This document shows positions 1 to 64,000 of a stretch of 64,000 nucleotides of DNA, piece after piece (the stretch's first letter is position 1; each line of letters starts with the position of its first letter). The DNA lies in contig OZ253563.1 in assembly GCA_965262855.1 (NCBI GenBank), positions 1,635,011-1,699,010 on the forward strand, given 5' to 3'. The notes under the pieces were generated by a model. The model ran no database searches and was not told where the DNA came from. It saw only the letters and a list, made by a program, of their open reading frames with translations. Both the position numbers and the translations under genes were made by a program. Source of the stretch: Arenicellales bacterium. Lineage in GTDB: Bacteria > Pseudomonadota > Gammaproteobacteria > Arenicellales > JAJDZL01.

Positions 1-1004
1 CCGTAAACTACGTCACCGCTCTGATTGGAAAGGAAGATATGAAGCATCTCTGTCGAACCAACGCCATCAAGAATTTCACAGCCAGATATCTTTTCCCAAT
101 TCTTCCCAACCTCTTCCGGCAGCGCTTCGCCCGCTGAAATGCAGCGGCGCAGTTTAGCGTCCAGTGTGCCCCTTCCGCTTTCAATATGGGAGTTCATCGC
201 GGCATAGAGCGTCGGCACACCACAAAAGACGCTCGGCTTGTGAGTGTTCAGCACATCAAGTACGGAATTCGGCGTCGGTCGCCCGGCAAACAGCAGCACT
301 GTTGCCCCTACCGACATGGGAAATGTCATGGCATTGCCCAGACCATAGGCAAAAAATAGCTTTGCCGCTGAATAGACAACGTCTGTATCTTTAATTTGCA
401 GAACTTTCTTGCCATAGGTATCCGCCGTTGCCTTCAGGCTGCCGTGAGCATGCCGTACTCCTTTAGGCTGCCCTGTAGACCCGGAGGAGTAGAGCCAAAA
501 CGCGCACTCATCCTCAACCATCTCCAGTGCTGGCCGACTTTCACAATCAGCAAACTCAGTGCTAAATTTAAGGTGGGTTCCTGCATTCGCACCGATGACG
601 AAAACTTTTGACAGATGCGGGTTTCCTGCAAGCTCCGGTTCAACTATCGGTAAGACTTCTTCGGACACAAACAGTACTCGGGCTCGGCTGTCACGAAGAA
701 TGGAGCCATAAACTTCAGTAGCCAACAATGTGTTCAGCGCAATCGGAACTACGCCGCATTTTAGGCTCCCCCAAAAGATGATTGGAAATTCCAGCCGGTC
801 AAGGACAAGCATGGCGGCTCGGTCCTCGCGATTGATGCCGTGCTTCTCATAGAGCGCGGCCATGCGACCGCTTTGCTCAGCAAGCTCACCATAGGTAATT
901 TGTCGGTTATTACCGCCTGCTTCTATAAAAGCCGACTTCGTTTCAAAGGCGGAACCAACATGAAGGTCGACAAAAGTACTGGAGGCATTGGCATTTTCAG
1001 GCAT
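1..1004 (-). CDS. Benzoate-CoA ligase family (aromatic acyl-CoA ligase), 3' end runs off the window; absent from ORF track
   Basis: Manual translation from ATG at 1004: MPENANASSTFVDLHVG...FWLYSSGSTGQPKGVRHAHG (AMP-binding P-loop)...SAAKLFFAYGLGN...ISAGEALP...ILDGVGSTEMLHIFLSN; open to position 1. Confidence 0.9.
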   Translation of the reverse strand, partial: MPENANASSTFVDLHVGSAFETKSAFIEAGGNNRQITYGELAEQSGRMAALYEKHGINREDRAAMLVLDRLEFPIIFWGSLKCGVVPIALNTLLATEVYGSILRDSRARVLFVSEEVLPIVEPELAGNPHLSKVFVIGANAGTHLKFSTEFADCESRPALEMVEDECAFWLYSSGSTGQPKGVRHAHGSLKATADTYGKKVLQIKDTDVVYSAAKLFFAYGLGNAMTFPMSVGATVLLFAGRPTPNSVLDVLNTHKPSVFCGVPTLYAAMNSHIESGRGTLDAKLRRCISAGEALPEEVGKNWEKISGCEILDGVGSTEMLHIFLSNQSGDVVY

Positions 1005-1079
1005 TGCGGATATTTTCCTAGTTAATGTCTGTCAGAAAACGATTTATAACATTCAAACAGCAAAGAGATTTACTGCTCG

Positions 1080-2828
1080 TCATATCATATTCTTGCCTAA
1101 ATATTGATACTCCAGCAACGAAGTATTCCCAATAAAATCAATAAAACGGACACTTAATTCGATTCCGTGTACATCCGTGAGCCGAACGGATTGGTTCAGT
1201 TTGAAATGTACTGGCTGCTGTTTTCCGCAGTCAATCGCAATGTTTTTCGCATGCAGATACATGCGATCATGACTATCAAGAATCGGATTCAATCTTCCCG
1301 ATAGACGCGGTAAATGACCAGCTCTTTCTGTAAATACGCATGAACCGCCTGTTGGTAAACTGTCAAGTTGGATGGAGAGTGGTTTCGGAGGGTTCCAGTT
1401 CCTTTCTACATGCGCCGTGTAACCCGATTCTGCACAGAAAACAGTAATAGGAAGTCTGGCGTAGAAACTGAAACTAACTTGCCCCAGTGCATCGGTTTGC
1501 TGTTCCATCCAAGTTTTATTTGGATAAAGTACGACAACTTTGACACCTGCAAGCGGTCGCCCCTCAGTAGAAACGGTAATATGACCTTCGAGACCTTCGA
1601 CTGGAGGTCTTGCTGACGGTATCAAGAGTAGGAGTTCCGCATCGTCAAGCAGTTCGTACACGGGAATGCGCCCGGTCAATTCCCGAGTTTCCTCATAGAT
1701 GATTGGAACACCTTCACCGCGTTGTTCCAAGAAGTACTGGCGATCACCTGAGCCGTGGATGTCACCGATTACAAGTTTGCCGAGCAGTGCTGCTACGACC
1801 TCGTTTCGTGTGGCCTGACGGGCAGGCATTGCGTCGATTGATAGTGTATTGGGCAATGCCCCTGGCGAATACAGTTCAAGTCGATCGTCAAAGATAAAAA
1901 GTCGTATTTTTGCATTCTCAATGGAATAGTCTCTATGCACTACAGCGTTTACAATCGCCTCAAATACAGTTCTTGGACTAAACTGCGGTATCTCCACTCG
2001 CCCTGGAATTTTTCTTGCCGCGACACGGGTATTGCGTTTTGTGAAATTAATAGCATCTCGAATCTGCTGATCTAACGGGCCTGTAATGAGTGCCGCATCA
2101 ATTTGATTCGCAGTTCCAAGAACAGTGCCTTGATACCGCACTGCATTGATTGCTGCACCGTGGATGTATTTGTTCGGATCTGTGGTGGTAAGTAATACTC
2201 CCGCCACCGTTGCACGGGCAACGCCGAATTCATCGTCTCTAATCATCCCCAATTTTTCTAACTGTATGTTAGAGTGTTCAATGACTCGAGAACTTAAAAA
2301 CCTGTCGATGAGTCCGGCGTCGAGTGTGTTTGGGCCTGTATCAGCGACAATTACTTCGTCAGGCCCTAGCATTCCGAATCGTCCTCTTTGCCGAAACAGA
2401 CGGTGAAGCGCTTCCGGTGATAGTTCGCGTTTTGAACTGCCACTCCTGATTAAGTATCCTCCCGGACTTTTGTGAACTTGTGCGCTTTGTTCAATTTTAA
2501 TTGTAATTACTGAAAATCCATTTGGCAGTGCGATCCGTTTAGTAAAGAATCGAAGCTGCGGTCGAATACTATCTGAGCAAATTTCATTGATGAAAATTTC
2601 TAATGCATCCATTTCCTTTCGAGACATTTTCTGAACATCGCCACTATCCGAAATGCTAAAGACAAGTGTGCCACCACTGCTGTTACCAAAGGCAGCTAAT
2701 TCGTTCGCGATAGATTCTCGTCGAGGAGTACTGACGCCCTTTTTTGTAAAAGAGACCATTTTGAACTCGACTGTGCTGTCCTCGCCTAGTTCAATCCATT
2801 CTAGCAACTGAGTGCTATTCAAATTCAT
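1080..2828 (-). CDS. AlbA_2/Schlafen domain + HATPase_c_4 (RecG-C-like) protein with atypical beta-rich C-terminal extension
   Basis: GEDSTVEFK..ANELAAFGNSSGGTLVFSISD (AlbA_2); EAIVNAVVHRDY, YSPGAL, EQRGEGV (HATPase_c_4); last ~175 aa are beta-strand-like, not a winged HTH. Confidence 0.8.
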   Translation of the reverse strand: MNLNSTQLLEWIELGEDSTVEFKMVSFTKKGVSTPRRESIANELAAFGNSSGGTLVFSISDSGDVQKMSRKEMDALEIFINEICSDSIRPQLRFFTKRIALPNGFSVITIKIEQSAQVHKSPGGYLIRSGSSKRELSPEALHRLFRQRGRFGMLGPDEVIVADTGPNTLDAGLIDRFLSSRVIEHSNIQLEKLGMIRDDEFGVARATVAGVLLTTTDPNKYIHGAAINAVRYQGTVLGTANQIDAALITGPLDQQIRDAINFTKRNTRVAARKIPGRVEIPQFSPRTVFEAIVNAVVHRDYSIENAKIRLFIFDDRLELYSPGALPNTLSIDAMPARQATRNEVVAALLGKLVIGDIHGSGDRQYFLEQRGEGVPIIYEETRELTGRIPVYELLDDAELLLLIPSARPPVEGLEGHITVSTEGRPLAGVKVVVLYPNKTWMEQQTDALGQVSFSFYARLPITVFCAESGYTAHVERNWNPPKPLSIQLDSLPTGGSCVFTERAGHLPRLSGRLNPILDSHDRMYLHAKNIAIDCGKQQPVHFKLNQSVRLTDVHGIELSVRFIDFIGNTSLLEYQYLGKNMI

Positions 2829-3680
2829 TTCAAAACTCTAAACTCACTAAACTAGATTCACGACTTGATTGACAATTTCATATAAAACCGATATGTTGAT
2901 TCTGAAGATGCGTGGGCTCCCGTTGAGGACATCCTAAAATCACCGCAAGTCACCTTGTAAATTTATACTTACTCATACATCCGTTGAAACAAGTATATCA
3001 ATCGACTTGTAGTAGTGTTTCAGTATCGAATCAAGTGCATTTAGTTCTCTTAATTTTCCTAAATGATGTAATTATTAATACTTGACTCAGGTTTTCTTCG
3101 AAGTAATTTTCACTTCCAACACCTTCGCTTTACCTGCTAATATTAGAAGAAAAACACCAACCTTGAAGCAATTCACTGAAATTGCAGTAGACCGATTTTG
3201 CAACTGAATGCTACCGATTCTAGCAACTCGTCGTTTTCCCATCCCCCCGTAAACGCACACTTCCATCTAATTTACATCCTTCTTCAGACATGCTATTTTG
3301 AGGCAAACTGCCTCCCAAATAGTGTTGCACACTCCGCATAAACCATTTCACTCGCATAATCGGACTACCAATCCGACAAATTCAGAGACTACCATTTGAC
3401 AAAGTAACAAATCAAGCACTGCAACATCGCATGAAGACCCAGTCTGAGACACAACCAGGCTCAAGCGCCATTGACCCGAATTGGTACACCGTCACTAAAT
3501 TGACGACTATACTAATTATTCGTAAATTGCAGGATTTTTAGAGGAGATACGTTTATGGTCCAATCTTTCGGTGTCCAGCCTAAACCGCCACAAAACTGCC
3601 GCGATTACATCAATGCTGACATCTGCTCCTGCAGTCTAATCGACCGGGTCCTCGATGCAACCTGATCGATAAGAATATCC

Positions 3681-4880
3681 ATGGCAGCTAATAACTCGAA
3701 GCGCATACTTATTGCTGGCGGCGGCATCGGCGGCCTGGCAACTGCTACGGGGCTTGCAGAGAAGGGCTTTGAATCACTCGTATTTGAAAAGGCACCAAAA
3801 TTCGGGGAAATTGGCGCTGGCATTCAGCTCGGTCCAAATGCATTCCACGCGTTTGATTATCTCGGAGTTGGCGACACTGCACGCAGGATGGCAGTTTATA
3901 TCGACAGCCTTCGTCTCATGGATGCCCTGTCTGGTAACGAAATCACCCGTATCCCGCTAGACGGTGAATTCCGGCGACGATTCCGTAATCCCTATGCGGT
4001 TGTTCACCGCGGAGACCTTCACGGCGTATTTCTACAAGCCTGTATCGACAGTGAATTAGTAGAGCTGCGCACGGACAGCACGGTCAAGAGTTATAAACAG
4101 GGCGATTGTGGAGTAACCGTCACATTGGAAAACAACGATCAAATTGACGGCGCGGCCCTTATTGGCGCCGATGGGCTTTGGTCGAATGTTCGAGACCAAC
4201 TGGTTGGAGACGGCGAGCCGCGGGTTTCGGGCCATACCACTTATCGTTCCGTCATTCCGACCGAAGATATGCCGGAGGATTTACGATGGAATGCAGCGAC
4301 GCTTTGGGCCGGACCGAGATGTCATATCGTTCACTATCCGCTTTCCGACTGGAAGGCCTTCAATTTGGTAGTAACCTATCACAATAATGCTCCAGAACCG
4401 GTTGCCGGCAAACCGGTTTCACACGACGAGGTGCGCAAGGGTTTTGAACATGTCAATCCAGTCGCACGCCAGATCATCGAACGAGGCCAGAACTGGAAAC
4501 TATGGGTGCTGTGCGATCGAGAACCGACGAGTTCATGGGTTGATGGGCGCGTCACGTTGCTCGGAGATGCCGCTCACCCAATGCTGCAGTATTTCGCGCA
4601 GGGCGCCTGTATGGCACTAGAAGACGCCGTCTGTCTTGCCGATGAGATGGAACGCCAAGATGGCGACTTCGTAAAAGCGTTACCTAACTATTGCAACCGT
4701 CGTTGTCTGCGCACAGCTAAAGTTCAGCTGATGTCCCGGCTTATTGGCGAGCACATCTACCATCCTTCAAATGCTCATGCGCGCCTACGAGATAGGGTCA
4801 TGGGCGCAAAGTCCGAAAGCGACTGGTGCGATACAATAAGCTGGCTTTACGGGTCCACAGGGCTGGATGGTGCGGTCTGA
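3681..4880 (+). CDS. FAD-dependent aromatic hydroxylase, 3-hydroxybenzoate 6-monooxygenase/salicylate hydroxylase family
   Basis: GGGIGG FAD motif, IGAGIQLGPN, LIGADG, LLGDAAHPMLQYFAQGACMALED. Confidence 0.85.
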   Translation: MAANNSKRILIAGGGIGGLATATGLAEKGFESLVFEKAPKFGEIGAGIQLGPNAFHAFDYLGVGDTARRMAVYIDSLRLMDALSGNEITRIPLDGEFRRRFRNPYAVVHRGDLHGVFLQACIDSELVELRTDSTVKSYKQGDCGVTVTLENNDQIDGAALIGADGLWSNVRDQLVGDGEPRVSGHTTYRSVIPTEDMPEDLRWNAATLWAGPRCHIVHYPLSDWKAFNLVVTYHNNAPEPVAGKPVSHDEVRKGFEHVNPVARQIIERGQNWKLWVLCDREPTSSWVDGRVTLLGDAAHPMLQYFAQGACMALEDAVCLADEMERQDGDFVKALPNYCNRRCLRTAKVQLMSRLIGEHIYHPSNAHARLRDRVMGAKSESDWCDTISWLYGSTGLDGAV

Positions 4881-4940
4881 GGTGACTGGACCCACGAACA
4901 AAACAAGCCACAACATCAATCGTTTAAGGACAGCAAAAAC

Positions 4941-6140
4941 GTGAGCGAAGCGTATATCTGCGACTACATACGAACCCCCATTGGACGATTCGGCGGGGGA
5001 CTATCTTCGATGCGAGCCGACGATTTGGCAGCTCATCCCTTGAAGGAAATCCAACGGCGAAACAATGGCGTTGACTGGGAAGCCGTAGATGATGTGATTC
5101 TCGGCTGCGCAAACCAGGCTGGAGAAGACAATCGAAATGTTGCTCGAATGGCCGTGCTGCTGTCCGGGCTGCCAAATTCAGTTGGCGGAGCTACCGTCAA
5201 TCGGCTGTGTGGTTCAGGTATGAATGCCGTCATCAGTGCTGCTCACGCTATCAAGGCCGGAGAAGCCGAACTGATTATTGCTGGTGGTGTCGAAAGCATG
5301 TCCCGGGCACCATTTGTCATGCCCAAGGCCTCGTCAGCATTTTCGCGCAATACTGAAATCTACGATACGACGATCGGTTGGCGGTTCATCAATCCACTTA
5401 TAAAAAAACAGTACGGCGTCGACTCTATGCCGGAAACCGGTGAGAACGTAGCCGAAGTGTTCAATGTCAGCCGCGAAGCACAGGACATATTCGCTCTCAG
5501 AAGCAATGAAAAGGCCATCGCCGCCCAGGCAATCGGACGGCTGGCGAATGAAATTGCACCAGTCACCATTCCCCATCGCAAGGGGGATCCAATTGTGATT
5601 GATAAGGATGAACATCCGCGTGTGACAAGCCTTGAGAAACTGGCTACTCTCAAAGCGCCGTTCCGTGCAGGCGGGACAGTGACTGCCGGTAATGCGTCAG
5701 GCATCAACGATGGTGCGGCAGCACTGATAGTGGCTTCTGAAAAAGCCATCTACAGGCACGGATTGACACCGATTGCAAGAATTCTGGGTGGAGCAATAGC
5801 CGGCGTAGAACCGAAAATTATGGGCATCGGCCCGGTTCCTGCCACGAGGAAAATCTGTGCAAGGCTCGGTCTTGAGCCGGCTGACTTTGACGTAATCGAG
5901 CTCAACGAAGCCTTTGCTTCACAAGCTATCGCGGTATTGCGCCAATTTGACCTCGACGAGATGTCGGAACACATCAATCCCAATGGCGGTGCTATCGCAC
6001 TCGGCCATCCGTTAGGCATGAGTGGTGCACGGATTACCGGCACGGCGGCATTGGAACTCAATGAACGCGGTGGAGTGGCTCTTGCTACCATGTGCGTCGG
6101 CGTCGGCCAAGGCATCGCGATTGCGCTGAAATCAGTTTGA
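4941..6140 (+). CDS. pcaF: 3-oxoadipyl-CoA thiolase (PcaF/PaaJ type)
   Basis: NRLCGSG active Cys, IELNEAFA, GGAIALGHPLG, TMCVGVGQG; GTG start. Confidence 0.85.
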   Translation: MSEAYICDYIRTPIGRFGGGLSSMRADDLAAHPLKEIQRRNNGVDWEAVDDVILGCANQAGEDNRNVARMAVLLSGLPNSVGGATVNRLCGSGMNAVISAAHAIKAGEAELIIAGGVESMSRAPFVMPKASSAFSRNTEIYDTTIGWRFINPLIKKQYGVDSMPETGENVAEVFNVSREAQDIFALRSNEKAIAAQAIGRLANEIAPVTIPHRKGDPIVIDKDEHPRVTSLEKLATLKAPFRAGGTVTAGNASGINDGAAALIVASEKAIYRHGLTPIARILGGAIAGVEPKIMGIGPVPATRKICARLGLEPADFDVIELNEAFASQAIAVLRQFDLDEMSEHINPNGGAIALGHPLGMSGARITGTAALELNERGGVALATMCVGVGQGIAIALKSV

Positions 6141-6242
6141 CTCGGTCAACAGACAAATCGGTTTATGCAAAATAATGCAACATCCTCGACAGAAGATTGA
6201 ATTGCACTTCGGTGGATTCGCTGAGTTTCAATAGTTTGAAAG

Positions 6243-7094
6243 CTAGCCAAATCGCCCGGTGATGTAGTCTTCCGTTAGCTGATTCTGCGGGTTGGTAAAT
6301 ATCTGACCAGTATCTCCTATCTCGACTAAGTCCCCAAGATTGAAATAGGCGGTTCTCTGCGATACTCGGGCTGCTTGCTGCATGGAATGTGTAACAATTA
6401 CAATCGAATACTGCGTTCTCAAATCGTCAATCAAGTCTTCAATTCTGGCAGTTGCAATTGGATCCAAAGAGGAGCATGGTTCATCCATGAGAATTACTTC
6501 AGGCTGAACTGCAATCGCTCGTGCGATACATAGGCGTTGCTGCTGACCACCCGATAATTCAGTTCCAGACTTGTGAATTCGATCCTCCACTTCGGAAAGC
6601 AATCCAACTTTCTGAAGGCAGGAATAGACGACTTCATCCGTTTCCGCCCGATCGCTCACCAGAGAGTGAAGTCTCGGACCGTATGCGACGTTGTCATAAA
6701 TCGACTTGGGAAAGGGATTTGGCTTCTGAAATACCATCCCGACCCTCGCTCGCAACTCCACCACATCCATGTCGCTGCTGTAAATATCTTTGCCGTCGAG
6801 TTTGATTGTGCCGGTAATCCGGCAACCGTCAATAATGTCGTTGATTCTATTCAGGCATCGCAGGAAGGTAGACTTTCCACAACCAGATGGGCCGATAATG
6901 GCCAGCACTTGGTTCGCTCGTATCGAAATGTTGACATTTTTGATGGCATGAGTGTCCGTGTAATAGACATCCACATTCTCAGCTGTCATGCGAAATTCGG
7001 AAACACTGTCTATCGATTCGCTGTTTGCAAATCCGGATGTATCAGTCCGCACAACAATCTTTGAGGATTCAGTAGTTACACTCGTTTCTAGCAT
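6243..7094 (-). CDS. pstB: Phosphate ABC transporter ATP-binding protein
   Basis: [41 protein letters not shown]; operon position. Confidence 0.97.
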
Positions 7095-7130
7095 CGTGAT
7101 TGTTCTCTACTGGCGAAGATGAAGTTGATT

Positions 7131-8423
7131 TTACCAACGCCGCTCAAATCTCCGACGCAACCATACGGCAAATACGTTCATAGTAATTAAAAATGTTAGC
7201 AAAATAAGAATTGCTCCTGATGTTTTTTCTAAAAAGGCGCGTTCAGGACTGTCTGCCCAAAGAAATATCTGAACCGGCAATACGGTTGAGGGGTCTAACG
7301 GTCCCGATGGCACATCGACAATAAACGCTACCATGCCGATCATCAGCAGAGGAGCTGTTTCTCCAAGCGCTTGCGCAAGACCAATAATCGTTCCTGTCAG
7401 CATGCCGGGCATCGCCAGTGGGACAACTTCCTGAACTACCGCCTGTGTCTTTGAAGCGCCTAGAGCGAGTGCGCCTTCTCGAATGGACGGCGGAACTGCA
7501 CGCAATGCGGCACGACCGGCAATAATAATCGTGGGAATCGTCATCAGGCTCAGAACAAGGCCTCCGACAAGCGGAACCGACCTTGGCAACCCAAAGAAGT
7601 TGATAAAAACTGCAAGACCGAGCAATCCGAATACAACTGACGGCACAGCAGCCAAGTTATTGATGTTGATCTCTATGATGTCGGTAAATCGATTTTTCGG
7701 CGCGAATTCTTCCAAGTAGCATGCAGCTGCGACGCCGACGGGAAACGAAATTGCAAGCGTAACCAATATCGTGAAAAACGACCCGGTTAACGCGCCTCGT
7801 AATCCAGCAAGCTCAGGTTCTCGAGAATCGCCTGCGATGAAATACGTCTTGTTGAATCGGCTTTCGACGACACCCTTTTCAACGAGTGCATCAAACCACC
7901 CGACCTGTGCACTAGAAAGTCGTCCGCCACCGTGTGTGCCTGTATCCCGCCCAATGTTGTTTTTGTGCAGCATGTCGAACTCATCGTCAACCGGTAGCCA
8001 AATTGTCTGCGTAGTGCCAATCAATGAAGGATCGTTCTGCACCATTTTCTGCAGAATAACATCTGCACCTACGCTGACAATTCTTCCCAGTTGTCGCTTC
8101 TCTTTGCGCTTCGTGACTTCTGGAAACTGACGATAAAGCGATTGCTTGATCAATTTGCCGTAGTTGGCTTTGGCCAGGTTTTCAGGGTCTAGGAAATCTG
8201 GGGCAAATTGAATTTCCAACTGAACCTGAGTTTGCCAGAAAGCACCTACACCATTGATGGTGATGCTTATGAATAAAACAACAACAAAAAATACTCCCAG
8301 CATCAGTGCGCCAATGCCGTAGATCTTGAATCTAAGTTCTGCGGCGCGGCGTCTTTTCAGTCTGCGTTTGAACTGGGGCTTGGCCCAAACGCTTTCAGCA
8401 TCTTGTGGTAAAACGCTAGTCAT
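7131..8423 (-). CDS. pstA: Phosphate ABC transporter permease PstA (start moved to the ATG overlapping the pstC stop)
   Basis: NINNLAAVPSVVFGLLGL, GETAPLL; ATGACTAG start/stop overlap with pstC. Confidence 0.95.
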   Translation of the reverse strand: MTSVLPQDAESVWAKPQFKRRLKRRRAAELRFKIYGIGALMLGVFFVVVLFISITINGVGAFWQTQVQLEIQFAPDFLDPENLAKANYGKLIKQSLYRQFPEVTKRKEKRQLGRIVSVGADVILQKMVQNDPSLIGTTQTIWLPVDDEFDMLHKNNIGRDTGTHGGGRLSSAQVGWFDALVEKGVVESRFNKTYFIAGDSREPELAGLRGALTGSFFTILVTLAISFPVGVAAACYLEEFAPKNRFTDIIEININNLAAVPSVVFGLLGLAVFINFFGLPRSVPLVGGLVLSLMTIPTIIIAGRAALRAVPPSIREGALALGASKTQAVVQEVVPLAMPGMLTGTIIGLAQALGETAPLLMIGMVAFIVDVPSGPLDPSTVLPVQIFLWADSPERAFLEKTSGAILILLTFLITMNVFAVWLRRRFERRW

Positions 8424-9807
8424 ATTGCTCACTATACTTACGAACGATGTATAACGCGGTGACATTGAGCAGGAGTGTTGCAACGAATAGTGTCAACCCC
8501 AAGGCAAACGCGGCAAGCGTCTTTGCGCTGTCAAATTCCTGATCGCCGACCAGCAATGTCACAATCTGAACGGTAACCGTAGTTACTGATTCGAAGGGGT
8601 TGGCGGTTAGCTTCGCCGCCAGTCCGGCAGCCATCAATACGATCATGGTTTCTCCAATTGCCCGCGAAACTGCTAGTAGCAGTGCCCCAACAATTCCCGG
8701 CAATGCCGCTGGAAAAACTACCTTTTTTATGGTCTCCGAGTGAGTCGCCCCACAAGCCAGGGAGGCTTCTCGTATTGACTGTGGCAGCGCAGTGATAACG
8801 TCATCAGTCAGCGAAGATACAAACGGGATAATCATGATTCCCATGACAACTCCGGCAGCAAGGGCGCTCTCGTGAGCAATTTCCAGTCCAAGTCCGGCAC
8901 CAATTTCATGCAACCAAGGTGCCACCACCAAGGCTGCAAAAAATCCGTATACGACGGTTGGCACACCTGCCAGAATCTCAAGTGCTGGTTTTGCGAATGC
9001 ACGCACTTTCGTGGTTGCGTATTCAGCCAGATAAATCGCTGATAGCAGTCCAACCGGAACCGCAACCGCCATTGCGACACCGGCAACTAGAATTGTTCCT
9101 GTAAAGAGCGGCACACTCCCAAACAGTCCCGACGAACCGACCTGATCCTCTCGGATAGCAATCTGCGGGCTCCATTCAAGACCAAATAAGAAGTCAGTCA
9201 AGGGGATTTTTCTGAAGAAATTGAGCGCCTCAAACAGCACCGACAGCACAATTCCCACAGTTGTAAAAATTGCAATTAGCGAACTGGCTAAAAGCATGAA
9301 TTTGATAATCGTCTCCGCGATGGGGCGCGCACGCAATTTATCGGAAATCAAAAGGGTGAATATGAATGCAGTAATGGCGCCCACCACCACTACAGCAGCA
9401 TTACGCAGGGTTTCGTTCAAGTCGACAAGGTGCTGAAAACGAGCCGCGGCACCCTGCAATGCATCAGAATTTTCCATATTCCCAAGTATGCCGGTCTGAG
9501 CTAGAATCTGAATCTGACTGACCAGCCACTCAATATCGACCTGCGACTTCGCTCGCATGTCGGGGAAAAATTCAGACATGACGATGCGCAAGATGATATT
9601 TTCATCAACGCTCAACCACAGGCCAAGCACAGCCATGGCCGGAATCGCAAACAGCATGGCTGCGACAATGCCATAATATTTTGGCGCAGAATGCAAATAG
9701 CGAATACCACCCAAGTTTTTTGCGATTCGCAAGGAACGCTGCTTCGCCCAAAAATAAAATAGCGAAGAAAACCCGAGCAGAATCAGTATCAAAGCCCAAG
9801 TACTCAT
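8416..9807 (-). CDS. pstC: Phosphate ABC transporter permease PstC
   Basis: EILAGVPTVVYG, SRAIGETMIV; N-terminal DUF3708-like extension. Confidence 0.95.
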   Translation of the reverse strand: MSTWALILILLGFSSLFYFWAKQRSLRIAKNLGGIRYLHSAPKYYGIVAAMLFAIPAMAVLGLWLSVDENIILRIVMSEFFPDMRAKSQVDIEWLVSQIQILAQTGILGNMENSDALQGAAARFQHLVDLNETLRNAAVVVVGAITAFIFTLLISDKLRARPIAETIIKFMLLASSLIAIFTTVGIVLSVLFEALNFFRKIPLTDFLFGLEWSPQIAIREDQVGSSGLFGSVPLFTGTILVAGVAMAVAVPVGLLSAIYLAEYATTKVRAFAKPALEILAGVPTVVYGFFAALVVAPWLHEIGAGLGLEIAHESALAAGVVMGIMIIPFVSSLTDDVITALPQSIREASLACGATHSETIKKVVFPAALPGIVGALLLAVSRAIGETMIVLMAAGLAAKLTANPFESVTTVTVQIVTLLVGDQEFDSAKTLAAFALGLTLFVATLLLNVTALYIVRKYSEQYD

Positions 9808-10145
9808 AGGTCTCCAAACATTGTTACTTAAACACTCCTTTTAGCAGACAATATGCAGGGAGGAATTGGCTACTCAATCGCTGGTATTCGCTTACCAAAG
9901 ACTGACCGGTCCAATTGAGCAAAACTCATTAGCTAAACGATTTGATCTGGCCCACAGAGCGAATTATCGAAATCCACTGTCTGCCACCCATCTCCGCACC
10001 CAAAAATGGTGCGAATACCGGAATACACCAGATAAGCATTTTCACAACCAAATGCGCCAATGCCAACTGGGCATATCAAATCACACGATCAGCCATCAGA
10101 ATCGATGGCACTATTTCATGAAACGAATGCGTATTGAACTCGAAC

Positions 10146-11222
10146 CTACTCGGAGGCGAGTTGAACAGTCGTTAAATTCATGGCAGCCACACTGAACTTG
10201 TTGCGTTCGACTTCCGGCATGGGAATCATTCCCTTGTCAACCAGGTAGCCGTCCTCACCCCAAGATCGATCACTGGTAAATTCCGAAATGTATTCCTTAA
10301 TACCTGGAATTAGATCGATATGTGCGGTTTTAATGTAAAAATACAGTGGCCGTGAAATTGCATAAGACCCTGTCGCGATGTTGTCGAACTCAGGAGCAAC
10401 TCCATCGACAATTGAACCTTGAACTTGGTCGGAATTCTGATCCAAAAAACTGAAGCCGAAAACACCAAGAGAGTCCTTGTCGGCAGTCAACTTCTGAACG
10501 ATCAGATTGTCATTTTCACCAACTTCAACCCAAGCGCCGTCTTCTCGAACACCATGACAAATTGACTTGTAGTGCTTCTTGTCGCTATTCTTGATAGCCT
10601 TGATCCATTTAAATGCCTTACATCCGCCTTCAAGTGCAAGCTCAGCAAAGGCATCTCGTGTGCCCGAAGTCGGAGGTGGCCCAAGTACGCGAATTACAAC
10701 ATCCGGCAGTTCAGAGTTCACGTCCTTCCAAGTCTTATAAGGATTCGGAATTAGTTTCTCTTCACCATTTGGGTCCGGAACGTTCTTTGCGAGTGCAAGA
10801 AAAATGTCCCGGCTTAAAAGACTAAACCGCTCCGCTTCGATCGAATTCGCTACGACGATACCGTCATAACCGAACTTGATCTCGACTATGTCATCAATAC
10901 CATTCCCGCCACAACGTTCAACTTCTGACTTTTTAATGCGTCGGGAAGCATTGGTGATATCAGGATGCTTGACCCCGATACCTGCACAGAACAGTTTCAA
11001 GCCGCCGCCGGAACCGGTCGATTCAATAATTGGGGTCCGATACTGCGAACTTGTTCCAAATCGCTCAGCAACCACAGTCGCGAATGGATACACCGTAGAT
11101 GACCCAACGATACTGATATAGTCTCTTTCGTTTGCTTGCGCAGTTGCCGAGAAAGACCCTAGCATTACTGCTAGAACAGTCAGGTAAACCCTGAGAATTG
11201 ACGACGAACTGATCATCTTCAT
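10146..11222 (-). CDS. pstS: Phosphate ABC transporter substrate-binding protein
   Basis: Signal peptide, GSSTVYPF, STGSGGG, GPPPTSGTRD, YAISRPLYFY. Confidence 0.95.
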   Translation of the reverse strand: MKMISSSSILRVYLTVLAVMLGSFSATAQANERDYISIVGSSTVYPFATVVAERFGTSSQYRTPIIESTGSGGGLKLFCAGIGVKHPDITNASRRIKKSEVERCGGNGIDDIVEIKFGYDGIVVANSIEAERFSLLSRDIFLALAKNVPDPNGEEKLIPNPYKTWKDVNSELPDVVIRVLGPPPTSGTRDAFAELALEGGCKAFKWIKAIKNSDKKHYKSICHGVREDGAWVEVGENDNLIVQKLTADKDSLGVFGFSFLDQNSDQVQGSIVDGVAPEFDNIATGSYAISRPLYFYIKTAHIDLIPGIKEYISEFTSDRSWGEDGYLVDKGMIPMPEVERNKFSVAAMNLTTVQLASE

Positions 11223-11295
11223 TCTCCATATTGAACACGTCGACCTAGATTAGGCCGTCAATGTAGGGTACAGAAACCTTGTGGTTTCGTGAACA

Positions 11296-11323
11296 AGTCT
11301 ATAGTAAAATTTTTATTTGTCAA
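11296..11323 (-). promoter_or_regulatory. Putative sigma70 promoter of pstS (TTGACA-16 nt-TAGACT)
   Basis: Minus strand reads TTGACA aataaaaattttacta TAGACT, ~75 nt upstream of the pstS ATG. Confidence 0.55.
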
Positions 11324-11355
11324 ATTCCTATTTAACTTTTTTTAAATAGGAATTT
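11322..11355. repeat. Perfect 14-bp inverted repeat in the pstS/phoU divergent intergenic region
   Basis: AAATTCCTATTTAA-cttttt-TTAAATAGGAATTT. Confidence 0.85.
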
Positions 11356-11556
11356 TGTAATTATTTCTTCAATTGCTATGGCAACAAGTTAGGCTCGTTT
11401 CCTGATCAGTTTACAGAATTAAGTAATGTAGTTTATTGTTATAATTGCAGTAAATATTGAGTCACAGAGCATAGCGGCTAAACCATCCGCTCCCACTCGA
11501 CGGTTTTCCAAAAATCAACCCCACTACATACAGCAGCCAGTAGTCAAGGAACCATA

Positions 11557-12249
11557 ATGATTGACGGGCATTACTCCGCAAAATACGATGTCGAGCTCGC
11601 AGAATTGGGAGAACTGACGCTCATGATGGGACGTCTAGTTGAAAAGCAGCTCAGAAATGCAATAAACGCATTGGTTAGAGGTGATCGAATGCTTGCTCGA
11701 CAAGTATCCGACGACGAACGTCTAGTTAATCAGCTAGAAGTGGAAATTGACAGCAAAAGCACAGAACTCCTCGCACGGCGGCAACCAATAGCCAGAGACC
11801 TTAGATTCGTGCTGATGATCATCAAAACCGTAAACGACTTAGAGCGAATGGGCGATGAAGTCAACCGCGTTGCATTGATGGGCAGCCGCGTCGTCGAGCG
11901 TCCGAGCGCCCCTCCAAACTACGATGATATTGAAGATATCGGCTTGCGTGTGCTGAAGCTATTGCAGGAAACTCTCAAAGCATTTGAACATACTGACGAT
12001 ACACAAGCGTTTGCATTGATCAGTAAGGACAAAAAAGTGGACAAGAAATTCAGAAATACGCTAAAACGTGTAAAAAAATGGATGATGGAAGAATCCGATT
12101 CAGTGCCGGATGCAATTGATATTCTGTGGGCGATTCGTTCTTTGGAACGAGTGGCCGACAGAACGTGCAACATCTGCGAGCATGTGATTTTCTGTGTGAA
12201 AGGCGAGGATATACGACACCTCGACATAGATCAATTAATGACTGACTAA
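11557..12249 (+). CDS. phoU: Phosphate signalling complex protein PhoU
   Basis: VNQLEVEID, QPIARDLR, DLERMGD, SLERVADRTCNICE. Confidence 0.95.
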   Translation: MIDGHYSAKYDVELAELGELTLMMGRLVEKQLRNAINALVRGDRMLARQVSDDERLVNQLEVEIDSKSTELLARRQPIARDLRFVLMIIKTVNDLERMGDEVNRVALMGSRVVERPSAPPNYDDIEDIGLRVLKLLQETLKAFEHTDDTQAFALISKDKKVDKKFRNTLKRVKKWMMEESDSVPDAIDILWAIRSLERVADRTCNICEHVIFCVKGEDIRHLDIDQLMTD

Positions 12250-13097
12250 TCAGGGTATCGAGTCTGACGGATCCATTCACCAACTGTCGTGACCAGCTCG
12301 TTCTCATAATCTTCGAAAAAATGATCCGGTCCTTCAATCTTTATCTGCATGGATTGAGGATTACCTGCTGATTCAATTTCCGATATCCGCCTTTCTGCAC
12401 CTTTAATCACCGCTGGATAGTCTTCACTGCCGTACACATCCAGTACCGGAATCGACATACGTTCAAGCGGAAATCTCTCAAGCATCGGCTGACCGTAGTC
12501 TGTGGCTTCCATGCCAATTCCTACGTACGCATCAATTGCGTTGTCGCCGAATTCTCCAATCCATGCCATAGTCATGTGTACCGAACAGCTGTGTGCCACG
12601 ACCGCGATCCACTGATATCCTTTTGACCGCAAGAAATCAATCCCTGCTTCAATTCTAGGAAAAGACTGAGGAATGATTTCAAGGTACTCATAGTATTTGG
12701 AATTTTTCGCCAGAACCGGCATCTGTAAAGAGAGTGTAGTTATGCCAAGCTCGCCGAAACCCTCGCGTAACGGCCCGGCAACCTGCACCCAGTCAGGATG
12801 AAAGCCTCTGCCATGAAGAAGAATAACTGCACCTTCAAAACTCGAAGCACTCGCTTCAGAATACAGCGATAGAAAATTACGTTTACCATCATTCAGGTAA
12901 ACCGCGTCGCCTTCGAATAGTCCAGCTTCCGCTTCTTGCGCCAGCCTCGCTTCTCGCTCATAGTCAGGCTGTCCGTCAGCCAACGAGATTGAATTGACCA
13001 GACTTCCGAACAGCAGGAGAAATATCCAGCCAAATACTGTTTTGATTGTCAAATTCCTATTTCTATCAAATCTAAATTCCACAATCACCCGTACCAT
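12246..13097 (-). CDS. Exported alpha/beta-hydrolase-fold protein, DUF3530-like
   Basis: Signal-like N-terminus, ILLHGRGFHPDW, AHS nucleophile elbow, PVLDVYG, DHFF. Confidence 0.7.
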   Translation of the reverse strand: MVRVIVEFRFDRNRNLTIKTVFGWIFLLLFGSLVNSISLADGQPDYEREARLAQEAEAGLFEGDAVYLNDGKRNFLSLYSEASASSFEGAVILLHGRGFHPDWVQVAGPLREGFGELGITTLSLQMPVLAKNSKYYEYLEIIPQSFPRIEAGIDFLRSKGYQWIAVVAHSCSVHMTMAWIGEFGDNAIDAYVGIGMEATDYGQPMLERFPLERMSIPVLDVYGSEDYPAVIKGAERRISEIESAGNPQSMQIKIEGPDHFFEDYENELVTTVGEWIRQTRYPD

Positions 13098-13126
13098 CCG
13101 TGAGATTTTGATATCTAGTGTATAGC

Positions 13127-13426
13127 TTAGCGCTGGTACGAGAATTCAGCTATGTACTCTTGGTCGTGATCCAATCGATCTATGCTGGCCATTCGAGAAT
13201 CAATCAGTTTATTCATGAAGTCCATGCACATGGACGCGAATGCTTTTGCGCGTTCCGAGTCATCGAAAAAATAGTCCGAATCAATGCAGCCGAATTGCTG
13301 GAAATTCTGTGCAAGCGAGACGCCTGCTTCCAAATTTGTACGCAGCAGTTGCTGATCTTCGGCCAGCAAGCGCTGATGTCTGATTTCTTCAATCAAATTT
13401 TTCCGCACTACGACTCTGTAGAACAT
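13127..13426 (-). CDS. Hypothetical protein (99 aa)
   Basis: Co-directional, 29-60 bp gaps to neighbours, protein-like composition. Confidence 0.65.
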   Translation of the reverse strand: MFYRVVVRKNLIEEIRHQRLLAEDQQLLRTNLEAGVSLAQNFQQFGCIDSDYFFDDSERAKAFASMCMDFMNKLIDSRMASIDRLDHDQEYIAEFSYQR

Positions 13427-13486
13427 GATCCTTCTACCTGTACGCTTGGTATTCCAATATCCTCGTATTCGTTTTTGAACCTAATT

Positions 13487-13732
13487 CTATGGTGCATATC
13501 CCATGCAGTTTCCAAAACAGTATGGAGCATTGTCCGATCGTTTGCATCCACACATGTAGAATTCACCGGATATGGGTGCGATAAACTTAATTGGTTTGAA
13601 GTCTGTGCCCCGATGAGTGCCATCACACCACGGCTGCGAACTACTCAGGCCGCAACTGCACCAAGCATAAAGTACACCTGACTCCACTTGCACTACATAA
13701 GGCGCTTTCTGCGAACAAAGCGGCAGTTCCAT
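13487..13732 (-). CDS. Tandem CDGSH iron-sulfur domain protein (MiNT/CISD3-like), second motif variant
   Basis: WCSCGLSSSQPWCDGTH canonical; second motif CGCKRSDNAPYCFGNC; ATG 1 nt after the upstream TGA. Confidence 0.9.
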   Translation of the reverse strand: MELPLCSQKAPYVVQVESGVLYAWCSCGLSSSQPWCDGTHRGTDFKPIKFIAPISGEFYMCGCKRSDNAPYCFGNCMGYAP

Positions 13733-13733
13733 A

Positions 13734-14012
13734 TCAATCTTGCGCAATATTCAAATTTAGAACGGGATAAACGGGCATTCCATTGCAGTCCCGGCCTTTA
13801 CCCACTACCTGCCCATTATCCAACATATACCACTCTTCAATATTTTGCTCGGGGCCTGGCCAAGGAGCAAATAGTTCACTGTGCGATGAACAAGGCTCTC
13901 CGGAGGTAAGTTTTATCGCTGTAACTCGCTGATTCCTTAACTTGTACGCAGCTGTGTCGCGATACGCCGCATCTTCCGTTAAATTCGGTAAAACGTCCTT
14001 AAGTTCAGGCAA
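13734..14012 (-). CDS. Hypothetical protein (92 aa)
   Basis: Operonic spacing (12 bp and 1 bp); WPGPEQNIEEWYMLDNG segment. Confidence 0.7.
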   Translation of the reverse strand: MPELKDVLPNLTEDAAYRDTAAYKLRNQRVTAIKLTSGEPCSSHSELFAPWPGPEQNIEEWYMLDNGQVVGKGRDCNGMPVYPVLNLNIAQD

Positions 14013-14024
14013 CAGGTGTGAACA

Positions 14025-14831
14025 CTATTCCGGCTTAATGTCTATGGCTCGAAATCCGCCAAACCCATCTTCGACAATTTGATACTTAACTCTTTGCCCT
14101 CGATGCAATTCGCCAAGACCACTGGATTCGACAGCGCTTTTGTGGATAAAAACGTTTCGGCCGCTTTCATTGTCAGTGATATATCCGCCGAAAGGGTTTC
14201 TCAGAGCGTTATATACCGCCACTTCGCCTGCCGAAGCACCGGGCTTCAAACCTTTGGTCTGTTTCTTGTCCATAGCCGTGGAACCACCCACATCCAAATG
14301 CGACAAGTCCTCTCCAGTGAACTTCGACCAGATTTGCAGGGCATAGTCTTCAATATTGCCATCTGATGTATCGAACTCCACATCGGGATCGATGTGATTG
14401 ACCTGCGGATAGAGCAAGCGGCTGAGTTTTTCATCGTCTTGATCACGCTGACTGACGCCCTCTCCAATCTGTCTAGTTCGCCCTCCGCCCTCTTCTTGCC
14501 GATGTTCCCATCGTTCATTTCTGATCTTGTCATCGGACTTCAAATGCACAAAATACACGCCTTCGATACCTTGCAGAACAGCATCCATGAATGCGCTCTC
14601 AAGAATCAAAACCGGGTCTGGCCATGAAGTCATTGACCTTGTTTCTTGGTCCAACTTGCGGTGGTAGTCCAGATCAATGTCTGCGCCGCCGGTTGACTTC
14701 GATACCAATGCCTGGGTTGTAACAGCTTCTCCGCGACTTGCCAGCTTGTAACCGGTAAGACGCGATATAGCTCTCGCCACATCCGATTTCAGGCAACATG
14801 TCTTTCCATAAATTGCAATTACTTGACTCAT
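14025..14831 (-). CDS. Cytidylate-kinase-like P-loop domain fused to a C-terminal cold-shock domain
   Basis: VIAIYGKTCCLKSDVARAIS (degenerate NMP-kinase P-loop), RDQDD, DVEFDTS; C-terminal FGGYITD..NVFIHKSAVESSGLGELHRGQRVKYQIV (RNP1/RNP2-like CSD). Confidence 0.75.
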   Translation of the reverse strand: MSQVIAIYGKTCCLKSDVARAISRLTGYKLASRGEAVTTQALVSKSTGGADIDLDYHRKLDQETRSMTSWPDPVLILESAFMDAVLQGIEGVYFVHLKSDDKIRNERWEHRQEEGGGRTRQIGEGVSQRDQDDEKLSRLLYPQVNHIDPDVEFDTSDGNIEDYALQIWSKFTGEDLSHLDVGGSTAMDKKQTKGLKPGASAGEVAVYNALRNPFGGYITDNESGRNVFIHKSAVESSGLGELHRGQRVKYQIVEDGFGGFRAIDIKPE

Positions 14832-14840
14832 GTGACAATC

Positions 14841-15983
14841 TCAACTTTTATGATCATTTTTACTCATGCTTGACAGTAGTCCGGATAACGAGTGCATACG
14901 TTTTTCGGCAAGAATTCTCTTTTGTGAATTCATCATTCTTCCAATGGGTGTAGCACAGGAATGCACGAGTCTGAATACCGGTACGTATACGATGAATGCC
15001 AACGACCCAAACACGTGAAAGTACCACATCGGCGTATGTAACGCAGCAAGCACGTGCCCGCTTTCTGAGGTCATCCTTGCAATCGTCCAACCGACGAATG
15101 AATAGCAACTGCCGGCCGGGAAACCATCAATAACAAGCCTTGCTGCTTCGACAACAAAACCAGTCACTACTACGAGAAACAGGAACAGTACGGACGGTGT
15201 ATCAGCAAACTTCTTTTCTTCTGACTTGCCAACCTGAATCCGCCAAAGAAACGAAAGCAGACACCCGACCAGCACCAAAATACCAAAGAAATCGAAGGCA
15301 AAATCGAAGGCAACTCGAACTGGGTGTCCGTCAATTTCCCAGATGTCGACATAGCCGAAAGCCGGAATGCCTTCCCGTATAAATACCGCAATGATTTCAA
15401 CACCGAACAACAATGCAAATCCCCAAAATATCAAGGTATGCCGCAACCAGCGAAATCCGCTCACCGAAAACAGGCTGGAATGCATCACGACATCTTCCAG
15501 AAATGTCTTGCGCATCAATGCCGGTTCGGCATTTTCTCTCGAAATGTAGCGGTGATAACGATCCCAGCTCGGGCGATTCTTCTGATAGAGTATCCGATAC
15601 ATTCCGATATCGAAAAGGACCAGTGCTGCGAGAGCTGTTGGGCCGAACAGCAACCACTTCATTTCGACTTGGCCAGCCAATCCCTCCATGACAAAGTGTC
15701 CAGAGAGATCGAACACACCGATTACATACATCCAGGCACCGACAAGAAACAACCATCTCATCGCACCAGTTAGGGTTTCGGCTGAAAATTTCCGCGTAAA
15801 TACCAGCAATCCCAGCGCTGCAACGCCCCCTGTCAAGAGCACTACGGAAACAAGAAGCAAAGCATACCCTAGCCCGGCACCGTACTGACCGGACAACTGC
15901 AATACGAAAACCGTAATCCCCACTATCAATGGCAAAACTACGCGTCTACGGCTACGGCGAAAATCCGTTGCGGCTTTCTCCAT
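14841..15983 (-). CDS. NarI/DsrM/HdrE-like membrane cytochrome b with extra N-terminal TM helices
   Basis: Polytopic; WLRHTLIFWGF, TGFVVEAAR, WYFHVFG..FRLVH His pattern; RBS GAGGA. Confidence 0.75.
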   Translation of the reverse strand: MEKAATDFRRSRRRVVLPLIVGITVFVLQLSGQYGAGLGYALLLVSVVLLTGGVAALGLLVFTRKFSAETLTGAMRWLFLVGAWMYVIGVFDLSGHFVMEGLAGQVEMKWLLFGPTALAALVLFDIGMYRILYQKNRPSWDRYHRYISRENAEPALMRKTFLEDVVMHSSLFSVSGFRWLRHTLIFWGFALLFGVEIIAVFIREGIPAFGYVDIWEIDGHPVRVAFDFAFDFFGILVLVGCLLSFLWRIQVGKSEEKKFADTPSVLFLFLVVVTGFVVEAARLVIDGFPAGSCYSFVGWTIARMTSESGHVLAALHTPMWYFHVFGSLAFIVYVPVFRLVHSCATPIGRMMNSQKRILAEKRMHSLSGLLSSMSKNDHKS

Positions 15984-16051
15984 AGTCCTCCTATACCACT
16001 AATCCTCGAGACGGCAGTCGCTTGACGACACCATGATCAAATCTTCGTATT

Positions 16052-16903
16052 TCAGCCTGCAGCGGCTGACTCCAACTTGGCAGCCTGTTCAGCTGCTCGC
16101 TGTGCATCCACGGCAAGCATTGCTCCATGCAATGCTGGATCACCGCCTTTAATATCTCGAAATTCCTGAACGCATGCCTTGGCTTTCTCTACCGCGACTA
16201 GAGCATCTGCTCCATATGCATCCGCTCCAATCTTGTCACACCACGCCTGACTGATTGGCGCTCCGCCTACAAATACTTTAACGTCCCCGCGCAGTCCTTC
16301 CGACTGAATATGCTTGATAGTTTCCCATTGCATGTTCATGGTTGTGGTCAACAAGGCGGAAAAACCGACAATCTGCGGCTTGTGCTCGCGTATTGCGGCA
16401 ATGAAATCTTCTGGCGGAACCGTCACACCGAGATCAATGACGGTAAAGCCCGCGGCTTCCAGCATCATGGCAACAATCTTCTTGCCGATGTCGTGCAAGT
16501 CCCCTTGCACAGTGCCAACAACTACCGTACCGATTTCATCTGATTTTTCCGCTACGATCAGCGGTTTCAGAATTCCTAATGCGGAGTGCATGCACTTCGC
16601 CGACATCATGACTTCCGGCAGAAAGTATTCATCCATCTTGAATCGACGGCCAACCTCAGCGATTCCTGTCGCCATAGGGCCTGCAACAAGCGTCCTTGGC
16701 GAAATTTCCGCTTCCAATGCTGGATGAATCAAATCCGATGTTTCTTCGTGTTCGCCATCTATGATGTTCCACTCGATCTCGTGAAACAGTTCCTTGATCT
16801 CCTGTGGAGCATCCGTCCAGCGGTCAGTTTCTAAAGAGTCTTCAAAGTCATACTGAAGATCTTCGAGATCCCATTCCTTTTCAGTTTCGATTATTAACGG
16901 CAT
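16052..16903 (-). CDS. Methyltransferase cognate corrinoid (cobalamin-binding) protein with acidic N-terminal extension
   Basis: Cap domain EVGRRFKMDEYFLPEVMMSA; GTVQGDLHDIGK (DxHxxG), SALLTTT, VFVGGAP; alternative TTG start at 16927. Confidence 0.92.
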   Translation of the reverse strand: MPLIIETEKEWDLEDLQYDFEDSLETDRWTDAPQEIKELFHEIEWNIIDGEHEETSDLIHPALEAEISPRTLVAGPMATGIAEVGRRFKMDEYFLPEVMMSAKCMHSALGILKPLIVAEKSDEIGTVVVGTVQGDLHDIGKKIVAMMLEAAGFTVIDLGVTVPPEDFIAAIREHKPQIVGFSALLTTTMNMQWETIKHIQSEGLRGDVKVFVGGAPISQAWCDKIGADAYGADALVAVEKAKACVQEFRDIKGGDPALHGAMLAVDAQRAAEQAAKLESAAAG

Positions 16904-16927
16904 ATCGCATTCTATAAGTAAAAACAA

Positions 16928-18310
16928 TCAAGCTGCGCGCGCGGCATTGCGGTCAGGCCGCCTTCGACGTTTGCGCTCTCCAGTCCAAGGTTCATAACCC
17001 TCGCCAATGTCAGCGCCCGGGGGTGGTTCGCTCGGCAAAGGATACACGCCGTAAGTTCTCGCCTCATCAATCATCGCAAGCACATTCTGCGTTGGTACAT
17101 CATGCTCCAGCCGATGAGATGAACTCAGCAGATAACCGCCACCGTGCCCCATTTCCCAGATTCGCTGCCGAACTTCGGATCGCACATCCTCTACACTGCC
17201 CCACGGCAGTGTTTCCTGCACGTCGATTCCACCATAAAAAAACATTTCCTGCCCCAACTGTCGCTTTTTTGCCGCAGGATTCGAGTGACGAGCAACTTTC
17301 GGCGGCAAACTATCGTAACCGTCCACGCCCGACTCAATCAAACCTCGCATGAAGGGTTCCGGTATCGCTCCACAACTATGAAACTGAATTTTACCCAGTG
17401 GGTTCTTTTTTAGGTAATATTCCTTAATTTCATTAAATGCACGCACATAGTGCGGCTTTACCTGCCGCTCGAACATTTTCAGTGACAGGAACGCGGTTTT
17501 TTCACTGGCCAAGTCTTCCGGACTCAAGCGCATCCAGTCGAGATACTCTCCACATTCGTCGATAATCGCCTTGTTGAACTCGATTTCAATATCCGTTAAT
17601 CGAGTCAACATTGCTTCAAGAAATTTGGGAGATTCAATAAAATCTGAAAATATTTTGGCATAGCCGACCATATATTTCGCTTGCTCGAAGATTCCACCCC
17701 GGCCGCCTTGGCCCATTAACGCGAAAGGCGTATCATCATGTATGAATTTGCAGTATTCCCGCAACGTCATACCAGGAATTGGAGAATCCTCCCAGCATGA
17801 TTCATCCCACGGATCTGGCCAAGGAAACTCATCGAGAATTCGCATGCCTTCTTCAAGGGGTGCACTCGTCGCGTGAAATAGTGGATATCCGATCATTTCG
17901 TAGTAGCCGCCTTGTTCGTGTGGCGTCCACTTTCGAATCACTCCCCATTCGTCCACGTTAATATCCATGTTCGGTGGCGGAATACCCATATCGAAAGGAA
18001 TTTCGTCAAATGCAATTTCACGAAATCCTGGTGAACCTCCAGGCGTTCCAATCGCAATTCGCATAAAGTCCACATCCAGTTTCTGCGCTAGATCCAACTC
18101 GAAACTCACATCTGTGGTCCATGTTGTCGAACCCGTACGGTAGTCTTTGGGATCGGCCTTGTAATCCATACCGATACCCTTGCGTAAATTCTGATATCCC
18201 TCGATTGTGCCCCAGAGACCAACCGGGACAAGATCTGGTTCGCGCAAATGAAGCGCGTCAATCACTCTTTTTCGTTGCGGCGGAACCGCATTGCCAATAA
18301 TCTCAGCCAT
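16928..18310 (-). CDS. Uroporphyrinogen decarboxylase-family / MtaA-CmuA-like (putative Zn) methyltransferase
   Basis: REPDLVPV, DEWGV, WPDP, FHSCG (HxC), GGIDVQ, GGGYLLSSSH; adjacent to the corrinoid protein. Confidence 0.88.
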   Translation of the reverse strand: MAEIIGNAVPPQRKRVIDALHLREPDLVPVGLWGTIEGYQNLRKGIGMDYKADPKDYRTGSTTWTTDVSFELDLAQKLDVDFMRIAIGTPGGSPGFREIAFDEIPFDMGIPPPNMDINVDEWGVIRKWTPHEQGGYYEMIGYPLFHATSAPLEEGMRILDEFPWPDPWDESCWEDSPIPGMTLREYCKFIHDDTPFALMGQGGRGGIFEQAKYMVGYAKIFSDFIESPKFLEAMLTRLTDIEIEFNKAIIDECGEYLDWMRLSPEDLASEKTAFLSLKMFERQVKPHYVRAFNEIKEYYLKKNPLGKIQFHSCGAIPEPFMRGLIESGVDGYDSLPPKVARHSNPAAKKRQLGQEMFFYGGIDVQETLPWGSVEDVRSEVRQRIWEMGHGGGYLLSSSHRLEHDVPTQNVLAMIDEARTYGVYPLPSEPPPGADIGEGYEPWTGERKRRRRPDRNAARAA

Positions 18311-18357
18311 CGTTAATCTCCGTCAACGATTGAACAATATTAAAATCTTGAATCTGT

Positions 18358-18912
18358 TTATGAATTGGGCGCAAATCTCGATGCCGCATCCATCACTATG
18401 CCTGGAAATCCCTGCGCGGATAGTCGTTTAGCCGCATTTTCGCGATTCACTGTCGCCAGTTCCGACATCGGTCCCGATACGATCGCCCCCGTTGGACAGA
18501 TTTCCTCGCAGGCACGCGGCATATCCAACGGACGCTCCTTGCCGGGTGTCTGACAGAAGTTGCATTTTTCCATCTTACCTGCAGTTGCACTCAGCTGTGG
18601 AGCATTGAATGGACAAGCCCAAGTACAGAATCCGCAACCAATACAGGTGTTCTGATCGACAACAACGATGCCATCCTCTACTCTTTTGGTAATCGCATTG
18701 ACAGGACAGGCAGTGCGACAAGGTGCATCTCCACAATGCATGCATGCCATTGAGACATTCATAGCCGTCACATTGGGAAACGTTCCCGACTCGATCTTTA
18801 CAACTTCCCTCCAGCGAGGTCCGACTTCGATCTCATTCCAGGATTTACAGGCAATTTCACAAGCATGACACTTCACGCACCGTTTGTGATCAAAATAAAA
18901 TCCATATTGCAT
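18358..18912 (-). CDS. DmsB/PsrB-type 4x[4Fe-4S] electron-transfer subunit
   Basis: CVKCHACEIAC, CMHCGDAPCRTACP, CIGCGFCTWACP, KCNFC..CEEICP; RBS GAGAGGA before ATG 18912. Confidence 0.93.
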   Translation of the reverse strand: MQYGFYFDHKRCVKCHACEIACKSWNEIEVGPRWREVVKIESGTFPNVTAMNVSMACMHCGDAPCRTACPVNAITKRVEDGIVVVDQNTCIGCGFCTWACPFNAPQLSATAGKMEKCNFCQTPGKERPLDMPRACEEICPTGAIVSGPMSELATVNRENAAKRLSAQGFPGIVMDAASRFAPNS

Positions 18913-18931
18913 GACTTTTCCTCTCGCTGAT

Positions 18932-21040
18932 TTAAGCTGCACGTACGCGAACTTTGCACTCGTTATAACAATTCGCGCCCGTGATCGGGCTGGTGTGAGT
19001 ATCCATCAGATTGTTGGAGTGTGCTCCGTGTCCCTTGGCCGTGGAGCCCATAGCCCAATGACCAAAGCCATGACCATGCCGAACACTCACGCAACCGGGT
19101 ACCAGGCCCTCAACAACCTTGGCTTTAATTTCAATACTGTCTTTCGGTGACTCGATTACCACAATGCTATCATCCTGGATGCCGTATCGGGCAGCATCTG
19201 AACTGTTTATTTCGACCCAGTTCTCTCCGCACACTTCCATTAGGTAAGGGTTGTTCTGAGTCACGATGTTACAGTGCATGCTCAACTTAGAATGAGTCAG
19301 CTGTAGAGGATAGTCTTTGTCAGGAAGCACCGACCGCTCGGTATACTCAGGATAACCGTTAAATCCAGCCTCTTCATAACTGCTGGAATATATCTCGATC
19401 TTTCCGGAGGGTGTCGGCAACCCTTCCGGCACTCGGTTATAGCGAATCTCCCCGGCCCAGAATCCTTTGTCCTTCAGTTCATCCAGAGTCATGGGAATAT
19501 TCTCCATCATCAGTTCACCCCAGTCCTCCCATTTTTCATACGGGAAATACTCGCCCCATCCCATTTTCTCGGCAATTCCTTTGGCAATTTCGTAAGGCGG
19601 TTTCGATTCCCCTACCGCTGGAACGACTGGTTGGCACAGAATGACTTGGGGGCCAAGCCACATGCCCTGACGAATTTCAGCCTGTTCGTAGAATGAGGTT
19701 TCCGGCAAAACAATATCGCATTCAAGTGCCGTTTCACTCATATAAAGCTCGCAGGCGACAGCCAGATCCAAGTGTTTGAACATTTCAAGAACTCGGTCTC
19801 GATTCGGATCGCTCATTACTGGGTTTGTAGCGTGAACAAACAGTGCTTTGACTGGATACGGATTTCCATCAATAACCGCTTCCGGCAGTTTGGAGTTCGG
19901 AAGGTCCGGGGCCAAAGGGTAACCCATGGCGACGTGAAGTGCTCCTTTGGTTGGTGCAGTTCTCGCCTCCTCCGGAATATTGACCGGCAACCCTAGGGGC
20001 GCCCAGTCCTTGAGATTAAGATTTCCCGGTTTGTCTACTTCTCCACAAATTGCGTTCAGCGCATAGCAGGCTCTTCCGGCATCCGCACCGTTGGTGTAAT
20101 ATCCGGATCCTTTGAAAATAGCTGACATTGCCGGCTTGGTTGTAGCAAACTCTCGGCTTAGCCGTTCAATTGTACCTTTGCCTACCCCGCAGATCGGTGC
20201 CGCCCACTCAGGTGTATAGCCATTTTCCTGGAGGTGTTCGCGAAATCCGTCAAAACCGTTGCAGTAGTTATTCGTGAAATCTACATCGTACATTCGGTTG
20301 CTGACTATGCTGTGGCACATCGCGAGCGCCAAGGCACCGTCGGTGCCTGGTTTGATGGGTACCCACTCGTCTGCCTTTTGTGCGGTCTCGGTAAAATTCG
20401 GATCGACCACTACCAGCTTGCACCCTTCCTTTTGCGCTTCAATGAGGGCTCTGCTCTCCCACAGCCCTTGATTTGCGCCTAGATTGTTCATGCCCCAGAG
20501 CATGACATATTTTGAATTGGCAAAATCATGCATTGGAAAAACATGCCCGAATAAAGTCAGGCAGGCCGACCTGCGATCCTGCTCACAGCCTGATGTGTGG
20601 GCATACAAATTCGGCGAACCATAAAGTTCGCCGAGCAGATGCCGATAAAACTGGGTATTGGGATCGTGGTGACAAGTCAGAGCCACCGCTTCAGGACCGA
20701 AATCTTTGGCAATGGAAGTTAGTTTATCAGCAATGAACGAGTAGGCTTCGTCCCATGAAATACGCTTGAAGCGCCCCGCTTCTCCTTTGGGATTGGTTCG
20801 CAGCATCGGATACTTCAGACGATCAGGATCTACTGTCACATGCCAACTCGCCATCCCTTTTGCGCACCTGGACCCGATATTGTTAGGGGATTCAGGATTC
20901 CCTTTGTGATAGACAATTTTATTGTCGCGTACAAATACCTCCGTTGGACATTGCCAAGGACAAGTGTAACAAAAACTTTTGACTACCTGCGCCCCTTTAA
21001 TTTCAGCAAGACGCGAACCCAAATCGTTTACAGCGGCCAT
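18932..21040 (-). CDS. Mo/W-bisPGD oxidoreductase catalytic subunit, PsrA/PhsA-like, no Tat leader
   Basis: CYTCPWQC..CAKG FS0 motif, DRLKYPM, GSPNLYAHTSGC (putative Cys Mo ligand), CDIVLPET, C-terminal molybdopterin-dinucleotide domain; no RRxFLK. Confidence 0.92.
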   Translation of the reverse strand: MAAVNDLGSRLAEIKGAQVVKSFCYTCPWQCPTEVFVRDNKIVYHKGNPESPNNIGSRCAKGMASWHVTVDPDRLKYPMLRTNPKGEAGRFKRISWDEAYSFIADKLTSIAKDFGPEAVALTCHHDPNTQFYRHLLGELYGSPNLYAHTSGCEQDRRSACLTLFGHVFPMHDFANSKYVMLWGMNNLGANQGLWESRALIEAQKEGCKLVVVDPNFTETAQKADEWVPIKPGTDGALALAMCHSIVSNRMYDVDFTNNYCNGFDGFREHLQENGYTPEWAAPICGVGKGTIERLSREFATTKPAMSAIFKGSGYYTNGADAGRACYALNAICGEVDKPGNLNLKDWAPLGLPVNIPEEARTAPTKGALHVAMGYPLAPDLPNSKLPEAVIDGNPYPVKALFVHATNPVMSDPNRDRVLEMFKHLDLAVACELYMSETALECDIVLPETSFYEQAEIRQGMWLGPQVILCQPVVPAVGESKPPYEIAKGIAEKMGWGEYFPYEKWEDWGELMMENIPMTLDELKDKGFWAGEIRYNRVPEGLPTPSGKIEIYSSSYEEAGFNGYPEYTERSVLPDKDYPLQLTHSKLSMHCNIVTQNNPYLMEVCGENWVEINSSDAARYGIQDDSIVVIESPKDSIEIKAKVVEGLVPGCVSVRHGHGFGHWAMGSTAKGHGAHSNNLMDTHTSPITGANCYNECKVRVRAA

Positions 21041-21395
21041 AATTTCTCCTCTCGCCCCGATCGTTCATTCAGATAAATTCAATATTTTCGTTTTGTATAT
21101 TCTAAATATATCGAAACGCATCGCTAATTCTATTGAATTTGTGTTCGTTATGTAAAATTTGAACCTATCTCATACATCCAGTCTCCATTTTTCTCCGACG
21201 CAAAACAATTTAATCGCACCCTGCATTAGTTACGACTTAAAATTTGATTCAATACTCCCATCCCTATTGATGTCATATGTACTGTCAAGTTAATCTTATC
21301 CGTAGTAGTGCACAGCACGAACCATCTCGCGGATTTATTCACAAATACGCTGTGGTACGGCTCTTCTAAGAAATACCTAGAATACTACAACCTTC

Positions 21396-22022
21396 ATGAA
21401 CAGTTTCAGCTTTGAAACAACTCCGCAGCATTTGGCTGGTGCAATTCGATTGCTGCAACACATACCTGCACTGTCTATTCCAACATTGTCGGACAAATTT
21501 CGGCTCGCGCTTCTCAAGGAAGCTCGGCAGTATCCACTTCGTGAAATATCCAATTATGTCGGCAGCGGTCGAAATAAAGTACGTCAGGAAATGTTTCTGC
21601 AAGATCAATTGAATCTTCATGGGCTTTTTGGCCAACTGAAGGAGGAATTCCAAACCTTGTTCGACCAATCCGTGGCTGGAACGGAATTCTTTAGCGACGG
21701 AGTCATCTTCAATGATTGGATAATCCAAAAGTACGAGCCCGGAAGCGCTGGTATCACTCCCCATCGAGACCGAACCGACTATCGTCATATGATTTGCCTC
21801 TTCGTTCTAGCCGGTCACGGAAGATTTTTTGTCTCCGATGACCGTGAGAAAACCAATCAGCGCGAGATTGCCAATTTACCTGGAGATGTTATTTTGATGC
21901 CTGGCCCTGGGTTCAAATATCTTGAACAGAGACCGTTTCACTATCTTGAGGACATCACAGAAGAACGCTGGATATTCGGGCTTCGTCACGACGAAAGCAA
22001 ATTGAATGAAAAACCAAATTAG
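21396..22022 (+). CDS. 2OG-Fe(II) dioxygenase superfamily protein (AlkB-like)
   Basis: IQKYEPG..GITPHRD (HxD), PFHYL, RWIFGLR. Confidence 0.7.
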   Translation: MNSFSFETTPQHLAGAIRLLQHIPALSIPTLSDKFRLALLKEARQYPLREISNYVGSGRNKVRQEMFLQDQLNLHGLFGQLKEEFQTLFDQSVAGTEFFSDGVIFNDWIIQKYEPGSAGITPHRDRTDYRHMICLFVLAGHGRFFVSDDREKTNQREIANLPGDVILMPGPGFKYLEQRPFHYLEDITEERWIFGLRHDESKLNEKPN

Positions 22023-22266
22023 CCGCTATCTGTATAACACTCGACGAAACGAATCATTGGGTAAGTTTGGTAGATATAAATTTGTCAAAATAAAAGATTC
22101 TTCTAATACCTATGAGATGGATCTTTGAAAGTGGATTAGGTATCGTCGCCTTCAACATTTCGATAGTCTAACTCAAAGGGGGATGGGCAAATGGCTACGT
22201 AATTATCTCAAGGTTGACGGAATGAAAGGACTACTTAAGAAATTTGGATTAAGAGGCGAGATATGA
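22006..22266 (+). pseudogene. Paralog of the downstream 97-aa ORF with one in-frame TGA (22126-22128)
   Basis: MKNQISRYLY..GKFGRYKFVKIKDSS..MDL*K..WLRNYLKVDGMKGLLKKFGLR aligns to YGRYNLIQIRNSS..NLRK..WLRENLKVGGMEGLLRRIGLR; its stop overlaps the next ATG (ATGA). Confidence 0.6.
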
Positions 22267-22556
22267 GTTGGGAAGAGCCAGAATTTGAATTTACGATAAA
22301 AACGTATCTTGTAAGGGTCATGCCACTCGGTAACGCTCCTTATGGTAGGTATAACCTTATCCAAATAAGAAACTCTTCTGATAAATTCGTGACCAACCTT
22401 AGGAAAGATCGGAATACAGAAGAGTGGACTAGTAATCTTAGTCCAACTCAAGATGAAGTTAACGATTGGCTACGTGAGAATCTTAAGGTTGGCGGGATGG
22501 AAGGATTGCTCAGGAGAATTGGATTGAGGGATGAAAATTTCGTGCCTTTTGTGTAG
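22263..22556 (+). CDS. Hypothetical protein (97 aa), second copy of a tandem pair
   Basis: Open ORF with clear similarity to the upstream copy. Confidence 0.65.
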   Translation: MSWEEPEFEFTIKTYLVRVMPLGNAPYGRYNLIQIRNSSDKFVTNLRKDRNTEEWTSNLSPTQDEVNDWLRENLKVGGMEGLLRRIGLRDENFVPFV

Positions 22557-22703
22557 TAAATCACTACAACTAGTAGACCAGTACTTATTTAATGAAATGT
22601 GCAGGGAAGAGCCAGAAATTAATGTCAGAATTAGCTTGAATTTTCTCTGGATCATGTCAACCACTACCAGATAACCAGATTAGCAACCATTGTTCTTTGC
22701 TTT

Positions 22704-23084
22704 TCAGAGCAAATCCAGTTCGTTCAATACTTTGCGAGCGGAGCGAAAGCACTCCAAACTTTGAGGAACGCCGCAGTAAATGCCTATTACATGAATGATG
22801 GCCCGAATTTCTTCCTTGCTGACGCCATTGTTTATAGCTCCTCGACAGTGTAATTCCCATTCATGCATCTTACCGAGCGCACCAAGCATAGCGAGATTCA
22901 TCATCGAACGGGTTTTTGCGTCAATCGCATCGTCACCCCAGCCAAAGCCCCAGCACCACTCAGTCATTGCCTCCTGGAACGGTCGGGTGAATTCATCAGC
23001 AGATTCGAGATTCTTAACGACATATGACTCACCAAGAGTGGATTTACGTCGACCAAGACCTTTTTCAAATAATTCTTTATCCAT
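22704..23084 (-). CDS. Carboxymuconolactone decarboxylase (CMD) family protein
   Basis: TEWCWGFGW, TRSMMNLAML, HCRGAINNGVSKEEI, IYCGVP. Confidence 0.85.
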   Translation of the reverse strand: MDKELFEKGLGRRKSTLGESYVVKNLESADEFTRPFQEAMTEWCWGFGWGDDAIDAKTRSMMNLAMLGALGKMHEWELHCRGAINNGVSKEEIRAIIHVIGIYCGVPQSLECFRSARKVLNELDLL

Positions 23085-23155
23085 TCAAACGCCTCCAGAC
23101 TTTCAATTGACTAAGAACAAATTTTAACTTGCGAAGGCGACAGCTTCTGCATCGC

Positions 23156-24334
23156 CTAGAGATTCATCAATCCACCTGTCAAATCGGCAATCAAGTCATC
23201 CACGTCTTCCAGCCCGATAGACAGGCGGATGAGTCCATCCGAAATTCCAACTCTCTCCCGGTCTGTCTGGGTAATGCGACTGTGTGTTGTAGTTGCCGGA
23301 TGAGTCACCGTGCTCTTCGCATCACCCATGTTTGCAGTAATTGAAAATATCGCCAAAGCATCAATCACTTGCCATGCCGCCGATTTCCCACCAAACACCT
23401 CGAAAGAAAGGATTGCTCCATAGTCGCTTTGCTGACGGGCTGCTATTTCATGATACTGATGACTCTTGAGTCCTGGATAGAATACGCGACTTACTTTCGG
23501 ATGCCGGTTCAGCCATTCAGCAATTCTTACAGCGTTTGTACAAGACTCTTTCATTCTGATAGCAAGCGTTTCCAGTCCCTTATGGAAAATCCATGCATTA
23601 AAAGGGCTCATGGAGGGGCCTGCAGTGCGAAGGAAGCCATATATGTTGTTTGCAAGCTGCTGATCGTTTGTGACGACAGCACCACCAACCGCCCGTCCTT
23701 GTCCATCTAAAAATTTTGTGGAAGAATGCACCACCGCGTCAGCTCCCAATTTCAGGGGCTGCTGCAAAGCAGGTGTGCAGGCACAATTGTCAACAACCAA
23801 TTTGCAATCTTCCGCAGATTTCGAGATTTGCGCAAGTTTGGTTATGTCGATGATCTCGCACAGCGGATTGGACGGTGATTCGACAAAAATTAATTTTGTT
23901 CTGGGCCCAAGCTCATTTGCCCAACTTTCGATATTGTTTGGTGATAGAAAAGTAGTCGATATATCGAATCGGGTCAAAATATTGTTAAACAGATTGATGG
24001 TTGAACCAAATAATCCTCTCGCCGCGACAATATTGTCGCCGGACTTCAGTGTAGTCAAACACAGTGCAAGTATGGCGGCCATCCCCGAAGCCGTACCGAC
24101 GCAGTAATCAGCGCCCTCCAAGGCTGCGAGGCGGTTCTCGAATGCTTTTGTGGTTGGATTGGTGAATCTGGAATAGATGTTTCCAGTGACAGATTCATCA
24201 AATAGGCTGGCAGCGTGCTCAGCGCTTTCGAACACAAAGCTAGATGTTGCAAATATTGCATCGCTGTGCTCATTTTCAGCAGTTCGAGATTGTCCAGCTC
24301 TGACTGCTTTGGTTTTAAACCCTTTTTTGTCCAT
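23156..24334 (-). CDS. metZ: O-succinylhomoserine sulfhydrylase
   Basis: IYSRFTNPT, ASGMAA, ESPSNP, HSSTKFLDGQGR (PLP Lys), NMGDAKSTVTHPATTTH. Confidence 0.92.
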   Translation of the reverse strand: MDKKGFKTKAVRAGQSRTAENEHSDAIFATSSFVFESAEHAASLFDESVTGNIYSRFTNPTTKAFENRLAALEGADYCVGTASGMAAILALCLTTLKSGDNIVAARGLFGSTINLFNNILTRFDISTTFLSPNNIESWANELGPRTKLIFVESPSNPLCEIIDITKLAQISKSAEDCKLVVDNCACTPALQQPLKLGADAVVHSSTKFLDGQGRAVGGAVVTNDQQLANNIYGFLRTAGPSMSPFNAWIFHKGLETLAIRMKESCTNAVRIAEWLNRHPKVSRVFYPGLKSHQYHEIAARQQSDYGAILSFEVFGGKSAAWQVIDALAIFSITANMGDAKSTVTHPATTTHSRITQTDRERVGISDGLIRLSIGLEDVDDLIADLTGGLMNL

Positions 24335-24379
24335 TTGTTACTACCAAAAAGGCACGACAAAGGGTAAACCGAAGTATCG

Positions 24380-24430
24380 CTTTAGCCTCTCGAAAACACG
24401 CGCCGGCAAGCTGATCATCAAATCAGCGCA
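24380..24430 (-). ncRNA. SAM-II (SAM-alpha-like) riboswitch upstream of metZ
   Basis: Minus strand UGCGC-UGAUUUG-augauc-AGCUUGC-CG-GCGCG..GCUAAAG: P1 GCGC/GCGC, conserved UGAUUU and UUGC, pseudoknot AGC/GCU, terminal GCUAAA; ~45 nt before the metZ ATG. Confidence 0.75.
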
Positions 24431-24755
24431 TTTAATTATTCAACTAAATATTATTTTAATTACAACCGAAGTTAACAACACCATTTAGTCACATTCGAAC
24501 CTGACACATCAATATTTGTTTTTGTGCCAACTTCATTTAACCTAATTTTACTTGTACTGGTGTCGAAATACTTTAGTTTGTCCAGCCACAAAAATTCATC
24601 CATATTTACCTCGCCTCTGCGATTGATAGTCTGCAATTCAATCGCCTTAGTTGCTACAGTTGAGCAAGAGATTCAGTGAGAACAACTGATTAAGCCTCAG
24701 TTGGCTTTGAGCATATTTAGTCACTTACAGGCACAAATTTTGTGAGGCTCTATCT

Positions 24756-25556
24756 GTGATAGTAATCACCGTGTGCAGCACCAAAGGCGGAGTGGGAAAA
24801 ACAAGTCTTTGTGCCAACATTGGAGGCTTTGCAGCAGACTGGGGATGGAAAGTTTTGCTCATTGATTCTGACCCACAACCGTCTCTAAGTAACTATTTTC
24901 CAGTTATCGAACGATCTCCATTCGGTCTCTCGCGAATATTTTCACATGCTGAAATAGGCAAATCCATTAGTAAGACGGCACAGTCTCGTCTGAGTATTGT
25001 GCTATCTGATGATCCTGAAAGCATTTGCGAACAAAATATTTCGCGGCTGACCGACGGCTGGAACCGCATGCGAACCGTTCTGCTGGAACTGGGCGGATAT
25101 GATTTGGTAATTATCGACACACAGGGAGCTTCCGGTGCAGTTGTCGACGCAGCCATTCTTTCAAGCGACGTACTTTTATCGCCAATCGTTCCAGATATGT
25201 TGTCGGCTCGGGAGTTTTTTGGAGGCACTATACGCACGCTACATCGTCTTGAACGTCAGTTTGGTTCTACTCACCTGCCAAAAACAATGAGTGGCGTCGT
25301 TTACAGAACACGCTCCACAGTCGATTCCAGGTTAGTCTCCCAACAGCTGAATTTACTGATTCACGGACTACCCAATGTAAGCCTGCTCACAACCAGCGTT
25401 CCTGACAGGACGGTTTACCGAGATGCTGCAACTGCACAAATTCCGGTACACAGATACGAACGAAAACGTAGGAGAGGAAGCAGCGCCAACGAAACAATGC
25501 TGTCGCTCGCGACAGAACTTCTACCTGATTTAGATTGCAACTTCGACGAAATTTAA
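24756..25556 (+). CDS. parA: ParA/Soj ATPase, ICE type
   Basis: STKGGVGKTS deviant Walker A, LIDSDPQ, IIDTQGA, YRDAATAQIPVHRYE. Confidence 0.92.
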   Translation: MIVITVCSTKGGVGKTSLCANIGGFAADWGWKVLLIDSDPQPSLSNYFPVIERSPFGLSRIFSHAEIGKSISKTAQSRLSIVLSDDPESICEQNISRLTDGWNRMRTVLLELGGYDLVIIDTQGASGAVVDAAILSSDVLLSPIVPDMLSAREFFGGTIRTLHRLERQFGSTHLPKTMSGVVYRTRSTVDSRLVSQQLNLLIHGLPNVSLLTTSVPDRTVYRDAATAQIPVHRYERKRRRGSSANETMLSLATELLPDLDCNFDEI

Positions 25557-25579
25557 TATTCAGAAATAAGGGAGGCATC

Positions 25580-27277
25580 ATGTCGCATCGCCCATCATCG
25601 CAGCAAGTCATGGAAAGATTGTTACCAGATACGATTGAAATTTGGAATAAAGACAGGAACTTCAAGAATGAACTCACTACGAGGACCTTTCTAACTGTCC
25701 CTATATCTGAGCTTCATTCCTACGATATGAATCCCAGAAGATTGGAAAATCCCAACTACGAGAAAATCAAAGAATCCATTTTAAACGACGGAATGAATCA
25801 ACCATTGGTAGTCACTCAGCGACCTGGTGAACAGAATTTCATGATCTACAAAGGTGGGAACACCCGTTTAAAGGCAATAAGAGAACTGTATGAAGAAACC
25901 GGAAGCCGCAAATTCAAATTCATTGATTGCTCATTTCTCCCCTGGAGCGGACTTGAATCTGATGCCATCATAGGCCATCTACAAGAAAATGAAATGCGTA
26001 AATCACTGTGTTTTATCGACCGGGCTCACGGTGTCAAACTAGCCATGAACTACCTCAAATCAGAATCTGAAGAAATCAATCTTTCCCTGCGAGAATATCT
26101 TTCACTTCTAGCTAAAAGGGGGTTCAGCACAACAATCAGCACTCTTTCTATCATGGTATACGCGACCGATATCGTGGAGCCTTTGCTACCGCGCAACGTC
26201 TGTGCATCGCTAGGTAGGCCGCAAGTTCAAAAACTAAGAGCACTTGAAAATTCATTTCGGAAAGTTTGCGACGAATTCAAACTCACCGAGAGTAAACAGC
26301 GAGACTTATTCAGCCAATCATTGCAGAAATTTGATGAATCTATTTGGTCACACAAAAGTTTTCGGCGTTCACTAGAAACGTTGCTTGCCGATTCTCAATC
26401 AACATCTATCCAGGATATCTCTCTTCGACTAAATGGTTACTTGAATCTTTCCTCGATGCCACTTAGTGAATCTCCCGAAATAATAGATAAAAAATATATT
26501 CATTCTGTTCCAACAAATCGACAAAAGCTGTGCACCGATTTGGTGCGTCAACAAGGTGTTTACAGTGTAAACACCTCAAAATCTCCTAATATATTGCACC
26601 ATTTTGGTGCAGATAGTGATTTGAGAAATAACGTTCAATCTCCAAATTCGGAAAAAACCCAGTCAAAATCTGACCCTGTTACTAAAAGTCGAACTCCGGT
26701 GATACCAAAACTAACTCCAGCGAAACGTTCGATGAAAGAGACAGATGCCGAAATCGAGCTAGAGTCGCTTCGCAGGCAAGCCTACGAATTAGCATGGCGT
26801 CTGGCAAAACGTCACTCGTTCCATGAAAATTCGGATACAAAAAGAGAAATCGTTTCCAATACTGGAAATTGGGGAGTGGGATACCTCATAACCGACTACC
26901 CCGCTGCTGCAACAGGACTCAGTGCTAGTCTCTCTGGCACACGTGATGCCTTGTGGTGGCTCCTGCTTGAAAATTGCGACTTGCAGTGGGCTATGGAGTG
27001 TGCAAGGCCACTAACCGCTAAAATTGTCGGTAACTCTGAGCTACGCCACTACATTAAATCTGGGAATGCAAGAACTTTGTACATGCACGCCAAAGACAAG
27101 ATGAAATGTACATACCCTCACTTAGGATTATTGAATTTCTGCATCCGACAACTTGACGATGAATCCTGGAATGACGTCCACCAATTGACATGGACATATC
27201 GATGGCTTCACCAACTAGCGAGAGCCAATAATATCCATCTATTTAAATTACCGAAAACCGGAGGTATACCTACATGA
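25580..27277 (+). CDS. parB: ParB-family protein, PFGI-1 class
   Basis: YDMNPRR..NPNYEKIKESI..GMNQPLVVTQRPG..GGNTRL; GGAGG RBS before ATG 25580. Confidence 0.88.
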   Translation: MSHRPSSQQVMERLLPDTIEIWNKDRNFKNELTTRTFLTVPISELHSYDMNPRRLENPNYEKIKESILNDGMNQPLVVTQRPGEQNFMIYKGGNTRLKAIRELYEETGSRKFKFIDCSFLPWSGLESDAIIGHLQENEMRKSLCFIDRAHGVKLAMNYLKSESEEINLSLREYLSLLAKRGFSTTISTLSIMVYATDIVEPLLPRNVCASLGRPQVQKLRALENSFRKVCDEFKLTESKQRDLFSQSLQKFDESIWSHKSFRRSLETLLADSQSTSIQDISLRLNGYLNLSSMPLSESPEIIDKKYIHSVPTNRQKLCTDLVRQQGVYSVNTSKSPNILHHFGADSDLRNNVQSPNSEKTQSKSDPVTKSRTPVIPKLTPAKRSMKETDAEIELESLRRQAYELAWRLAKRHSFHENSDTKREIVSNTGNWGVGYLITDYPAAATGLSASLSGTRDALWWLLLENCDLQWAMECARPLTAKIVGNSELRHYIKSGNARTLYMHAKDKMKCTYPHLGLLNFCIRQLDDESWNDVHQLTWTYRWLHQLARANNIHLFKLPKTGGIPT

Positions 27278-27879
27278 CTATCAAGAAAGAAGCTGAACTA
27301 ATGAATGCCATTATTGTCTATTGCCACCGATGTCACGATGAAGGTGACTTCTCTGCTCTCACGGAAATGGGCTTCGGTCCCCGTGAAATGAAAGCTCTTA
27401 ATTCGTTATCCTCGGCCGATAGATTACGACTTGCATCCACTAGAACGCATTTTCTAAATATCACAATTAATCAGGAAGTGTATTGGAGAATGATTGACTA
27501 CATCTACCGAGAAAACGATAAGGAAGCTCTTATTGATGAGTTAGTATCCCATGATGCCCCCCTACCAATGATGTACGCTCTGACGGGAATGGGCAGCAAA
27601 CAATATTCCTTGAAGCGTAGACAATACGGACTTGGGCATTCGCCGGCAGGCCGACCTCGCATCCCCACCGACGAAGTTGTCGATTTAGTTTGGACCGAAT
27701 TGAAGAATATTGTCAGTGAATCGACAACATTTGGACCGAAGGAATTTCTAGTTTTATTCAATTCGATGGATAAAGAAGTGCCATTACGAGTCATTTGGAA
27801 TCTATTCTACCGGTGGGAAAAAGATGGAAATTTGAGAATACATCGCTCCGGCTCAGAACAAACAACAAATGAATCGTAG
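27274..27879 (+). CDS. DUF2857 / STY4526-family ICE protein
   Basis: Follows parB with ATGA overlap; MMYALTGM..KRRQYG..GR motif. Confidence 0.8.
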   Translation: MTIKKEAELMNAIIVYCHRCHDEGDFSALTEMGFGPREMKALNSLSSADRLRLASTRTHFLNITINQEVYWRMIDYIYRENDKEALIDELVSHDAPLPMMYALTGMGSKQYSLKRRQYGLGHSPAGRPRIPTDEVVDLVWTELKNIVSESTTFGPKEFLVLFNSMDKEVPLRVIWNLFYRWEKDGNLRIHRSGSEQTTNES

Positions 27880-27949
27880 CCTCATTGCTCAATCGTGAAT
27901 CTCGTGCTAGTCTCGACGATCTTCGCCGGAAATTTGTTTCCTTTGGAAA

Positions 27950-29323
<1,374 letters not shown>

Positions 29324-29626
29324 ACAGGTTAGTTGTATACCGAAAGTAACAAATTTTCGAGAATCAACTCAATCATGACCCTTCATGTAGACCTAGAGCA
29401 TGTAATTGCATGAATATACAAATTCACGAGCACACAGCACCGCAAAGACGCGGCAAAAATTATCACAATGCCTTTTTTCACGAAATCTTCCAACACCCGG
29501 TGTACTCTAAGGAGTTATTTCAACTGCTATTTTCTGAACAGGTATTTAACCTGTTTGACTGGACAACTCTGAAACGGGAATCGTCTCATTTTCAAGATGC
29601 ACAGCATCGTGAGAGACGGGCAGACC

Positions 29627-31859
29627 CAGGGCGAATTTTTGTTCAGTTCAACTGTATGATATGAAATAAATAGCGTCTGATACTGGACTTTTCTGATTGA
29701 TTCGTGTATGGTTCAGCCAACTGAAGTTGAACTGAAACGGTGAGAGATGAATTTGTCGGAGTTGGTCATCGTACCGGTCAGACGCGACGAGGAGGAGAAA
29801 TTCCTTGCGCTGATGCGGCAGCATCACTATCTTGGCGCCCCGCACAAGATCGGTGAGAGCGCGTTTTATGCCGCGGTTTTGCAGGGCCGATGGGTTGCGC
29901 TGAGTTCATTTTATGCGGCGGCCCTGAAAAGCCGCGCCCGAGATGAGTGGCTCGGCTGGCACCCAAGAGACCGTGGCGCAAGACTGCACCTGATCACCAA
30001 CCAGAGCAGATTCCTCATTCTGGAGCCGATTGCGAATCTCGCATCCCGCACTTTATCGTTGCTGGCCAAGCGTGTCGTCAAGGACTGGCCGGTGCGATTC
30101 GGACACCCGGTGCTGCTGATGGAGACTTTCGTTGACCCGCAGCGCTTTGCCGGAACCTGTTATCGCGCGGAGAACTGGATACAGATCGGGCAGACGGCCG
30201 GCTATCGGCGACAACGCCGCGGCTACCGACAAGGCTCATCACCGAAGCTGATGTTTGTGCGCCCGCTTCGGTCAGATGCGCGCCGGTTGCTCGGTGGCGC
30301 ACATCTTGATTCCCACTATTTCCCGAAAGGAGTTTGCAGGAAAATGTATACGGACGCGGATTTCAAGTCATTGCTGGATTATTTCTCACACATTGAGGAC
30401 CCGCGCGGGCGTCGCGGGCGGCGCTATCGCCTCGGGACACTGCTGGCCATTGCGGCGGCAGCCACAGTTTGCGGTGCGCGCGGCTATCAGGAGATGGGCG
30501 AATGGGTACAGGCGCAGTCAGAAAAGGTGCTTCGTCATTTCAGGGTTGGATTGCGGCGTGGCAAAGTCCAGCGTCCAAGCGTGTATTGCATCCGCGAGGC
30601 GCTGGTCAGAACCGACCCCGGGCAGTTCGATGACGCGCTTCGCAAATGGTGCATATCGATTGACGGCTGCGATGAGGCGATTGCGATCGATGGCAAGACG
30701 ATGAAAGGAGCGGTTGACGGGAACAATCGCCAGATTCATGTGCTGGGCGCCTGTGGGCATCAAAGTCGCATGCATCTGGCAAAAAAAAAGATGAGGCTTG
30801 ACTCGGACGGGAGTGAGGAGCAAAAGTACACCAACGAGATCGGCGCGTGCATCCCGTTGCTGAAATCGATTGATGACCTCAATGGCAAAGTGATCACCGC
30901 TGATGCGCTGTTGACGCAGCATGCGATTGCGAGCTATATTCTCAGCCGGGGCGGGCACTATATGTTTATTCTCAAGAACAACCAGAAAGATCTCACTGGC
31001 GAGGTGAGTATTCATTTTACCGATCTGCTTCGACTCAGACCGGATACTGAAGCTGACTTTGTCACCCGCACCGGTGACGCGACCGATGCAGGGAAAAAGG
31101 TGCCCAAGGTCCAGCATGGACGTCATGAGATCCGCGAAATCCGGGTCAGCGACAATGCCGAACTGATGGCGTATCTGAATCGCGAGTCGAAATTTCCGGA
31201 CATCGCGCAGATATTCCGCATTCGTCGCACGATTGACCACTACCGGCGTGGCGAGGTAACCAAGACGACGCAGGAAACCGTTGTCGGGATCACCTCACTG
31301 CAAGCCGCTCAGGCTGATCCGAAGACTTTGCTGGGGCTCAACCGCGGCCATTGGACCATTGAATCGAATCATCGCATTTTGGACGACTCAAACACCTGGC
31401 ACGAGGATCACCTTCTGATTCGCACCGGGCATGGACCGGAAAACGTCACGGCACTTCGCCGATTTGCGATCTCGGTGATCAGACGGCACGCAGAATCAGT
31501 TGCGCCGACGATGCGCAAATTGCGCACCAACGCACGTTTGCTCCTGGATTATCTGGGCCTGGCCGGGAACACGCGACGCAGGGGTCGGCGTTCGCCGATC
31601 ACCGGGGCCGTATGTCGATAACCCACCGAATTGTGATTGCGAAAAATCGTTGTTCGGCAACAGCCGAAACAGGAAAAATCCGTACTCCCATAGGACAGTT
31701 CACTGAAAGAATACTGAAAATCGGTTGCGGCATCACCTGAAGCGGTTCAAATCAGGCACAGTGCATGGTTTCATGCCAGTGGCCTGAACATACTTGTGAT
31801 CCATAGGCTAAAATCACGAGTCGATGGCGTTCGGTTAGCGTGACAAAAAATTTGCCTTG
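29627..31859 (+). mobile_element. ISAs1-family insertion sequence (2233 bp) with 10-bp target duplication CGGGCAGACC
   Basis: TSD at 29617-29626 and 31860-31869; imperfect IRs CAGGGCGAATTTTTGTTCA / reverse complement CAAGGCAAATTTTTTGTCA; GC-rich. Confidence 0.9.
29747..31621 (+). CDS. DUF4338 (DruA-like) domain fused to an ISAs1 DDE transposase
   Basis: N-terminal HHYLG..NQSRFLIL..LMETFVDP..GTCYRAENW; C-terminal EDPRGRRG, IAIDGKT, ITADALLTQ, LKNNQ, RGHWTIESNH. Confidence 0.88.
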   Translation: MNLSELVIVPVRRDEEEKFLALMRQHHYLGAPHKIGESAFYAAVLQGRWVALSSFYAAALKSRARDEWLGWHPRDRGARLHLITNQSRFLILEPIANLASRTLSLLAKRVVKDWPVRFGHPVLLMETFVDPQRFAGTCYRAENWIQIGQTAGYRRQRRGYRQGSSPKLMFVRPLRSDARRLLGGAHLDSHYFPKGVCRKMYTDADFKSLLDYFSHIEDPRGRRGRRYRLGTLLAIAAAATVCGARGYQEMGEWVQAQSEKVLRHFRVGLRRGKVQRPSVYCIREALVRTDPGQFDDALRKWCISIDGCDEAIAIDGKTMKGAVDGNNRQIHVLGACGHQSRMHLAKKKMRLDSDGSEEQKYTNEIGACIPLLKSIDDLNGKVITADALLTQHAIASYILSRGGHYMFILKNNQKDLTGEVSIHFTDLLRLRPDTEADFVTRTGDATDAGKKVPKVQHGRHEIREIRVSDNAELMAYLNRESKFPDIAQIFRIRRTIDHYRRGEVTKTTQETVVGITSLQAAQADPKTLLGLNRGHWTIESNHRILDDSNTWHEDHLLIRTGHGPENVTALRRFAISVIRRHAESVAPTMRKLRTNARLLLDYLGLAGNTRRRGRRSPITGAVCR

Positions 31860-32610
31860 CGGGCAGACCTGATCCTGTCGGTGGTCGCAAGAGATAGCGG
31901 TAGAGAGTATCGAATGTTTTTTATGATTGAGCACAAGAGTACGCAAGATTCGCGAGCAATGCAACAGATACTGGAATATCAAACCTGCTACTATGCGGTT
32001 GAAGATCATCCGTTAATTACTATACTGGTCTATCACGGCCACGTGAAGAAGTGGAAGAGTCCACTACAGTTTCAAGATGCAATGAAAGATTTGCCTCCGT
32101 CTATGCGTGAAGAGTATGGCAGTGCACTGCAGAACATCAATTGTCAGTTGCTGAATTTGCAAGATGAGGAAATTCAACAACTAGCCAAAGTGTTGGAATG
32201 TGAAGTGGCAGTATATATACTGTGCGAATTACGACAACTGACAGATAAAAAAGTCCAGGAGATATTCCGCTCCAGATTGAAGATATTCGACAAGAAGAAA
32301 CGAGAGTATCTAATATATCAGACAGCTTACTATATTCAGGGATGTCACCCGATAAAATACTCGATAAATCGATTGATCATGCTTGAACAGAATACCTTGA
32401 AGGAGGCAGACAGAATCATGCCAAATTATCAAACTAGCATGGACATATTACGTGAAGATGCGCGCGAAGAAGGACGCGAAGAAGAACGCGAATTTATTGC
32501 TATGAAGATGATTCGCAGGGGTGCGGATTTTGACACGATTAGCGAATTTACTCGGCTAAACCCCAAACGCATATCGGAATTGCGGAGTAAAGTCATCCTT
32601 TGACTTCACT

Positions 32611-33528
32611 TCATAACTGCTTATTTTTATCTAACAGAAAATTTCGTGCTTTCCATGCCTGTGCGCTGGAAGCAAAGATTGCTTTGGGATCATAATCCAA
32701 ATCACGTATCCAGGAAAGGAGATATGATTCGTGAAGCAATTCGCCTCGGATTCCAAATTCTGCACATAGAAAAGCAGAGCCAATTTCTGCAATCATTTCT
32801 TCAAACGCGTATGCCTTGGGCTCACCGTCAGTAGGGAAGGCAATACCGCGCCGATTCAGTCGGGAGGCATGTCCCGTCCAGTGAGTAAGTTCATGCATCA
32901 AGGTGCTGTAATAACCTGCTGTTGATTTAAAGGCAGCTTTTGGCGGCATCCGAATAAAATCTCTCTTTGGACTGTAGTAAGCATTGTCATTGTCATGTCG
33001 AATATTTACTCCGTTTGAAATAATGAGATTGTCAGCTGCCTGGTGTAATTTCCAATTTGGAATTTTAGTCTTCACAACAGGACCAGTGATGATGTCCTGT
33101 GGCAGCCCACTACACTGCTCGACATTGAATAGTGTGAATCCTCTAATCAATTTGATCGTATCCATTTCAGGCTGACCAGAATCATTCATTACATGAAAGC
33201 CCCTGAAGTCTTTTCTTACAATTTCAATATCTCTATATAAAACCGCAACTGTACCTTTTTGCCCACGGCTAACTTTACCACCCACAGCCGACACTTGATT
33301 GAATGTCAGCCATCGGTCACGCGCAAATCCTCGGGAAGCAGCAGAAATCCAAAGAATCGTTACATTAACTCCAGTGTACTTTCTATCAGTTACGGCGTTA
33401 GTGGGTCGATCAGTGTAGGGAACATCTTCCGACCACGGTTTGATCCAAGGCGGAGCCCCAGTTTTCAGAGCTTCAATAAATTGATCTGTAATTTTTTGGT
33501 ATAAGCTTTTTGGACTATTCCGAGCCAT
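32611..33528 (-). CDS. ardC: ArdC/DUF1738 antirestriction ssDNA-binding protein with zincin-like domain
   Basis: PPWIKPW, YTGVNVTIL, RWLTFNQ, FNVEQC, HELTHWTGH, YAFEEMIAEIGSAFL. Confidence 0.9.
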   Translation of the reverse strand: MARNSPKSLYQKITDQFIEALKTGAPPWIKPWSEDVPYTDRPTNAVTDRKYTGVNVTILWISAASRGFARDRWLTFNQVSAVGGKVSRGQKGTVAVLYRDIEIVRKDFRGFHVMNDSGQPEMDTIKLIRGFTLFNVEQCSGLPQDIITGPVVKTKIPNWKLHQAADNLIISNGVNIRHDNDNAYYSPKRDFIRMPPKAAFKSTAGYYSTLMHELTHWTGHASRLNRRGIAFPTDGEPKAYAFEEMIAEIGSAFLCAEFGIRGELLHESYLLSWIRDLDYDPKAIFASSAQAWKARNFLLDKNKQL

Positions 33529-34110
33529 TTTTCAAACGCATTTCTGAATTTGGAATAAATGTAGCAAACCAAAAAAGGACCACCACTAGAAAAACAGAAT
33601 TGAATTGATGGAAATAAGCTCACTTTCATCTGGTGAGCTGTCGCATTGGGGACCCATACTTTTCCTACAGTGGAGCATTGTGGCTAGCATTGGCTGATCG
33701 CTCTATATTGATTGTGCACTTTGTCGACATGGTTACTCGAATCAAATCGAAAAGCCCCCACCAGTCTCTAAATTGAGTCACATTTAACACTAACGTCGTT
33801 TGGTGACACACAACACTTTCTGCATGATGAATAGGCTTGAACTCAGGTCCAAATGTCAATGTCGTTCAGTAGCCTAAACACTGTCACGGTTACCAAAACC
33901 TGTTTCTTGTTTTTTCGATACCTTGGTTCCGTTTTCAAGATACCAAGAATTGGCGTAGGAATTACTTCAGACAGGCAGTGGACTGAGCTAAACGAGAAAT
34001 AACCATTCGACAATTGTCTTATCTGCTTTATTCCTTGAAACAACTAGTGCTGAAACCACAATTATTTAATATTGAAAGCGAGTATCAATCCAACGTTCCT
34101 ACACTAAAGA

Positions 34111-35681
34111 GTCGATCCTGAAAAATCCATTTATCCCGTGGTTGGAAGCAATTGAGTCGCGAACGAATTTGTTGATCGACTCTGTAACCATCGTGCACCG
34201 GAATTGAATTCCGTGATGAGACGATTTGCCCTCTCCCAACAGCGTATCGGCGCCCAAAACCGTCCCCAAAAATCGAGACAAAAAAACCTCAGGCGCTTCA
34301 ATATCAAGCGTAAATTATGTCCTGCACAGCACAGCAGCACGTTCATCTGATCACCGAGCGTGCCTTTGAGATAATTGCGTCCCAGCAATCCATCGCTCTT
34401 CAGGTGACCAATAATCGGTTCAATCGCCTGTCGACGTTTCAGGCTTCGCTTTAACCGTTGCGTGGTGATGCCTCGCTTCTGACCGGAAATATACACTTCG
34501 CTTAGACTCTCGCCATGCCCCCGGTAACCCCGATCCACAAAAACCTCATCTATCCGCTGCCCGCTCATCCGACGTACCTGCTCCAGTACTCCAGTCAAAG
34601 TATGTCCATCATAGGGGTTGCCTGACAATGCCATCCCTCCGACCACGAAGTTACTCTTGTTGGTCGCCGCGATACTCACCTTCACTCCAAACTCATAATG
34701 CTTATGAGCTTTGCCCTTTGCAAGGCATTCCACTTCCGGAGCATGCAGGCTGTAGAGTTTGTTCTTGTCGTGTCGTTGCTGCTTCAACAACCGACGCGCT
34801 AACGACAGTTCCTCAGCAAACTGCCCTTGTCGTGTGGGGTCTGACGCAATCTTGCGTTCGATATCGCGAACCACACGTCCCAAATAGGTTCGCAGTGTTT
34901 TGACTTCGCGACGCATTCGACGATATTGCCGGGCATGGGCATATCTGTTCGCTTTGAGTAACGCTTTCGGTCCTTTTCGAGCATAACTCTGGCGAAGCAC
35001 CACGGCATGTTTTCGGCATAAACGAACCAGCCGCTCACGCGAGCGGTTCAATAACCTGCTGTCGGTCGGATAACTCACCGCCTTCTCCTGCACCGTGGTA
35101 TCCACCGTCACTCTTTTAAGATCCGAGGGTTTCACCACTTTACTTGTCACGCCAACAGTCACCGTGAGCTGCAGAATCAACTCACAGCCACTTTCGCCAA
35201 TGCGCTTTCGATATCGGGTCATACTGCTCGGGTCAATCGGAAGTTTATGCTGGAAATGGACTTCGCCGCAAAACTTCTGCCAGTAAGGATTCTCCACCCA
35301 TCTGTCTACCACTTCCTCGTCAGACATGCCGTACATATGCTTCAGCATTTGCAGACCCACCATCAGGCGAGTGGGTTTGCCGGGGCACCCTTTATTCGGG
35401 CAATACAGGGATCCGAAGCTTTCGTCGAACACCGACCAGTCGATCATCTCGGCCAGGCGGTAGAGTTCGTGATTGCGGTTGATGATGTTGTCCAGTTGCA
35501 GTCGGAACAGGTCGAACTGGGTTTGATTTGAAGGTTTTTCAGGGATCATTTTTCACTCCGAAATTGCAAGGAATTGACTATGAATTATAACATTACTTGC
35601 AATATCAGAACAGTGATTATGGAAGATTATATTAATATAAACAGCATGTTATGTACTATTTATTGATTATTCAGGGACGAC
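34111..35681 (-). mobile_element. IS5-family insertion sequence (~1.57 kb)
   Basis: IRs GTCGATCCTGAAAAATC / reverse complement GTCGTCCCTGAATAATC; flanked by a TAAAGA duplication (or AAAG if the IRs extend 1 bp). Confidence 0.85.
34131..35549 (-). CDS. IS5-family transposase (DUF772 + DDE)
   Basis: LHNELYRL-like start, MSDEEVVDRWVENPYWQ, VDTTVQEK, KHYEFGVK, VDRGYRG, RRQAIEPIIGHLK. Confidence 0.93.
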   Translation of the reverse strand: MIPEKPSNQTQFDLFRLQLDNIINRNHELYRLAEMIDWSVFDESFGSLYCPNKGCPGKPTRLMVGLQMLKHMYGMSDEEVVDRWVENPYWQKFCGEVHFQHKLPIDPSSMTRYRKRIGESGCELILQLTVTVGVTSKVVKPSDLKRVTVDTTVQEKAVSYPTDSRLLNRSRERLVRLCRKHAVVLRQSYARKGPKALLKANRYAHARQYRRMRREVKTLRTYLGRVVRDIERKIASDPTRQGQFAEELSLARRLLKQQRHDKNKLYSLHAPEVECLAKGKAHKHYEFGVKVSIAATNKSNFVVGGMALSGNPYDGHTLTGVLEQVRRMSGQRIDEVFVDRGYRGHGESLSEVYISGQKRGITTQRLKRSLKRRQAIEPIIGHLKSDGLLGRNYLKGTLGDQMNVLLCCAGHNLRLILKRLRFFCLDFWGRFWAPIRCWERANRLITEFNSGARWLQSRSTNSFATQLLPTTG

Positions 35682-35878
35682 TAAAGAGATGTAATTGAAT
35701 TTCTAGCCCGTCTTGTCATTTAAACCGAAAGGTTGAAAAGCCAATTTCCTAATTGGTATTGGGAAATTTGATTTCCCGATCATTCAAAACAACTTATATG
35801 CACCAATGAAAAAATTAACTACGAGTAGTTCAGAATTAAGTGTTCTATTCTTTATCGAATTGTTAGACATTTGGCACC

Positions 35879-36640
35879 ATGAATGTAAATCTGCAAATTC
35901 TGATTTGTTTAGGACTGGTTGTGCTTTGTTCAACAGTGACACCTTCTTACGCCATCGAAAGTCATCGTTCTGATCGTTATACTCTGCACTCACTCATAGC
36001 TAGCCCTAGTCAAAATGACCTGCTCTCAGCTGTCATACAAACCGAGTTTCCACCTCATATTGGCACAGTCGGTTCGGCCGTCGACTATATCCTACTACGC
36101 TCCGGTTACCGACATATAACAACACCGTCAGCCGTTACGGCTATGTCACTTCCACTGCCACAGTCTCATCGATCTATCGGGCCTCTTGATGTCCGCTCTG
36201 CCTTGAGAACAATTGTTGGAAAATCTTGGCAATTACTTGAAGACAACCAACTGAGAGTAGTCTGGTTTCAGCTAGCAGGGGCACTTCCGGAGCAGGACCA
36301 GAGATTGGGGTCACCAGCGTTAACTGAAATTATCGAGGCGAATCAATCAAGTTTTCCGAGTTCTGTCGATACAGATCAATTACTTGAATGGAAGCTCGAG
36401 AATTCTCGAACTCTTCGCGAGAACTTTGAGATTTGGGCACGAATTGCAAACTGGTCGCTCGAATGGAATAGCCGACATGACTACGAAATTTCGCACTCTA
36501 CAAATTTTCGAGGCACACTGAAGAATGCAGTGCAAAGTGTACTTGAACACTATCGAAGAGCTCCGATACCCCTTTCCGCTACATTTTTTACTGGCAATTC
36601 GGTTCTTTTAATTCAACCTCGATCGCAAGTTGGCAAGTAA
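35879..36640 (+). CDS. pilL: PilL (PFGI-1 type N-terminal domain + TcpQ-like C-terminal domain)
   Basis: RYTL..QNDLL..TVGSAVDYILLRSGY..PLPQSHRSIGP; C-terminal WKLENSRTLRENFEIWA..WSLEW. Confidence 0.8.
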   Translation: MNVNLQILICLGLVVLCSTVTPSYAIESHRSDRYTLHSLIASPSQNDLLSAVIQTEFPPHIGTVGSAVDYILLRSGYRHITTPSAVTAMSLPLPQSHRSIGPLDVRSALRTIVGKSWQLLEDNQLRVVWFQLAGALPEQDQRLGSPALTEIIEANQSSFPSSVDTDQLLEWKLENSRTLRENFEIWARIANWSLEWNSRHDYEISHSTNFRGTLKNAVQSVLEHYRRAPIPLSATFFTGNSVLLIQPRSQVGK

Positions 36641-36821
36641 TTTAAAAAAGAAACTTACATGCAATATTCCCTACACACCAGGTTCAAGCTCGATGTTAAT
36701 CGTTATTACCAATGTCACTACAACCCTGTCCAGTAGCTCTGATACTAGAAACAAAAGTTCACCTTCAGTTCCTCTCGTCGTTCCGAAAAAAAGTCCACTG
36801 GCTCGACTAGTAGCGAGAACC

Positions 36822-38381
36822 ATGCGAATTCCCCCAGTTTCACTTCTCTTTTGTATTACTTCCTTCTCATTTTTGATGTTGCACGGGTGTAACCTGCCAT
36901 CTTGGATAAATGCGCGATCAGACAATTTGACCAACAAGGTTGAATCTGCACTAGTAAGGTCATCGAATGAAAATCGAACACCTCTACTAAATTTAGATCT
37001 GACAAAGGAATCTTTAGGTTCCTGGCTCGGTTCCCATGTACCAATCCGTACGCTTGAAGCTCCGAAAATTATTCCAGAAGCACTTTTGCAAATCATCGAC
37101 ATAACTTATGTTGAACCGGTATCTTTGAACGAAATCGGCCGGCTCATTGCATCGAAATCCGGCATTTCAGTCAGTGTCGACCCAGACATACAATCCACCA
37201 CGCTCACTAATCTGAATTTTAGCGGCCCGGCATCTGCAGCACTCGACTATCTAGCCAGCCAACTGGGCTTTAGCTGGCGCGTTCGAAATTCCGCGGTCGA
37301 GATATTTCACACCGATCTGGAAACCTGGGTTATCTACACTCCATTAGTCAGTTCCCAGTGGAAAGCATCGGTGGGTCTATCTGGTTCGGTGCAAGGCGGT
37401 GGTGGTGGCTCTGATCTGCAAGCACGGGATCAGGTGGTGGTCTCGATGGATACTGCTGAGTTCTGGTCACAGCTGGAGACGACCATCACCGGATTGCTGT
37501 CACCCGCCGGTCGTTTGACGCTCAACCGCCAATCCGGAGAACTCATAGTGATCGACACACCCCGCTCACTCACGCGCGTTGATGAGTGGATTATCGGCAA
37601 GAACCAAGAGCTTGCAACTCAAGTGGTTGTGCATGTGGATCTGTATGAGATCGAACGTAACGAAGATGCAATCTCAGGCTTTAACTTTCAGGGCATTGTG
37701 CAGGAAGCACTTGGCTCAAGTGCAGCGGCGATCGAATTCGGCAGCGATGACACCGGCGCTCTGTTTGGTCTACGCTTAACTCATTCACCGCAAAATGCCA
37801 TCGACCAAACCGATATCTCGCTGATTTTGCGCAAAGCATCCGGAGACGGTCACGTCGCAAAACTGACCTCGACTGTCCTGCGTGGAATGAACGGACATCC
37901 TGTACCGGTATTCTTCGGTGACGAGACCTCCTATCTTCAACGTCGAGACGTAGTTACTGACGAAGGATTGACGACAGTGCGACTAGTGCCTGGAAAACTC
38001 CAAGACGGCATTGCACTGAACATGATCCCTCGAGTCCTACCGAACACTGATCGCCTGCTACTCAACATTACAGTGCGGACGACTCGGATCAAGGGAATCA
38101 GTCGCTTCCCTGCGGATGCCGGACCCAATGACCCGGTAATCCAGTTGCCAGATCTGGAATCACGCTCGGTATTACTGCCAGTGATGCTACGATCAGGCGA
38201 AACACTATTTGTAGCAGGACTGGACACCGCCCGCACTACCAGCAGTCATTCCAACGGGATTTTGTCTAAGGATTCAAAAGCGCAAAACCGCCGTGCGAGT
38301 CTGGTGTTGCTGATCACGCCGCACATCATTCACCCGCCGCTCGAGATAGCCGGCTTCAAAAAACCGAGGCGCTTCAGATGA
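36822..38381 (+). CDS. pilN: Type IVb pilus liposecretin PilN
   Basis: Lipobox LHGC after ATG 36822; NGHPVP, KLQDGIALNMIPR, LRSGETLFVAG, LVLLITPHII. Confidence 0.88.
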   Translation: MRIPPVSLLFCITSFSFLMLHGCNLPSWINARSDNLTNKVESALVRSSNENRTPLLNLDLTKESLGSWLGSHVPIRTLEAPKIIPEALLQIIDITYVEPVSLNEIGRLIASKSGISVSVDPDIQSTTLTNLNFSGPASAALDYLASQLGFSWRVRNSAVEIFHTDLETWVIYTPLVSSQWKASVGLSGSVQGGGGGSDLQARDQVVVSMDTAEFWSQLETTITGLLSPAGRLTLNRQSGELIVIDTPRSLTRVDEWIIGKNQELATQVVVHVDLYEIERNEDAISGFNFQGIVQEALGSSAAAIEFGSDDTGALFGLRLTHSPQNAIDQTDISLILRKASGDGHVAKLTSTVLRGMNGHPVPVFFGDETSYLQRRDVVTDEGLTTVRLVPGKLQDGIALNMIPRVLPNTDRLLLNITVRTTRIKGISRFPADAGPNDPVIQLPDLESRSVLLPVMLRSGETLFVAGLDTARTTSSHSNGILSKDSKAQNRRASLVLLITPHIIHPPLEIAGFKKPRRFR

Positions 38382-39607
38382 GCGCACATCTCATCGCAGG
38401 CAGGAAACTGGCAGCAGGGCTGACTTGGCTTGTGCCCGGTACGCTTCCTACTACGTCAAGCGAAGCACGCAAGGCACGCGGGCTCCAAACAATTAGACCG
38501 ATACCGCTCGGCTATGCAGAGCTTGAGACGCCTGCCGGCACACAGACCGGTGCAACAGCTGACCCGACCGACATCGGGCTGGAGAGTTCCGCCGCCTGGC
38601 TAGCGCTGGCACAATCGTCTGCTGTTTTGATTGAGAAACTGGATTCCGATCAATACTGGTTGTGCGCAGTCGAAGACGGCGCTGTGTTCCCAGCCGGTGA
38701 CATCATCGGCGATAAGGACCTGATTGCGTCAAGGCTGGATGAAATTCGTCTCGACATTGAAGGCACAAAAATTCGACTGTATGAAAAAACCGGCCTGTTT
38801 GCACTTGACGACTGCGAGCCGTTAAATCTTTCCGATCTGATCGCAGATATTGAGCCGCAGGGTGACATCAGCTGTCGACTGATTCGCACCCGCAATCTCA
38901 GAAAACCGCTGTTGACGAGTATTACGGCAGTGCTCATTGCGATCAGTGGATACGGCGCCTGGAATTACTATCAGAAATTGACGGACGATAGCAGCGAGAC
39001 CAACCGAATTCGCCTCGCCACTCGACAGGCACAATTAGTCGAGACAGAAAAGATGTTGTTGAAGGAAAATCTGTCGCAAAACGCTTCGGCTTTGCTGGCC
39101 AACCTCGCCGACACGATCTATAACCGCCCGCTTCGTGCTGCTGGCTGGCATACCGGCTCCTACGAATGGAACAAAGATTCGGTGACTGCAACCTGGCAGC
39201 GAGCCCACGGTAGTATTGCCGATATCTCCGAACACTTGGAATCACGTGATCATCATCTCGATGAGGAGTCCAGAACCGTGATCGAACGTTTCGAGTTTCC
39301 AGCGCATGAAATTGCCGAGCTTCCGCCCATGGAGGAATACTTGGGCGGGCAGCACCAGCGCCATCAACTGCTGGACATACTGGCCAGACTACCGGGCAAG
39401 TGGACGCTGAGTCCGCCGCAATCCAGCGGCAAAGGGTATCTTGTACAGCGTTCTGAACTACGTGGCTCCAGTGAGCGGTTACAGGATGTTATTACGGTTG
39501 CGCATGCACTTTCAAAGTTACCGGTGCGAATTACCAGATTGAAGTTTCAGCTTGGAAACTCGTACGAATGGAATATGGAGGGAGACTACTATGGAATTCA
39601 TGAGTAG
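38378..39607 (+). CDS. pilO: Type IVb pilus accessory protein PilO
   Basis: AAGLTW N-terminus, YWLCAVEDG..GD, single TM; ATGA overlap with pilN. Confidence 0.75.
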   Translation: MSAHLIAGRKLAAGLTWLVPGTLPTTSSEARKARGLQTIRPIPLGYAELETPAGTQTGATADPTDIGLESSAAWLALAQSSAVLIEKLDSDQYWLCAVEDGAVFPAGDIIGDKDLIASRLDEIRLDIEGTKIRLYEKTGLFALDDCEPLNLSDLIADIEPQGDISCRLIRTRNLRKPLLTSITAVLIAISGYGAWNYYQKLTDDSSETNRIRLATRQAQLVETEKMLLKENLSQNASALLANLADTIYNRPLRAAGWHTGSYEWNKDSVTATWQRAHGSIADISEHLESRDHHLDEESRTVIERFEFPAHEIAELPPMEEYLGGQHQRHQLLDILARLPGKWTLSPPQSSGKGYLVQRSELRGSSERLQDVITVAHALSKLPVRITRLKFQLGNSYEWNMEGDYYGIHE

Positions 39608-40127
39608 AGCTACCGTACTCATAATGTCTCTCGTTTTGCTTGAAGTGGCTCACAGTTCTGATGTCGGCCAATTGCCCCCGCCGTGCCGTCAGTACACCAG
39701 TACGGTGGCACTGATCGACTGCCTGCAGAACCAGCAGGAAATTTTGCAACAAGTGGTCAAGTACTACGACTTGGCAGCTAAGCTCGCCGCTTTACAGGAT
39801 GAGATACAGTCAAAGCCACCAGCTTCCGACATACCAGACTTGAAATCGTCGCGAGCGCAAAGCGACCCAGTGATTGAGCGCGTCAACTGGTTCGACCAGC
39901 AACTTGAAGTGTATGCAGTCGTCGGTACACCGCGAGAACTGACAGCGTACGCCCGTCTGGAAGGCCGAGAGTACCGCCTGCGTGAAGGCGATTCATTTCG
40001 CCTGGCGCGAGTAACCAAAGTTCATCCCAGAGGTGTTGATCTGTCGGTATCTGGACACGAAATCTCGATCGGTCTGTCCGGACAGACGGCTCGACTCGTT
40101 GAGGCAGCAGTCGATGTCCAAAAGTAA
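39600..40127 (+). CDS. pilP: Type IVb pilus biogenesis protein PilP
   Basis: Signal-like N-terminus, beta-rich C-terminal VYAVVG..AYARL..LREGD..VTKV; position between pilO and pilQ. Confidence 0.65.
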   Translation: MSRATVLIMSLVLLEVAHSSDVGQLPPPCRQYTSTVALIDCLQNQQEILQQVVKYYDLAAKLAALQDEIQSKPPASDIPDLKSSRAQSDPVIERVNWFDQQLEVYAVVGTPRELTAYARLEGREYRLREGDSFRLARVTKVHPRGVDLSVSGHEISIGLSGQTARLVEAAVDVQK

Positions 40128-41787
40128 CGTCCCGCCCTACAAGCTGGTACTGACCGGCGGCCCGGATTCCATGGTGCCGATTGAAGAGTCCGAGCACGCT
40201 TACATTGCTGCCATCTCCGAAGACGATCCGCCGTCAAGCGCCCACATTCTGTTTACCTCCCTGCAGTTTCCGGCTCGCCTCAAGGCACAGCTACGGGAGA
40301 ACCTGAAGCGGCAGAAGATTCCAGTCATCAATCAGATCGAAGTCACCCCGGCTGAACTGGAGCAGATATACTCCAACACCAATTCTTTCGTCCAGGCATT
40401 GCCGTCAGACCTTAACTACGAACGCGCACTGGACTCGATTCGTGTGCTACTGGCACGGGCCGTGTCCAATGATGCATCAGATATTCACATCGTTCGCCGC
40501 CAGCGAACTGCACTGGTCAGTTTCCGCGTTGATGGGCAGATTGTCCCGTACGCTGAATGGTCTGAGCACACTGCCGATCAAACCTGCCGTTTCATCTATG
40601 AAGTGATGGGCTACGATCAGGAGGTTACCTGGAATCGCCACGAACCGCAAGATGCAGTGGTGGACACACGATTGGTGAACGGCCGCCGCATCCGGGTTCG
40701 AGTCGGCACCATTCCGGCATCGCCGGACGGTTACGACATGGTGCTAAGAATACTACCCGGCAGCGGCGACACCCTGCATCTGTCTGAGCTCGGATACGAT
40801 GCTCACCAAGTGCAGGCGATTCACAAGCTGACGCGGCGCCCGTCGGGACTGGCGGTAATGGCTGGCGGCGTCGGTAGCGGTAAGAGTACGGCAATTGTCG
40901 GCATGTTGCTCGAAGAGTTGAAGACGCACGAATCGCGGCTCCGAATCATTACAGTAGAAGACCCGCCTGAACGGGTGATTCCTGGAGCCACGCAGGTGCC
41001 GGTAGTGCGCAAACGCGGTACCGCAGCAGGCGATGAGTTCTCATTCGCAATTCGAGGTGCGCTGCGCTGTGATCCCGACACCCTGATGGTCGGCGAAATA
41101 CGCGATCTGCAGTCCGCAGTTCTGACCATCAAGTTTGCCCAGTCCGGACATCGAGTTTACACGACAGTTCATGCATCGACGGCGATCGGCATCGTCGGTC
41201 GGTTGATCGGACTCGGCGTCGACCCTTCGCAATTATGCACGCCGGACGTTCTCAAAGGACTGATCTACCAAACCTTGGTGCCGCTGCTGTGCTCAAGTTG
41301 CAAAATCACCACCAAGGAATGGCTGGCAGAAAACCATGTCGACAAGACCCGTCGACGCGAACTAGCTGAACGAGTTTCCAAAGCGCTAGGTATCCGTGGA
41401 TTAGATGTACGCAAAGTCGCCTATCGTTCGGCTGGCGGTTGTAAAAACTGCGCCAGCAGCGGTGTCATCGGCCGCACGTTGATTGCAGAAATTGCGCTGC
41501 CAGATGACGAGATGCTCTCGCAGCTGCGTGTCGGTAACTATACTGCCGCCCACCGTCACTGGCTCGAATACTTAAACGGCCAACCGGTTACTGAACACGG
41601 CATACGACTATTGGCCGATGGAATCGCGTCACCGCCCGACGTGGAATGGCGCATCGGACCACTATCTGAGCTGTTATCACTAGCAACAGCTAAACACTCG
41701 AATGGCATTGGAGATCCGGTTCAGGCTGCCCGCTCAGTTGAATTTGGCACCTCTGAACCTTTGGCGGTGGAGCGAGCGCATGTTTGA
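40114..41787 (+). CDS. pilQ: Type IVb pilus assembly ATPase PilQ
   Basis: ASDIHI, GGVGSGKST, ITVEDPPE, ALRCDPDTLMVGEIRD, GHRVYTTVHA, CxxC pairs. Confidence 0.92.
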   Translation: MSKSNVPPYKLVLTGGPDSMVPIEESEHAYIAAISEDDPPSSAHILFTSLQFPARLKAQLRENLKRQKIPVINQIEVTPAELEQIYSNTNSFVQALPSDLNYERALDSIRVLLARAVSNDASDIHIVRRQRTALVSFRVDGQIVPYAEWSEHTADQTCRFIYEVMGYDQEVTWNRHEPQDAVVDTRLVNGRRIRVRVGTIPASPDGYDMVLRILPGSGDTLHLSELGYDAHQVQAIHKLTRRPSGLAVMAGGVGSGKSTAIVGMLLEELKTHESRLRIITVEDPPERVIPGATQVPVVRKRGTAAGDEFSFAIRGALRCDPDTLMVGEIRDLQSAVLTIKFAQSGHRVYTTVHASTAIGIVGRLIGLGVDPSQLCTPDVLKGLIYQTLVPLLCSSCKITTKEWLAENHVDKTRRRELAERVSKALGIRGLDVRKVAYRSAGGCKNCASSGVIGRTLIAEIALPDDEMLSQLRVGNYTAAHRHWLEYLNGQPVTEHGIRLLADGIASPPDVEWRIGPLSELLSLATAKHSNGIGDPVQAARSVEFGTSEPLAVERAHV

Positions 41788-42820
41788 ATTAATCCGCAAC
41801 CGCATTCACCGCACTCGGTTCAGTATCGCCTCCGGTGCCCGCGCCAGACTGTGGCAGCGCATCGGCTCACTCACCAGCTCAGGAGTGCCCATTACGGCGG
41901 CCGTGGAGTTTCTACATCAAAGCAATCGCACAGGTATCGCTGCACAATTTATTGAACATCAGCGCATGACTATGCGCACCAGCGGATTTTCCGCCGCTGC
42001 CAAGGGCTGGGTACCGCAGGAAGAACTCATCATCATTGAAGTTACGCAGGAACGGAACATTGCTGACGGCTTCGAGCAAGCTGCACGCATCGCTTCGGTG
42101 CGCTCGCGTCTTCGCCACACACTGATTTCAGGCTTAGCATATCCGACCATCTTGCTATTTGGCGGAGGTGCCGTAATCGCTGTCTTGCCAGGCTATGCAT
42201 TGAACGTCATGATCGAAATTATGGATAAATCCAAGTGGCCGCCTGTGTCGCGCAGCGTGCTGGTGTTTTCCGAATTCATATCGAACTGGGGATTACCATT
42301 GGCAACCGTATTGATCATGCTGATGTCGGTTTCGGTATGGGCCGCTCCCCACTGGACTGGAACACTGCGCCGACATCTCGAATGGTATCCACCGTTCGCG
42401 CTGTATCGACAGTTCTGCGGACCGGAAGTTCTGACAGCTTGGCTGGCGCTGATGGAAGCTGGCACACAGCGTATCCGCGCACTGTCGCAGTTGGAGTCCG
42501 GCCTGCCACAATACCTTGCCTCTCATGTGCGCTCGATGCGCTCTCAACTGTATCAGGGCAAGCCGGTCGAAACCGCGCTCGACACTGGGCTGTTCTCAGC
42601 TGAAACACTTGATGATCTGCGCATCTATGAACGCACCGGCAACTTCAGTATCCACGCCAGCCGTATCGCCGAGGAAGACATCGCCCGGGCACTGGAGAAG
42701 CTTGATTCGACTACCAAAACACTTTCATCCTGTTTGCTGATCCTGATCGGCGCTGCTGCCATCTGGATTTATATTGGTGTCGCTCGTGTTGCATTCACAG
42801 TTCAGCAACAGGCATTTTAA
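41780..42820 (+). CDS. pilR: Type IVb pilus inner-membrane platform protein PilR (T2SSF)
   Basis: Two T2SSF-like halves, LAYPTILLF; follows the ATPase. Confidence 0.85.
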   Translation: MFELIRNRIHRTRFSIASGARARLWQRIGSLTSSGVPITAAVEFLHQSNRTGIAAQFIEHQRMTMRTSGFSAAAKGWVPQEELIIIEVTQERNIADGFEQAARIASVRSRLRHTLISGLAYPTILLFGGGAVIAVLPGYALNVMIEIMDKSKWPPVSRSVLVFSEFISNWGLPLATVLIMLMSVSVWAAPHWTGTLRRHLEWYPPFALYRQFCGPEVLTAWLALMEAGTQRIRALSQLESGLPQYLASHVRSMRSQLYQGKPVETALDTGLFSAETLDDLRIYERTGNFSIHASRIAEEDIARALEKLDSTTKTLSSCLLILIGAAAIWIYIGVARVAFTVQQQAF

Positions 42821-42844
42821 TTACTCATATATGGAGAACGCATC

Positions 42845-43426
42845 ATGAAATTTGTGCAATATCTTCTCAGGTTGCTACGTCGTCATCAACGAAAAGAAAC
42901 AAAACCCGATCCCGAAAAGGGCGCTATCACGGTTGCCGAGACGCTGATTGCTCTCGGCATCGGCTCCACTGTTCTGGCTGTCGTGTTCGCCGGAATACCG
43001 GCGCTCACGGATGCCCGCAACCATTCAACTTCCATGAGCGGGCTGACGCAGATCGTGACAAGCATCCGCAGCACCTTCGGCGTGCGCAACAACTTTGAAG
43101 GACTAGACACTGATCTTGCACGTCAACTGGCGGGGTTTCCGCCAAACTTCGTCGCTGGCGATGACATTATCCGACACCCCTGGGGCGGCATAGTGACGAT
43201 CACTGGAGACACTGACGGCACCTTCGACATTGCGTTCGCCGACCTGCCCGAATCCTCCTGTTCTCAACTGGTTACCTCCACGGCTGACCTGGCACAGTCA
43301 ATTGATGTCGGCGGCACAGTCCTTGGCACCGCCGGCACGGACGGCGACGGCAATCCAACCGACCCGCAAGCCGTGACTGATCTCTGTGATGGCGGGGCAG
43401 AAGTCACCTGGACATTCCGGGGGTAA
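42845..43426 (+). CDS. pilS: Type IVb major prepilin PilS
   Basis: Long basic leader ..EKG-AITVAETLI hydrophobic helix; HPWGG, two-Cys D-region (SCSQL..DLCD). Confidence 0.88.
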   Translation: MKFVQYLLRLLRRHQRKETKPDPEKGAITVAETLIALGIGSTVLAVVFAGIPALTDARNHSTSMSGLTQIVTSIRSTFGVRNNFEGLDTDLARQLAGFPPNFVAGDDIIRHPWGGIVTITGDTDGTFDIAFADLPESSCSQLVTSTADLAQSIDVGGTVLGTAGTDGDGNPTDPQAVTDLCDGGAEVTWTFRG

Positions 43427-43428
43427 AA

Positions 43429-44982
43429 ATGAAACTAAGAAATCTGCTCGCCTCACCATCCAATCGCTACTCGGAAAAGGGCGCCATCACGATAGTCGAG
43501 ACGCTGATCGTGATCAGTATCGGGCTGATTGCGCTGACGGTCTTGGCACAGGCTAAATTGAGTGAGTTCCAAGCCACCAACGCCGCCAACTCCGGCCGTG
43601 CAATCGCCACTTACTCCAGGGCTGCATCAGTGTGGCTGGCGGAAAATCCGCCGGCCGCAGACGGCATCTTCACGATCAGCGATCTGCAGGACTGCGCGGA
43701 CCCTGACGGCGTACGCTTCCTGTCGTGCACATTCGGCGCTCAGACGCCGATTGCCTACGCGCGAAATAATGCCGGCAATCCGGTCAATTACGGCAATCTC
43801 ATCATTGATGTTGTGATTACGCCTGTAGGCGCAACCGGCGTCATTGACTTCGGTGTGTTTCGAAGCGGTGGCGACGAGAACGAAGACGGACTGCCTGATT
43901 CACGTCCTGACCTGGCATCCATCGCCTTTCAGACCGCCGCCGAAGAAACCGGTGCCGGCGTGCTCGAATTTTTCGAGATGACGTTCGCCCGGGAAAGCGC
44001 GGTCGGATTGCAATTTGATCCAGATGAAGCCGATTTCGATCAAGCCGCAATCGACGATCTGTCCCGACTCCAGGCCCGCGTCGGCGCACAGGCTGGCAAT
44101 GCTCCGTTCCTGCGCCTCGATGGCGCCAACCAGATGACCGCCGGCATTAACTTCGATAACGGCATGCAGGTCAATATGGATGGCGGCGGATTGGCATTCC
44201 AGGGTCCCGGCGATGTTGGAGTACGCACTGACACCGGCACGCTGGTAGTCACGCAGAACATTCAAACGGCCGCGCTGCAGTCCGATTCGGCTGTCATTGA
44301 CGAGCTGACGGTCGAACCGCTCACCGGGGTAAAAGGTGCCGGCTTCGAGCGGCTTAACCAGGCACCGGATGTGGTGCGCATAGATGATGATGTCATTCGA
44401 CTGACCGCGCGAGTGCAAGTCAACGAAACCGACATCGAATCGAATCGCCGGAACATTGCAGACAATGAAACTGACATCAACCGCCTGACCGGTGAAGTAA
44501 ACACCAACGAAACCGCCATCGAATCGAATCGTCAGTCCGCTACAAGGAACGCAGCAGGAATCACCCGACTGACCGGCGAAGTGAACGCCAACGAATCCGC
44601 CATCAACACCAACCGGCGGAGCATTACCTCTCAACGCGGAACGCTCAGAACACAGGGTCGTAGAATCTCCGTGTTAGAAAATACATCCCCACCGCCACCT
44701 CCACCCATCTGCTCTCCCTTGTTGTCAGCCGTGCAAAGCACCCAGCGCGGTTTGGGGTACCCTTATTCTACATCTTGCAACACCAGCTGCGATGCAAGGA
44801 CCGTGTTACTGACCTGCCCCGAGGCCGCAAACGGCACCTACCGTTGCTCAAACCCGAACAGTGCAAATCCAATTCCTTACGAAAGGCGCGACACAAATAC
44901 ACTGGCTTGCCTGACCCGCACCATCAACTTTTTTTCAACCCAACGGTGCGTAGGAAACTACCACGGCAACCCGTGCCTATAA
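43429..44982 (+). CDS. pilV: PilV-like minor pilin/adhesin with heptad-repeat stalk and Cys-rich tip
   Basis: Prepilin N-terminus, YSRAASVW (PilV N-domain-like), 28-aa repeats, PPPPP linker, 8-Cys C-terminal domain. Confidence 0.8.
   Translation: MKLRNLLASPSNRYSEKGAITIVETLIVISIGLIALTVLAQAKLSEFQATNAANSGRAIATYSRAASVWLAENPPAADGIFTISDLQDCADPDGVRFLSCTFGAQTPIAYARNNAGNPVNYGNLIIDVVITPVGATGVIDFGVFRSGGDENEDGLPDSRPDLASIAFQTAAEETGAGVLEFFEMTFARESAVGLQFDPDEADFDQAAIDDLSRLQARVGAQAGNAPFLRLDGANQMTAGINFDNGMQVNMDGGGLAFQGPGDVGVRTDTGTLVVTQNIQTAALQSDSAVIDELTVEPLTGVKGAGFERLNQAPDVVRIDDDVIRLTARVQVNETDIESNRRNIADNETDINRLTGEVNTNETAIESNRQSATRNAAGITRLTGEVNANESAINTNRRSITSQRGTLRTQGRRISVLENTSPPPPPPICSPLLSAVQSTQRGLGYPYSTSCNTSCDARTVLLTCPEAANGTYRCSNPNSANPIPYERRDTNTLACLTRTINFFSTQRCVGNYHGNPCL
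44422..44616 (+). repeat. 84-bp (28-aa) degenerate tandem repeat inside pilV
   Basis: Units AACGAAACCGACATCGAATCGAATCG (44422), AACGAAACCGCCATCGAATCGAATCG (44506), AACGAATCCGCCATCAACACCAACCG (44590). Confidence 0.9.
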
Positions 44983-45876
44983 TTTAAATGTGTCCCAATC
45001 CGCCATTCGATGACGCACTAATGCCGCAGATCTGCCAATTGAATTGAAAAGCCTCCACCGACTTGCTATCGTTAGAGAATGCAACAATCGCGGAGAAGCA
45101 AAATGCAGCCCTGCATAGGACAAGTCAGTCGAATATCAGCGCTTCACCATGGCTGTCGAATGCAGGCAACCGGTGGCATATCGTGACGAGCTACACAAAA
45201 TCGGAGCTTGGATTTTCGCCGAAAACAGAGACTCATTCAGCTTTAGTTCCCGACTACTTCTGCTAAAAAGGGCAGGTCGACCATTTCCTTTGCTACCGTC
45301 CATGAACGAACCGCATTCTCATCTATGATCGACTTCTCATGAGGATTTCAGAACGATGTCAGTCTGTTCATTTTTCACCGGAATCGAGGCAAAGCGTTCA
45401 TACGGCACTGGGTAGTTCCAAGTCTTTGGACCACTGGGCATCACACTGATGAGACCGGCAGGAGGCTTTATCCAATCTTCGACGACGATGCTTGCTTGCA
45501 TCATCGTTCAACTAGCAAACGCTCAAAGTGCCTCCCGAATACGACCTCTACGTCGAACTGTCACCGGATGGTCAGCAGATTGATTTTCAAGCGGGTACGA
45601 TATTGCCTCTCTCCAAGAACTCGAATTCGGGGGCGCAGACTTGGATTTCGCAATATTCAGGTCAAATTTTCCGCTCACCCCTAAAATTCGGAGTTGCAAT
45701 TGCGTATCAAAGCGATTAGGACAAGGAAAAATTTCGCCCCTTAAAAATCACCTAGAGCAACTATAACGCAAGATTGAGAAGAGATGCGCCAGCACCGCCC
45801 TATACTTACTGGGAACTCTAGCTACCCTAGACCTAGATTCGCCTTATATTGCGTCTGAGGACGTTTTCCAATCTGA

Positions 45877-46320
45877 ATGGCAGAAATCCTAACTAAAATC
45901 CTGTCATTTGGCACGTTTTCCTGTGTTTTGCTTTGCTTGGCAGTAGAAGATCACCGGGAGAACAAATTGCGAAACTGTATTACGCTTCCGTTACTTGCTA
46001 GCGGACTAGTATTTAATTCGACTGCTATCTTCGTTCCAATTCAATCTTCGATTTTGGGCGCTATGATAGGCTACTTGAGTATCCGTACGTTGCATGACGC
46101 CCAAGTTTCACTTCGAGGGGCCTCTGGCATTGGATTGGGAGATGCAAAATTCCTCTCTGCTCTAGGTGCATGGTTTGGCTTGCAAGCCGTACCTATCTGC
46201 ATTGTTGGAGCATCAATTGTGATGTTGACAGTGTACCCAAGAAGACAGGAAAAACCGTTCGGTGTCGGGCTGTCACTCATCGCGGCTGGAATTGCCGGTC
46301 ATTACATAATTTTAGTGTAA
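45877..46320 (+). CDS. Prepilin peptidase, A24 family (PilU-like)
   Basis: VEDHRENKLRN, GIGLGDAKFL..GAWFG, KPFG. Confidence 0.85.
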   Translation: MAEILTKILSFGTFSCVLLCLAVEDHRENKLRNCITLPLLASGLVFNSTAIFVPIQSSILGAMIGYLSIRTLHDAQVSLRGASGIGLGDAKFLSALGAWFGLQAVPICIVGASIVMLTVYPRRQEKPFGVGLSLIAAGIAGHYIILV

Positions 46321-46516
46321 TTGAACTTATTTTTAACCAATTGCAACAATGTGGTAGCAAAAAATGACCCTACATACATCAAGAAACCCCCATATTGTCG
46401 TCCCACAAAAATACTAGTTTGATCAGTTCATTATTCTTTGTTGACGAAGGATTCATATACCGGGCAAAATTCTTGAACAATATCAGACCAATACCTAACT
46501 AACGGCACATTAGTCC

Positions 46517-47305
46517 TTGATGAGAAATTCATCTAACGAGGAATCTATACTGAAATTTAACCGATCTAAATTCCGTTTACTTAAACATCGAAAACTGATC
46601 GTTCCTGCAACTTGCGTTGGGTTTGTTGTGTCTATTGCGGCCGTAGTGATGCAGTTTCTACCATCCAATTCGTTCTATTCGACAGAAAAGCCAATTTCTG
46701 TCAAAGAAATGGTTGACGCGGGGGCGCTTCCCATTCAACTACAGACTGCTGTACCAGCGTTGGTGACGTCGGATTCGGAATCTTTAGCTGTTCTAGATGG
46801 TTCAAGAGAGCAACAGAATTTGCCGCAAGTCAATGAAACCGAGTCGGTTATGGGGCCAGCAATATTGGCAATACTAGAAAAAGTTGAGTACAGACTGAAA
46901 GAAAGTAGTGATGCGTTCCTATACTTTGAAGAGCGCTTGGAAAATTTAGGTGCATTGGAACCACAAATTGTTTCTTCCATTGCCTTGCAATCTACAGTCG
47001 CAGACATGATGGAAACGCGGATGATGGAAATTGAATCCAGAGTTGATTCATTAGCACAAGCTCTCTCTCAGGTCCAAATAAGTGAGCCACCAAAAGACAG
47101 ATTGCAACCACCATTTCGTTTAATTGCCATTGACCGCTGGCAGAACAAGTGGAATGCAGTAATTGAGCTTGATGGTCGAATTTCCATTATTGAACCCCAA
47201 TCAAGTCGTGCAGGGTGGCAGTTGCTAACAATTGACCCAAGCTCTCAGTCCACGTTATTTAGGTCCCGGTCCGGAACAGAAGTGAAACTGAAAATTGATG
47301 GATAG
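46517..47305 (+). CDS. ICE T4SS protein (Tfc2-like; TM + coiled coil + C-terminal beta domain)
   Basis: PPFRLIAID..GWQLLTID..TLF C-terminus; precedes PFL_4693. Confidence 0.6.
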   Translation: MMRNSSNEESILKFNRSKFRLLKHRKLIVPATCVGFVVSIAAVVMQFLPSNSFYSTEKPISVKEMVDAGALPIQLQTAVPALVTSDSESLAVLDGSREQQNLPQVNETESVMGPAILAILEKVEYRLKESSDAFLYFEERLENLGALEPQIVSSIALQSTVADMMETRMMEIESRVDSLAQALSQVQISEPPKDRLQPPFRLIAIDRWQNKWNAVIELDGRISIIEPQSSRAGWQLLTIDPSSQSTLFRSRSGTEVKLKIDG

Positions 47306-47399
47306 AAATGGTTCGTGTCTGAATACCTTTAACTATGAGAAATATTTCCACATTTACTAACGGAGCACTAAGAAAGTTCTGTACCAACGAAAATAATTA

Positions 47400-48101
47400 T
47401 TGGCTTGTGAAAACAGCTATACAAGACGACGACAAGTTATGCAATATTTCTCAAAAAATAAAGTAAATTCCATAGTGCTCATAGTTGGATTGACACTCAG
47501 TACAAGCAGTTTGCCAGAGCAACGAAACCATTTCTCCAATACTGTTTCATCGGAAATCTCAAGTTCTGAAACTCGTACTGCAGAAGTGTGGCAGCTGTCA
47601 GTAGAAGAAATCGAGCTACTTCAGAAATTGCAACAACACCATGAAGGCATGCTGTCGTCCGGTCTAACTCCCTACGAATGGCTGGGGATATTTGCGGAAA
47701 CTGATGAACAGAGAAAGCACTACGCCGAACTGTTCGCAAAACGCCAACTAGAACTAACAGATGCAATTTTGAAATTTGAATCTGCGTATGCAGAAGCTAT
47801 TCAGAAAATTGCATCTCAAAGCAAAGATAACTCCCAAATAGGTAAACGTCTACTATTCATAACCACTTATCAGTGCTCCCACAAGCAGTGCAAGAATGAC
47901 CTTCAGAGAATTCTAAAACATGCTGAGTCTGGTGGATTTCTGGACATATTAATTCAAGGCAAAACATCAATTACTGATCTTAAGTCTTGGGGAGTTGAGA
48001 ACAAAATTCCCCTTGAGAAAATACGTACGGGCGACATAACAATAGACCAGGCGCAAGGACGCTATCTGAATTTTCCGAATGGAATATACAAGTTAAATTG
48101 A
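47400..48101 (+). CDS. PFL_4693-family ICE protein (TIGR03759-like)
   Basis: WQLSVEE..LTPYEWLGIFAETDEQRKHYAEL..AY; start may be the ATG ~39 nt downstream. Confidence 0.8.
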   Translation: MACENSYTRRRQVMQYFSKNKVNSIVLIVGLTLSTSSLPEQRNHFSNTVSSEISSSETRTAEVWQLSVEEIELLQKLQQHHEGMLSSGLTPYEWLGIFAETDEQRKHYAELFAKRQLELTDAILKFESAYAEAIQKIASQSKDNSQIGKRLLFITTYQCSHKQCKNDLQRILKHAESGGFLDILIQGKTSITDLKSWGVENKIPLEKIRTGDITIDQAQGRYLNFPNGIYKLN

Positions 48102-48222
48102 GCAGAACTTACCAATAGTGAAAGCAGATTACAGCGCCTGTCAACTTCCCCTGAAAATTACGTTCACTCAGTTTTGGAATTTCCATACATGTCTTCATTG
48201 AACAGGCAATATAAGAATTTTT

Positions 48223-48615
48223 ATGCTGAAATTTCACTACATTCTAAACTTGATTTTCTGCCTATGCTTTCTGTTGGCTGGCTGTTCAATCAATAAGGGA
48301 AACGGTTCTATGTCAGAGCAGAAAATTTCCAACAAGGTTACAAAGAAATTATTGACGGGGAAGCCAGAAATTGTTGCACGTACGAACTCTAGTGAGAAAC
48401 AGGTTCTCATTAGGTTGTTACGAAATCTAAATGAACTCGACGCTCTGATAAATGAAGCTGAATTCAGTGCAAACCCCGATGCCCGTATCCGATTCAACTA
48501 TCGCCAATTACGGTCTGATTTCTTTTCGGTATCGCAAGGTATTCAAGCTCACATTCAGATACCAGACTATTCGCCACGGACATTAAAACCGATTTCCGGA
48601 AACTATGGAAGGTAA
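48223..48615 (+). CDS. RAQPRD-family ICE lipoprotein
   Basis: Lipobox LAGC; RIRFNYRQLRSDF..GIQAHI..SPR..ISGNY. Confidence 0.85.
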   Translation: MLKFHYILNLIFCLCFLLAGCSINKGNGSMSEQKISNKVTKKLLTGKPEIVARTNSSEKQVLIRLLRNLNELDALINEAEFSANPDARIRFNYRQLRSDFFSVSQGIQAHIQIPDYSPRTLKPISGNYGR

Positions 48616-48618
48616 CAA

Positions 48619-48840
48619 ATGGAAAATTTCGAACTCGGCCCAGGCATAAGTCTAAAAATCCTCAGAACCATCATTGGAGGCACTGTTGCCTCAGCGTCGA
48701 TTGTATGGTGGATTTGGATTGTTCAGTCATCTCTAGGCCAACTGCAAAATAATCAAATCAGTTTCATCGAACTCCTTTTCATGTGTTTCCGGTCACTTGC
48801 AACTGCATTGATGATCCTCACAGTAATCGCGTTTCTGTAA
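48619..48840 (+). CDS. PFL_4701-like small ICE membrane protein (DUF3262)
   Basis: Two TM segments; syntenic position. Confidence 0.7.
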   Translation: MENFELGPGISLKILRTIIGGTVASASIVWWIWIVQSSLGQLQNNQISFIELLFMCFRSLATALMILTVIAFL

Positions 48841-48841
48841 T

Positions 48842-49240
48842 ATGAAATTCACACGAACCGATATGTACCGTTTTTCACTACGAGTGATTACTGTTCTAGT
48901 GTTATCAGCCGCTTTACTCCTAGTATGGAGTTTAGGATACGCAGATTCAGTTCTACCGCCGCCACCCAAAATTGGATCACAGACGTTTCAAGCGGACGAT
49001 CCCATTGGCTACCTAGTTGGCAGTATTCGATACGTCATTTTTCTAGCGCTCTCTATCATAGTTGTGTTTGCGCTCATTGGATTCTCAAGCGGATTGATTG
49101 CGGAGGTAAACGAGGCAAGAAAAAAAGGTGAGTGGGGGCGATTCTCAGTGTATTTCGGTGCGGGACTGATTGTAATTCTTGTTGTTATATTTGGCGCTTG
49201 GTGGGGATCGCAAAAATTGAGTGCTACGTTAATTTTATGA
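48842..49240 (+). CDS. PFL_4702-family ICE membrane protein (DUF2976)
   Basis: LPPPP after the signal, NEARKKGEWGRF, three hydrophobic helices. Confidence 0.75.
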   Translation: MKFTRTDMYRFSLRVITVLVLSAALLLVWSLGYADSVLPPPPKIGSQTFQADDPIGYLVGSIRYVIFLALSIIVVFALIGFSSGLIAEVNEARKKGEWGRFSVYFGAGLIVILVVIFGAWWGSQKLSATLIL

Positions 49241-49590
49241 AAACTCTACCACCCTGCACTTTGTTGGACTACGAAACACGGCTTTACAAAGGATGTGGCG
49301 CAAGCGAATTGTACTCGATCACCCTTGCCGTCAGTTGCTCATGGTTGCCATTTGCACTGCTAATCGGGTATGCAATACTGGATGGTCTACATGCCTTGTT
49401 TGTGGCTTTTGCAGTATTCATTGCCGGTACACTATTGATTGTTGCCACTGTCGCAAGCATCTACAAATCGCTAAAACAAGGTAAACCCGAAGGTTGGCAC
49501 ACTCGAAATTTCTACTGTGCAATACACCCAGTATTTTCTTCAAACCTAGTGCTTAAATCAGGATGCTGGTCCACCAATCGAGAGATTTAG
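49237..49590 (+). CDS. TIGR03750/DUF3487-family ICE membrane protein
   Basis: LDYETRLYKGC..EL, LKQGKPEGW; ATGA overlap. Confidence 0.8.
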   Translation: MKTLPPCTLLDYETRLYKGCGASELYSITLAVSCSWLPFALLIGYAILDGLHALFVAFAVFIAGTLLIVATVASIYKSLKQGKPEGWHTRNFYCAIHPVFSSNLVLKSGCWSTNREI

Positions 49591-49593
49591 ATT

Positions 49594-50211
49594 ATGGGTA
49601 AGTATCTTCACGCAGACTCAAATTTATACAGTCATATACGAACACTCAGAATCCTATCAGCATTCTTTTGCATCGGTTTGATAATCGCACTGCTGGGCTG
49701 GCACTATTCGACACGAGTTCAACGGGTGAGCATCCCCCCAGAACTGAGGTATGGAAGTCAAATTTCACTGAATTCCATTCACCCTTGGGAAGTCTATAAC
49801 TTCGCTGGATATATCTGGCAGCAGTTGAATCGCTGCCCTCTGGATTGCTTCAAGGATTACCCTCAAAATTTGGATCGATTGACAGCTTTCATTACTCCCA
49901 CATTAAAGGCATGGTTAAAACATGATAGTGATATTCGCTCATCTGAACTCTTGGGAAGAACACGCTTTATTCTTCCATTAAGTAATGCTAGTTACAACAA
50001 TTCCGTCACCCAAGAAAATTCAGGTCAATGGACAATTACCCTGGATGTTGAACTAAGGGAAGACATTGGTGGCGTGCCTGTAAAGAATGTTCACATTCGT
50101 TACTATCTTCGAGTCATAGCGAAACCGATTGATCCAGAATTCAACCCTTGGGGTTTATTACTGGATACCATGCCTCGCCTTCCGGAACGAATTGCAGTAA
50201 ATCAGTCATGA
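49594..50211 (+). CDS. PFL_4703-family ICE protein (DUF2895)
   Basis: VSIPPELRYG, VYNFAGYIWQQLNR, DPEFNPWGL. Confidence 0.9.
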   Translation: MGKYLHADSNLYSHIRTLRILSAFFCIGLIIALLGWHYSTRVQRVSIPPELRYGSQISLNSIHPWEVYNFAGYIWQQLNRCPLDCFKDYPQNLDRLTAFITPTLKAWLKHDSDIRSSELLGRTRFILPLSNASYNNSVTQENSGQWTITLDVELREDIGGVPVKNVHIRYYLRVIAKPIDPEFNPWGLLLDTMPRLPERIAVNQS

Positions 50212-51008
50212 ACAATTCAATCCATTGCCGACTAGGACCTTTTGCAATTGCTTTATTGTTCAGTGGTGCGACAGCACTTGCAGATGGTGATGCAATCACT
50301 TATCAGTGGCCGAATACTCCAATAGAAATTGATCTCAAAATCGGTAGCGAACAAAGAATGTCAATTCCTGAAGCTGAAAATATTCACATAGGGATTCCTA
50401 ACGAAATCAGCCACCAATTGACATCTCAAATCATTGGTAATCACCTCTGGCTAACAGCAATTGAAGAGTTTGAATCGACAAGAATAATTTTAATCGCAGA
50501 GCCACTGGGCAGGTTAATTCTGCAGATTCGAGCTGGAAGTTCAAATACTTCAAATCAACCCATGGTAATTCGGAGAAAGCGATCCAATGGCACACTCAGT
50601 CCCAAAACCGAAATACCCTCTCACGGATTTGTAGCTCTCACACGCTGGGTGGTTCAACAGCTGTACGCACCGCAAAGACTGCGCAAAAATCTGCCAGGAG
50701 TTGTCAGAATATCAGTTGATGAGACTCCGGCTAACATTTTTCGTTGCGGCGCCAGAATTCCAACTGTGTGTGGTGGTGCAGTCATAGCTATTCCAGTTGG
50801 AAGCTGGCAATCAACGTATCACTATGCGACTGCAGTTCACATTAAGAATACAACGCCTGAGCCTATTGTTCTCGATCCTAGAGAACTTCGTGGCCCGTGG
50901 CGTGCTGCTTCTTTTTTGCACTCGCGTTTACATCCGGAGGGCAAATTCGGTGACAGCACCGTGTTAGTTTTAATTTCAGACTTTCCGTTTGAAAATCCTC
51001 CGCTTTAA
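50208..51008 (+). CDS. PFL_4704-family ICE protein (DUF3438)
   Basis: VALTRWVVQQLYAPQRL, LDPRELRG, H..L...G. Confidence 0.88.
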   Translation: MNNSIHCRLGPFAIALLFSGATALADGDAITYQWPNTPIEIDLKIGSEQRMSIPEAENIHIGIPNEISHQLTSQIIGNHLWLTAIEEFESTRIILIAEPLGRLILQIRAGSSNTSNQPMVIRRKRSNGTLSPKTEIPSHGFVALTRWVVQQLYAPQRLRKNLPGVVRISVDETPANIFRCGARIPTVCGGAVIAIPVGSWQSTYHYATAVHIKNTTPEPIVLDPRELRGPWRAASFLHSRLHPEGKFGDSTVLVLISDFPFENPPL

Positions 51009-51020
51009 CGCTTATCGATC

Positions 51021-52337
51021 TTGAAATTTCATCCTTTGACATGGTTAATTGTGGCTTCGCTACTTGGAATCATTATGTGGTTTGGCTCGACTAAGGACAA
51101 CTCTTTTATCAAGAGACTTTCATCCTCCACTGTTGCTGGAAACAAGCAAAATTCTCCTCGGATGAGTGATCGGGACAGTGCTGCGGAAGAGGTTCGAGCA
51201 GTGGCTACGAAGATTACAAATCTTGAGCAAACTATAAACACCCAGCAAACAGCAAATCATTCGGAACGTGAAAGACTACGTTCCGATATTGAAAGAAAAC
51301 TTGAAAAAGTTCGCCGTTCAATTGAAGAAAAGAAACAAGAGAATTCCATTGAAGAAATACTAAGCTCAGTCAACATGCTCTCCACTCGCGTACAGGAACT
51401 AGAGTTCCAGCAAATTGATCAAACGATAGGAAAGGAACATCAGCAAACATCGTTGCCAAATTTTGTATGGCGAACGTCGGAAGACATGCAAAGTCCAACT
51501 CAATTGGACGATCCATTTGCAAATCATTTCTTAGGGTATTCAACTGATTCTACCACCATTGATAACCAAACACCTGAATTAACTAGTTCAACAATCTACC
51601 CTCACTACACGATTCCACCAACGACAACACTTTTGAATGCGACTGCATTGACGGCGTTAGTAGGTCGCATTCCGGTCAAAGGCAGACTCCAAGATCCCTG
51701 GAGATTCAAAATTATCATTGGCTCAGAGAATTTGGCGGCGAATGGTCACAGAATTCCCCAACTTGCAGGTATGCTGTGGGCTGGAACTGCGAGAGGCGAT
51801 TTCTCCTTATCTTGTGTCTCAGGTAATGTTGACACGGCTACATTCATATATTTAGATGGTACCATCCAAACCTCACGCGCTGAAGTCAACCCCGAAATTT
51901 CAACCTCTGGACTCGGCTGGATTTCGGATGAATTTGGTAACCCGTGTATTTCAGGTGAACTGAAGTCTAATGCGCTGAATTACTTGACTCAGTCAACTCT
52001 TGTCAACACAGCTCAAGCCACTGCGGATGCACTTTCCAACGCCCAAACCGAATCTAGATTTGATGCGAAAACCGGAGAATCAACCACATCTGTCGTAGGA
52101 GATATAGAAAAATTCATAGCAGGTTATGCGACTAGAGAATCGCTAACGGAAGTATCGCAGTGGTTGAATGACCGTCAACTCAATTCTTTCGATGCAATTT
52201 ATATCCCAGCTGGTCAACATGTGGCAATCCACATAGAAGAACCTATTTCAATTGACTATGATCCGTCCGGGCGAAAAACTAGACAATTCGGTAAAAATGT
52301 TTCAACTACGAGTGTCCGTCAAGGTTGGATTGATTAG
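51021..52337 (+). CDS. PFL_4705-family ICE protein (TraB/VirB10-like)
   Basis: PHYTIPP..LTALVGRIP, FKIIIGSENLAANG, GDFSLSCVSG, ISDEFGNPCISG, FDAIYIPAG. Confidence 0.9.
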   Translation: MKFHPLTWLIVASLLGIIMWFGSTKDNSFIKRLSSSTVAGNKQNSPRMSDRDSAAEEVRAVATKITNLEQTINTQQTANHSERERLRSDIERKLEKVRRSIEEKKQENSIEEILSSVNMLSTRVQELEFQQIDQTIGKEHQQTSLPNFVWRTSEDMQSPTQLDDPFANHFLGYSTDSTTIDNQTPELTSSTIYPHYTIPPTTTLLNATALTALVGRIPVKGRLQDPWRFKIIIGSENLAANGHRIPQLAGMLWAGTARGDFSLSCVSGNVDTATFIYLDGTIQTSRAEVNPEISTSGLGWISDEFGNPCISGELKSNALNYLTQSTLVNTAQATADALSNAQTESRFDAKTGESTTSVVGDIEKFIAGYATRESLTEVSQWLNDRQLNSFDAIYIPAGQHVAIHIEEPISIDYDPSGRKTRQFGKNVSTTSVRQGWID

Positions 52338-52686
52338 CCTTACATTGAGTGTTGCTTCATGTACTCAGCTATTTCCATTCAGTACACCAATTCCGAAAAG
52401 TTCGGAAACCATCAAACAAATCTATGACCGACACAATTCGAAAGCAACCACAAACTGGCAAATTAATCAATCGATTCCTGATGGTGCGTCACATCTTGAT
52501 GGCTATTCTAGAGAAGTCTATGACGAATTGTCAGTTCGATTTCCGCGTCTTCCGAACCCTACAATAATCATGTACATATTTCCGCATCTATCTATGGAAG
52601 ATACTCCAGTACCAGGCTATTCAACGATGTTTCAGATGTATGAAAATGTCGAGTATGCACTACCAAATGAGCTACCAATTCCATGA
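52297..52686 (+). CDS. TIGR03751-family ICE lipoprotein
   Basis: Lipobox VASC; RFPRLPNPTIIMYIFPHL..PVPGYSTMFQMYE..YALP. Confidence 0.88.
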   Translation: MFQLRVSVKVGLISLTLSVASCTQLFPFSTPIPKSSETIKQIYDRHNSKATTNWQINQSIPDGASHLDGYSREVYDELSVRFPRLPNPTIIMYIFPHLSMEDTPVPGYSTMFQMYENVEYALPNELPIP

Positions 52687-55496
52687 TTTTTAACATAAAA
52701 AATTGGTTTTCTCGGGAAAACAGCGTAGAAACACAATCAAATGAAGGAATTCAGCTCGTGGAATGGAATGGAAGAGGATGCGAACCGATAACGGTTGAAG
52801 AATATATGGAACCGCAACTGCATCCTGACTCAAACTATCGAAAGCTCGTTAAAGATACTCGCTCATTCACAGACTTGTTAGCTCCACGAATTGATTTGAA
52901 TAACAACACAATTGGACTTCAAGACTTAACTAGTACCGGGAAAGTGTTCGACGTAGTATGTGGCAGTACAGAGGCACGACCTGCAGAGATGCTCAGCAAC
53001 ATGAATGACAGAGTATGCCAGGCAATTGGTCGGGGGATTCCTGAACTTGCAACTAACCCCTGGATCATTCAGTGGTTTATACAAGACGACAGTGACAATG
53101 GATTTCGCACGCTCTCAAATCAGATTTCTACATATGCAAAACAATCAATTAGAGAGAGTGCTTACTCAAAGGACTGGTTGCGTACTTTAGAGAGGCATTT
53201 TCACGACATGACTGCAACTGATGGACTATTTCCAGATTCCAGTTCAATTGGGGGTAGATGGCGGGGCAAGTGTCGTCGGATTCGTTTATGTATCTGGCGA
53301 AAAAATCCAATTCAGAGACGGTCCGATGACGGAAACATTGAACAAGTCTGTACACAATTGATCAATGCACTAGGTCAGGCAGATGTTCAACTGCTTCCAA
53401 CGGGTGCCAAAGAACTGTATGAGTGGCTAACATTCTGGTTTGTACCCTCCCCCGATGCATGTACAGGATTTAAAAGTACCCATGCATTATTGGATGCATA
53501 TCCTTGGAACCCGAGCTTAGAAAATCGATCCATGTCGTTATTCTCGAATTCCGCGAGTTCCGATATTAGTCGCGCTTCGCTACACGGTGCTGCTCCCTGG
53601 ACATGGAAAAAACCTGGCATTTGGTGGTTTAGGGGACAACCTAGCCGATTTATAACGTTGGATGAATTAACTGGAGAACCAGAGATTGGACACTTGACTG
53701 GTGAGCGGCGACTTGGAGATTCAATCGGCACACTATGGGATCAAATGCCGGCAAAGTCCATCTGGTCCATGACGATTGTCTACACTCCGCAAAGTGAAAT
53801 AGAAGAAAAAATCCTTTCCGTAAGACGAAACTCCGTTGGCGATGACCCCGCAGCTGCTGAACGAAGAAATCTAGCCAATTCAGCGCTTACGGAAATTGCT
53901 CGTGGTAATACAGTCTATAGAGTATTTTCTGGTGTATTTCTATTCGGAAGCAATTTACCTGAACTGAATAAGAACACAGAGCATGCACTGGGAGTATTAG
54001 CTGCCCACAAACTCAAACCAGTCTTTCCGCGATATGACCCAATCGCACTAGACAGTTACATTCGAGCTCTTCCATTTGGGTTCGATCCAGATCAGGACAG
54101 CAGGCCATTTGCTAGAAGGGCAAGACTTTGGTATTCGAGCCACCTCGGACGAGTAGTTCCAGCGTTCGGGCGATCGAAAGGGACTGGCTATCCAGGATGT
54201 ATTTTGTTTAATCGTGGCGCTGAACCGATCACGTTTGATCCACTCAACCCTACAGACAGAGAGAAAAATGCTCACTCGCTCATTCTCGGGCCGACTGGCT
54301 CAGGAAAGACAGCGTTCCTGATTTATTTCCTACTACATACGATGGCAGTGCACAGACCTCGAATCCTACTGATTTCAGCACTGCCAACATTCGGGCTGTT
54401 TGCTGATCATTGTGAAAAGCTAGGGTTGTCAATTCACCGTGTCAGGGTTGATGGTCAGAGTAGAGTCGCATTGCCCCCGTTCAAGCACGCTCAAATCTTG
54501 CTGAATCGTAAAAATGCTAAACTGGATTCATCTTCGTCAACAATTCGCGACCCGCTCGGAGAAATGGAAATTCAAGCGCGTCTAATGATAACCGGCGGGC
54601 AATCGAATGAAGAAAACAATCTACGACGAGACGACCTAGATTTGATTCGAATTGCACTGATGAATGCTGCAAAACGATCCGAGAGCGACAAGCGTGACCA
54701 AACGATGACTTCAGACTTGGTGAGTGCCTTACGAGATGCTTCTGATAGCGGTCGAATCGGCAATCATCGACTCACCAAAGAACAGAAACAAAGAGCTGCT
54801 CGAATGGCTGGTGCTGTTAATGTTTTTTGCACTGGGTTGAATGGCGAACTGTTTGATCGCGAGGGAGACTATTGGCCAGCAACCGACATTACTGTCGTTG
54901 AACTTGGACTGCTGGCTCGAAGAGGCTACGAAGATCGTCTCGCAGTGGCTTTGACTGGCCTGTTTTCCATGATCAATAACGAGATTGAAGCAAATCAATA
55001 TCAGGAAAGACAAACGATTGTCGTAATTGATGAGGCACATGTACTGTTACAGAATCCTCTGATCTCTCCTTATGTTAATCGCATCTCTGCAATGTGGAGG
55101 ACATTCGGTGCTTGGTTGTGGATCGCAACACAAAATCTCCGCCAATTCCCTGACAATGCAAAAGAACTACTCAATCAGCCTGAATGGTGGTTTTGCCTGT
55201 CTCTAGACAAAGATGAAATTGATCAACTTGGGCGTTTCAAATCTCTTACTCAACAGCAGAGAAGCCTGCTGCAATCGGCGCGAAAATCCCCAGGCCGATA
55301 CACTGAAGGAACTGTAATTTCCGCCAGACTACTAACACTATTCAGAAACGCCCCTCCTGCAATTGCACTTGCACTGAGTCAAACAGAAAAAAGCGAAAAA
55401 GCTGAAAGAGCAAAGCTCATGAAAGAAAAAAATATTTCCGAAATCGATGCAGCTTACTTGATCGCCGAATCGATCAGAATTGACAGAAGCAAATAA
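52683..55496 (+). CDS. virB4: VirB4/TraC-family conjugative ATPase (PFL_4706 family)
   Basis: NPWIIQWFIQD, WRGKCRRIR, FNRGAEP, LILGPTGSGKT, IDEAH, WLWIATQNL. Confidence 0.93.
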   Translation: MIFNIKNWFSRENSVETQSNEGIQLVEWNGRGCEPITVEEYMEPQLHPDSNYRKLVKDTRSFTDLLAPRIDLNNNTIGLQDLTSTGKVFDVVCGSTEARPAEMLSNMNDRVCQAIGRGIPELATNPWIIQWFIQDDSDNGFRTLSNQISTYAKQSIRESAYSKDWLRTLERHFHDMTATDGLFPDSSSIGGRWRGKCRRIRLCIWRKNPIQRRSDDGNIEQVCTQLINALGQADVQLLPTGAKELYEWLTFWFVPSPDACTGFKSTHALLDAYPWNPSLENRSMSLFSNSASSDISRASLHGAAPWTWKKPGIWWFRGQPSRFITLDELTGEPEIGHLTGERRLGDSIGTLWDQMPAKSIWSMTIVYTPQSEIEEKILSVRRNSVGDDPAAAERRNLANSALTEIARGNTVYRVFSGVFLFGSNLPELNKNTEHALGVLAAHKLKPVFPRYDPIALDSYIRALPFGFDPDQDSRPFARRARLWYSSHLGRVVPAFGRSKGTGYPGCILFNRGAEPITFDPLNPTDREKNAHSLILGPTGSGKTAFLIYFLLHTMAVHRPRILLISALPTFGLFADHCEKLGLSIHRVRVDGQSRVALPPFKHAQILLNRKNAKLDSSSSTIRDPLGEMEIQARLMITGGQSNEENNLRRDDLDLIRIALMNAAKRSESDKRDQTMTSDLVSALRDASDSGRIGNHRLTKEQKQRAARMAGAVNVFCTGLNGELFDREGDYWPATDITVVELGLLARRGYEDRLAVALTGLFSMINNEIEANQYQERQTIVVIDEAHVLLQNPLISPYVNRISAMWRTFGAWLWIATQNLRQFPDNAKELLNQPEWWFCLSLDKDEIDQLGRFKSLTQQQRSLLQSARKSPGRYTEGTVISARLLTLFRNAPPAIALALSQTEKSEKAERAKLMKEKNISEIDAAYLIAESIRIDRSK

Positions 55497-55504
55497 GAAA
55501 CCAT

Positions 55505-55948
55505 ATGAATTTAGGAACGACCTTCCGAGTCCTGTCAGTAATACTAGTGTTTTGTGCAAGCCTTGCGTTTGCTAGCGCACTACCGAAGAATATAAAAATC
55601 TTCTCGGCTCAAGATATGTCTCAGATCGAATTCGATGAAGTGCGGTTCGCTGAAACTGACGTTGAAGTTTATGATATTTCACTGTTGAAAAGTGTTGAAT
55701 TTGCTCTCAGTAACAATCTGTCAGATAACCCCGAAGTTGCACGGAAACAGGCGACTGAGCGAATCGATTCGAATTTTGAATGGCTCAAAACCTCACTAAA
55801 ATCTGCGACGAACGCTTACGTACTTGTACAAAAATTTGGGATAAACAAATTTCCCGCTGTGGTCATCAACGACAAGTTTGTCATTTACGGGACAACCGAT
55901 CCCACCGAAATTCTACGAATATGGCTTTTATTTCAAGATCTAAATTGA
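55505..55948 (+). CDS. PFL_4709-family ICE protein (DUF1525)
   Basis: VEVYDI, FGINKFPAVVINDKFVIYG. Confidence 0.85.
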   Translation: MNLGTTFRVLSVILVFCASLAFASALPKNIKIFSAQDMSQIEFDEVRFAETDVEVYDISLLKSVEFALSNNLSDNPEVARKQATERIDSNFEWLKTSLKSATNAYVLVQKFGINKFPAVVINDKFVIYGTTDPTEILRIWLLFQDLN

Positions 55949-56985
55949 TCGGACTCGGCATTGCCGTAGGAATACTGCTTTCACCACTTCAATCATTTGG
56001 TGGCTCCGTCACTACCGCTGATATTGTATCCCGCTCCTTAAGTGTTGATTGCCTGGAGTGGAAAATATCAGGAATTTGTATTTGGTTGAAGTGTACTATT
56101 TTTGGGTGTTTCATTGTTACAACCCCGAGAATTTCTCATCGTCTGCCCGATTTTGTTGTCAGCGCCTATCCGCAAACAATGCAGTCACCTTGGACCGAAA
56201 TTCGCTCAATTATAGCTACCTTCAGCACTCCTTCAAAAGAACTGCTTTCGGGTGGTAGTATCGTTGGAGTAGGAACCGACAGGCTACAACAAGATTCGCT
56301 GCATTTCAATGAAGTCGATGTCATTGGAAGTCCAGCAACCAAATTTTTAAAATTGGGGAAGTTTTTGTGTCGTTCTCAAGTAGAACCGTTTTTCCCTTAC
56401 TTTGTTTCAGTTGTTGATGCCATTGCTTGGAGAAGCGGATTGCCTGATGGGTTGGAGCGCGAGTCCACTACGCCGGGTGTACGAGAAATTGGCCGTTGGC
56501 CGCACTTTACTTGGGGAACCGTCTATCCCCGCGCTGGCTTTGTCATCCAGAATCATCCAGGCAAGGCTGCTGCAGTATCTTGCCAGAGAGGTATAGATGT
56601 CGTGCTGCGTGACGGGGCAGGGCACGTAGTGAAACCCCTCTCGAAAGCGCGTGAAAATCGTGTAGCTCGAGGTAACAGAGCAGCAAATTCTCAGCACGAA
56701 TGCAATTTGAGCGGAGGTCGCTGGACTTTTAATCCCAAGTCCGACAGTGTCGGGCAATGTGTCAAACAGGTATGGCATCAATGGCTCCCGAATTCGAATG
56801 AAAAAATCGACAGATGGCAGATGCTACTGCCTTCACATAGTAGTAAGTGTGAAACTTTTGGAGAAAGTGAATTTTGGCGGCATGATGCAATTGCTGATGA
56901 TGGCAATTATGTTTGGAACTACTGGGCAAAATACAAGTGCTGTGTAAAAGCAAGTGGAATTCTATTGAATCACTTTGATTTCTAG
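55921..56985 (+). CDS. PFL_4710-family ICE protein (TraU-like)
   Basis: CLEWKISGICIWLKC, FNEVDVIGSP, PYFVSVVD..WRSG, WGTVYPRAG, WNYWAKYKCC. Confidence 0.9.
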   Translation: MAFISRSKLIGLGIAVGILLSPLQSFGGSVTTADIVSRSLSVDCLEWKISGICIWLKCTIFGCFIVTTPRISHRLPDFVVSAYPQTMQSPWTEIRSIIATFSTPSKELLSGGSIVGVGTDRLQQDSLHFNEVDVIGSPATKFLKLGKFLCRSQVEPFFPYFVSVVDAIAWRSGLPDGLERESTTPGVREIGRWPHFTWGTVYPRAGFVIQNHPGKAAAVSCQRGIDVVLRDGAGHVVKPLSKARENRVARGNRAANSQHECNLSGGRWTFNPKSDSVGQCVKQVWHQWLPNSNEKIDRWQMLLPSHSSKCETFGESEFWRHDAIADDGNYVWNYWAKYKCCVKASGILLNHFDF

Positions 56986-57279
56986 TGTAATCCAATCGCG
57001 AAATCAGTAGCTTTGCGCATTCTTTTTGACAAGGTCAATTTTATTTTGCCTATTTCCCCTCAGCGATGCAAGCACTTATCTATCTAAAAAAGAGGGCGTC
57101 GCATCTATAGAAATCCTTGGTTTCCAATACATATCTGATGCGATAAAGTGAGCTGAATACTGCAACATGGCGCTAGCGTACTTTCTCTAGTGAACTCAAT
57201 CTTGCCCTCGAATTTTCCTTAATCAACTATACTACTGCGTTTCATATCTACCTCAACCGACTATCTCACCCAATCCGAA

Positions 57280-57885
57280 ATGATCCCCATGGACGAGTTC
57301 AGTACGCTCATTCAGGTAATACTGATTGATCTGCTATTCGCAGGCGACAATGCGATTGCTGTCGGTCTAGTTGCAGCCGGATTGCCTAAATCCCAACGTA
57401 CAAAAGTAATTGCCGCAGGAATTGGTTTAGCCGTTATTTTGAGAATAATATTCGCTGTTGCAACGGTTCAATTGTTGAAAATTCCGGGCCTGCTGCTGCT
57501 TGGCGGGCTTCTGCTTCTTTGGGTAAGCTGGCGACTTTATGTGGATCTTCGTCAACGAACGGCTTCCGAAGATGCTGGGGGAGATGCGGTAGAAAGTAAT
57601 TCACTTACTTTCAAACAAGCTCTTTTCCAAATTTTAGCTGCAGACGTTTCAATGTCACTCGATAACGTATTGGCAGTTGCAGGAGTTGCACGCGAGCACA
57701 TTACGATTCTGATTTTTGGCCTTGTTCTTTCAGTTGTGCTTATGCTTGTTGCAGCAACACTGATCGCGAATATATTGAACAGACATCGATGGATTGCCTA
57801 TATAGGTATTGCCATAATTCTATTTGTAGCTGGATCCATGATGTGGGAAGGCACTCATGACTTAGTTAAAATAATTTCTACTTGA
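57280..57885 (+). CDS. TerC/YjbE-family integral membrane protein
   Basis: IDLLFAGDNAI, ADVSMSLDNVLAVAGVA, LIFGL. Confidence 0.9.
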   Translation: MIPMDEFSTLIQVILIDLLFAGDNAIAVGLVAAGLPKSQRTKVIAAGIGLAVILRIIFAVATVQLLKIPGLLLLGGLLLLWVSWRLYVDLRQRTASEDAGGDAVESNSLTFKQALFQILAADVSMSLDNVLAVAGVAREHITILIFGLVLSVVLMLVAATLIANILNRHRWIAYIGIAIILFVAGSMMWEGTHDLVKIIST

Positions 57886-57918
57886 AATCTGTGCTGTGCT
57901 TTATACTACTTCAATAAA

Positions 57919-59043
57919 TTGGAAGAACTAAATCAGCGGATACAGAAAATGGACGGTAAAAACTCATATGTTCAATTTGTAGATGTTCAAAAAAGTTACG
58001 ATGGAGAAACTCTTATCGTAAAAAATTTGAACCTTTCGGTTGAACAGGGCGAATTTGTAACGTTACTGGGACCGTCAGGCTCTGGCAAAACCACTTGCCT
58101 CATGATGCTTGCGGGATTTGAAACTGCCACCCACGGAGAAATCATTCTTGATGGGGCGCCAATCAACAACGTTTCTCCCCATAAACGCGAAATTGGAATG
58201 GTTTTCCAGAACTATGCCCTATTCCCGCACATGACAGTTAGCGAAAATTTGGCATTTCCGTTGCGAGTTCGTAAATTGCCTGCTTCTGAAATTGACAGTC
58301 GAGTGAAACAAGCACTAGATATGGTGCAACTTGCCAATTTGGGGGCAAGGCTACCTGGTCAATTATCGGGTGGTCAAGCGCAAAGAGTTGCTGTAGCACG
58401 CGCATTGGTTTTTCGACCTAAACTCGTCTTAATGGACGAACCCTTGGGGGCACTTGATAAGCAGCTTAGGGAGCGGATGCAGTTCGAAATAAAACATATA
58501 CATGAAAGTCTGGACGTCACTGTAATTTACGTGACGCACGATCAAGGAGAAGCACTCACAATGTCCAACCGCATTGCGGTATTCAACGATGGTGTAATTC
58601 AGCAATTAGCACCGCCAGGCGATCTCTATGAAAAACCTGAAAATGCTTTTGTTGCTCAGTTCATCGGTGAAAACAATGTTTTGTTTGGTAAAGTACGACA
58701 CATATCAAATGGACTATGCGATGTAGAAGTTTTAGATAGAAGTGTTGTCAAGGCTAAAGTTGTAAATGTAGAGGGTGTCGGGTCACCTACCACACTGTCT
58801 CTTAGACCGGAGAGAGTAACTGTCAACCCCGAAAGTGGAACCTGTGCCAACATGGTTGAGGCGAGCGTTGAAGAAGTCATTTATCTTGGCGATCATGTCA
58901 GAACCCGCGTCAGCCTATGCGGGCATGACGATTTCGTCATCAAAATTCCAAACTCACATAACAGAGTCGATTTGGATTACGGGGATAAAATCTCCGTAGG
59001 TTGGCAGCCCGAAGATTGCCGCGCACTTGATGCAGTAGCATAA
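57919..59043 (+). CDS. PotA-like polyamine ABC transporter ATP-binding protein with TOBE domain (orphan here)
   Basis: GPSGSGKT, VFQNYALFPH, LSGGQAQR, MDEPLGALD; alternative ATG at 57949. Confidence 0.9.
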   Translation: MEELNQRIQKMDGKNSYVQFVDVQKSYDGETLIVKNLNLSVEQGEFVTLLGPSGSGKTTCLMMLAGFETATHGEIILDGAPINNVSPHKREIGMVFQNYALFPHMTVSENLAFPLRVRKLPASEIDSRVKQALDMVQLANLGARLPGQLSGGQAQRVAVARALVFRPKLVLMDEPLGALDKQLRERMQFEIKHIHESLDVTVIYVTHDQGEALTMSNRIAVFNDGVIQQLAPPGDLYEKPENAFVAQFIGENNVLFGKVRHISNGLCDVEVLDRSVVKAKVVNVEGVGSPTTLSLRPERVTVNPESGTCANMVEASVEEVIYLGDHVRTRVSLCGHDDFVIKIPNSHNRVDLDYGDKISVGWQPEDCRALDAVA

Positions 59044-59076
59044 GCAGACTGTTTAGTTACATTCTGTGCTAAATTT

Positions 59077-59092
59077 GCTGGCTGTTGCCAGC
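59077..59092. terminator. Possible hairpin between the convergent potA-like gene and argD
   Basis: GCTGGC-tgtt-GCCAGC with short T-rich flanks. Confidence 0.35.
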
Positions 59093-59096
59093 TGTT

Positions 59097-60320
59097 TCAA
59101 GAATGCTGCAAAATAACCTTTCGCAGGATTTCCATCGCACGAGATATTTCTGCTTTGCGAATGGTAAAAGCAGGGAGTAGTCGAATGACACTAGGTCCCG
59201 ATTGAAGAATGAGTAAACCCTCACTTAAACAGGCTTGCATGATTTTCGCAGCAATTTGACCGTGTTCCTCGCGTATTTCTGCACCTATCATCAAGCCCTT
59301 ACCTCGAATTTCGCTAAAAAAGTTCGTTTGTTGATTGATACCTTTCAACATATCAAGCAAGTAGTCACCTTTCTCAACGATTTCATTAAGAAAATTTGTT
59401 GAACTGACTTTATTGAAAACCACGCGCGCAACCGCGCAACAGATAGGATTGCCACCGAATGTCGATCCATGACTGCCTAGACTTAAGGTCTCTTCTAATT
59501 TTGGGCCCAATAGTGTCGCTCCGATCGGAAGTCCTCCCCCAAAAGCTTTTGCAACAGTAATTATATCGGGAACGACATTTTCCGCCCAAGAGTGAGCAAA
59601 CAGTTTGCCTGTTCGCCCCATTCCGCACTGTACTTCATCACAAATTAACAACGCCTGATTATCTTCGCAGAGTCTACTGACATGTCTCAAGAAATTAGTT
59701 GAAAAGAGTCGTATTCCTCCTTCGCCCTGGATGGGTTCAAGCATTACCGCGCACACATCCGAACTGAAGAGCTCGTTTAGGTGTTCAATATTGTTGAACT
59801 CACAATATCGAAATCCACCAGGAAGAGGTCCGAAGCCTTCGTGATATTTTGGCTGAGCCGTAGCAGTTACGGAAGCAATTGTTCTGCCGTGGAAAGAACC
59901 GGTGAATGTGATAATCGTTCGTTTGTCCGACGAGAAATTGTCGTACGCAAATTTACGGGCAACCTTTATTGCCGCTTCGTTGGCTTCTGCACCAGAGTTG
60001 CAGAAAAATACTCGATTTGCAAATGTCTTTTCAACAATTTCGCTGGCCAATCGAACCGGTGGTTCCGTGAAATAAATGTTACTCGTGTGCCAGAGCCGAT
60101 CTGCTTGTTCCATCAGAGCTGCTAGAATTTCTGGATTTCGATGTCCTAGGCAATTGACACCGATTCCGGAGCCGAGATCCAAATATTCATTGCCGTCAAC
60201 ATCCCACAGAGTGCTACCGTATCCTGATTCAAACACAACATCACGCGGTTTGTAGTTGGGTGCATACGACTGATGCCCGAGAGAAATCATGTGAGATTGA
60301 TTGTCACTACTAATTTCCAT
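59097..60320 (-). CDS. argD: Acetylornithine/succinyldiaminopimelate aminotransferase (minus strand; ORF track shows + in error)
   Basis: CAT at 60318-60320, TCA at 59097-59099; FCNSGAEANE, SFHGRT, EPIQGEGG, DEVQCGMGRTG, AKAFGGGLP, HGSTFGGNP. Confidence 0.92.
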   Translation of the reverse strand: MEISSDNQSHMISLGHQSYAPNYKPRDVVFESGYGSTLWDVDGNEYLDLGSGIGVNCLGHRNPEILAALMEQADRLWHTSNIYFTEPPVRLASEIVEKTFANRVFFCNSGAEANEAAIKVARKFAYDNFSSDKRTIITFTGSFHGRTIASVTATAQPKYHEGFGPLPGGFRYCEFNNIEHLNELFSSDVCAVMLEPIQGEGGIRLFSTNFLRHVSRLCEDNQALLICDEVQCGMGRTGKLFAHSWAENVVPDIITVAKAFGGGLPIGATLLGPKLEETLSLGSHGSTFGGNPICCAVARVVFNKVSSTNFLNEIVEKGDYLLDMLKGINQQTNFFSEIRGKGLMIGAEIREEHGQIAAKIMQACLSEGLLILQSGPSVIRLLPAFTIRKAEISRAMEILRKVILQHS

Positions 60321-60321
60321 A

Positions 60322-61479
60322 TTAACCTTCCGCAGGATGCTTCTCGCATAACAAAATTTTCAAAATTTGTTCGTATATCAAGGACAACTGGTTTAAATCA
60401 TCGAGTCCAACACATTCATTCACTCTATGAATTGTTGTATTCAACGGTCCAAGCTCCACAACTTGAGCACCAGATTTCGCAACAAAACGACCGTCCGAAG
60501 TTCCTCCAGCAGTTGATAATTTCGGCATTCGGTTGATAGTTCTACTAACCGCTTCCGATACAACACTAGTGAAAAACCTGCTTTCGTTATAGTATGAATC
60601 TGCAGAATTGGTCCAAGTGGCTTCATAATTGAGTTTCAGTTCTCGGCAAAGATTCTCTACTTGTTTTGTTAGAGTTCTGGCATTTGTTGCAGGAGAATAG
60701 CGAAAGTTCAAATTGAGATGCAGCAGTCCAGGAATTACGTTAGCTACACCTACACCCGAATTTACATTTGAAATTTGCAATGTTGTGTTGGGGAACAATT
60801 CATCGCCGTCATTCCATTTCATGCTTGCGAGACCAGAGATTAACTCCCCTGCTCGATGAATAGGATTGTCAGCAAGGTGTGGATAAGCAACGTGTCCTTG
60901 CTTTCCGTAAACTACGATTTCACCAGATAAAGATCCTCTTCGCCCAACTTTCATGGTATCGCCCAATACGACTTCCGACGTCGGTTCTGCCACCAAACAA
61001 TAATCTATTATCTCAGAGCGATTCAACAGCTGATCAAGGGCATAACGAGTTCCATTTATAGCAACACCTTCTTCATCACTCGTAATTAGCAGTGATACCG
61101 ATCCAACAAAAGAGTTTTGACATGCAAAAAACCTCTCGCAAGCAGTAATGATGGCAGCAATGCTGCCTTTCATGTCTGCTGCTCCCCGCCCATGCAGGAA
61201 ACCATCAGCCAGTGTCGCTGAAAATGGTGGATAGGTCCATTCCGACTCGTTTCCGATAGGCACTACATCGGTATGGCCAATGAAGGTCAATAGCGGGGAT
61301 TTAGTGCCTTTGCGAGCCCAGAGATTTTTTACCTCACCACAATCCATGGTTTCAATTTGAAAGCCCACGGACTCTAGCCGGCTCGCAATGATTTGCTGAC
61401 AACCCCCGTCTTCCGGAGTGATTGAGCGTCTGCCTACTAATTCTCTAGCTAGGCTAATTGTTTCTGTTTCTGTTGACAT
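60322..61479 (-). CDS. dapE: Succinyl-diaminopimelate desuccinylase
   Basis: GHTDVVP, GRGAADMKG, SDEEG, GRRGS, QGHVAYPH, GGTSDGRF, TIHRVNE; 1 bp before the argD start. Confidence 0.95.
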   Translation of the reverse strand: MSTETETISLARELVGRRSITPEDGGCQQIIASRLESVGFQIETMDCGEVKNLWARKGTKSPLLTFIGHTDVVPIGNESEWTYPPFSATLADGFLHGRGAADMKGSIAAIITACERFFACQNSFVGSVSLLITSDEEGVAINGTRYALDQLLNRSEIIDYCLVAEPTSEVVLGDTMKVGRRGSLSGEIVVYGKQGHVAYPHLADNPIHRAGELISGLASMKWNDGDELFPNTTLQISNVNSGVGVANVIPGLLHLNLNFRYSPATNARTLTKQVENLCRELKLNYEATWTNSADSYYNESRFFTSVVSEAVSRTINRMPKLSTAGGTSDGRFVAKSGAQVVELGPLNTTIHRVNECVGLDDLNQLSLIYEQILKILLCEKHPAEG

Positions 61480-61744
61480 TATCGATTGGAACAAGAAAAG
61501 TCGGTTGAATTGGATTTGTGATTATATTTTTTTACGAACTCCAATTATCTGAATTAGATGTTCTTTGCAAAGGGTATGTCTTGCAAAATTAACCTAATTG
61601 AGTAAATACCCGTTATTGCACAACAAAGCGAATCAATCATTGAAATTCATCATTTGAATAATTCCTCAATCCTAGAAGTTGGAGTTGTTTGTGTAGTTAC
61701 GTGGTTTTCAAATTATCGTTTACATATTAATTGAATTAGGTGCT

Positions 61745-63073
61745 TTGATGTTTCGACTATTGAAATGTTTATTTCGCTCTTATCGCTCGTGGTTGATTAC
61801 CGCACTACTTTTCGGTGGAGTCAACTTCAGTTTGAGTGAATGTGTGAGAGGTGAGGATTCAATCGCAAATATTCCTCTATATTATTCGCTGGGCGGTAGC
61901 AAAGCCACCAACTCTCCCGCTTCTGATTCTTCTCGACTTCGTCTCATGCGAACAAACTCAGGTTGGCCAAGTACCATATGTGGCAGTTTTAACCCGTCCT
62001 TTGACATTCAGGAGATGTTATCGGACCAGTTGAACGACACATTGACAACACTCAGTTCAATTCCTCAAACTATCACTAGTGCTCTTCCTGGCTACATACT
62101 ATGTCGAGCAAAGCCAGGGTTATGCCAATTGCTTCAACACTATGTAGTGAGGGCTGAAAACAAATGGAACCTGTCAGTCAAATCTTGCGAAGAATCTATG
62201 CAGGCTCTCGCTGATGGGAATGACCCATTCCAGGATCTAGTAAAAGTCTCCAAAATTCAAGAATGGCAAAAACAAGCAGTTCTTGGTTCAAGCGCCACCG
62301 AGGCGAAACGAAAGGCGGACAATGCCGATGGTTGCGTAGTGTGGGTAGGCGGTAAAACATCTGGATGTTCTGGCAAAGAACCGATCTGGCTAACGCAAGA
62401 CACAACAAAAGCTGGATGGTGCCTTCTGCTCAACCAGGACAGCAATTGCACCAATGCACCGAGTCAAACAAATTCCGCAAAGGAATCGATCCTCCGAAAG
62501 ACTTGGTCGACACCAGACGCCGCTAGTGATTGGATAACGGATGTCATTGGAGACTATCGAGTGCAAGCTGGGGAAAATTCCTCTACTGTCCCCGGCACTG
62601 GACTATTGCCCAAAATTGACGAAGAATCAGTTCAAATTCAGACGAATTTAACCAGCCTTGTTTACTCTGCGGTACCGCCGCACGAGTCGGACATGGAAAA
62701 TTTACGAACCAATCAAGTTTCACTTTCTGCTTCATTAATTGATGCGCTGCGCGACTTGCCAGACCGTGAATTCTTAATTGCCCGAATCTCCAATGAAATC
62801 GCTCTTTCGCGCATTGTCGATAGAGCATTTCTCGCACGACGTCTATTGCTAAGCGGACTAATGGAACCAAACATTCAGAGCACCGGCACCGCACCTGAAA
62901 CAATTCATAAGCAAATTGAAGTTTTAGAGCGAGAAATTGAACGAGTCACTTTTGAAATGCAAATTAGTCGACGTCTTGTATCCGACACCATATTGAATGT
63001 ACTCGGTGCGCATCGTGCATTTATGACTCCAGCGCCTCCCGCACGCCGCAACCCGCCATCGCTCCTACAATAG
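61745..63073 (+). CDS. PFL_4711-family ICE protein (TIGR03755-like)
   Basis: LYYSLGG, CGSFNP, ALPGYILCRAKPGLCQLL, ADGCVVWVGG, VIGD, GTGLLP. Confidence 0.88.
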   Translation: MMFRLLKCLFRSYRSWLITALLFGGVNFSLSECVRGEDSIANIPLYYSLGGSKATNSPASDSSRLRLMRTNSGWPSTICGSFNPSFDIQEMLSDQLNDTLTTLSSIPQTITSALPGYILCRAKPGLCQLLQHYVVRAENKWNLSVKSCEESMQALADGNDPFQDLVKVSKIQEWQKQAVLGSSATEAKRKADNADGCVVWVGGKTSGCSGKEPIWLTQDTTKAGWCLLLNQDSNCTNAPSQTNSAKESILRKTWSTPDAASDWITDVIGDYRVQAGENSSTVPGTGLLPKIDEESVQIQTNLTSLVYSAVPPHESDMENLRTNQVSLSASLIDALRDLPDREFLIARISNEIALSRIVDRAFLARRLLLSGLMEPNIQSTGTAPETIHKQIEVLEREIERVTFEMQISRRLVSDTILNVLGAHRAFMTPAPPARRNPPSLLQ

Positions 63074-63083
63074 TCTCAATTAA

Positions 63084-64000
63084 ATGAGTGTTCACTCCTA
63101 TTTCGAATTGACCACTACGCTAATCGGATGGCACATAGCAAACGGGATTGCACAATTGCTAGTGTCGAGCGGCTTGATATTTGTTCCATTTGGAGTAGCT
63201 CTGTATCGTAATTGGGCATGGCCAACAAGAAGTCAAGAATCAAAGAATGCTGCTTCGGTTTCACTACGGAGAATGGAACAGGACATGTGCATAGCTACAG
63301 TTGTTGTCATATTTTGTTTTCTGCCTGCAGTCCCGATTGATCCAAGTCGGATTGTGTACTACGATTCGGAATACAAAAAGTCGATTACCGCTGCAGACCC
63401 AAATGTTCCGTATATGCGCAAGACACACACAACTGGTGAAATTCGTACACCTATCTTGTGGTGGCTTGTTTATCAAATTTCGTCACTCCTAACACTTGCT
63501 GTTGTAGATGTTATTGAACTTCTTGGCCAGCCTGGCGTGTTACGTCCAATATTGTTACGAATCTCTCAAGTAGATTTAACTGACGAACCTCTCATAAACG
63601 AAATGCGTGCATTTCGTTATGATTGTTATGAGCCATCATTAGCTAAATATCAAAACAGTGATAATCCACCAAAACCAGCGAATCTGTTTGAAGATGTTGA
63701 CTGGTTAGGATCCCATTTGTTTTTAACTACGCCGGGATACTACAAAAAGTGTGAACAAGTTCCCATTTGCGGAACTGGCTATCACGCAAATACAGAAATT
63801 CGGAGTTGGCGTAGGGTGAACGATTCAGAATCAATCACTTCTGGAAAACCCAACTGCGACGTTTGGTGGGCTCATCCAAATCTCGGACTGAGGTCGAAAC
63901 TGCTTGCCAATATGAATGAGAGATACCCATGGTTTAAGGATGATGTCGATAGAATCAGGGCTAGCTTACAGGGAAATGATGCAACACTGCTGTTTAACAG
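63084..64000 (+). CDS. traG: TraG N-terminal-domain protein, runs off the window; absent from ORF track
   Basis: MSVHSYFELTTTLIGWHIANG..SGLIFVPF..PILWWLVY..FRYDCY..DVDWLGS..CDVWW; open to 64000. Confidence 0.85.
   Translation, partial: MSVHSYFELTTTLIGWHIANGIAQLLVSSGLIFVPFGVALYRNWAWPTRSQESKNAASVSLRRMEQDMCIATVVVIFCFLPAVPIDPSRIVYYDSEYKKSITAADPNVPYMRKTHTTGEIRTPILWWLVYQISSLLTLAVVDVIELLGQPGVLRPILLRISQVDLTDEPLINEMRAFRYDCYEPSLAKYQNSDNPPKPANLFEDVDWLGSHLFLTTPGYYKKCEQVPICGTGYHANTEIRSWRRVNDSESITSGKPNCDVWWAHPNLGLRSKLLANMNERYPWFKDDVDRIRASLQGNDATLLFN

What the first reader, a model, noticed from the sequence alone, without database searches (positions are those of the whole stretch)
12246..21040. Candidate undescribed operon: cytoplasmic molybdoenzyme-Fe/S-cytochrome b module interleaved with a corrinoid methyltransferase pair
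Seen: ten co-directional genes with gaps of 68 bp or less: Mo-bisPGD subunit, 4x[4Fe-4S] subunit, UroD/MtaA-type methyltransferase, DxHxxG corrinoid protein, NarI-like membrane anchor, kinase-CSD fusion, small hypothetical, CDGSH protein, hypothetical, DUF3530 hydrolase. The methyl-transfer pair lies between the Mo/FeS genes and the probable membrane anchor. Established: UroD-family + corrinoid pairs demethylate methyl-S, methoxy-aromatic and methyl-halide substrates (MtsAB, O-demethylase MT1, CmuA); Psr/Phs-type Mo enzymes act on sulfur oxyanions; related Mo enzymes act as catechol dehydroxylases. I know no characterised operon combining both. Inference: a coupled redox + methyl-transfer pathway, e.g. 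methyl-sulfur (DMSO/DMS/methanethiol) turnover, O-demethylation followed by reductive dehydroxylation, or (chalcogen) methylation.
Basis: partly seen in the sequence, partly recalled or inferred. Interest (0 to 1): 0.88.

Follow-up and report, generated by a model that had tools for sequence, protein, structure and literature searches.

The report
Arsenic-linked molybdoenzyme and corrinoid methyltransferase operon
The ten-gene block is real and belongs to a widespread, apparently undescribed bacterial gene cluster that joins a cytoplasmic molybdenum enzyme to a vitamin-B12-type methyl-transfer system and that, in other bacteria, sits among arsenic genes, so it probably processes methylated arsenic compounds.

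Summary
The window comes from an Arenicellales MAG.

Comparative genomics changes the interpretation. A core of UroD-type methyltransferase, corrinoid protein, NarI-like cytochrome b, CDGSH protein and a small protein is conserved at 70-98% identity across Gamma-, Alpha- and Betaproteobacteria. The Mo and FeS genes are linked to this core in at least five different gene orders.

In other taxa, orthologues of the Mo enzyme (73-81% identical) lie next to verified arsenic genes: aioBA, an MIP channel, arsD-arsA, arsR and arsC. They also lie next to a Liv-type ABC importer, a second UroD/corrinoid/RACo set, and pterin- or homocysteine-binding methyltransferases. Several metagenome contigs show aioBA-MIP directly upstream of the window's own gene order.

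Best model, from gene context only: turnover, probably demethylation, of methylated arsenicals, with methyl-transfer steps alternating with Mo-dependent arsenic redox steps.

Its proposed substrates (methyl-sulfur, methoxy-aromatics) are not.

Caveats: the window carries no arsenic gene, no RACo and no second methyltransferase, and nothing has been tested biochemically. I found no publication describing this cluster.

The parts
18932..21040 (-). Catalytic Mo/W-bisPGD subunit, 702 aa, cytoplasmic (no Tat motif). It is a Psr/Phs-like protein but forms its own orthologous family.
   Evidence: Three Pfam domains. Best NCBIfam hit is PhsA at 425 bits, below the 694 cut-off; ArrA scores 186, below 1600. 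Best PDB hit is Thermus PsrA (283 bits), then acetylene hydratase, then ArrA. FS0 cysteines C24/C27/C31/C59 are conserved. The Mo-ligand Cys152 sits in the invariant motif HTSGCEQDRR and aligns with the PsrA and ArrA ligand Cys. Orthologues are 73-98% identical across three proteobacterial classes.
18358..18942 (-). Four-cluster [4Fe-4S] electron-transfer subunit (DmsB/PsrB type). The probable true start is the ATG at 18912.
   Evidence: Fer4_11 and related hits. DmsB model 154 bits, below cut-off. 16 Cys conserved in 92 homologues. Fused to the Mo subunit in some marine metagenome proteins of 904-916 aa (L089).
16928..18310 (-). UroD-superfamily, MtaA-like corrinoid methyltransferase ('UroD460'), 460 aa. 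It is a discrete, tightly conserved family.
   Evidence: Pfam URO-D 67.5 bits. Only weak MtaA/CmuA NCBIfam hits, 26-36 bits. No PDB hit by sequence. The AF2 model (pLDDT 75) matches UroD and the M. mazei methyltransferase 4ay7/4ay8 (MtaA) at TM about 0.7. H311-x-C313 and H399 are conserved (H311 and C313 invariant, H399 98%). The whole family collapses to one full-length representative at 50% identity; the next relatives are 49%, 40% and about 35% identical.
16052..16927 (-). Corrinoid (B12-binding) methyl-carrier protein. The probable start is at 16903.
   Evidence: B12-binding_2 and B12-binding. Closest models are MtgC/MtbC/pyl_corrinoid at 194-201 bits, all just below cut-off. The GDLHDIGK (DxHxxG) motif is invariant in 65 homologues.
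14841..15983 (-). Polytopic membrane protein, 380 aa: four extra N-terminal helices plus a NarI-like di-haem cytochrome b module. Probable link to the quinone pool.
   Evidence: Borderline Pfam Nitrate_red_gam and weak QmoC hits. AF2 pLDDT 87, all-helical. Foldseek best hits are M. smegmatis EtfD and E. coli NarI at probability 0.98-1.0, but TM scores are low. H182, H323 and H341 are invariant; H168 and H220 are about 90% conserved. Co-occurs with UroD460 in 44 of 45 genome loci.
14025..14831 (-). Degenerate P-loop (AAA_18-like) domain fused to a cold-shock domain. Role unknown, possibly regulatory.
   Evidence: CSD 37.7 bits; AAA_18 below cut-off. Conserved in Gammaproteobacteria and several metagenome loci; not detected in the alphaproteobacterial loci. 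Cys12 in the P-loop region is 98% conserved.
13734..14012 (-). Small conserved protein, 92 aa, no known family. In other taxa it is immediately followed by a LysR regulator, or read as fused to it.
   Evidence: No Pfam or NCBIfam hit. Homologous to residues 1-70 of the 395-aa ORF in L048. In L132 it is a separate 89-aa gene overlapping a LysR gene.
13487..13747 (-). Small protein with two CDGSH-type [2Fe-2S] motifs. The first has 3Cys+1His, the second is all-Cys. Probable start at 13732.
   Evidence: zf-CDGSH 53 bits. C30, C32, C41, C66, C68, C77 and C81 are invariant in 52 homologues, and the motif His45 is at least 90% conserved. Present in 43 of 45 UroD460 genome loci.
13127..13426 (-). Small conserved protein, 99 aa, no known family. 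It is the last member of the conserved core.
   Evidence: No family hit. Homologues at 33-95% identity follow the CDGSH gene in Gamma-, Alpha- and Betaproteobacterial loci.
12246..13097 (-). DUF3530 alpha/beta-hydrolase-like protein with an N-terminal signal or anchor sequence. Co-directional, but probably not part of the conserved system.
   Evidence: Pfam DUF3530 88 bits. Found only in Arenicellales loci and missing from some of them.
21127..21156 (-). Best sigma-70-like promoter match in the region, 87 nt upstream of the Mo gene start.
   Evidence: 10 of 12 matches. The total number of sites is no higher than in shuffles, so this is weak evidence. No terminator-like site falls in any intergenic gap of the block.
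21396..22022 (+). Divergently transcribed 208-aa protein of unknown family. It is conserved next to the operon throughout Arenicellales and could be a lineage-specific accessory or regulator.
   Evidence: 58-98% identical copies sit in the same divergent position in nearly all Arenicellales loci and nowhere else. No Pfam/NCBIfam family on record and no meaningful PDB match.

Best explanation
The block is the Arenicellales version of a widespread proteobacterial gene cluster for turnover of methylated arsenic compounds, most likely their stepwise demethylation.

Proposed mechanism (inferred, not shown):
1. The UroD-type methyltransferase (UroD460) moves a methyl group from a pentavalent methyl-arsenic species onto the Co(I) form of the adjacent corrinoid protein. 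Candidate substrates are dimethylarsinate, methylarsonate, trimethylarsine oxide or arsenobetaine. This step leaves a trivalent arsenical.
2. The cytoplasmic Mo/FeS enzyme carries out the two-electron redox step on arsenic that must alternate with each methyl transfer, as in a Challenger scheme run backwards. Electrons are exchanged with the quinone pool through the NarI-like cytochrome b.
3. The CDGSH protein and the small proteins serve electron transfer or corrinoid maintenance.
4. In fuller versions of the cluster, a Liv-type ABC system imports the substrate. The methyl group goes to tetrahydrofolate (pterin-binding methyltransferase) or to homocysteine (BHMT-like enzyme). RACo re-activates the corrinoid. 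The final arsenite leaves through an MIP channel or ArsDA-assisted efflux and is oxidised in the periplasm by AioBA.

The window encodes only steps 1-3, the redox and first-methyl-transfer core.

Shown: gene content, conservation and gene linkage. Inferred: substrate, direction and electron path.
For: 1. Domain content and cofactor motifs are all present.

2. Mo/FeS is linked to UroD460/corrinoid in at least five arrangements:
   - directly adjacent, in Arenicellales and in L053, L056, L060, L062-L065;
   - separated by arsR-arsD-arsA plus livHMGF-SBP, in alphas L033-L036, L048, L052, L087;
   - separated by liv only, in L057, L058, L100-L102, L107, L109, L110;
   - downstream of the core, in L082 and L089; a fused Mo-FeS protein of 916 aa (P0198) maps to a contig of L089's length;
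   - divergent, in L070, L076, L095, L105.

3. Arsenic context of Mo orthologues: 38 of 79 metagenome loci carry at least one arsenic gene. Of the 20 loci of 17 kb or more, 19 carry a methyl-transfer gene, 11 an arsenic gene and 11 both.

4. The arsenic genes are verified. AioA scores 999 bits vs a 359 cut-off and 797 bits to 1g8k. AioB has a Tat signal. ArsA scores 788 vs 650 and ArsD 104 vs 90. ArsD Cys12/13/18, the ArsA Cys triad and the ArsR CCx5C motif are present.

5. L053, L060, L063 and L064 show aioB-aioA-pentapeptide-MIP followed by Mo-FeS-UroD-Corr-NarI-..., which is the window's own order.

6. A BHMT-like homocysteine methyltransferase (444 bits vs 338) lies directly upstream of Mo-FeS in about 12 loci. 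A pterin-binding methyltransferase and an MTHFR-like gene lie nearby in others. These are methyl acceptors, which favours demethylation over arsenic methylation.

7. Topology fits. Mo/FeS has no Tat motif and is cytoplasmic, AioB has one and is periplasmic, and an MIP channel lies between them.

8. Precedents exist. Modular cobalamin methyltransferases work in aerobic marine bacteria (PMC12478193). Corrinoid methyltransferases of methanogens have been linked to DMAs demethylation (bioRxiv 10.64898/2026.08.27.747368).
Against: - The window itself has no arsenic gene, no MIP, no ABC importer, no second methyltransferase and no RACo within 64 kb.
- None of the Arenicellales loci has an arsenic gene within 10 kb.
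- Large-genome Gammaproteobacteria (L026-L032, L039, L046) carry the UroD/corrinoid/cytochrome b core without Mo/FeS or arsenic genes within 10 kb. The methyl-transfer core may therefore not be arsenic-specific.
- NarI-type anchors classically feed electrons from quinol into a cytoplasmic reductase. That fits a reductase role for the Mo enzyme better than the oxidase role the demethylation scheme needs.
- Methyl transfer from arsenic to Co(I) has never been shown for a purified enzyme.
- The substrate-binding protein gives no clue to its ligand.
- All the evidence is guilt by association.
Confidence: 0.45

Rival explanations
1. Corrinoid-dependent arsenic methylation (the forward Challenger scheme). 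Methyl-tetrahydrofolate charges the corrinoid. UroD460 transfers the methyl to As(III). The quinol-fed NarI-like/FeS/Mo complex reduces each methyl-As(V) product back to As(III) for the next round. The end products are volatile or exportable methylarsenicals.
For: The same arsenic linkage supports this reading. A NarI-type anchor with a cytoplasm-facing Mo enzyme is the classical reductase topology. Pterin-binding methyltransferase and MTHFR-like genes could supply methyl groups. Non-enzymatic methylation of arsenite by methylcobalamin is established chemistry (my own knowledge).
Against: A BHMT-like enzyme, which methylates homocysteine and cannot donate to arsenic, lies directly upstream of Mo-FeS in about 12 loci. 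A conserved ABC importer has no obvious role. AioBA and an outward arsenite channel fit disposal of arsenite rather than its consumption.
Confidence: 0.15
2. The substrate is not an arsenical. The cluster would handle another small methylated compound (methyl-sulfur, methyl-selenium, a methylated amine oxide or an onium compound), with the Mo enzyme acting as an S-, Se- or N-oxide or polysulfide-type reductase. Arsenic genes would be neighbours because both sit in stress or genomic islands.
For: The Mo subunit is closest to PhsA/PsrA. The H-x-C metal motif is typical of thiol-directed MtaA/MtsA enzymes. Related mlp clusters of anaerobes have been proposed to act on methyl-S or methyl-Se (PMC10418091). 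Arenicellales and large-genome gamma loci lack arsenic genes nearby.
Against: No sulfur, selenium, DMSO/TMAO or aromatic-catabolic gene recurs in 130 loci. Verified aioBA, MIP, arsDA, arsR and arsC recur in several unrelated arrangements, co-directional with the Mo gene and within a few hundred bases of it in several loci. As(III)-type ArsR regulators lie inside the cluster.
Confidence: 0.2
3. The redox proteins (Mo/FeS, NarI-like cytochrome b, CDGSH) do not act on the methyl substrate or its product. They would form an electron-supply chain that keeps the corrinoid in the Co(I) state, replacing the ATP-dependent activase RACo that is missing from the Arenicellales operon.
For: RACo sits between the small protein and the CDGSH gene in many other taxa but is absent from the window. 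The cytochrome b and CDGSH genes track the corrinoid genes more tightly than they track Mo/FeS.
Against: Quinol and As(III)-range potentials are far too positive to reduce Co(II) to Co(I) without energy input (established corrinoid chemistry). Mo/FeS co-occurs with RACo in many loci (L052, L058, L063, L082, L092). Mo/FeS also occurs with aioBA and a BHMT-like gene but no corrinoid gene in range (L050, L071, L074).
Confidence: 0.1
4. The ten genes are merely adjacent. They would be two or three unrelated transcription units with no shared pathway.
For: No transcript data exist. The promoter and terminator scans are uninformative. DUF3530 is indeed lineage-specific.
Against: Linkage is retained through at least five rearrangements across three proteobacterial classes and dozens of metagenomes. 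Gaps are short or overlapping.
Confidence: 0.05

Closest known systems
Psr/Phs/Arr-type complex iron-sulfur molybdoenzymes (Thermus PsrABC, Salmonella PhsABC, Shewanella ArrAB)
   Same: Three-domain Mo-bisPGD subunit with an FS0 cluster and a Cys ligand to Mo, partnered with a four-cluster FeS subunit. Best sequence matches are PsrA and PhsA. The H-[ST]-S-x-C motif around the ligand Cys resembles that of ArrA.
   Different: No Tat signal, so the enzyme is cytoplasmic. Scores are far below every curated family cut-off. There is no NrfD-type PsrC anchor; the only membrane partner is a NarI-like cytochrome b. The genes are embedded among methyltransferase genes.
Methylotrophic corrinoid methyltransferase systems with a UroD-family enzyme (MtaABC, MtsAB, CmuAB of chloromethane users, MtvABC/Odm O-demethylases)
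   Same: A UroD-fold methyltransferase next to a DxHxxG corrinoid protein. In fuller clusters there is also a RACo activase, a pterin-binding second methyltransferase and an MTHFR-like gene, much like cmuA-cmuB-metF.
   Different: UroD460 is a separate family: it collapses to one representative at 50% identity and has about 35% identity to typical relatives. It scores 26-36 bits on MtaA/CmuA models whose cut-offs are 235-400. The system is always coupled to a membrane cytochrome b and a CDGSH protein, and often to a Mo enzyme and arsenic genes.
Split methionine synthase / MtgBCD glycine-betaine demethylase of aerobic marine Alphaproteobacteria (PMC12478193)
   Same: A modular cobalamin system in aerobic Proteobacteria, with separate corrinoid, pterin-binding (PF00809) and homocysteine-binding (PF02574) proteins and a RamA/RACo-type activase. 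The same module types occur in the extended cluster.
   Different: The substrate-specific methyltransferase there is an MttB-family protein (PF06253), not a UroD-family protein. There is no Mo enzyme, cytochrome b, CDGSH protein or arsenic gene.
Type 1 mlp gene clusters (Kountz and Balskus, PMC10418091)
   Same: An uncharacterised, widespread cluster of MtaA-like proteins with a corrinoid protein and an activase but no tetrahydrofolate methyltransferase. A metalloid or chalcogen methyl substrate was proposed from gene context.
   Different: Those clusters occur in obligate anaerobes (mostly Firmicutes), encode two or three Mlp paralogues and have no Mo enzyme or arsenic link. The present cluster occurs in Proteobacteria that also carry aioBA (arsenite oxidase), and in one locus cbb3 oxidase genes.
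NarGHI respiratory nitrate reductase (architecture only)
   Same: A cytoplasm-facing Mo subunit, a four-cluster FeS subunit and a NarI-fold di-haem membrane subunit.
   Different: The Mo subunit belongs to a different clade (Cys ligand rather than Asp; NarG model only 83 bits). The membrane protein has four extra helices. It is encoded after the methyltransferase genes and also occurs without Mo/FeS nearby.
Known arsenic methyl-cycle enzymes (ArsM SAM methyltransferase, ArsI C-As lyase, ArsH methylarsenite oxidase)
   Same: The same predicted area of biology: interconversion of methylated and inorganic arsenic, with redox steps between methyl steps.
   Different: No sequence relationship. The present system would use corrinoid and molybdenum cofactors instead of SAM, Fe(II)/O2 or flavin.

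Membership tests
Psr/Phs/Arr clade of Mo-bisPGD enzymes | N-terminal FS0 [4Fe-4S] motif plus Molybdopterin and Molydop_binding domains | tested here: met
   All three Pfam domains are above cut-off. C24, C27, C31 and C59 are conserved.
Psr/Phs/Arr clade of Mo-bisPGD enzymes | Cysteine ligand to Mo at the position of the PsrA and ArrA ligand Cys | tested here: met
   Cys152 aligns with the ligand Cys of 2vpw and 6cz7 and is 95% conserved in 102 homologues.
Psr/Phs/Arr clade of Mo-bisPGD enzymes | Twin-arginine signal, i.e. periplasmic location | tested here: not met
   The N-terminus MAAVNDLGSRLAEIKG... has no RR motif. The N-termini of the family are not conserved and lack RR.
Psr/Phs/Arr clade of Mo-bisPGD enzymes | Score above a curated equivalog cut-off (PhsA, ArrA, TtrA, DmsA) | tested here: not met
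   PhsA 425 vs 694; ArrA 186 vs 1600; TtrA 103 vs 1750; DmsA subfamily 276 vs 778.
Psr/Phs/Arr clade of Mo-bisPGD enzymes | NrfD-type (PsrC/PhsC) membrane anchor in the operon | tested here: not met
   The only membrane protein is NarI-like.
MtaA/CmuA-type corrinoid methyltransferases (UroD superfamily) | UroD (beta/alpha)8 fold | tested here: met
   Pfam URO-D 67.5 bits. Foldseek matches UroD and the M. mazei methyltransferase 4ay7/4ay8 (MtaA) with TM 0.68-0.70 normalised to the target.
MtaA/CmuA-type corrinoid methyltransferases (UroD superfamily) | H-x-C ... C zinc motif | tested here: inconclusive
   H311-x-C313 is invariant. No conserved Cys lies at the expected third position; H399 is conserved there instead.
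MtaA/CmuA-type corrinoid methyltransferases (UroD superfamily) | Score above the curated family cut-off (TIGR01463, NF040654) | tested here: not met
   26.3 vs 235 and 26.9 vs 400.
MtaA/CmuA-type corrinoid methyltransferases (UroD superfamily) | Encoded next to a cognate corrinoid protein | tested here: met
   The corrinoid gene follows directly in all 45 genome loci.
MtaA/CmuA-type corrinoid methyltransferases (UroD superfamily) | Corrinoid-dependent methyl-transfer activity | not testable with these tools
   Needs an enzyme assay.
Methyltransferase-cognate corrinoid proteins (MtaC/MtbC/MtgC) | B12-binding_2 cap plus Rossmann B12-binding domain with DxHxxG | tested here: met
   Both Pfam domains are present. 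GDLHDIGK is invariant.
Methyltransferase-cognate corrinoid proteins (MtaC/MtbC/MtgC) | Score above the TIGR02370 cut-off | tested here: not met
   193.8 vs 215.3, a narrow miss.
NarI-type di-haem cytochrome b | NarI fold | tested here: met
   Pfam 23.1 vs 22.9, barely above cut-off. Foldseek matches NarI and EtfD at probability 0.98-1.0, but TM is only 0.3-0.5.
NarI-type di-haem cytochrome b | Four conserved His as haem ligands | tested here: inconclusive
   H182, H323 and H341 are invariant; H168 and H220 are about 90% conserved. The 18-residue spacing H323-H341 equals that of NarI H187-H205 (NarI numbering from my own knowledge). Haem binding was not tested.
Complete bacterial corrinoid demethylase system (MT1 + corrinoid protein + MT2 + activase) | Reductive activase (RACo/RamA) and a second methyltransferase present | tested here: not met
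   tblastn with RACo, pterin-binding and homocysteine-binding methyltransferases finds nothing in the 64-kb window. All are present in related loci.
Arsenic gene island | Verified arsenic genes adjacent to the block in this window | tested here: not met
   No Aio, ArsA/D/C/R or MIP homologue in the window. The flanks hold pst-phoU, metZ and an ICE-like island.
Arsenic gene island | Verified arsenic genes adjacent to orthologous blocks elsewhere | tested here: met
   38 of 79 metagenome loci and the alpha- and betaproteobacterial genome loci carry them. Identities verified.
Type 1 mlp gene cluster | At least two Mlp paralogues (Mlp2 and Mlp3) plus an activase, in obligate anaerobes | tested here: not met
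   The window has one UroD-family gene and no activase. The hosts are Proteobacteria that carry aioBA, and in one locus cbb3 oxidase genes (PMC10418091).

The most novel reading that the evidence does not exclude
Aerobic Proteobacteria, including these Arenicellales, possess a corrinoid- and molybdenum-dependent 'reverse Challenger' pathway. It strips methyl groups from environmental organoarsenicals (dimethylarsinate, trimethylarsine oxide, arsenobetaine) and feeds them to tetrahydrofolate or methionine. The pathway re-oxidises or reduces arsenic between steps and finally hands arsenite to AioBA. These would be the missing genes for aerobic demethylation of dimethylated and trimethylated arsenic, and they would make methyl-arsenic a C1 and energy source.
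Probability: 0.3. Interest if true: 0.9.

Novelty: new variant of a known kind. Interest (0 to 1): 0.72.

Why it matters
As far as I know, and as far as the library searches show, the genes responsible for microbial demethylation of dimethylarsinate, trimethylarsine oxide and arsenobetaine in oxic soils and seawater are unknown. ArsI acts only on trivalent mono-substituted arsenicals. These conversions control arsenic speciation and toxicity in rice paddies and in marine food webs.

A conserved cluster that joins a new cytoplasmic Mo enzyme, new corrinoid methyltransferase families, an importer and arsenite-disposal genes gives concrete candidate genes, and these can be tested directly.

It would also:
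- extend cobalamin-dependent methyl transfer in aerobic bacteria to a metalloid substrate;
- add a new functional clade to the Psr/Arr group of molybdoenzymes;
- link B12 and Mo availability to arsenic cycling.

Even if arsenic proves wrong, the tight linkage of UroD460, corrinoid protein, cytochrome b and CDGSH protein defines an unstudied membrane-coupled corrinoid system.

Tried and rejected
Searches that found nothing:
- RACo, second methyltransferase, Aio, MIP, ArsDA or the Liv importer elsewhere in the 64-kb window.
- A Moco, cobalamin, SAM or THF riboswitch around the operon; only two sub-threshold chance hits.
- Sequence search of the PDB with UroD460 and with the membrane protein. Structure prediction was needed instead.
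- Plasmid collection with UroD460 and with the Mo subunit, to find a cultured or annotated carrier.
- Literature searches for the combination: corrinoid+CDGSH, Arenicellales+corrinoid, arsenic+corrinoid+molybdopterin+ArsD, arsenobetaine+corrinoid, aioA+UroD+cobalamin. Nothing was found describing it.

Uninformative results:
- Ligand clue from the cluster's substrate-binding protein. It gave only generic Leu/Ile/Val-type binders, the best being 3lop, with no informative ligand.
- Promoter and terminator scan. The counts equal those in shuffled sequence.

Ideas considered and rejected:
- The three conserved Cys of UroD460 (C187, C253, C313) form an As(III) site. C187 and C253 are absent from the paralogue UroD389 and fall inside predicted helices rather than at strand ends. 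This makes the idea unlikely, but no coordinates were available to measure distances.
- The Mo enzyme is SoeA, formate dehydrogenase, ArrA/ArxA or acetylene hydratase. All were rejected on family scores, and for formate dehydrogenase also on active-site context: Glu rather than His follows the ligand Cys.
- DUF3530 is part of the system. Rejected because it is Arenicellales-only.
- PMC6620896 might describe this Mo enzyme as an alternative arsenite oxidase. It concerns SoeABC instead.

Full report
**1. Observation**

The window carries ten co-directional minus-strand ORFs between 21040 and 12246.
- a 702-aa Mo-bisPGD subunit with an FS0 motif and no twin-arginine signal;
- a ferredoxin-like subunit with 16 Cys;
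- a 460-aa URO-D family protein;
- a B12-binding_2/B12-binding protein with DxHxxG;
- a 380-aa membrane protein with a borderline NarI (Nitrate_red_gam) hit;
- an AAA_18-like/cold-shock-domain fusion;
- a 92-aa orphan;
- a CDGSH protein;
- a 99-aa orphan;
- a DUF3530 protein.

Gaps are 68 nt or less, or overlaps. A reasonable sigma-70-like site lies upstream of the first gene, and no terminator-like site falls between genes. Those scans are no better than shuffled sequence.

**2. Source and conservation**

A genome scan with the UroD protein returned 45 loci, all from MAGs. The nearest (98% identity) are Arenicellales chromosomes. Others are unclassified Gammaproteobacteria, Acidiferrobacterales, Kiloniellales, Limibaculum, Paracoccaceae, Ramlibacter and a betaproteobacterium.

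A tblastn of the ten proteins against these loci shows three things:
- The full order is kept in about 28 Arenicellales loci.
- UroD, corrinoid protein, membrane protein, CDGSH and the 99-aa protein form a core present in nearly all loci. Identities are 74-98% for UroD and 72-98% for the corrinoid protein.
- DUF3530 is Arenicellales-only.

The UroD protein family is unusually tight. In a library clustered at 50% identity it collapses to one full-length representative. The next relatives are 49%, 40% and then about 35% identical, and are about 385 aa long.

**3. The Mo/FeS pair and the methyl-transfer core are linked in many gene orders**

- In alphaproteobacterial loci the Mo and FeS genes lie about 9 kb upstream. 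They are separated from UroD by a hemopexin-like protein, an ArsR-type regulator, ArsD, ArsA and a LivHMGF-type ABC importer with its binding protein.
- A metagenome scan with the Mo subunit gave 79 loci at 71-81% identity (one at 58%) from a range of metagenome collections, among them a TARA Oceans scaffold.
- A panel tblastn on those loci shows the pair directly followed by UroD-corrinoid, as in the window (L053, L056, L060, L062-L065).
- It shows the pair followed by the Liv importer and then UroD (L057, L058, L100-L102, L107, L109, L110).
- It shows the pair placed after the core (L082, L089). Fused Mo-FeS proteins of 904-916 aa exist, and one of them maps to a contig of L089's length.
- It shows the pair divergent from the core (L070, L076, L095, L105).

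Linkage retained through rearrangement is the classical signature of a shared pathway.

**4. What the cluster is associated with**

The recurrent neighbours are not sulfur, DMSO or aromatic genes. They are arsenic genes, and their identities were verified:
- The AioA next to the Mo gene scores 999.6 bits on TIGR02693 (cut-off 359) and 797 bits against A. faecalis arsenite oxidase 1g8k.
- AioB passes its cut-off and carries a Tat signal.
- ArsA scores 788 (cut-off 650) and ArsD 104 (cut-off 90).
- ArsD keeps Cys12/13/18, ArsA keeps its three metalloid-binding Cys, and the ArsR proteins keep a C-terminal CCx5C motif.
- An MIP channel and a pentapeptide-repeat protein sit between aioA and the Mo gene.
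- LMWP-type ArsC occurs in some loci.

Counts: 38 of the 79 metagenome loci have at least one arsenic gene. Of the 20 loci of 17 kb or more, 19 have a methyl-transfer gene, 11 an arsenic gene and 11 both.

Most telling, L053, L060, L063 and L064 read aioB-aioA-pentapeptide-MIP-Mo-FeS-UroD-Corr-NarI-like-... This is the window's own order, preceded by arsenite oxidase and a channel.

**5. Other recurrent partners**

- A second UroD (389 aa)/corrinoid (238 aa)/RACo/CobW/GntR set.
- An MTHFR-like protein.
- A pterin-binding methyltransferase (PF00809).
- A BHMT-like homocysteine methyltransferase (NF005718, 444 bits vs 338), directly upstream of Mo-FeS in about 12 loci.

These are the module types of the split, cobalamin-dependent methionine synthase / glycine-betaine demethylase recently shown in aerobic marine Alphaproteobacteria (PMC12478193). 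They are also the module types of cmu-type methyl harvesting. They are methyl acceptors, which points to demethylation of an imported substrate rather than to methylation.

**6. Individual proteins**

*Mo subunit.* It is closest to PhsA/PsrA but far below every curated cut-off. The PDB order is PsrA, then acetylene hydratase, then ArrA. Cys152, in the invariant HTSGCEQDRR motif, aligns with the Mo-ligand Cys of PsrA and ArrA.

*UroD460.* It has no PDB match by sequence. Its AF2 model (pLDDT 75) matches UroD and the M. mazei methyltransferase 4ay7/4ay8 (MtaA). H311-x-C313 and H399 are conserved.

*Membrane protein.* It models confidently (pLDDT 87) as an all-helical bundle. Its best structural matches are the cytochrome b module of M. 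smegmatis EtfD and E. coli NarI, with high probability but low TM. H182, H323 and H341 are invariant, and H168 and H220 nearly so. It co-occurs with UroD460 in 44 of 45 genome loci, including loci with no Mo/FeS within 10 kb. It is absent beside Mo/FeS in loci such as L050. It may well connect the FeS subunit to quinone, but it cannot be called simply the Mo enzyme's anchor.

*CDGSH protein.* It has one canonical 3Cys-1His motif and one all-Cys motif, both highly conserved.

**7. What the window lacks**

No RACo, second methyltransferase, importer, MIP or arsenic gene lies anywhere in the 64 kb. No riboswitch was found.

The flanks are pstSCAB-phoU on one side. On the other side lie a conserved divergent 208-aa orphan, a CMD-family gene, a metZ-like gene and then an ICE-like island.

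The arsenic reading of this particular operon therefore rests on orthology (about 80% identity for the Mo subunit, 68-79% for UroD460) with loci that do have arsenic genes.

**8. Mechanism proposed**

Arsenic chemistry requires methyl-transfer steps to alternate with two-electron redox steps (the Challenger scheme; established knowledge).

I propose that a nucleophile abstracts a methyl cation from a methyl-As(V) species and releases an As(III) species. The nucleophile is Co(I)-corrinoid served by UroD460, or homocysteine thiolate in loci with the BHMT-like enzyme. The cytoplasmic Mo/FeS enzyme then performs the intervening redox step on arsenic. Electrons pass to or from quinone through the NarI-like cytochrome b. 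The final arsenite leaves through MIP/ArsDA and is oxidised by periplasmic AioBA.

Substrate identity and the direction of both the methyl flow and the Mo reaction are inferred. The NarI topology would suit a reductase. That keeps the forward (methylating) scheme and a non-arsenic substrate alive as rivals. Methanogen corrinoid methyltransferases have been linked to DMAs demethylation (bioRxiv 10.64898/2026.08.27.747368). Microbial demethylation of arsenobetaine to dimethylarsinoylacetate is documented (references cited in bioRxiv 10.1101/2024.05.21.594793). Neither source names genes of this kind.

**9. Comparison with known systems and novelty**

No paper in the library combines these components. 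The closest described analogues are:
- the mlp clusters of anaerobes, proposed to act on methyl-S or methyl-Se, with no Mo or arsenic link (PMC10418091);
- the MtgBCD/split MetH system.

All components belong to known superfamilies, so I rate this a new variant of a known kind rather than categorically new. The Mo, UroD460 and cytochrome b families, and their union with arsenic genes, appear undescribed.

**10. Verdict**

Confidence by claim:
- High (about 0.8) that Mo/FeS and the corrinoid module act in one pathway.
- Moderate (about 0.55) that the pathway concerns arsenic.
- Lower (about 0.35-0.4) that it is demethylation.

Interest 0.72.

Noticed in passing
window 24756-45000: An ICE- or genomic-island-like region starts just beyond the metZ-like gene. 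It holds ParA, DUF2857, DDE transposases, a YhgA-like transposase, ArdC-N/zincin anti-restriction protein and a type IV pilus/secretion set (TcpQ, secretin, PilO, T2SSE, T2SSF). GC content rises to 0.54-0.57 at 38-44 kb, against about 0.45 elsewhere.
   Followed up: partly
window 29747-31621: A 624-aa ORF combines an N-terminal DruA (Druantia defence) domain with DDE_Tnp_1_assoc and DDE_Tnp_1 transposase domains. This is an unusual fusion, and it lies in a local GC peak (0.55).
   Followed up: no
window 21396-22022 (+): A 208-aa orphan is transcribed divergently from the Mo gene. It is conserved in that position in nearly all Arenicellales loci (58-98% identity) and absent from all other taxa. 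It contains a GITPHRD (HxD-like) motif suggestive of a cupin or 2OG-oxygenase fold, but has no family or PDB hit.
   Followed up: partly
window 1080-2828 (-): A Schlafen AlbA_2 + HATPase_c_4 protein (582 aa), a type often found in defence or regulatory contexts.
   Followed up: no
window 6243-12249: A complete pstS-pstC-pstA-pstB set with a convergent phoU directly abuts the block. This adjacency is conserved across Arenicellales. Phosphate/arsenate transport next to an arsenic-linked operon may or may not be meaningful.
   Followed up: partly
L089 8100-10800; proteins P0196, P0198, P0202: In some marine metagenome contigs the Mo and FeS subunits are fused into one polypeptide of 904-916 aa.
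   Followed up: no
L048 1556-2251; also L033-L036: A 231-aa protein with four hemopexin-like repeats (YFFKxxxYxRW-type) always follows Mo-FeS in the alphaproteobacterial clusters. No family hit beyond a faint Hemopexin match on record; function unknown.
   Followed up: no
L050 7954-8913 and homologues in about 30 loci: A pentapeptide-repeat protein (HetL/Qnr-like) is conserved between aioA and the MIP channel gene.
   Followed up: no
L050 12916-14499: In one arsenic island, a type II haloacid-dehalogenase-family hydrolase (161 bits vs cut-off 125) and a 239-aa orphan follow Mo-FeS. This could hint at C-As or C-X cleavage of an acetate-type side chain.
   Followed up: no
window 14025-14831: The kinase-like domain has a degenerate Walker A (GKTCCLKS) with a 98%-conserved Cys12. 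Together with the C-terminal cold-shock domain, this suggests a sensor or regulator rather than a kinase.
   Followed up: partly
window 16928-18310: UroD460 has two further conserved Cys (C187 at 98%, C253 at 94%) that are absent from the paralogue UroD389. Their role is unexplained.
   Followed up: partly
L050 15536-17855: A GT4 glycosyltransferase and a DinB_2/FGE-sulfatase (EgtB-like) gene pair lies beside the arsenic island. The pair is reminiscent of ergothioneine or selenoneine-type biosynthesis.
   Followed up: no

Follow-up and report, generated by a model that had tools for sequence, protein, structure and literature searches.

Organization of the locus

An ICE-derived locus occupies positions 24756-64000 of the window (the whole 64-kb stretch of DNA that was analyzed) and extends ~2.5 kb beyond the window end. 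It adjoins the chromosomal gene metZ (23156-24334, minus strand) on the left and starts with a parA-like ATPase gene (24756..25556, plus strand; NCBIfam ParA partition ATPase) that is missing in a subclade of the related loci. Next, on the same strand, are genes for a ParB-family protein of the PFGI-1 class (25535..27277; TIGR03764, 205 bits vs. a cutoff of 144), present in 25 of the 26 related loci with a dN/dS of 0.10-0.15; a DUF2857 protein (27274..27879; Pfam PF11198, E=4e-33), kept in the relatives with a dN/dS of ~0.06; and a STY4528-family "pathogenicity island replication protein" (27950..29323; NF040582, 153 bits vs. a cutoff of 130), conserved in all 26 loci. Downstream, a YhgA/Rpn-like gene is split into two fragments (29410-29664 and 31857-32603) by an IS which is not found at the corresponding site in the close relative L016 and whose transposase (29747..31621, plus strand) consists, according to Pfam, of DDE_Tnp_1 and a DruA-like N-terminal domain. 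The adjacent ArdC-like protein (32611..33528, minus strand) has an ArdcN ssDNA-binding domain and a zincin metallopeptidase domain (Pfam PF08401, PF18818); its gene is inverted compared with most relatives, being in the plus orientation in 23 of the 26 loci. An IS5-like element, represented by a transposase gene (34131..35549, minus strand; Pfam DUF772 and DDE_Tnp_1), sits 330 bp upstream of pilL, is not present in L015 or L016, and could affect pilus expression in the window strain.

The type IVb pilus block, all on the plus strand, opens with the gene for the PilL lipoprotein (35879..36640; Pfam TcpQ domain), an analog of the DotD-like IceB7 of ICEclc (ICEclc Table 1), and continues with the thin-pilus operon (36630..44982; Pfam Secretin, PAP_PilO, T2SSE, T2SSF and PilS) that encodes PilN (secretin), PilO, PilP, PilQ (ATPase), PilR (platform), PilS (pilin) and PilV (adhesin), the last assigned by position and a prepilin-like N-terminal sequence only. 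It is followed by a pseudogene (45111..45716) left by decay of a gene for a subtilisin-like protease, of which it retains the C-terminal part, aligning in tblastn with the 717-aa L018 protease at 45-55% identity with in-frame stop codons inside the alignment; a PilM/PilU-like prepilin peptidase gene (45877..46320; Peptidase_A24, Pfam PF01478); and a gene for a conserved protein without a family match (46517..47305) that corresponds in position to ICEclc orf73029 and is present in all 26 loci and in sister ICEs. With PilN, PilQ, PilR, PilS, PilV and the prepilin peptidase all found, the gene set of an R64/IncI-type thin pilus is complete and, judging from substitution rates, under purifying selection. 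No shufflon-like inverted repeats (of the Rci-dependent R64/IncI type) were found downstream of pilV; instead of a shufflon, PilV varies through the copy number of an 84-nt tandem repeat and through divergence of the tip, which differs even among close strains. The block is mosaic and GC-rich (0.50-0.58), and its nearest relatives are the ICE copies L017/L018 (~77% DNA identity), indicating that the pilus block of the window lineage is a replacement derived from an ICE. This replacement and the two IS elements had been overlooked in the initial annotation of the region, although its coordinates and gene identities were right.

The channel genes follow. The gene for the thioredoxin-like TIGR03759 (PFL_4693) protein (47400..48101, plus strand; NCBIfam E=4e-25) is separated from that for a RAQPRD-family protein (48223..48615, plus strand; TIGR01690, 59.9 bits vs. 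a cutoff of 50) by a 121-bp spacer (48102..48222) without any ORF of note. NCBIfam matches to both genes bear out the borders proposed earlier for this junction, from which the coupling-protein block was said to be missing. The absence of the coupling protein holds: tblastn searches of the 64-kb window with TraD and TIGR03747 of Arenicellales gave no match even at E<=10, and no remnants of TraD (TIGR03754/TIGR03743) or TIGR03747 were found in any fixed locus retrieved. The extent of the loss, originally taken to be the four genes that fill this interval in the PFGI-1/ICEclc layout, does not, since the nearest sister ICEs of the same order show that only TraD and TIGR03747, ~2.6 kb at the junction position, are lost. 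In the 26 related loci, the two genes flanking the junction are in every case separated by a short gap (median ~93 bp). The TIGR03747/DUF4400 protein is predicted to be a component of the inner membrane, and ICEclc cannot transfer without it (ICEclc Table 1), so that the statement that all channel genes are intact was too strong: TIGR03747 is gone along with TraD, and the channel might be incomplete if this protein is part of the inner-membrane complex. The locus has 12 of the 14 genes that were scored as essential for transfer of ICEclc, all but TraD and TIGR03747.

The rest of the cluster, on the plus strand, comprises the genes for the TIGR03758/DUF3262 inner-membrane protein (48619..48840; Pfam PF11660), essential in ICEclc (ICEclc Table 1); TIGR03745/DUF2976, a candidate VirB2-like pilin (48842..49240; Pfam PF11190; dN/dS 0.04-0.14); VirB3-like TIGR03750 (49132..49590; NCBIfam E=1e-11), the true start of which is probably downstream of 49132; VirB8-like TIGR03746/PFL_4703 (49594..50211; 164 bits vs. 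a cutoff of 137); VirB9/TraK-like TIGR03749 (50148..51008; 144 vs. 139); VirB10-like TIGR03752 (51021..52337; 301 vs. 241); the TIGR03751 lipoprotein (52252..52686; 95 vs. 78); the TraC/VirB4 ATPase of the PFL_4706 class (52683..55496; TIGR03744, 894 vs. 521); thioredoxin-like TIGR03757 (55505..55948; E=3.5e-16), which is missing in L008 and L009; and TraU-like TIGR03756 (55780..56985; 264 vs. 188; the listed ORF start is over-extended). As the initial annotation stated, the VirB4 Walker motifs are kept (Walker A GPTGSGKT, Walker B VVIDEAH), and they are invariant across 10 of 10 fixed-locus copies. TraH-like TIGR03755/PFL_4711 (61745..63073, plus strand; 289 bits vs. a cutoff of 270) is followed after 10 bp by VirB6-like TraG_N (63084..64000, plus strand; truncated by the window end, 514 aa on contig L001), in accord with the suggested loss of a small gene; ICEclc has a 119-aa gene, orf55120, between these positions. 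Thus, the MPF_G class proteins TIGR03745, 03746, 03749, 03750, 03751, 03752, 03755, 03756, 03757, 03758, 03759, RAQPRD and TraG_N are all detected, several above curated cutoffs and others clearly yet below cutoff, and the VirB2-, B3-, B4-, B6-, B7-, B8-, B9- and B10-like and TraU-/TraH-like proteins, as well as the thioredoxin-like helpers, are intact and by their dN/dS under purifying selection.

Contrary to the earlier view of an uninterrupted set of MPF genes, a 4.7-kb block parts TIGR03756 from TIGR03755. It consists of four housekeeping genes, all with NCBIfam matches above cutoff: yjbE of the TerC family (57280-57885, plus strand), a potA-like ABC ATPase gene (57919-59043, plus strand), argD (59097-60320, minus strand) and dapE (60322-61494, minus strand). 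Excision would remove argD and dapE, given their position within the MPF cluster. On L001, traG is followed by two tyrosine-recombinase genes, encoding a XerC/D-like protein of 303 aa and an invertase-like protein of ~210 aa, and then by chromosomal genes. No MOBH relaxase (TraI) was detected among the ORFs scanned in positions 1-64000 or among the ORFs 3' of traG on L001 and L012-L014, and there is no tRNA gene in the 64-kb window.

Distribution, descent and selection

The locus with TIGR03759 adjoining RAQPRD is common to 26 species-level genomes of Arenicellales, which share the layout parB-DUF2857-STY4528-ardC-pilL..V-pilM-orf-TIGR03759-RAQPRD (parB in 25 of 26). Flanks, sampled for a subset of these genomes, matched in each case. 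On the left, metZ and parA are visible wherever the retrieved locus extends that far, save for the one subclade that lost parA. The right half, available for nine genomes, runs from TraC through TIGR03757 (where present) to TIGR03756, directly followed by yjbE and potA in all nine; the full remainder, argD-dapE-TIGR03755-TraG, is seen in eight of them, and in the ninth, L007, there are extra insertions and the locus ends within argD. Beyond traG, the two tyrosine recombinase genes followed by a sixA-like gene, ppx and further chromosomal genes are common even at 55% TraG identity. Across 9-26 species, the chromosomal context is the same wherever it was sampled and the tree of the locus agrees with that of its housekeeping genes, so that mobility of the ICE type is not borne out.

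Three of the genomes with the fixed locus also contain sister ICEs (L017/L018/L050, L044/L046/L049 and L047/L048), with up to three copies per genome. These elements, found in only three of the genomes sampled, retain the order TIGR03759-TraD (TIGR03754, 662 bits)-TIGR03747-RAQPRD, and TIGR03756 adjoins TIGR03755 in them, without the housekeeping insertion; gene order is otherwise the same, and their TraC is ~50% identical to the fixed copies. A scan of the genome collection for the TraD class, in which an Arenicellales query reached down to 39% identity through two near-invariant motifs, gave matches only in the three genomes with separate ICE copies.

In the TraC tree, a split with 100% bootstrap support sets the fixed-locus sequences apart from those of ICEs and outgroups. 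The tree of eight T4SS proteins shares six of six splits with a housekeeping tree (Mantel r=0.983, p=0.0002); the housekeeping genes that served as "host" markers lie inside the locus, which makes this test partly dependent, a concern mitigated by the conserved outer flanks. Together, the trees indicate that the locus is inherited vertically.

The channel and pilus genes evolve under purifying selection, as the initial annotation anticipated, with a dN/dS of 0.04-0.45 for nearly all genes of the locus in three independent genome pairs. Between the window and two close relatives, the values are 0.06-0.45 for nearly all genes, with two outliers in the less diverged pair, for which dS is only ~0.05 (o46517, 0.80; TIGR03749, 0.57); in two further pairs with dS of ~0.5, they are 0.04-0.33. 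The embedded housekeeping genes have matching dN/dS values in the same pairs. The ORFs are full length across relatives save for a few lineage-specific losses (parA, TIGR03757). The parB, DUF2857, STY4528-family and ArdC genes are likewise under purifying selection, which pure adhesion does not account for and which hints at a DNA-related function.

A putative contact organelle

At the locus, which is chromosomal, inherited vertically and under purifying selection, neither a T4CP (the TraD class was searched) nor a relaxase was found. We consider it likely that this is an old exapted MPF_G (GI-type) T4SS with a type IVb pilus and without a coupling protein, which became fixed and acts as a contact organelle; very probably, it does something other than conjugation. 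The idea that channel and pilus are maintained by selection although DNA is no longer coupled for conjugation gains support from the TraD-less locus in 26 genomes, from the low dN/dS, from the lack of TraD, TIGR03747 and, among the ORFs scanned, a relaxase in the element, and from the presence of TraD only where there are ICE copies. Under this scenario, an ICE of the ICEclc/PFGI-1/ICEHin1056 (MPF_G) family would have become a permanent, vertically inherited locus in the ancestor of a large Arenicellales clade; TraD and its neighbor TIGR03747 would have been lost during or after fixation, and the four housekeeping genes would have come to sit within the MPF cluster, with the relaxase absent. 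Devoid of both T4CP and relaxase, the system would have no canonical route by which to take DNA or protein substrates from the cytoplasm and is thus unlikely to be a self-transfer apparatus. Its assembly could be powered by VirB4 alone, because Agrobacterium virD4 mutants still form T-pili. Through its PilV tip, the thin pilus would mediate attachment to partner cells or host surfaces, and the channel and pilus would then perform a T4CP-independent step.

Thus, we favor contact or adhesion combined with T4CP-independent transport. With respect to the nature of the T4CP-independent step, attachment or aggregation only is a tentative possibility; DNA import of the ComB or Ced type is conceivable, albeit a little less so, and export of periplasmic substrates in the manner of Ptl appears unlikely. 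DNA import seems equally viable as the roles in adhesion, host interaction and protein export that were proposed initially. A more specific and rather doubtful version is a domesticated apparatus for DNA import or chromosomal DNA exchange, in which partners would be selected and held by the variable PilV-tipped pilus, DNA would enter through the T4CP-less MPF_G channel, and the single strands that come in would be handled by the ArdC-like, ParB-like and STY4528-family proteins.

An improbable alternative is that the locus still conjugates or mobilizes with a T4CP and a relaxase provided in trans, from the chromosome or from co-resident ICEs, moving ICEs, plasmids or, Hfr-like, chromosomal DNA. 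Complete TraD-bearing sister ICEs in three fixed-locus genomes, the selective retention of the DNA-handling genes (parB, STY4528-family, ArdC) and the interchangeability of components between conjugative and MOBless T4SS (PMC3548315) are all compatible with such a role. However, the sister ICEs have their own MPF genes up to TIGR03755, as far as the retrieved loci extend, and hence no need of the fixed machine; at least 23 fixed-locus genomes have no TraD match in a scan that relied on motifs conserved across orders; TIGR03747 is gone as well; and MPF_G T4CPs co-evolve with their VirB4 (PMC3548315), whereas TraC of the ICEs is only ~50% identical to the fixed copies.

That the locus is a functionless, decaying ICE remnant kept only through the trapped essential argD and dapE genes is highly improbable. 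The loss of the T4CP, TIGR03747 and relaxase, the IS insertions and protease pseudogene within the window, and the lack of parA and TIGR03757 in some lineages are features of decay, but ~25 genes are intact over 26 species with housekeeping protein distances up to ~0.5, catalytic motifs are invariant, and dN/dS is ~0.04-0.33 at dS of ~0.5, whereas neutral decay predicts ~1 and stop codons; neither dN/dS near 1 nor frameshifts or stop codons in many orthologs were observed. Nor would essential genes trapped within the locus guard the surrounding 30 kb of genes against decay by point mutation. An assembly or binning artifact, i.e., a chimeric MAG contig, could come to mind for a window from a metagenome-derived genome with IS elements, but its probability is negligible given the identical junctions across many independent assemblies, among them records at chromosome level (OZ...) and two distinct ENA metagenome contigs that encode identical proteins.

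Comparison with known systems

The locus shares with ICEclc, PFGI-1, PAPI-1 and ICEHin1056 (MPF_G) the same families in the same order (PilL, TIGR03759, RAQPRD, TIGR03758, 03745, 03750, 03746, 03749, 03752, 03751, TraC (TIGR03744), 03757, 03756, 03755 and TraG_N) and the same left-end module (parA, parB of TIGR03764, DUF2857 and STY4528-family), and like PAPI-1 and PFGI-1, it has an R64-type pil operon. Unlike the ICEclc/PFGI-1 class, it lacks TraD (IceD4), TIGR03747, the lytic transglycosylase, DUF2859, an orf55120-like gene and the relaxase, and has four housekeeping genes inside the MPF cluster. That class has a patchy distribution, whereas the Arenicellales locus is fixed and, by its phylogeny, vertical across an order-level clade. 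It amounts to a natural experiment spanning a clade of at least 26 species, in which TraD and TIGR03747 were removed and the rest long kept, and provides comparative evidence that TIGR03747/DUF4400 acts with the coupling protein rather than in assembly of the channel or pilus. The essential genes caught in the cluster and the pilus block taken from an ICE as a replacement illustrate how a mobile element can pass into the possession of its host and yet go on swapping parts with mobile relatives.

Conjugation machines of the MPF_T and MPF_I classes are known to have been exapted. For MPF_G, the literature searched deals almost exclusively with ICE conjugation and reports no non-conjugative role; the Arenicellales locus is a strong candidate for the first case of exaptation in a GI-type T4SS. 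Four systems resemble the locus described here in being chromosomal, vertical and conjugation-derived, in lacking a coupling protein and a relaxase, and in keeping the channel, pilus and VirB4 (PMC3548315, PMC4027160): Trw of Bartonella, which serves in adhesion; Ptl of Bordetella, which exports toxin from the periplasm; VirB of Brucella; and ComB of Helicobacter pylori, which takes up DNA. These systems, however, belong to the MPF_T class, in contrast to the MPF_G locus of Arenicellales; and in Bartonella Trw, pilus genes underwent tandem amplification and diversification, whereas the VirB2-like gene of Arenicellales is single-copy and strongly conserved. Arenicellales are a marine order often recovered from sponge microbiomes, and the locus is a defined surface machinery in this order.

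A functional likeness, and only that, links the locus to the archaeal Ced system and Ups type IV pili, in which a pilus for cell-cell recognition accompanies a domesticated conjugation-type machine that lacks T4CP and relaxase (PMC9905601). Ced is archaeal, with an unrelated gene set, and DNA import, hypothesized for the Arenicellales locus, has been demonstrated for Ced (PMC9905601). Should DNA import prove to be its role, the locus would be the MPF_G equivalent, in bacteria, of ComB in H. pylori or of the Ups/Ced pair in archaea, and would represent the first non-conjugative function of MPF_G, conserved across a marine order.

Gene complement around the TraD junction

In the island under study (24756-64000), a chromosomal, ICE-derived MPF_G (GI-type) T4SS with a type IVb pilus that we refer to as the fixed locus, the TIGR03759 gene (PFL_4693 family; 47400-48101, E=4e-25) directly precedes RAQPRD (48223-48615, above the curated cutoff), as proposed in the initial annotation, and the 121-bp spacer between them contains no meaningful ORF. 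The gene order that the annotation took as established for the family agrees with the gene table of ICEclc (PMC10018362), where a lytic transglycosylase, DUF2859, the coupling protein (T4CP) TraD/IceD4, TIGR03747 and orf67800 are encoded, in this order, between TIGR03759 and RAQPRD. Neither the window nor any of the fixed loci gave a match to TraD or TIGR03747 in tblastn with Arenicellales queries, even at E<=10. Two further details of the annotation are borne out, namely the VirB4 Walker motifs (GPTGSGKT and VVIDEAH in TraC/VirB4, 52683-55496; TIGR03744, 894 bits) and the close spacing of TIGR03755 (PFL_4711), which ends at 63073, and TraG_N, which starts at 63084, is cut by the window end and encodes 514 aa on L001, a contig of the same strain that reaches further. 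In ICEclc, the 119-aa gene orf55120 sits between the latter two genes (PMC10018362).

The extent of the deletion can be assessed with an internal control. A scan with PilQ yielded 33 loci, from which 26 distinct genomes were counted as carrying the fixed locus; the seven loci left out are L024, a short contig ending before the junction, and six ICE copies with a different neighbourhood, found in three genomes (up to three copies per genome), each of which also carries the fixed locus. These sister ICEs, which as retrieved stop short of the relaxase and integrase ends, encode TIGR03759, TraD (TIGR03754, 662 bits vs a cutoff of 648), TIGR03747 and RAQPRD in succession, and their TIGR03756 adjoins TIGR03755, with no housekeeping genes in between. 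From this gene order, it follows that the fixed locus differs by a clean two-gene deletion and a four-gene insertion. Unlike in ICEclc, the TIGR03759-TraD interval of the sister ICEs holds neither the transglycosylase nor DUF2859; compared to the nearest ICEs, the four-gene deletion initially postulated is narrowed to TraD and TIGR03747. The MPF cluster, initially described as uninterrupted, is not: TIGR03756 and TIGR03755 are separated by four overlooked genes, yjbE (57280-57885), a potA-like ABC ATPase (57919-59043), argD (59097-60320, minus strand) and dapE (60322-61494, minus strand), all above the NCBIfam cutoffs.

Fourteen ICEclc genes have been scored as essential for transfer (PMC10018362), and the fixed locus retains 12 of these: PilL/IceB7, TIGR03758, TIGR03745 (VirB2-like), TIGR03750 (VirB3-like), TIGR03746 (VirB8), TIGR03749 (VirB9), TIGR03752 (VirB10), TIGR03751, VirB4, the TraU-like TIGR03756, TIGR03755 and TraG_N. 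The two missing ones are TraD/IceD4 and TIGR03747, and their loss together suggests a role for TIGR03747 in coupling substrates and not in assembling the channel. Also missing compared to ICEclc are the lytic transglycosylase, DUF2859, orf67800, RadC, DsbA and orf55120, genes that this element can do without or needs only in part.

It is conceivable that the locus conjugates with a T4CP and a relaxase supplied in trans. A scan of the genome collection with the Arenicellales TraD as query, which covers this class of TraD, detected homologues down to 39% identity in other orders, and within Arenicellales only in the three genomes with ICE copies. The matches are driven by the motifs IHADEFND and GNFNSMIM, which are nearly invariant across orders, so the scan should have caught a TraD of this kind had one been present in any of the remaining genomes (23 or more). 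Given that most genomes have no TraD match and that co-resident ICEs bring their own MPF genes, complementation in trans is possible but unlikely.

Conservation, selection and descent of the fixed locus

A TraC search identified nine species-representative genomes (62-98% identity), the nearest records to the window, itself part of an Arenicellales MAG, being OZ244867.1 (TraC 98% identical) and CBDCPT010000004.1 (96%). In all nine, TIGR03759 is directly followed by RAQPRD, downstream of pilV, pilM and a family-less conserved gene (o46517, at 46517 in the window), and the MPF genes continue to TraC and TIGR03756, with yjbE and potA immediately after; L007 has further insertions. The remaining genes, argD, dapE, TIGR03755 and TraG, are present in 8/9, and the L007 locus stops within argD. 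TIGR03757 is absent in two loci (L008 and L009), with no room for it between TraC and TIGR03756 (12832-12851). The order parB, DUF2857, STY4528, ardC, pilL to pilV, pilM, the family-less gene, TIGR03759, RAQPRD is common to the 26 genomes, and the gap at the junction has a median of about 93 bp (26/26 loci). In a single genome, a 2.5-kb insertion (L040, 16641-19124) lies exactly at the junction; its 480-aa ORF runs the other way and is DNA methyltransferase-like by its N-terminal sequence only.

Between the window and its two closest relatives (dS 0.04-0.57, most 0.04-0.3), dN/dS is 0.06-0.45 for nearly all locus genes (TraC 0.14 and 0.19; TraG_N 0.06) and 0-0.32 for the embedded housekeeping genes; the outliers, o46517 (0.80) and TIGR03749 (0.57), both come from the OZ244867 pair, in which these two genes have a dS of only about 0.05. 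At dS of about 0.5 (L005/L007 with L022/L025, and L026/L031), the values are 0.04-0.33 for locus genes (TraC 0.067), 0.083 for yjbE and 0.054 for potA. NaN values, which reflect over-extended ORF starts producing mixed-frame high-scoring pairs or saturated dS (pair L006/L011), were dropped. ORFs are full-length in all loci, with apparent stops only in over-extended N-termini of the query ORFs, and neither the Walker A nor the Walker B motif varies among the 10 fixed-locus copies of TraC. The dN/dS values and the ORF integrity contradict the view that the locus is a neutrally decaying remnant. The junctions recur unchanged in many independent assemblies, among them chromosome-level records and two metagenome contigs, which contradicts an assembly artefact.

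In neighbor-joining trees built from Kimura-corrected distances, fixed-locus TraC separates from both the ICE copies and the outgroups at 100% bootstrap support (also by neighbor joining), and the ICE copies form their own clade. Trees of eight concatenated T4SS proteins and of four housekeeping proteins embedded in the locus itself have 6/6 internal splits in common (Mantel r=0.983, p=0.0002). The picture given by selection, tree congruence and ORF integrity is that of an element fixed once, long ago, and since inherited vertically under purifying selection, and not of an ICE crippled in recent times.

Layout of the island and variation of the pilus module

The sequence to the left of 24334 is ordinary chromosome, with pstSCAB-phoU, a thiolase, a corrinoid methyltransferase set, a DMSO-reductase-family enzyme and, adjacent to the island, metZ (23156-24334). 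The genes at 14025-21040 encode an MtgC-like corrinoid protein, an MtaA/CmuA-like methyltransferase and a DMSO/thiosulfate-reductase-family molybdoenzyme with its Fe-S subunit, which suggests methylated-amine or sulfur-compound metabolism. The 582-aa protein encoded at 1080-2828 (minus strand) combines a Schlafen AlbA_2 domain with HATPase_c_4 and looks like a defence or regulator protein. No tRNA genes were found in the window by a tRNA search, and an Rfam scan of the whole window at gathering thresholds gave zero matches, with no riboswitch ahead of yjbE. Promoter-like sites at 45-64 kb are rarer than in shuffled sequence, making the promoter/terminator consensus scan uninformative.

The island starts with parA at 24756, followed by parB of the PFGI-1 class, a DUF2857 protein and a STY4528-family protein. 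We rejected universal retention of parA: in one subclade (L021, L023, L026, L029), parB is not preceded by a parA ORF, and metZ takes the left-hand position in L021, L023 and L029. Three deep-branching members show metZ at their left edge. A YhgA/Rpn-like (Transposase_31) gene is split into two fragments (29410-29664 and 31857-32603) by an IS transposase (29747-31621) of 624 aa that consists of a DruA-like N-terminal domain, DDE_Tnp_1_assoc and DDE_Tnp_1. The ArdC-like gene (within 32611-35549, minus strand) is reversed relative to 23/26 related loci. An IS5-like element, 330 bp ahead of the pil operon, separates this gene from pilL and might alter pilus expression in the window strain. Next come the type IVb pilus operon pilL-pilV (35879-44982), a prepilin peptidase (45877) and the MPF genes (46517-56985).

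Two tyrosine-recombinase genes follow traG (L001 5825-7524, about 1.8-3.5 kb beyond the right end of the window; also in L012-L014), one encoding a 303-aa XerC/D-like protein and the other a protein of about 205-212 aa that weakly resembles FimB/FimE-type invertases. Beyond them, L001 carries chromosomal genes (sixA-like, ppx, hydrolase, alcohol dehydrogenase, phosphoglucomutase), and no relaxase is found among its genes past the window end. This right flank is common to a genome with a TraG only 55% identical; as a single query, TraG retrieved only 3 loci, which leaves the right flank with fewer sampled genomes than the other parts of the locus. An invertible switch near the two recombinases was considered and rejected, the inverted repeats being weak only and no segment convincing; weak inverted repeats likewise led us to reject a shufflon after pilV.

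The C-terminus of PilV differs strongly between near-identical strains. In the window, three 84-nt tandem repeats (44393-44625) encode 28-aa units of the pattern LTGEVNxNExAIExNR in this part, whereas close relatives have about 35 residues fewer, roughly one unit less (about two copies vs three), and the Cys-rich tip after the repeats is much more divergent than the N-terminal 330 residues. In the lineage of the window, L015 and L016, the pilN-pilV block (within 36630-45800) has a GC content of 0.50-0.58 vs 0.40-0.46 in flanking island genes. Its closest counterpart is the pil block of the ICE copies L017/L018 in a different Arenicellales genome, to which it is about 77% identical over 5.2 kb of DNA, with PilS/PilV distances of 0.18-0.28 to these copies compared to 0.65 or more to more distant fixed-locus orthologues. 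In these same ICE copies, an intact 717-aa subtilisin-like serine protease is encoded between pilV and pilM, and 45111-45716 in the window is a decayed C-terminal remnant of such a protease, with in-frame stops and frame changes. In this lineage, the fixed locus appears to have exchanged its pilus module for one from a mobile ICE. In contrast to the pilus block, strong conservation is seen for the VirB2-like gene, of which there is a single copy.

Possible functions and relation to known systems

The locus is fixed and maintained by selection without TraD, TIGR03747 and, among the genes retrieved at the locus, a relaxase, and its exit from the chromosome would carry argD and dapE along. We infer that it no longer transfers itself. 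Agrobacterium virD4 mutants still make T-pili and, by analogy, VirB4 alone would power the assembly of both channel and pilus.

Several T4SSs without a T4CP are known, namely Bartonella Trw (adhesion), Bordetella Ptl (export of periplasmic substrates) and H. pylori ComB (DNA uptake); archaeal Ced is a further domesticated DNA importer. Given these precedents and the surface variation on the pilus side, we favour a contact organelle, in which the thin pilus would attach and the T4SS would perform a T4CP-independent step; the host association of these MAGs is assumed from the literature on the order Arenicellales. As to this step, attachment alone can be proposed tentatively. DNA import, as in ComB, seems slightly less likely; it is kept alive chiefly by parB (TIGR03764), DUF2857, ArdC and the STY4528-family "island replication" protein (within 25535-33528, and orthologues), which are under purifying selection (dN/dS 0.06-0.15) despite the lack of a T4CP or relaxase at the locus and whose retention pure adhesion would leave unexplained. 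Periplasmic export after the manner of Ptl seems unlikely.

No paper linking Arenicellales and T4SS was found in the searchable literature. MPF_G systems have been described as almost exclusively ICE-borne (PMC4027160, PMC10018362), and as of 2012, experimentally shown protein delivery was reported only for MPF_T and MPF_I (PMC3548315). By its family content, the fixed locus is an MPF_G (GI-type) system, from which it departs in lacking the cognate T4CP and TIGR03747, and it is set apart from ICEs by having neither a relaxase at the locus nor mobility. Its kind is that of the exapted T4SSs without a T4CP, which are all MPF_T.

What the first reader, a model, noticed from the sequence alone, without database searches (positions are those of the whole stretch)
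43429..44982. PilV built like a stalked adhesin: pilin head, 28-aa heptad repeats, poly-Pro hinge, 8-Cys tip
Seen: three 84-bp repeats encoding NETDIESNRRNIADNETDINRLTGEVNT-type units (4 heptads each, Asn-rich), then SPPPPPP and a ~90-aa C-terminal domain with 8 Cys ending ..CVGNYHGNPCL. Established: R64/SPI-7 PilV tips are swapped by shufflons to change receptor; Asn-containing heptads typify trimeric autotransporter stalks. Inference: a fixed, extended, disulfide-rich receptor-binding tip whose reach can vary by repeat number, possibly binding a eukaryotic host.
Basis: partly seen in the sequence, partly recalled or inferred. Interest (0 to 1): 0.62.

Follow-up and report, generated by a model that had tools for sequence, protein, structure and literature searches.

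The report
Stalked tip pilin of conjugative pilus
A mobile-element pilus operon in a marine Arenicellales bacterium encodes an undescribed tip pilin: a coiled-coil stalk of variable length, a proline linker and a fast-varying eight-cysteine knob that probably chooses which cell the pilus grips.

Summary
ORF 43429-44982 (517 aa) follows pilS in the type IVb pilus operon of a PAPI-1/PFGI-1-type integrative conjugative element (ICE) in an Arenicellales genome. It has a prepilin-like leader, a 54-residue N-terminal helix and a pilin-like head. Then come 15 unbroken heptads (a = Ile/Val, d = Asn/Leu/Gln), a Pro6 linker and a 90-aa, 8-Cys domain.

In 83 of 85 homologues the stalk length differs only by whole heptads (7 to 15). 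Asn at position d marks parallel trimeric coiled coils, and the stalk profile matches phage-fibre-like proteins. The tip folds confidently (pLDDT 88) but matches nothing in PDB or BFVD.

The tip is the hypervariable part: mean identity is 50%, against 87% for the head. Two ICE copies in one chromosome are 99-100% identical except across the distal stalk and tip (64-73%).

No shufflon is present. By sequence the protein is not a PilV (Shufflon_N) member; it only occupies the PilV slot.

Best reading: a trimeric, CofB-like tip adhesin that selects conjugation partners. Reach is set by heptad number, and specificity is swapped by recombination rather than inversion. Trimer state and ligand are inferred, not shown. 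A eukaryotic target is neither supported nor excluded. I rate it a new variant of a known kind.

The parts
43429..44982 (+). Whole gene: 517-aa modular minor pilin in the PilV slot (stop codon 44980-44982)
   Evidence: 184 homologues, none named, no Pfam domain
43429..43482 (+). Leader, residues 1-18, ending in invariant E16 and G18 (class III, prepilin-like). Glu lies 6 residues after the Gly, not 5
43483..43644 (+). Residues 19-72: long hydrophobic-then-amphipathic N-terminal helix (pilin alpha1)
   Evidence: helix 19-72, pLDDT 72-84
43645..44091 (+). Residues 73-221: pilin-like beta-sheet head. Homologous (28% identity, E 2e-14) to heads of canonical GFTLIE-type minor pilins whose distal part is PilV-like
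44092..44376 (+). Residues 222-316: conserved Gly-rich middle region (FLRLDGANQMTAGINFD...). Poorly modelled as a monomer; possibly an intertwined neck
44377..44682 (+). Residues 317-418: coiled-coil stalk, 15 continuous heptads (pattern starts at residue 314), a = VVVIIIVIAIVIILI, d = ILNNNLNNNLNNQQL
   Evidence: (single helix 318-417)
44393..44644 (+). Three 84-nt (28-aa, 4-heptad) direct repeats inside the stalk
44686..44706 (+). Residues 420-426: SPPPPPP linker (4 to 11 Pro in homologues)
44707..44979 (+). Residues 427-517: 8-Cys tip domain (one helix plus five strands). Hypervariable, with no fold match
42845..43426 (+). pilS major pilin (PF08805), same leader motif
35879..42820 (+). pilL2-pilN-pilO-pilP-pilQ-pilR assembly genes of the ICE type IVb pilus
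45111..45716 (+). Frameshifted 3' remnant (aa about 481-716) of a 717-aa S8 subtilase gene. The gene is intact between the pilV-slot gene and the peptidase gene in close relatives
45877..46320 (+). Prepilin peptidase (Peptidase_A24)

Best explanation
The gene encodes the tip-located minor pilin of a conjugative type IVb pilus carried by a PAPI-1/PFGI-1-type (MPF_G) integrative conjugative element (ICE) of an Arenicellales bacterium. The dedicated A24 peptidase removes its leader. The N-terminal helix and head seat it at the top of the PilS filament. As in CofB and TcpB, three copies cap the three-start filament. Here the three chains are held together by a parallel trimeric coiled coil with Asn at position d: 15 heptads, about 15 nm, and 7-15 heptads across the family. 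Through a short polyproline linker the stalk holds out three 90-residue knobs, each cross-linked by four disulfides. The knob is the receptor-binding module. It most likely recognises a surface structure (LPS, glycan or outer-membrane protein) of recipient bacteria to start mating-pair formation. Specificity is diversified by homologous recombination that swaps the distal stalk plus tip between ICE copies, not by a shufflon. Reach is tuned by gain or loss of whole heptads, favoured by the 84-nt repeats. Shown: the architecture, the heptad quantisation, the Asn-at-d pattern, the conjugative context, the tip hypervariability and mosaicism, and the absence of a shufflon. Inferred: trimer state, tip location, disulfide formation and the ligand.
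For: Context. PilL2 (TIGR03748, PFGI-1-class ICE), PilN, O, P, Q, R, S, an A24 peptidase, ParA, DUF2857, ArdC, RAQPRD, DUF3487, DUF2895, DUF3438, a TraC/VirB4-like ATPase and TraU are all in the window. The same synteny occurs in relatives.
Pilin character. The leader is shared with PilS. AlphaFold2 gives a helix at 19-72 plus a beta head. The head is homologous to canonical GFTLIE minor pilins.
Coiled coil. AlphaFold2 gives one continuous helix at 318-417. There are 15 heptads with aliphatic a and 8 Asn plus 2 Gln at d. The distance between invariant R317 and I413 is 40, 54, 61, 68, 75, 89 or 96 residues in 83 of 85 homologues, all equal to 5 mod 7. Stalk relatives are phage fibre, needle and fibritin-like proteins (hhalign 95%). 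Polar residues at d but not at a, with Asn-at-d layers holding an anion, are the signature of trimeric stalks (PMC13580157).
Trimeric tips of type IVb pili have precedent in CofB (PMC6048534).
Tip. pLDDT is 87.6 and the 8 Cys are conserved. Mean identity is 0.50 against 0.87 for the head, and 243 homologue pairs have head >=0.90 but tip <=0.50. For L001 versus L002, head dS is 0.02 and tip dS is 0.46. A sharp identity trough is confined to the distal stalk and tip.
The tip is a portable module, also found on a non-pilin secreted protein behind a Pro-rich linker.
In PAPI-1 the C-terminal 97 residues of PilV2 bind recipient LPS (PMC5297154).
The gene is intact and near-identical in runs filed under at least 8 studies.
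Against: No multimer prediction or experiment was possible, so the trimer rests on sequence rules and analogy. The full-length model is only moderate (pLDDT 68.7), and residues 222-316 are unmodelled. Foldseek does not recover a pilin fold for the head. No ligand evidence of any kind exists.
This ICE copy shows decay: IS elements, a subtilase pseudogene next door, and possibly missing core genes, so the pilus may no longer serve transfer here.
RNA evidence is minimal: two small contigs in one run whose RNA label is itself a guess.
dN/dS in the tip is below 1 (0.43-0.92), so positive selection is not demonstrated. Mosaicism together with relaxed constraint also fits.
Confidence: 0.6

Rival explanations
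1. The pilus and its stalked tip mainly serve adhesion to a eukaryotic host, to particles or to sister cells (aggregation or colonisation), as reported for some island-borne type IVb pili, rather than recipient recognition in conjugation.
For: Arenicellales includes sponge-associated families. Disulfide-rich knobs on stalks are typical of host adhesins. The tip domain also occurs on a chromosomal secreted Ig-like protein outside any ICE. This ICE copy looks partly decayed, yet the pil genes stay intact. Weak, non-significant Foldseek resemblance to cystine-knot ligands.
Against: The gene is embedded in the conjugation module of an MPF_G ICE, in conserved synteny. The studied counterparts (R64, TP114, PAPI-1) bind recipient LPS or outer-membrane components (PMC5297154, PMC9045228). 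Two ICEs in one chromosome differ precisely in the tip, which fits partner discrimination between elements. No host-related data were found.
Confidence: 0.2
2. The protein is a monomeric minor pilin. The 100-residue helix is a single rigid spacer, or pairs with another protein, and the Asn-rich heptads do not make a homotrimer.
For: AlphaFold2 models a lone helix in the monomer. The oligomeric state of type IVb minor pilins in action was debated (PMC6048534).
Against: There are 15 uninterrupted heptads with aliphatic a and Asn/Leu/Gln d, and indels come strictly in sevens across 83 of 85 homologues. That conserves a core seam, which a solvent-exposed single helix would not need. The pattern lacks the charged E/K/R-rich composition of stable single alpha-helices. 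The closest stalk relatives are phage fibres. No partner coiled-coil gene sits in the operon.
Confidence: 0.1
3. In this particular genome the gene is a relic of an immobilised ICE with no current function. Its features reflect past selection only.
For: There are two IS elements, and the subtilase gene next to it is truncated and frameshifted. The operon has a foreign GC content. Earlier first-reader notes suggest missing ICE core genes (unchecked).
Against: The 517-codon ORF and all eight upstream pil genes plus the peptidase gene are intact. A 99% identical protein and near-identical DNA occur in many runs from several studies. Head dN/dS is about 0.25.
Confidence: 0.1

Closest known systems
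PilV tip adhesins of conjugative type IVb pili (R64/IncI1, TP114/IncI2, SPI-7; PAPI-1 PilV2)
   Same: The gene directly follows pilS in a pilL..pilS operon of a conjugative element. It has a prepilin-type leader. It is a large minor pilin with a conserved N-terminal part and a variable C-terminal part of about 90-100 aa; in R64 and PAPI-1 that part binds recipient LPS (PMC5297154, PMC9045228). A bridging protein (Pseudomonas sp. FeN3W) joins a head like ours to the distal part of Shufflon_N.
   Different: There is no Shufflon_N match in any of the 85 homologues, and hhalign probability to an IncI PilVA is 0.2%. The beta-rich distal constant region is replaced by a coiled coil plus polyproline. 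There is no rci, no sfx repeats and no alternative segments. Variation arises by recombination between elements rather than by inversion.
CofB (ETEC CFA/III) and TcpB (V. cholerae TCP) trimeric type IVb minor pilins
   Same: It is a single large minor pilin of a type IVb system: a pilin domain followed by extra C-terminal domains, proposed to cap the filament as a homotrimer and to carry the binding function (PMC6048534, PMC9565799).
   Different: CofB trimerises through beta-repeat and H-type lectin domains; here the trimerising element would be an Asn-at-d coiled coil. No sequence or fold similarity was detected. The trimer is inferred, not shown.
[quoted passage not shown]
   Same: The heptads have aliphatic a and mostly Asn at d (PMC13580157). 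Length variation comes in whole repeats. A stalk presents a distal binding domain. Profile similarity to phage-fibre-like proteins.
   Different: Anchoring is by a type IV pilin module, not a YadA beta-barrel anchor or a phage baseplate. No TAA head, neck or anchor domains were found. The stalk is much shorter.
Modular type IV pilins (S. sanguinis PilB vWA module and PilC lectin module; Raynaud et al. 2021, PMC8179133)
   Same: A pilin module is fused to an independently folding functional module that gives the pilus its adhesive property.
   Different: The grafted part is a three-piece device (trimerising stalk, Pro linker, Cys knob) of unknown fold. It sits in a Gram-negative conjugative type IVb pilus.

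Membership tests
PilV / Shufflon_N (PF04917) minor pilins | Sequence match to the Shufflon_N constant region | tested here: not met
   No Pfam hit for the query. None of the 85 homologues hits PF04917 even at E<=10. hhalign of the family against an IncI PilVA gives 0.2% probability, while that PilVA scores E 8.6e-185 as positive control.
PilV / Shufflon_N (PF04917) minor pilins | Shufflon: rci recombinase, sfx inverted repeats, alternative 3' segments downstream | tested here: not met
   Only two weak inverted repeats were found. No second tip-like coding segment exists in the 64-kb window. The 894 nt downstream are a subtilase gene remnant.
PilV / Shufflon_N (PF04917) minor pilins | Gene position after pilS in a pilL-to-pilS operon, with a prepilin-type leader | tested here: met
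   (same order as in the IncI plasmid pN580).
Type IV (pre)pilins | Class III signal (Gly at -1, Glu at +5) and a hydrophobic alpha1 of about 53 residues | tested here: inconclusive
   Invariant G18 and E24 and a modelled helix at 19-72. However, Glu lies 6 residues after Gly, and N_methyl hits are only marginal (27 of 85 members, best E 0.48). Relatives with canonical G|VTLIE lack the extra residue.
Trimeric type IVb tip minor pilins (CofB/TcpB) | Homotrimer capping the filament | not testable with these tools
   Only monomer prediction was available. Inferred from the Asn-at-d heptads and from precedent (PMC6048534).
Trimeric type IVb tip minor pilins (CofB/TcpB) | Sequence or fold similarity to CofB/TcpB C-terminal domains | tested here: not met
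   PDB sequence search empty. Foldseek of the full model and of the tip gives nothing below E = 1.
Asn-at-d trimeric coiled coils (TAA and phage-fibre stalks) | Continuous heptads, aliphatic a, frequent Asn at d | tested here: met
   15 heptads; d = ILNNNLNNNLNNQQL. Indels are quantised in sevens in 83 of 85 homologues. hhalign 95% to a fibre-like protein.
Trimeric autotransporter adhesins | C-terminal YadA-type beta-barrel anchor | tested here: not met
   No such Pfam domain. The C-terminus is the Cys knob.
MPF_G (ICEclc/PAPI-1/PFGI-1-type) ICE with type IVb pilus | PilL2 (TIGR03748) plus MPF_G transfer genes (RAQPRD, DUF3487, DUF2895, DUF3438, TraC-like ATPase, TraU) | tested here: met
Modular type IV pilins | Pilin module followed by an independently folding extra module | tested here: met
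   The tip folds alone at pLDDT 87.6 and also occurs on a non-pilin protein.

The most novel reading that the evidence does not exclude
This family would be the first type IV pilus tip built like a phage fibre or trimeric autotransporter. An Asn-at-d coiled coil would enforce the trimeric cap of a conjugative type IVb pilus and present three copies of a new disulfide-knotted binding fold. ICEs would then set and change their recipient range, and avoid their own kind, by recombinational swapping of the stalk-end and tip cassette and by heptad slippage. That would be a population-level functional equivalent of the shufflon. The free-standing secreted Ig-linker-tip protein (P0156) could act as a soluble competitor or exclusion factor.
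Probability: 0.3. Interest if true: 0.7.

Novelty: new variant of a known kind. Interest (0 to 1): 0.55.

Why it matters
Recipient choice by conjugative elements is understood for only a few enterobacterial plasmids and PAPI-1, where PilV tips are varied by a shufflon or are fixed. This family suggests a second design: a different tip architecture (coiled-coil stalk, proline hinge, Cys knob) and a different way of diversifying it (recombination confined to about 450 nt, plus stalk length changes in whole heptads).

It also offers a sequence-level argument that type IVb tip pilins work as trimers, a question that has been debated. The Asn-at-d stalk makes that directly testable with a small soluble construct.

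The tip is a compact, confidently predicted domain with no match in PDB or BFVD. The family is unnamed, has no Pfam model, and so far appears restricted to uncultured marine Arenicellales.

Tried and rejected
- Tandem Repeats Finder found no array. The repeats are too diverged, so I used the repeat finder and an offset-identity test instead.
- PDB sequence search gave nothing.
- Foldseek of the full model against PDB, and of the tip against PDB and BFVD, gave nothing below E = 1. Recurrent weak hits to cystine-knot growth factors (NGF, Norrin, IL-17A, Spaetzle, VWF-CK; TM about 0.25) are not significant, and I do not claim them.
- Shufflon idea rejected: no sfx-like inverted repeats, no silent tips, and no recombinase gene after the ORF.
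- Rfam search of the 0.9-kb gap found nothing.
- Plasmid collection: only one distant head homologue, in a region with no pil genes annotated.
- TAA membership rejected: no anchor domain.
- Positive selection on the tip is not demonstrated: pairwise dN/dS is 0.43-0.92. The stalk reaches about 1.05-1.10, but only three sequences were compared.
- RNA evidence: two small contigs in one possibly-RNA run, too weak to claim expression.
- No multimer prediction tool was available.
Full report
**1. Observation**

The ORF listing gives a 517-aa ORF at 43429..44982 (+). It starts 3 nt after the stop of a 193-aa ORF.

The repeat finder finds three copies of a 65-nt core at 44393, 44477 and 44561, spaced exactly 84 and 84 nt apart. 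They are 71-72% identical, and a 42-nt sub-period is also present. Tandem Repeats Finder reports nothing. An offset test shows why this is still not chance. A 168-nt block is 66-67% identical to itself shifted by 84 nt, against 28 +/- 3.9% for 52,535 other in-frame comparisons within the gene. That is z of about 9.8, the highest value of all.

The translation shows TSPPPPPPI and a 90-residue tail with eight Cys ending CVGNYHGNPCL. All elements of the observation are confirmed.

**2. Context**

Pfam and NCBIfam scans name the neighbouring genes:
- PilL2 at 35879 (TIGR03748, 'PFGI-1 class ICE element type IV pilus protein')
- PilN secretin at 36630
- PilO at 38378
- PilP at 39552
- PilQ ATPase at 40033
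- PilR (T2SSF) at 41702
- PilS pilin (PF08805) at 42845
- the target ORF, then a Peptidase_A24 prepilin peptidase at 45877

Further out lie ParA, DUF2857, ArdC, two IS transposases, RAQPRD, DUF3487, DUF2895, DUF3438, a TraC/VirB4-like ATPase and TraU. This is the gene set of ICEclc/PAPI-1-type (MPF_G) integrative conjugative elements (ICEs). The pilus is therefore the conjugation-associated type IVb pilus, and the ORF sits in the slot that pilV occupies in R64-type operons. An IncI plasmid was fetched for comparison.

Relatives found in named genomes are all Arenicellales MAGs. Two copies lie in one 3.18-Mb chromosome.

The pilN(3')-to-target-gene stretch is 52-59% GC, inside an element of 38-44% GC.

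**3. Anatomy**

The leader (...SEKGAITIVETLIV...) is almost the same as that of PilS.

AlphaFold2 with an 85-sequence alignment gives mean pLDDT 68.7. It predicts:
- a 54-residue helix (19-72), the length of a pilin alpha1
- a beta-sheet domain (79-221)
- a conserved but unmodelled region (222-316)
- one uninterrupted helix (318-417)
- a confident C-terminal domain (pLDDT about 88-91)

Folded alone, the tip reaches pLDDT 87.6 and pTM 0.66, with one helix and five strands.

**4. The stalk is a genuine Asn-at-d coiled coil**

Taking Ile336 as position a, residues 314-418 form 15 heptads without a stutter. Position a reads VVVIIIVIAIVIILI and position d reads ILNNNLNNNLNNQQL.

Across 85 homologues the number of residues between invariant R317 and near-invariant I413 is 40, 54, 61, 68, 75, 89 or 96 in 83 sequences. 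All these values equal 5 mod 7; only two sequences (71) break the rule. Evolution therefore adds and removes only whole heptads. The common steps include exactly 28 residues, the 84-nt repeat. This preserves a core seam, which is what a coiled coil requires.

Polar residues concentrated at d and not at a, with Asn triads coordinating an anion, are the hallmark of trimeric stalks in autotransporter adhesins and phage fibres (Hartmann et al. 2009, as summarised in PMC13580157).

A profile search of 1.84 billion representatives finds only about 34 clusters of the family itself at E <= 1e-30. Hundreds of large multi-repeat proteins match the stalk alone. Those tested carry phage tail, needle or fibritin PHROG matches. 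hhalign to one fibre-like protein bearing the SGDTMTGDL tail-fibre motif gives 95% probability.

A stalk of 15 heptads is about 15 nm long (my arithmetic, 1.5 Å per residue). The family spans 7-15 heptads.

In metagenome run X3 one contig carries a net 84-nt deletion (44461 to 44547). Its depth is 22.6, against about 100 for the full form. It may belong to a related element, so this shows natural repeat-number variation, not necessarily slippage within one clone.

**5. The tip is the variable, portable module**

The eight Cys are conserved in number in essentially all full-length homologues, while the C-terminal sequences fall into many classes.

Mean pairwise identity by region among 78 close homologues:

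| Region | Mean identity |
|---|---|
| alpha1 | 0.87 |
| head | 0.87 |
| middle | 0.87 |
| stalk | 0.64 |
| tip | 0.50 |

There are 243 pairs with head >= 0.90 but tip <= 0.50. One example is P0003 versus P0056: head 0.987, tip 0.37.

For the two copies in one chromosome (L001 and L002), Nei-Gojobori estimates give head dN 0 and dS 0.02, against tip dN 0.40 and dS 0.46. Sliding nucleotide identity is 0.99-1.00 through pilS and the head. It falls to 0.64-0.73 only across the last 450 nt or so (distal stalk, linker, tip), then returns to about 0.9 after the stop codon. Synonymous divergence jumps about 20-fold, which indicates recombinational replacement of a cassette and not merely fast point evolution.

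dN/dS is about 0.25 in the head, about 1.05-1.10 in the stalk and 0.43-0.92 in the tip for the window versus L001 and L002. Constraint is relaxed or diversifying distally, but positive selection is not proven.

The tip also occurs on a 240-aa chromosomal secreted protein (signal peptide, Ig-like segment, PPPQSPPPQSPP linker, tip) outside any ICE. It is thus an autonomous module.

No solved or viral predicted structure resembles it.

**6. Relationship to PilV**

The query has no Pfam domain. None of the 85 homologues hits Shufflon_N, even at E <= 10. hhalign of the family against an IncI PilVA gives 0.2% probability, while that PilVA scores E 8.6e-185 on Shufflon_N as positive control. By sequence, then, this is not a PilV.

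A bridge does exist. A protein on a Pseudomonas sp. FeN3W megaplasmid has a canonical RG|VTLIE leader and a head 28% identical to ours (E 2e-14). That similarity runs up to the shared motif WLRTDGSNQM/FLRLDGANQM. Its distal part matches positions 214-324 of Shufflon_N (E 1e-5) and the ASCSxxG...ILSCxxGxW motif of PilVA (E 5e-10). P0223 shows the same combination.

The picture is one of modular minor pilins. A common head carries either the beta-rich PilV distal region or, in Arenicellales ICEs, a coiled coil plus Cys knob.

No shufflon exists here: no sfx-like inverted repeats and no extra tip segments anywhere in the window. The 894-nt gap after the gene is the frameshifted 3' third of an S8 subtilase gene. 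That gene is intact at this position in L001, L002 and L008.

**7. Mechanism proposed**

- Shown: architecture, heptad quantisation, Asn-at-d pattern, conjugative context, distal hypervariability and mosaicism, absence of inversion machinery.
- From established knowledge: type IVb minor pilins CofB and TcpB cap the three-start filament as homotrimers and carry the binding function (PMC6048534, PMC9565799). The C-terminal 97 residues of PAPI-1 PilV2, and the variable ends of R64 and TP114 PilV, bind recipient LPS or surface structures and set transfer specificity in liquid (PMC5297154, PMC9045228).
- Inferred: three copies of this protein cap the PilS filament, zipped by the Asn-at-d coiled coil. 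Three disulfide-locked knobs are held about 17 nm beyond the head on polyproline hinges. They bind a surface structure of recipient cells. Specificity changes by recombination between ICE copies, and reach changes by heptad gain or loss.

I put this at 0.6. The rivals are host or particle adhesion (0.2), a monomeric spacer helix (0.1) and a functionless relic in this genome (0.1).

**8. Novelty**

The kind of system (tip adhesin of a conjugative type IVb pilus; modular pilin) is known. The stalk type is known from other protein classes.

What I could not find described is a type IV pilin with an Asn-at-d coiled-coil stalk, a polyproline hinge and this Cys-knob fold. Nor could I find tip diversification by localised recombination in place of a shufflon. 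The literature searches were limited to the open library.

Earlier notes of this scan report other pilin/phage-fibre chimeras (unchecked). Pilin-anchored trimeric fibres are therefore probably a broader theme, which tempers the score. Verdict: new variant of a known kind, interest 0.55.

Noticed in passing
window 44983-45876 (similarity at 45111-45716): The 'empty' 0.9 kb after the gene is the frameshifted 3' remnant (aa about 481-716, frame change near 45495) of a 717-aa Peptidase_S8 subtilase. The gene is intact between the pilV-slot gene and the prepilin peptidase gene in L001, L002 and L008. A subtilase as a conserved member of this pilus operon is unexplained; it might process the stalked pilin.
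   Followed up: partly
window about 37000-45000 versus flanks: The pilN(3')-to-target-gene block is 52-59% GC, while pilL, the peptidase gene and the T4SS genes are 38-44% GC. The target protein is 80% identical to its L001 counterpart, but the peptidase only 55-57%. This fits replacement of the structural pilus genes by recombination with a higher-GC ICE lineage.
   Followed up: partly
window 43474-43506 and 42914-42985: PilS and the target share the leader KGAIT(I/V)xETLI, with Glu 6 residues after the invariant Gly. This holds in all 85 homologues. The more distant head relatives have the canonical G|(V/F)TLIE with one residue fewer. Either cleavage occurs after Gly-Ala, or the mature pilins carry Glu6.
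   Followed up: partly
L001 and L002 (both in OZ244730.1): One Arenicellales chromosome carries two copies of this ICE pilus operon. They are 99-100% identical through pilS and the head of the target gene and differ sharply only in the last 450 nt or so of that gene.
   Followed up: yes
L009 5001-5723 (protein P0156): A chromosomal 240-aa secreted protein consists of a signal peptide, an Ig-like segment, a Pro-rich linker and the same 8-Cys tip domain. It lies outside any ICE, in the same metagenome sample as L008. It could be a soluble competitor or exclusion factor, or an independent adhesin.
   Followed up: partly
L007 7989-9386 (Pseudomonas sp. FeN3W megaplasmid CP136011.1): A 466-aa 'hypothetical protein' is a minor pilin. 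Its head resembles this family, its middle is a beta-repeat (KGSISTDSSISALGS...), and its distal region is PilV-type. It lies among unannotated genes with no pil operon annotated nearby.
   Followed up: partly
window 29747-31621 and 34131-35549: Two IS transposase genes (one with DDE_Tnp_1 plus a DruA-like N-terminus, one with DUF772 plus DDE) flank an ArdC anti-restriction gene just upstream of pilL. This suggests erosion of this ICE copy.
   Followed up: no
window 40672-40863 and 43453-43619: One run guessed to be RNA (X25) holds two short contigs that match pilQ and the 5' end of the target gene at 99-100% identity. This is a weak hint of transcription.
   Followed up: partly
tip model, residues 426-517: Among the non-significant Foldseek hits, cystine-knot growth-factor folds recur (NGF, Norrin, IL-17A, Spaetzle, VWF CK domain; TM about 0.25, E > 3).
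   Followed up: no
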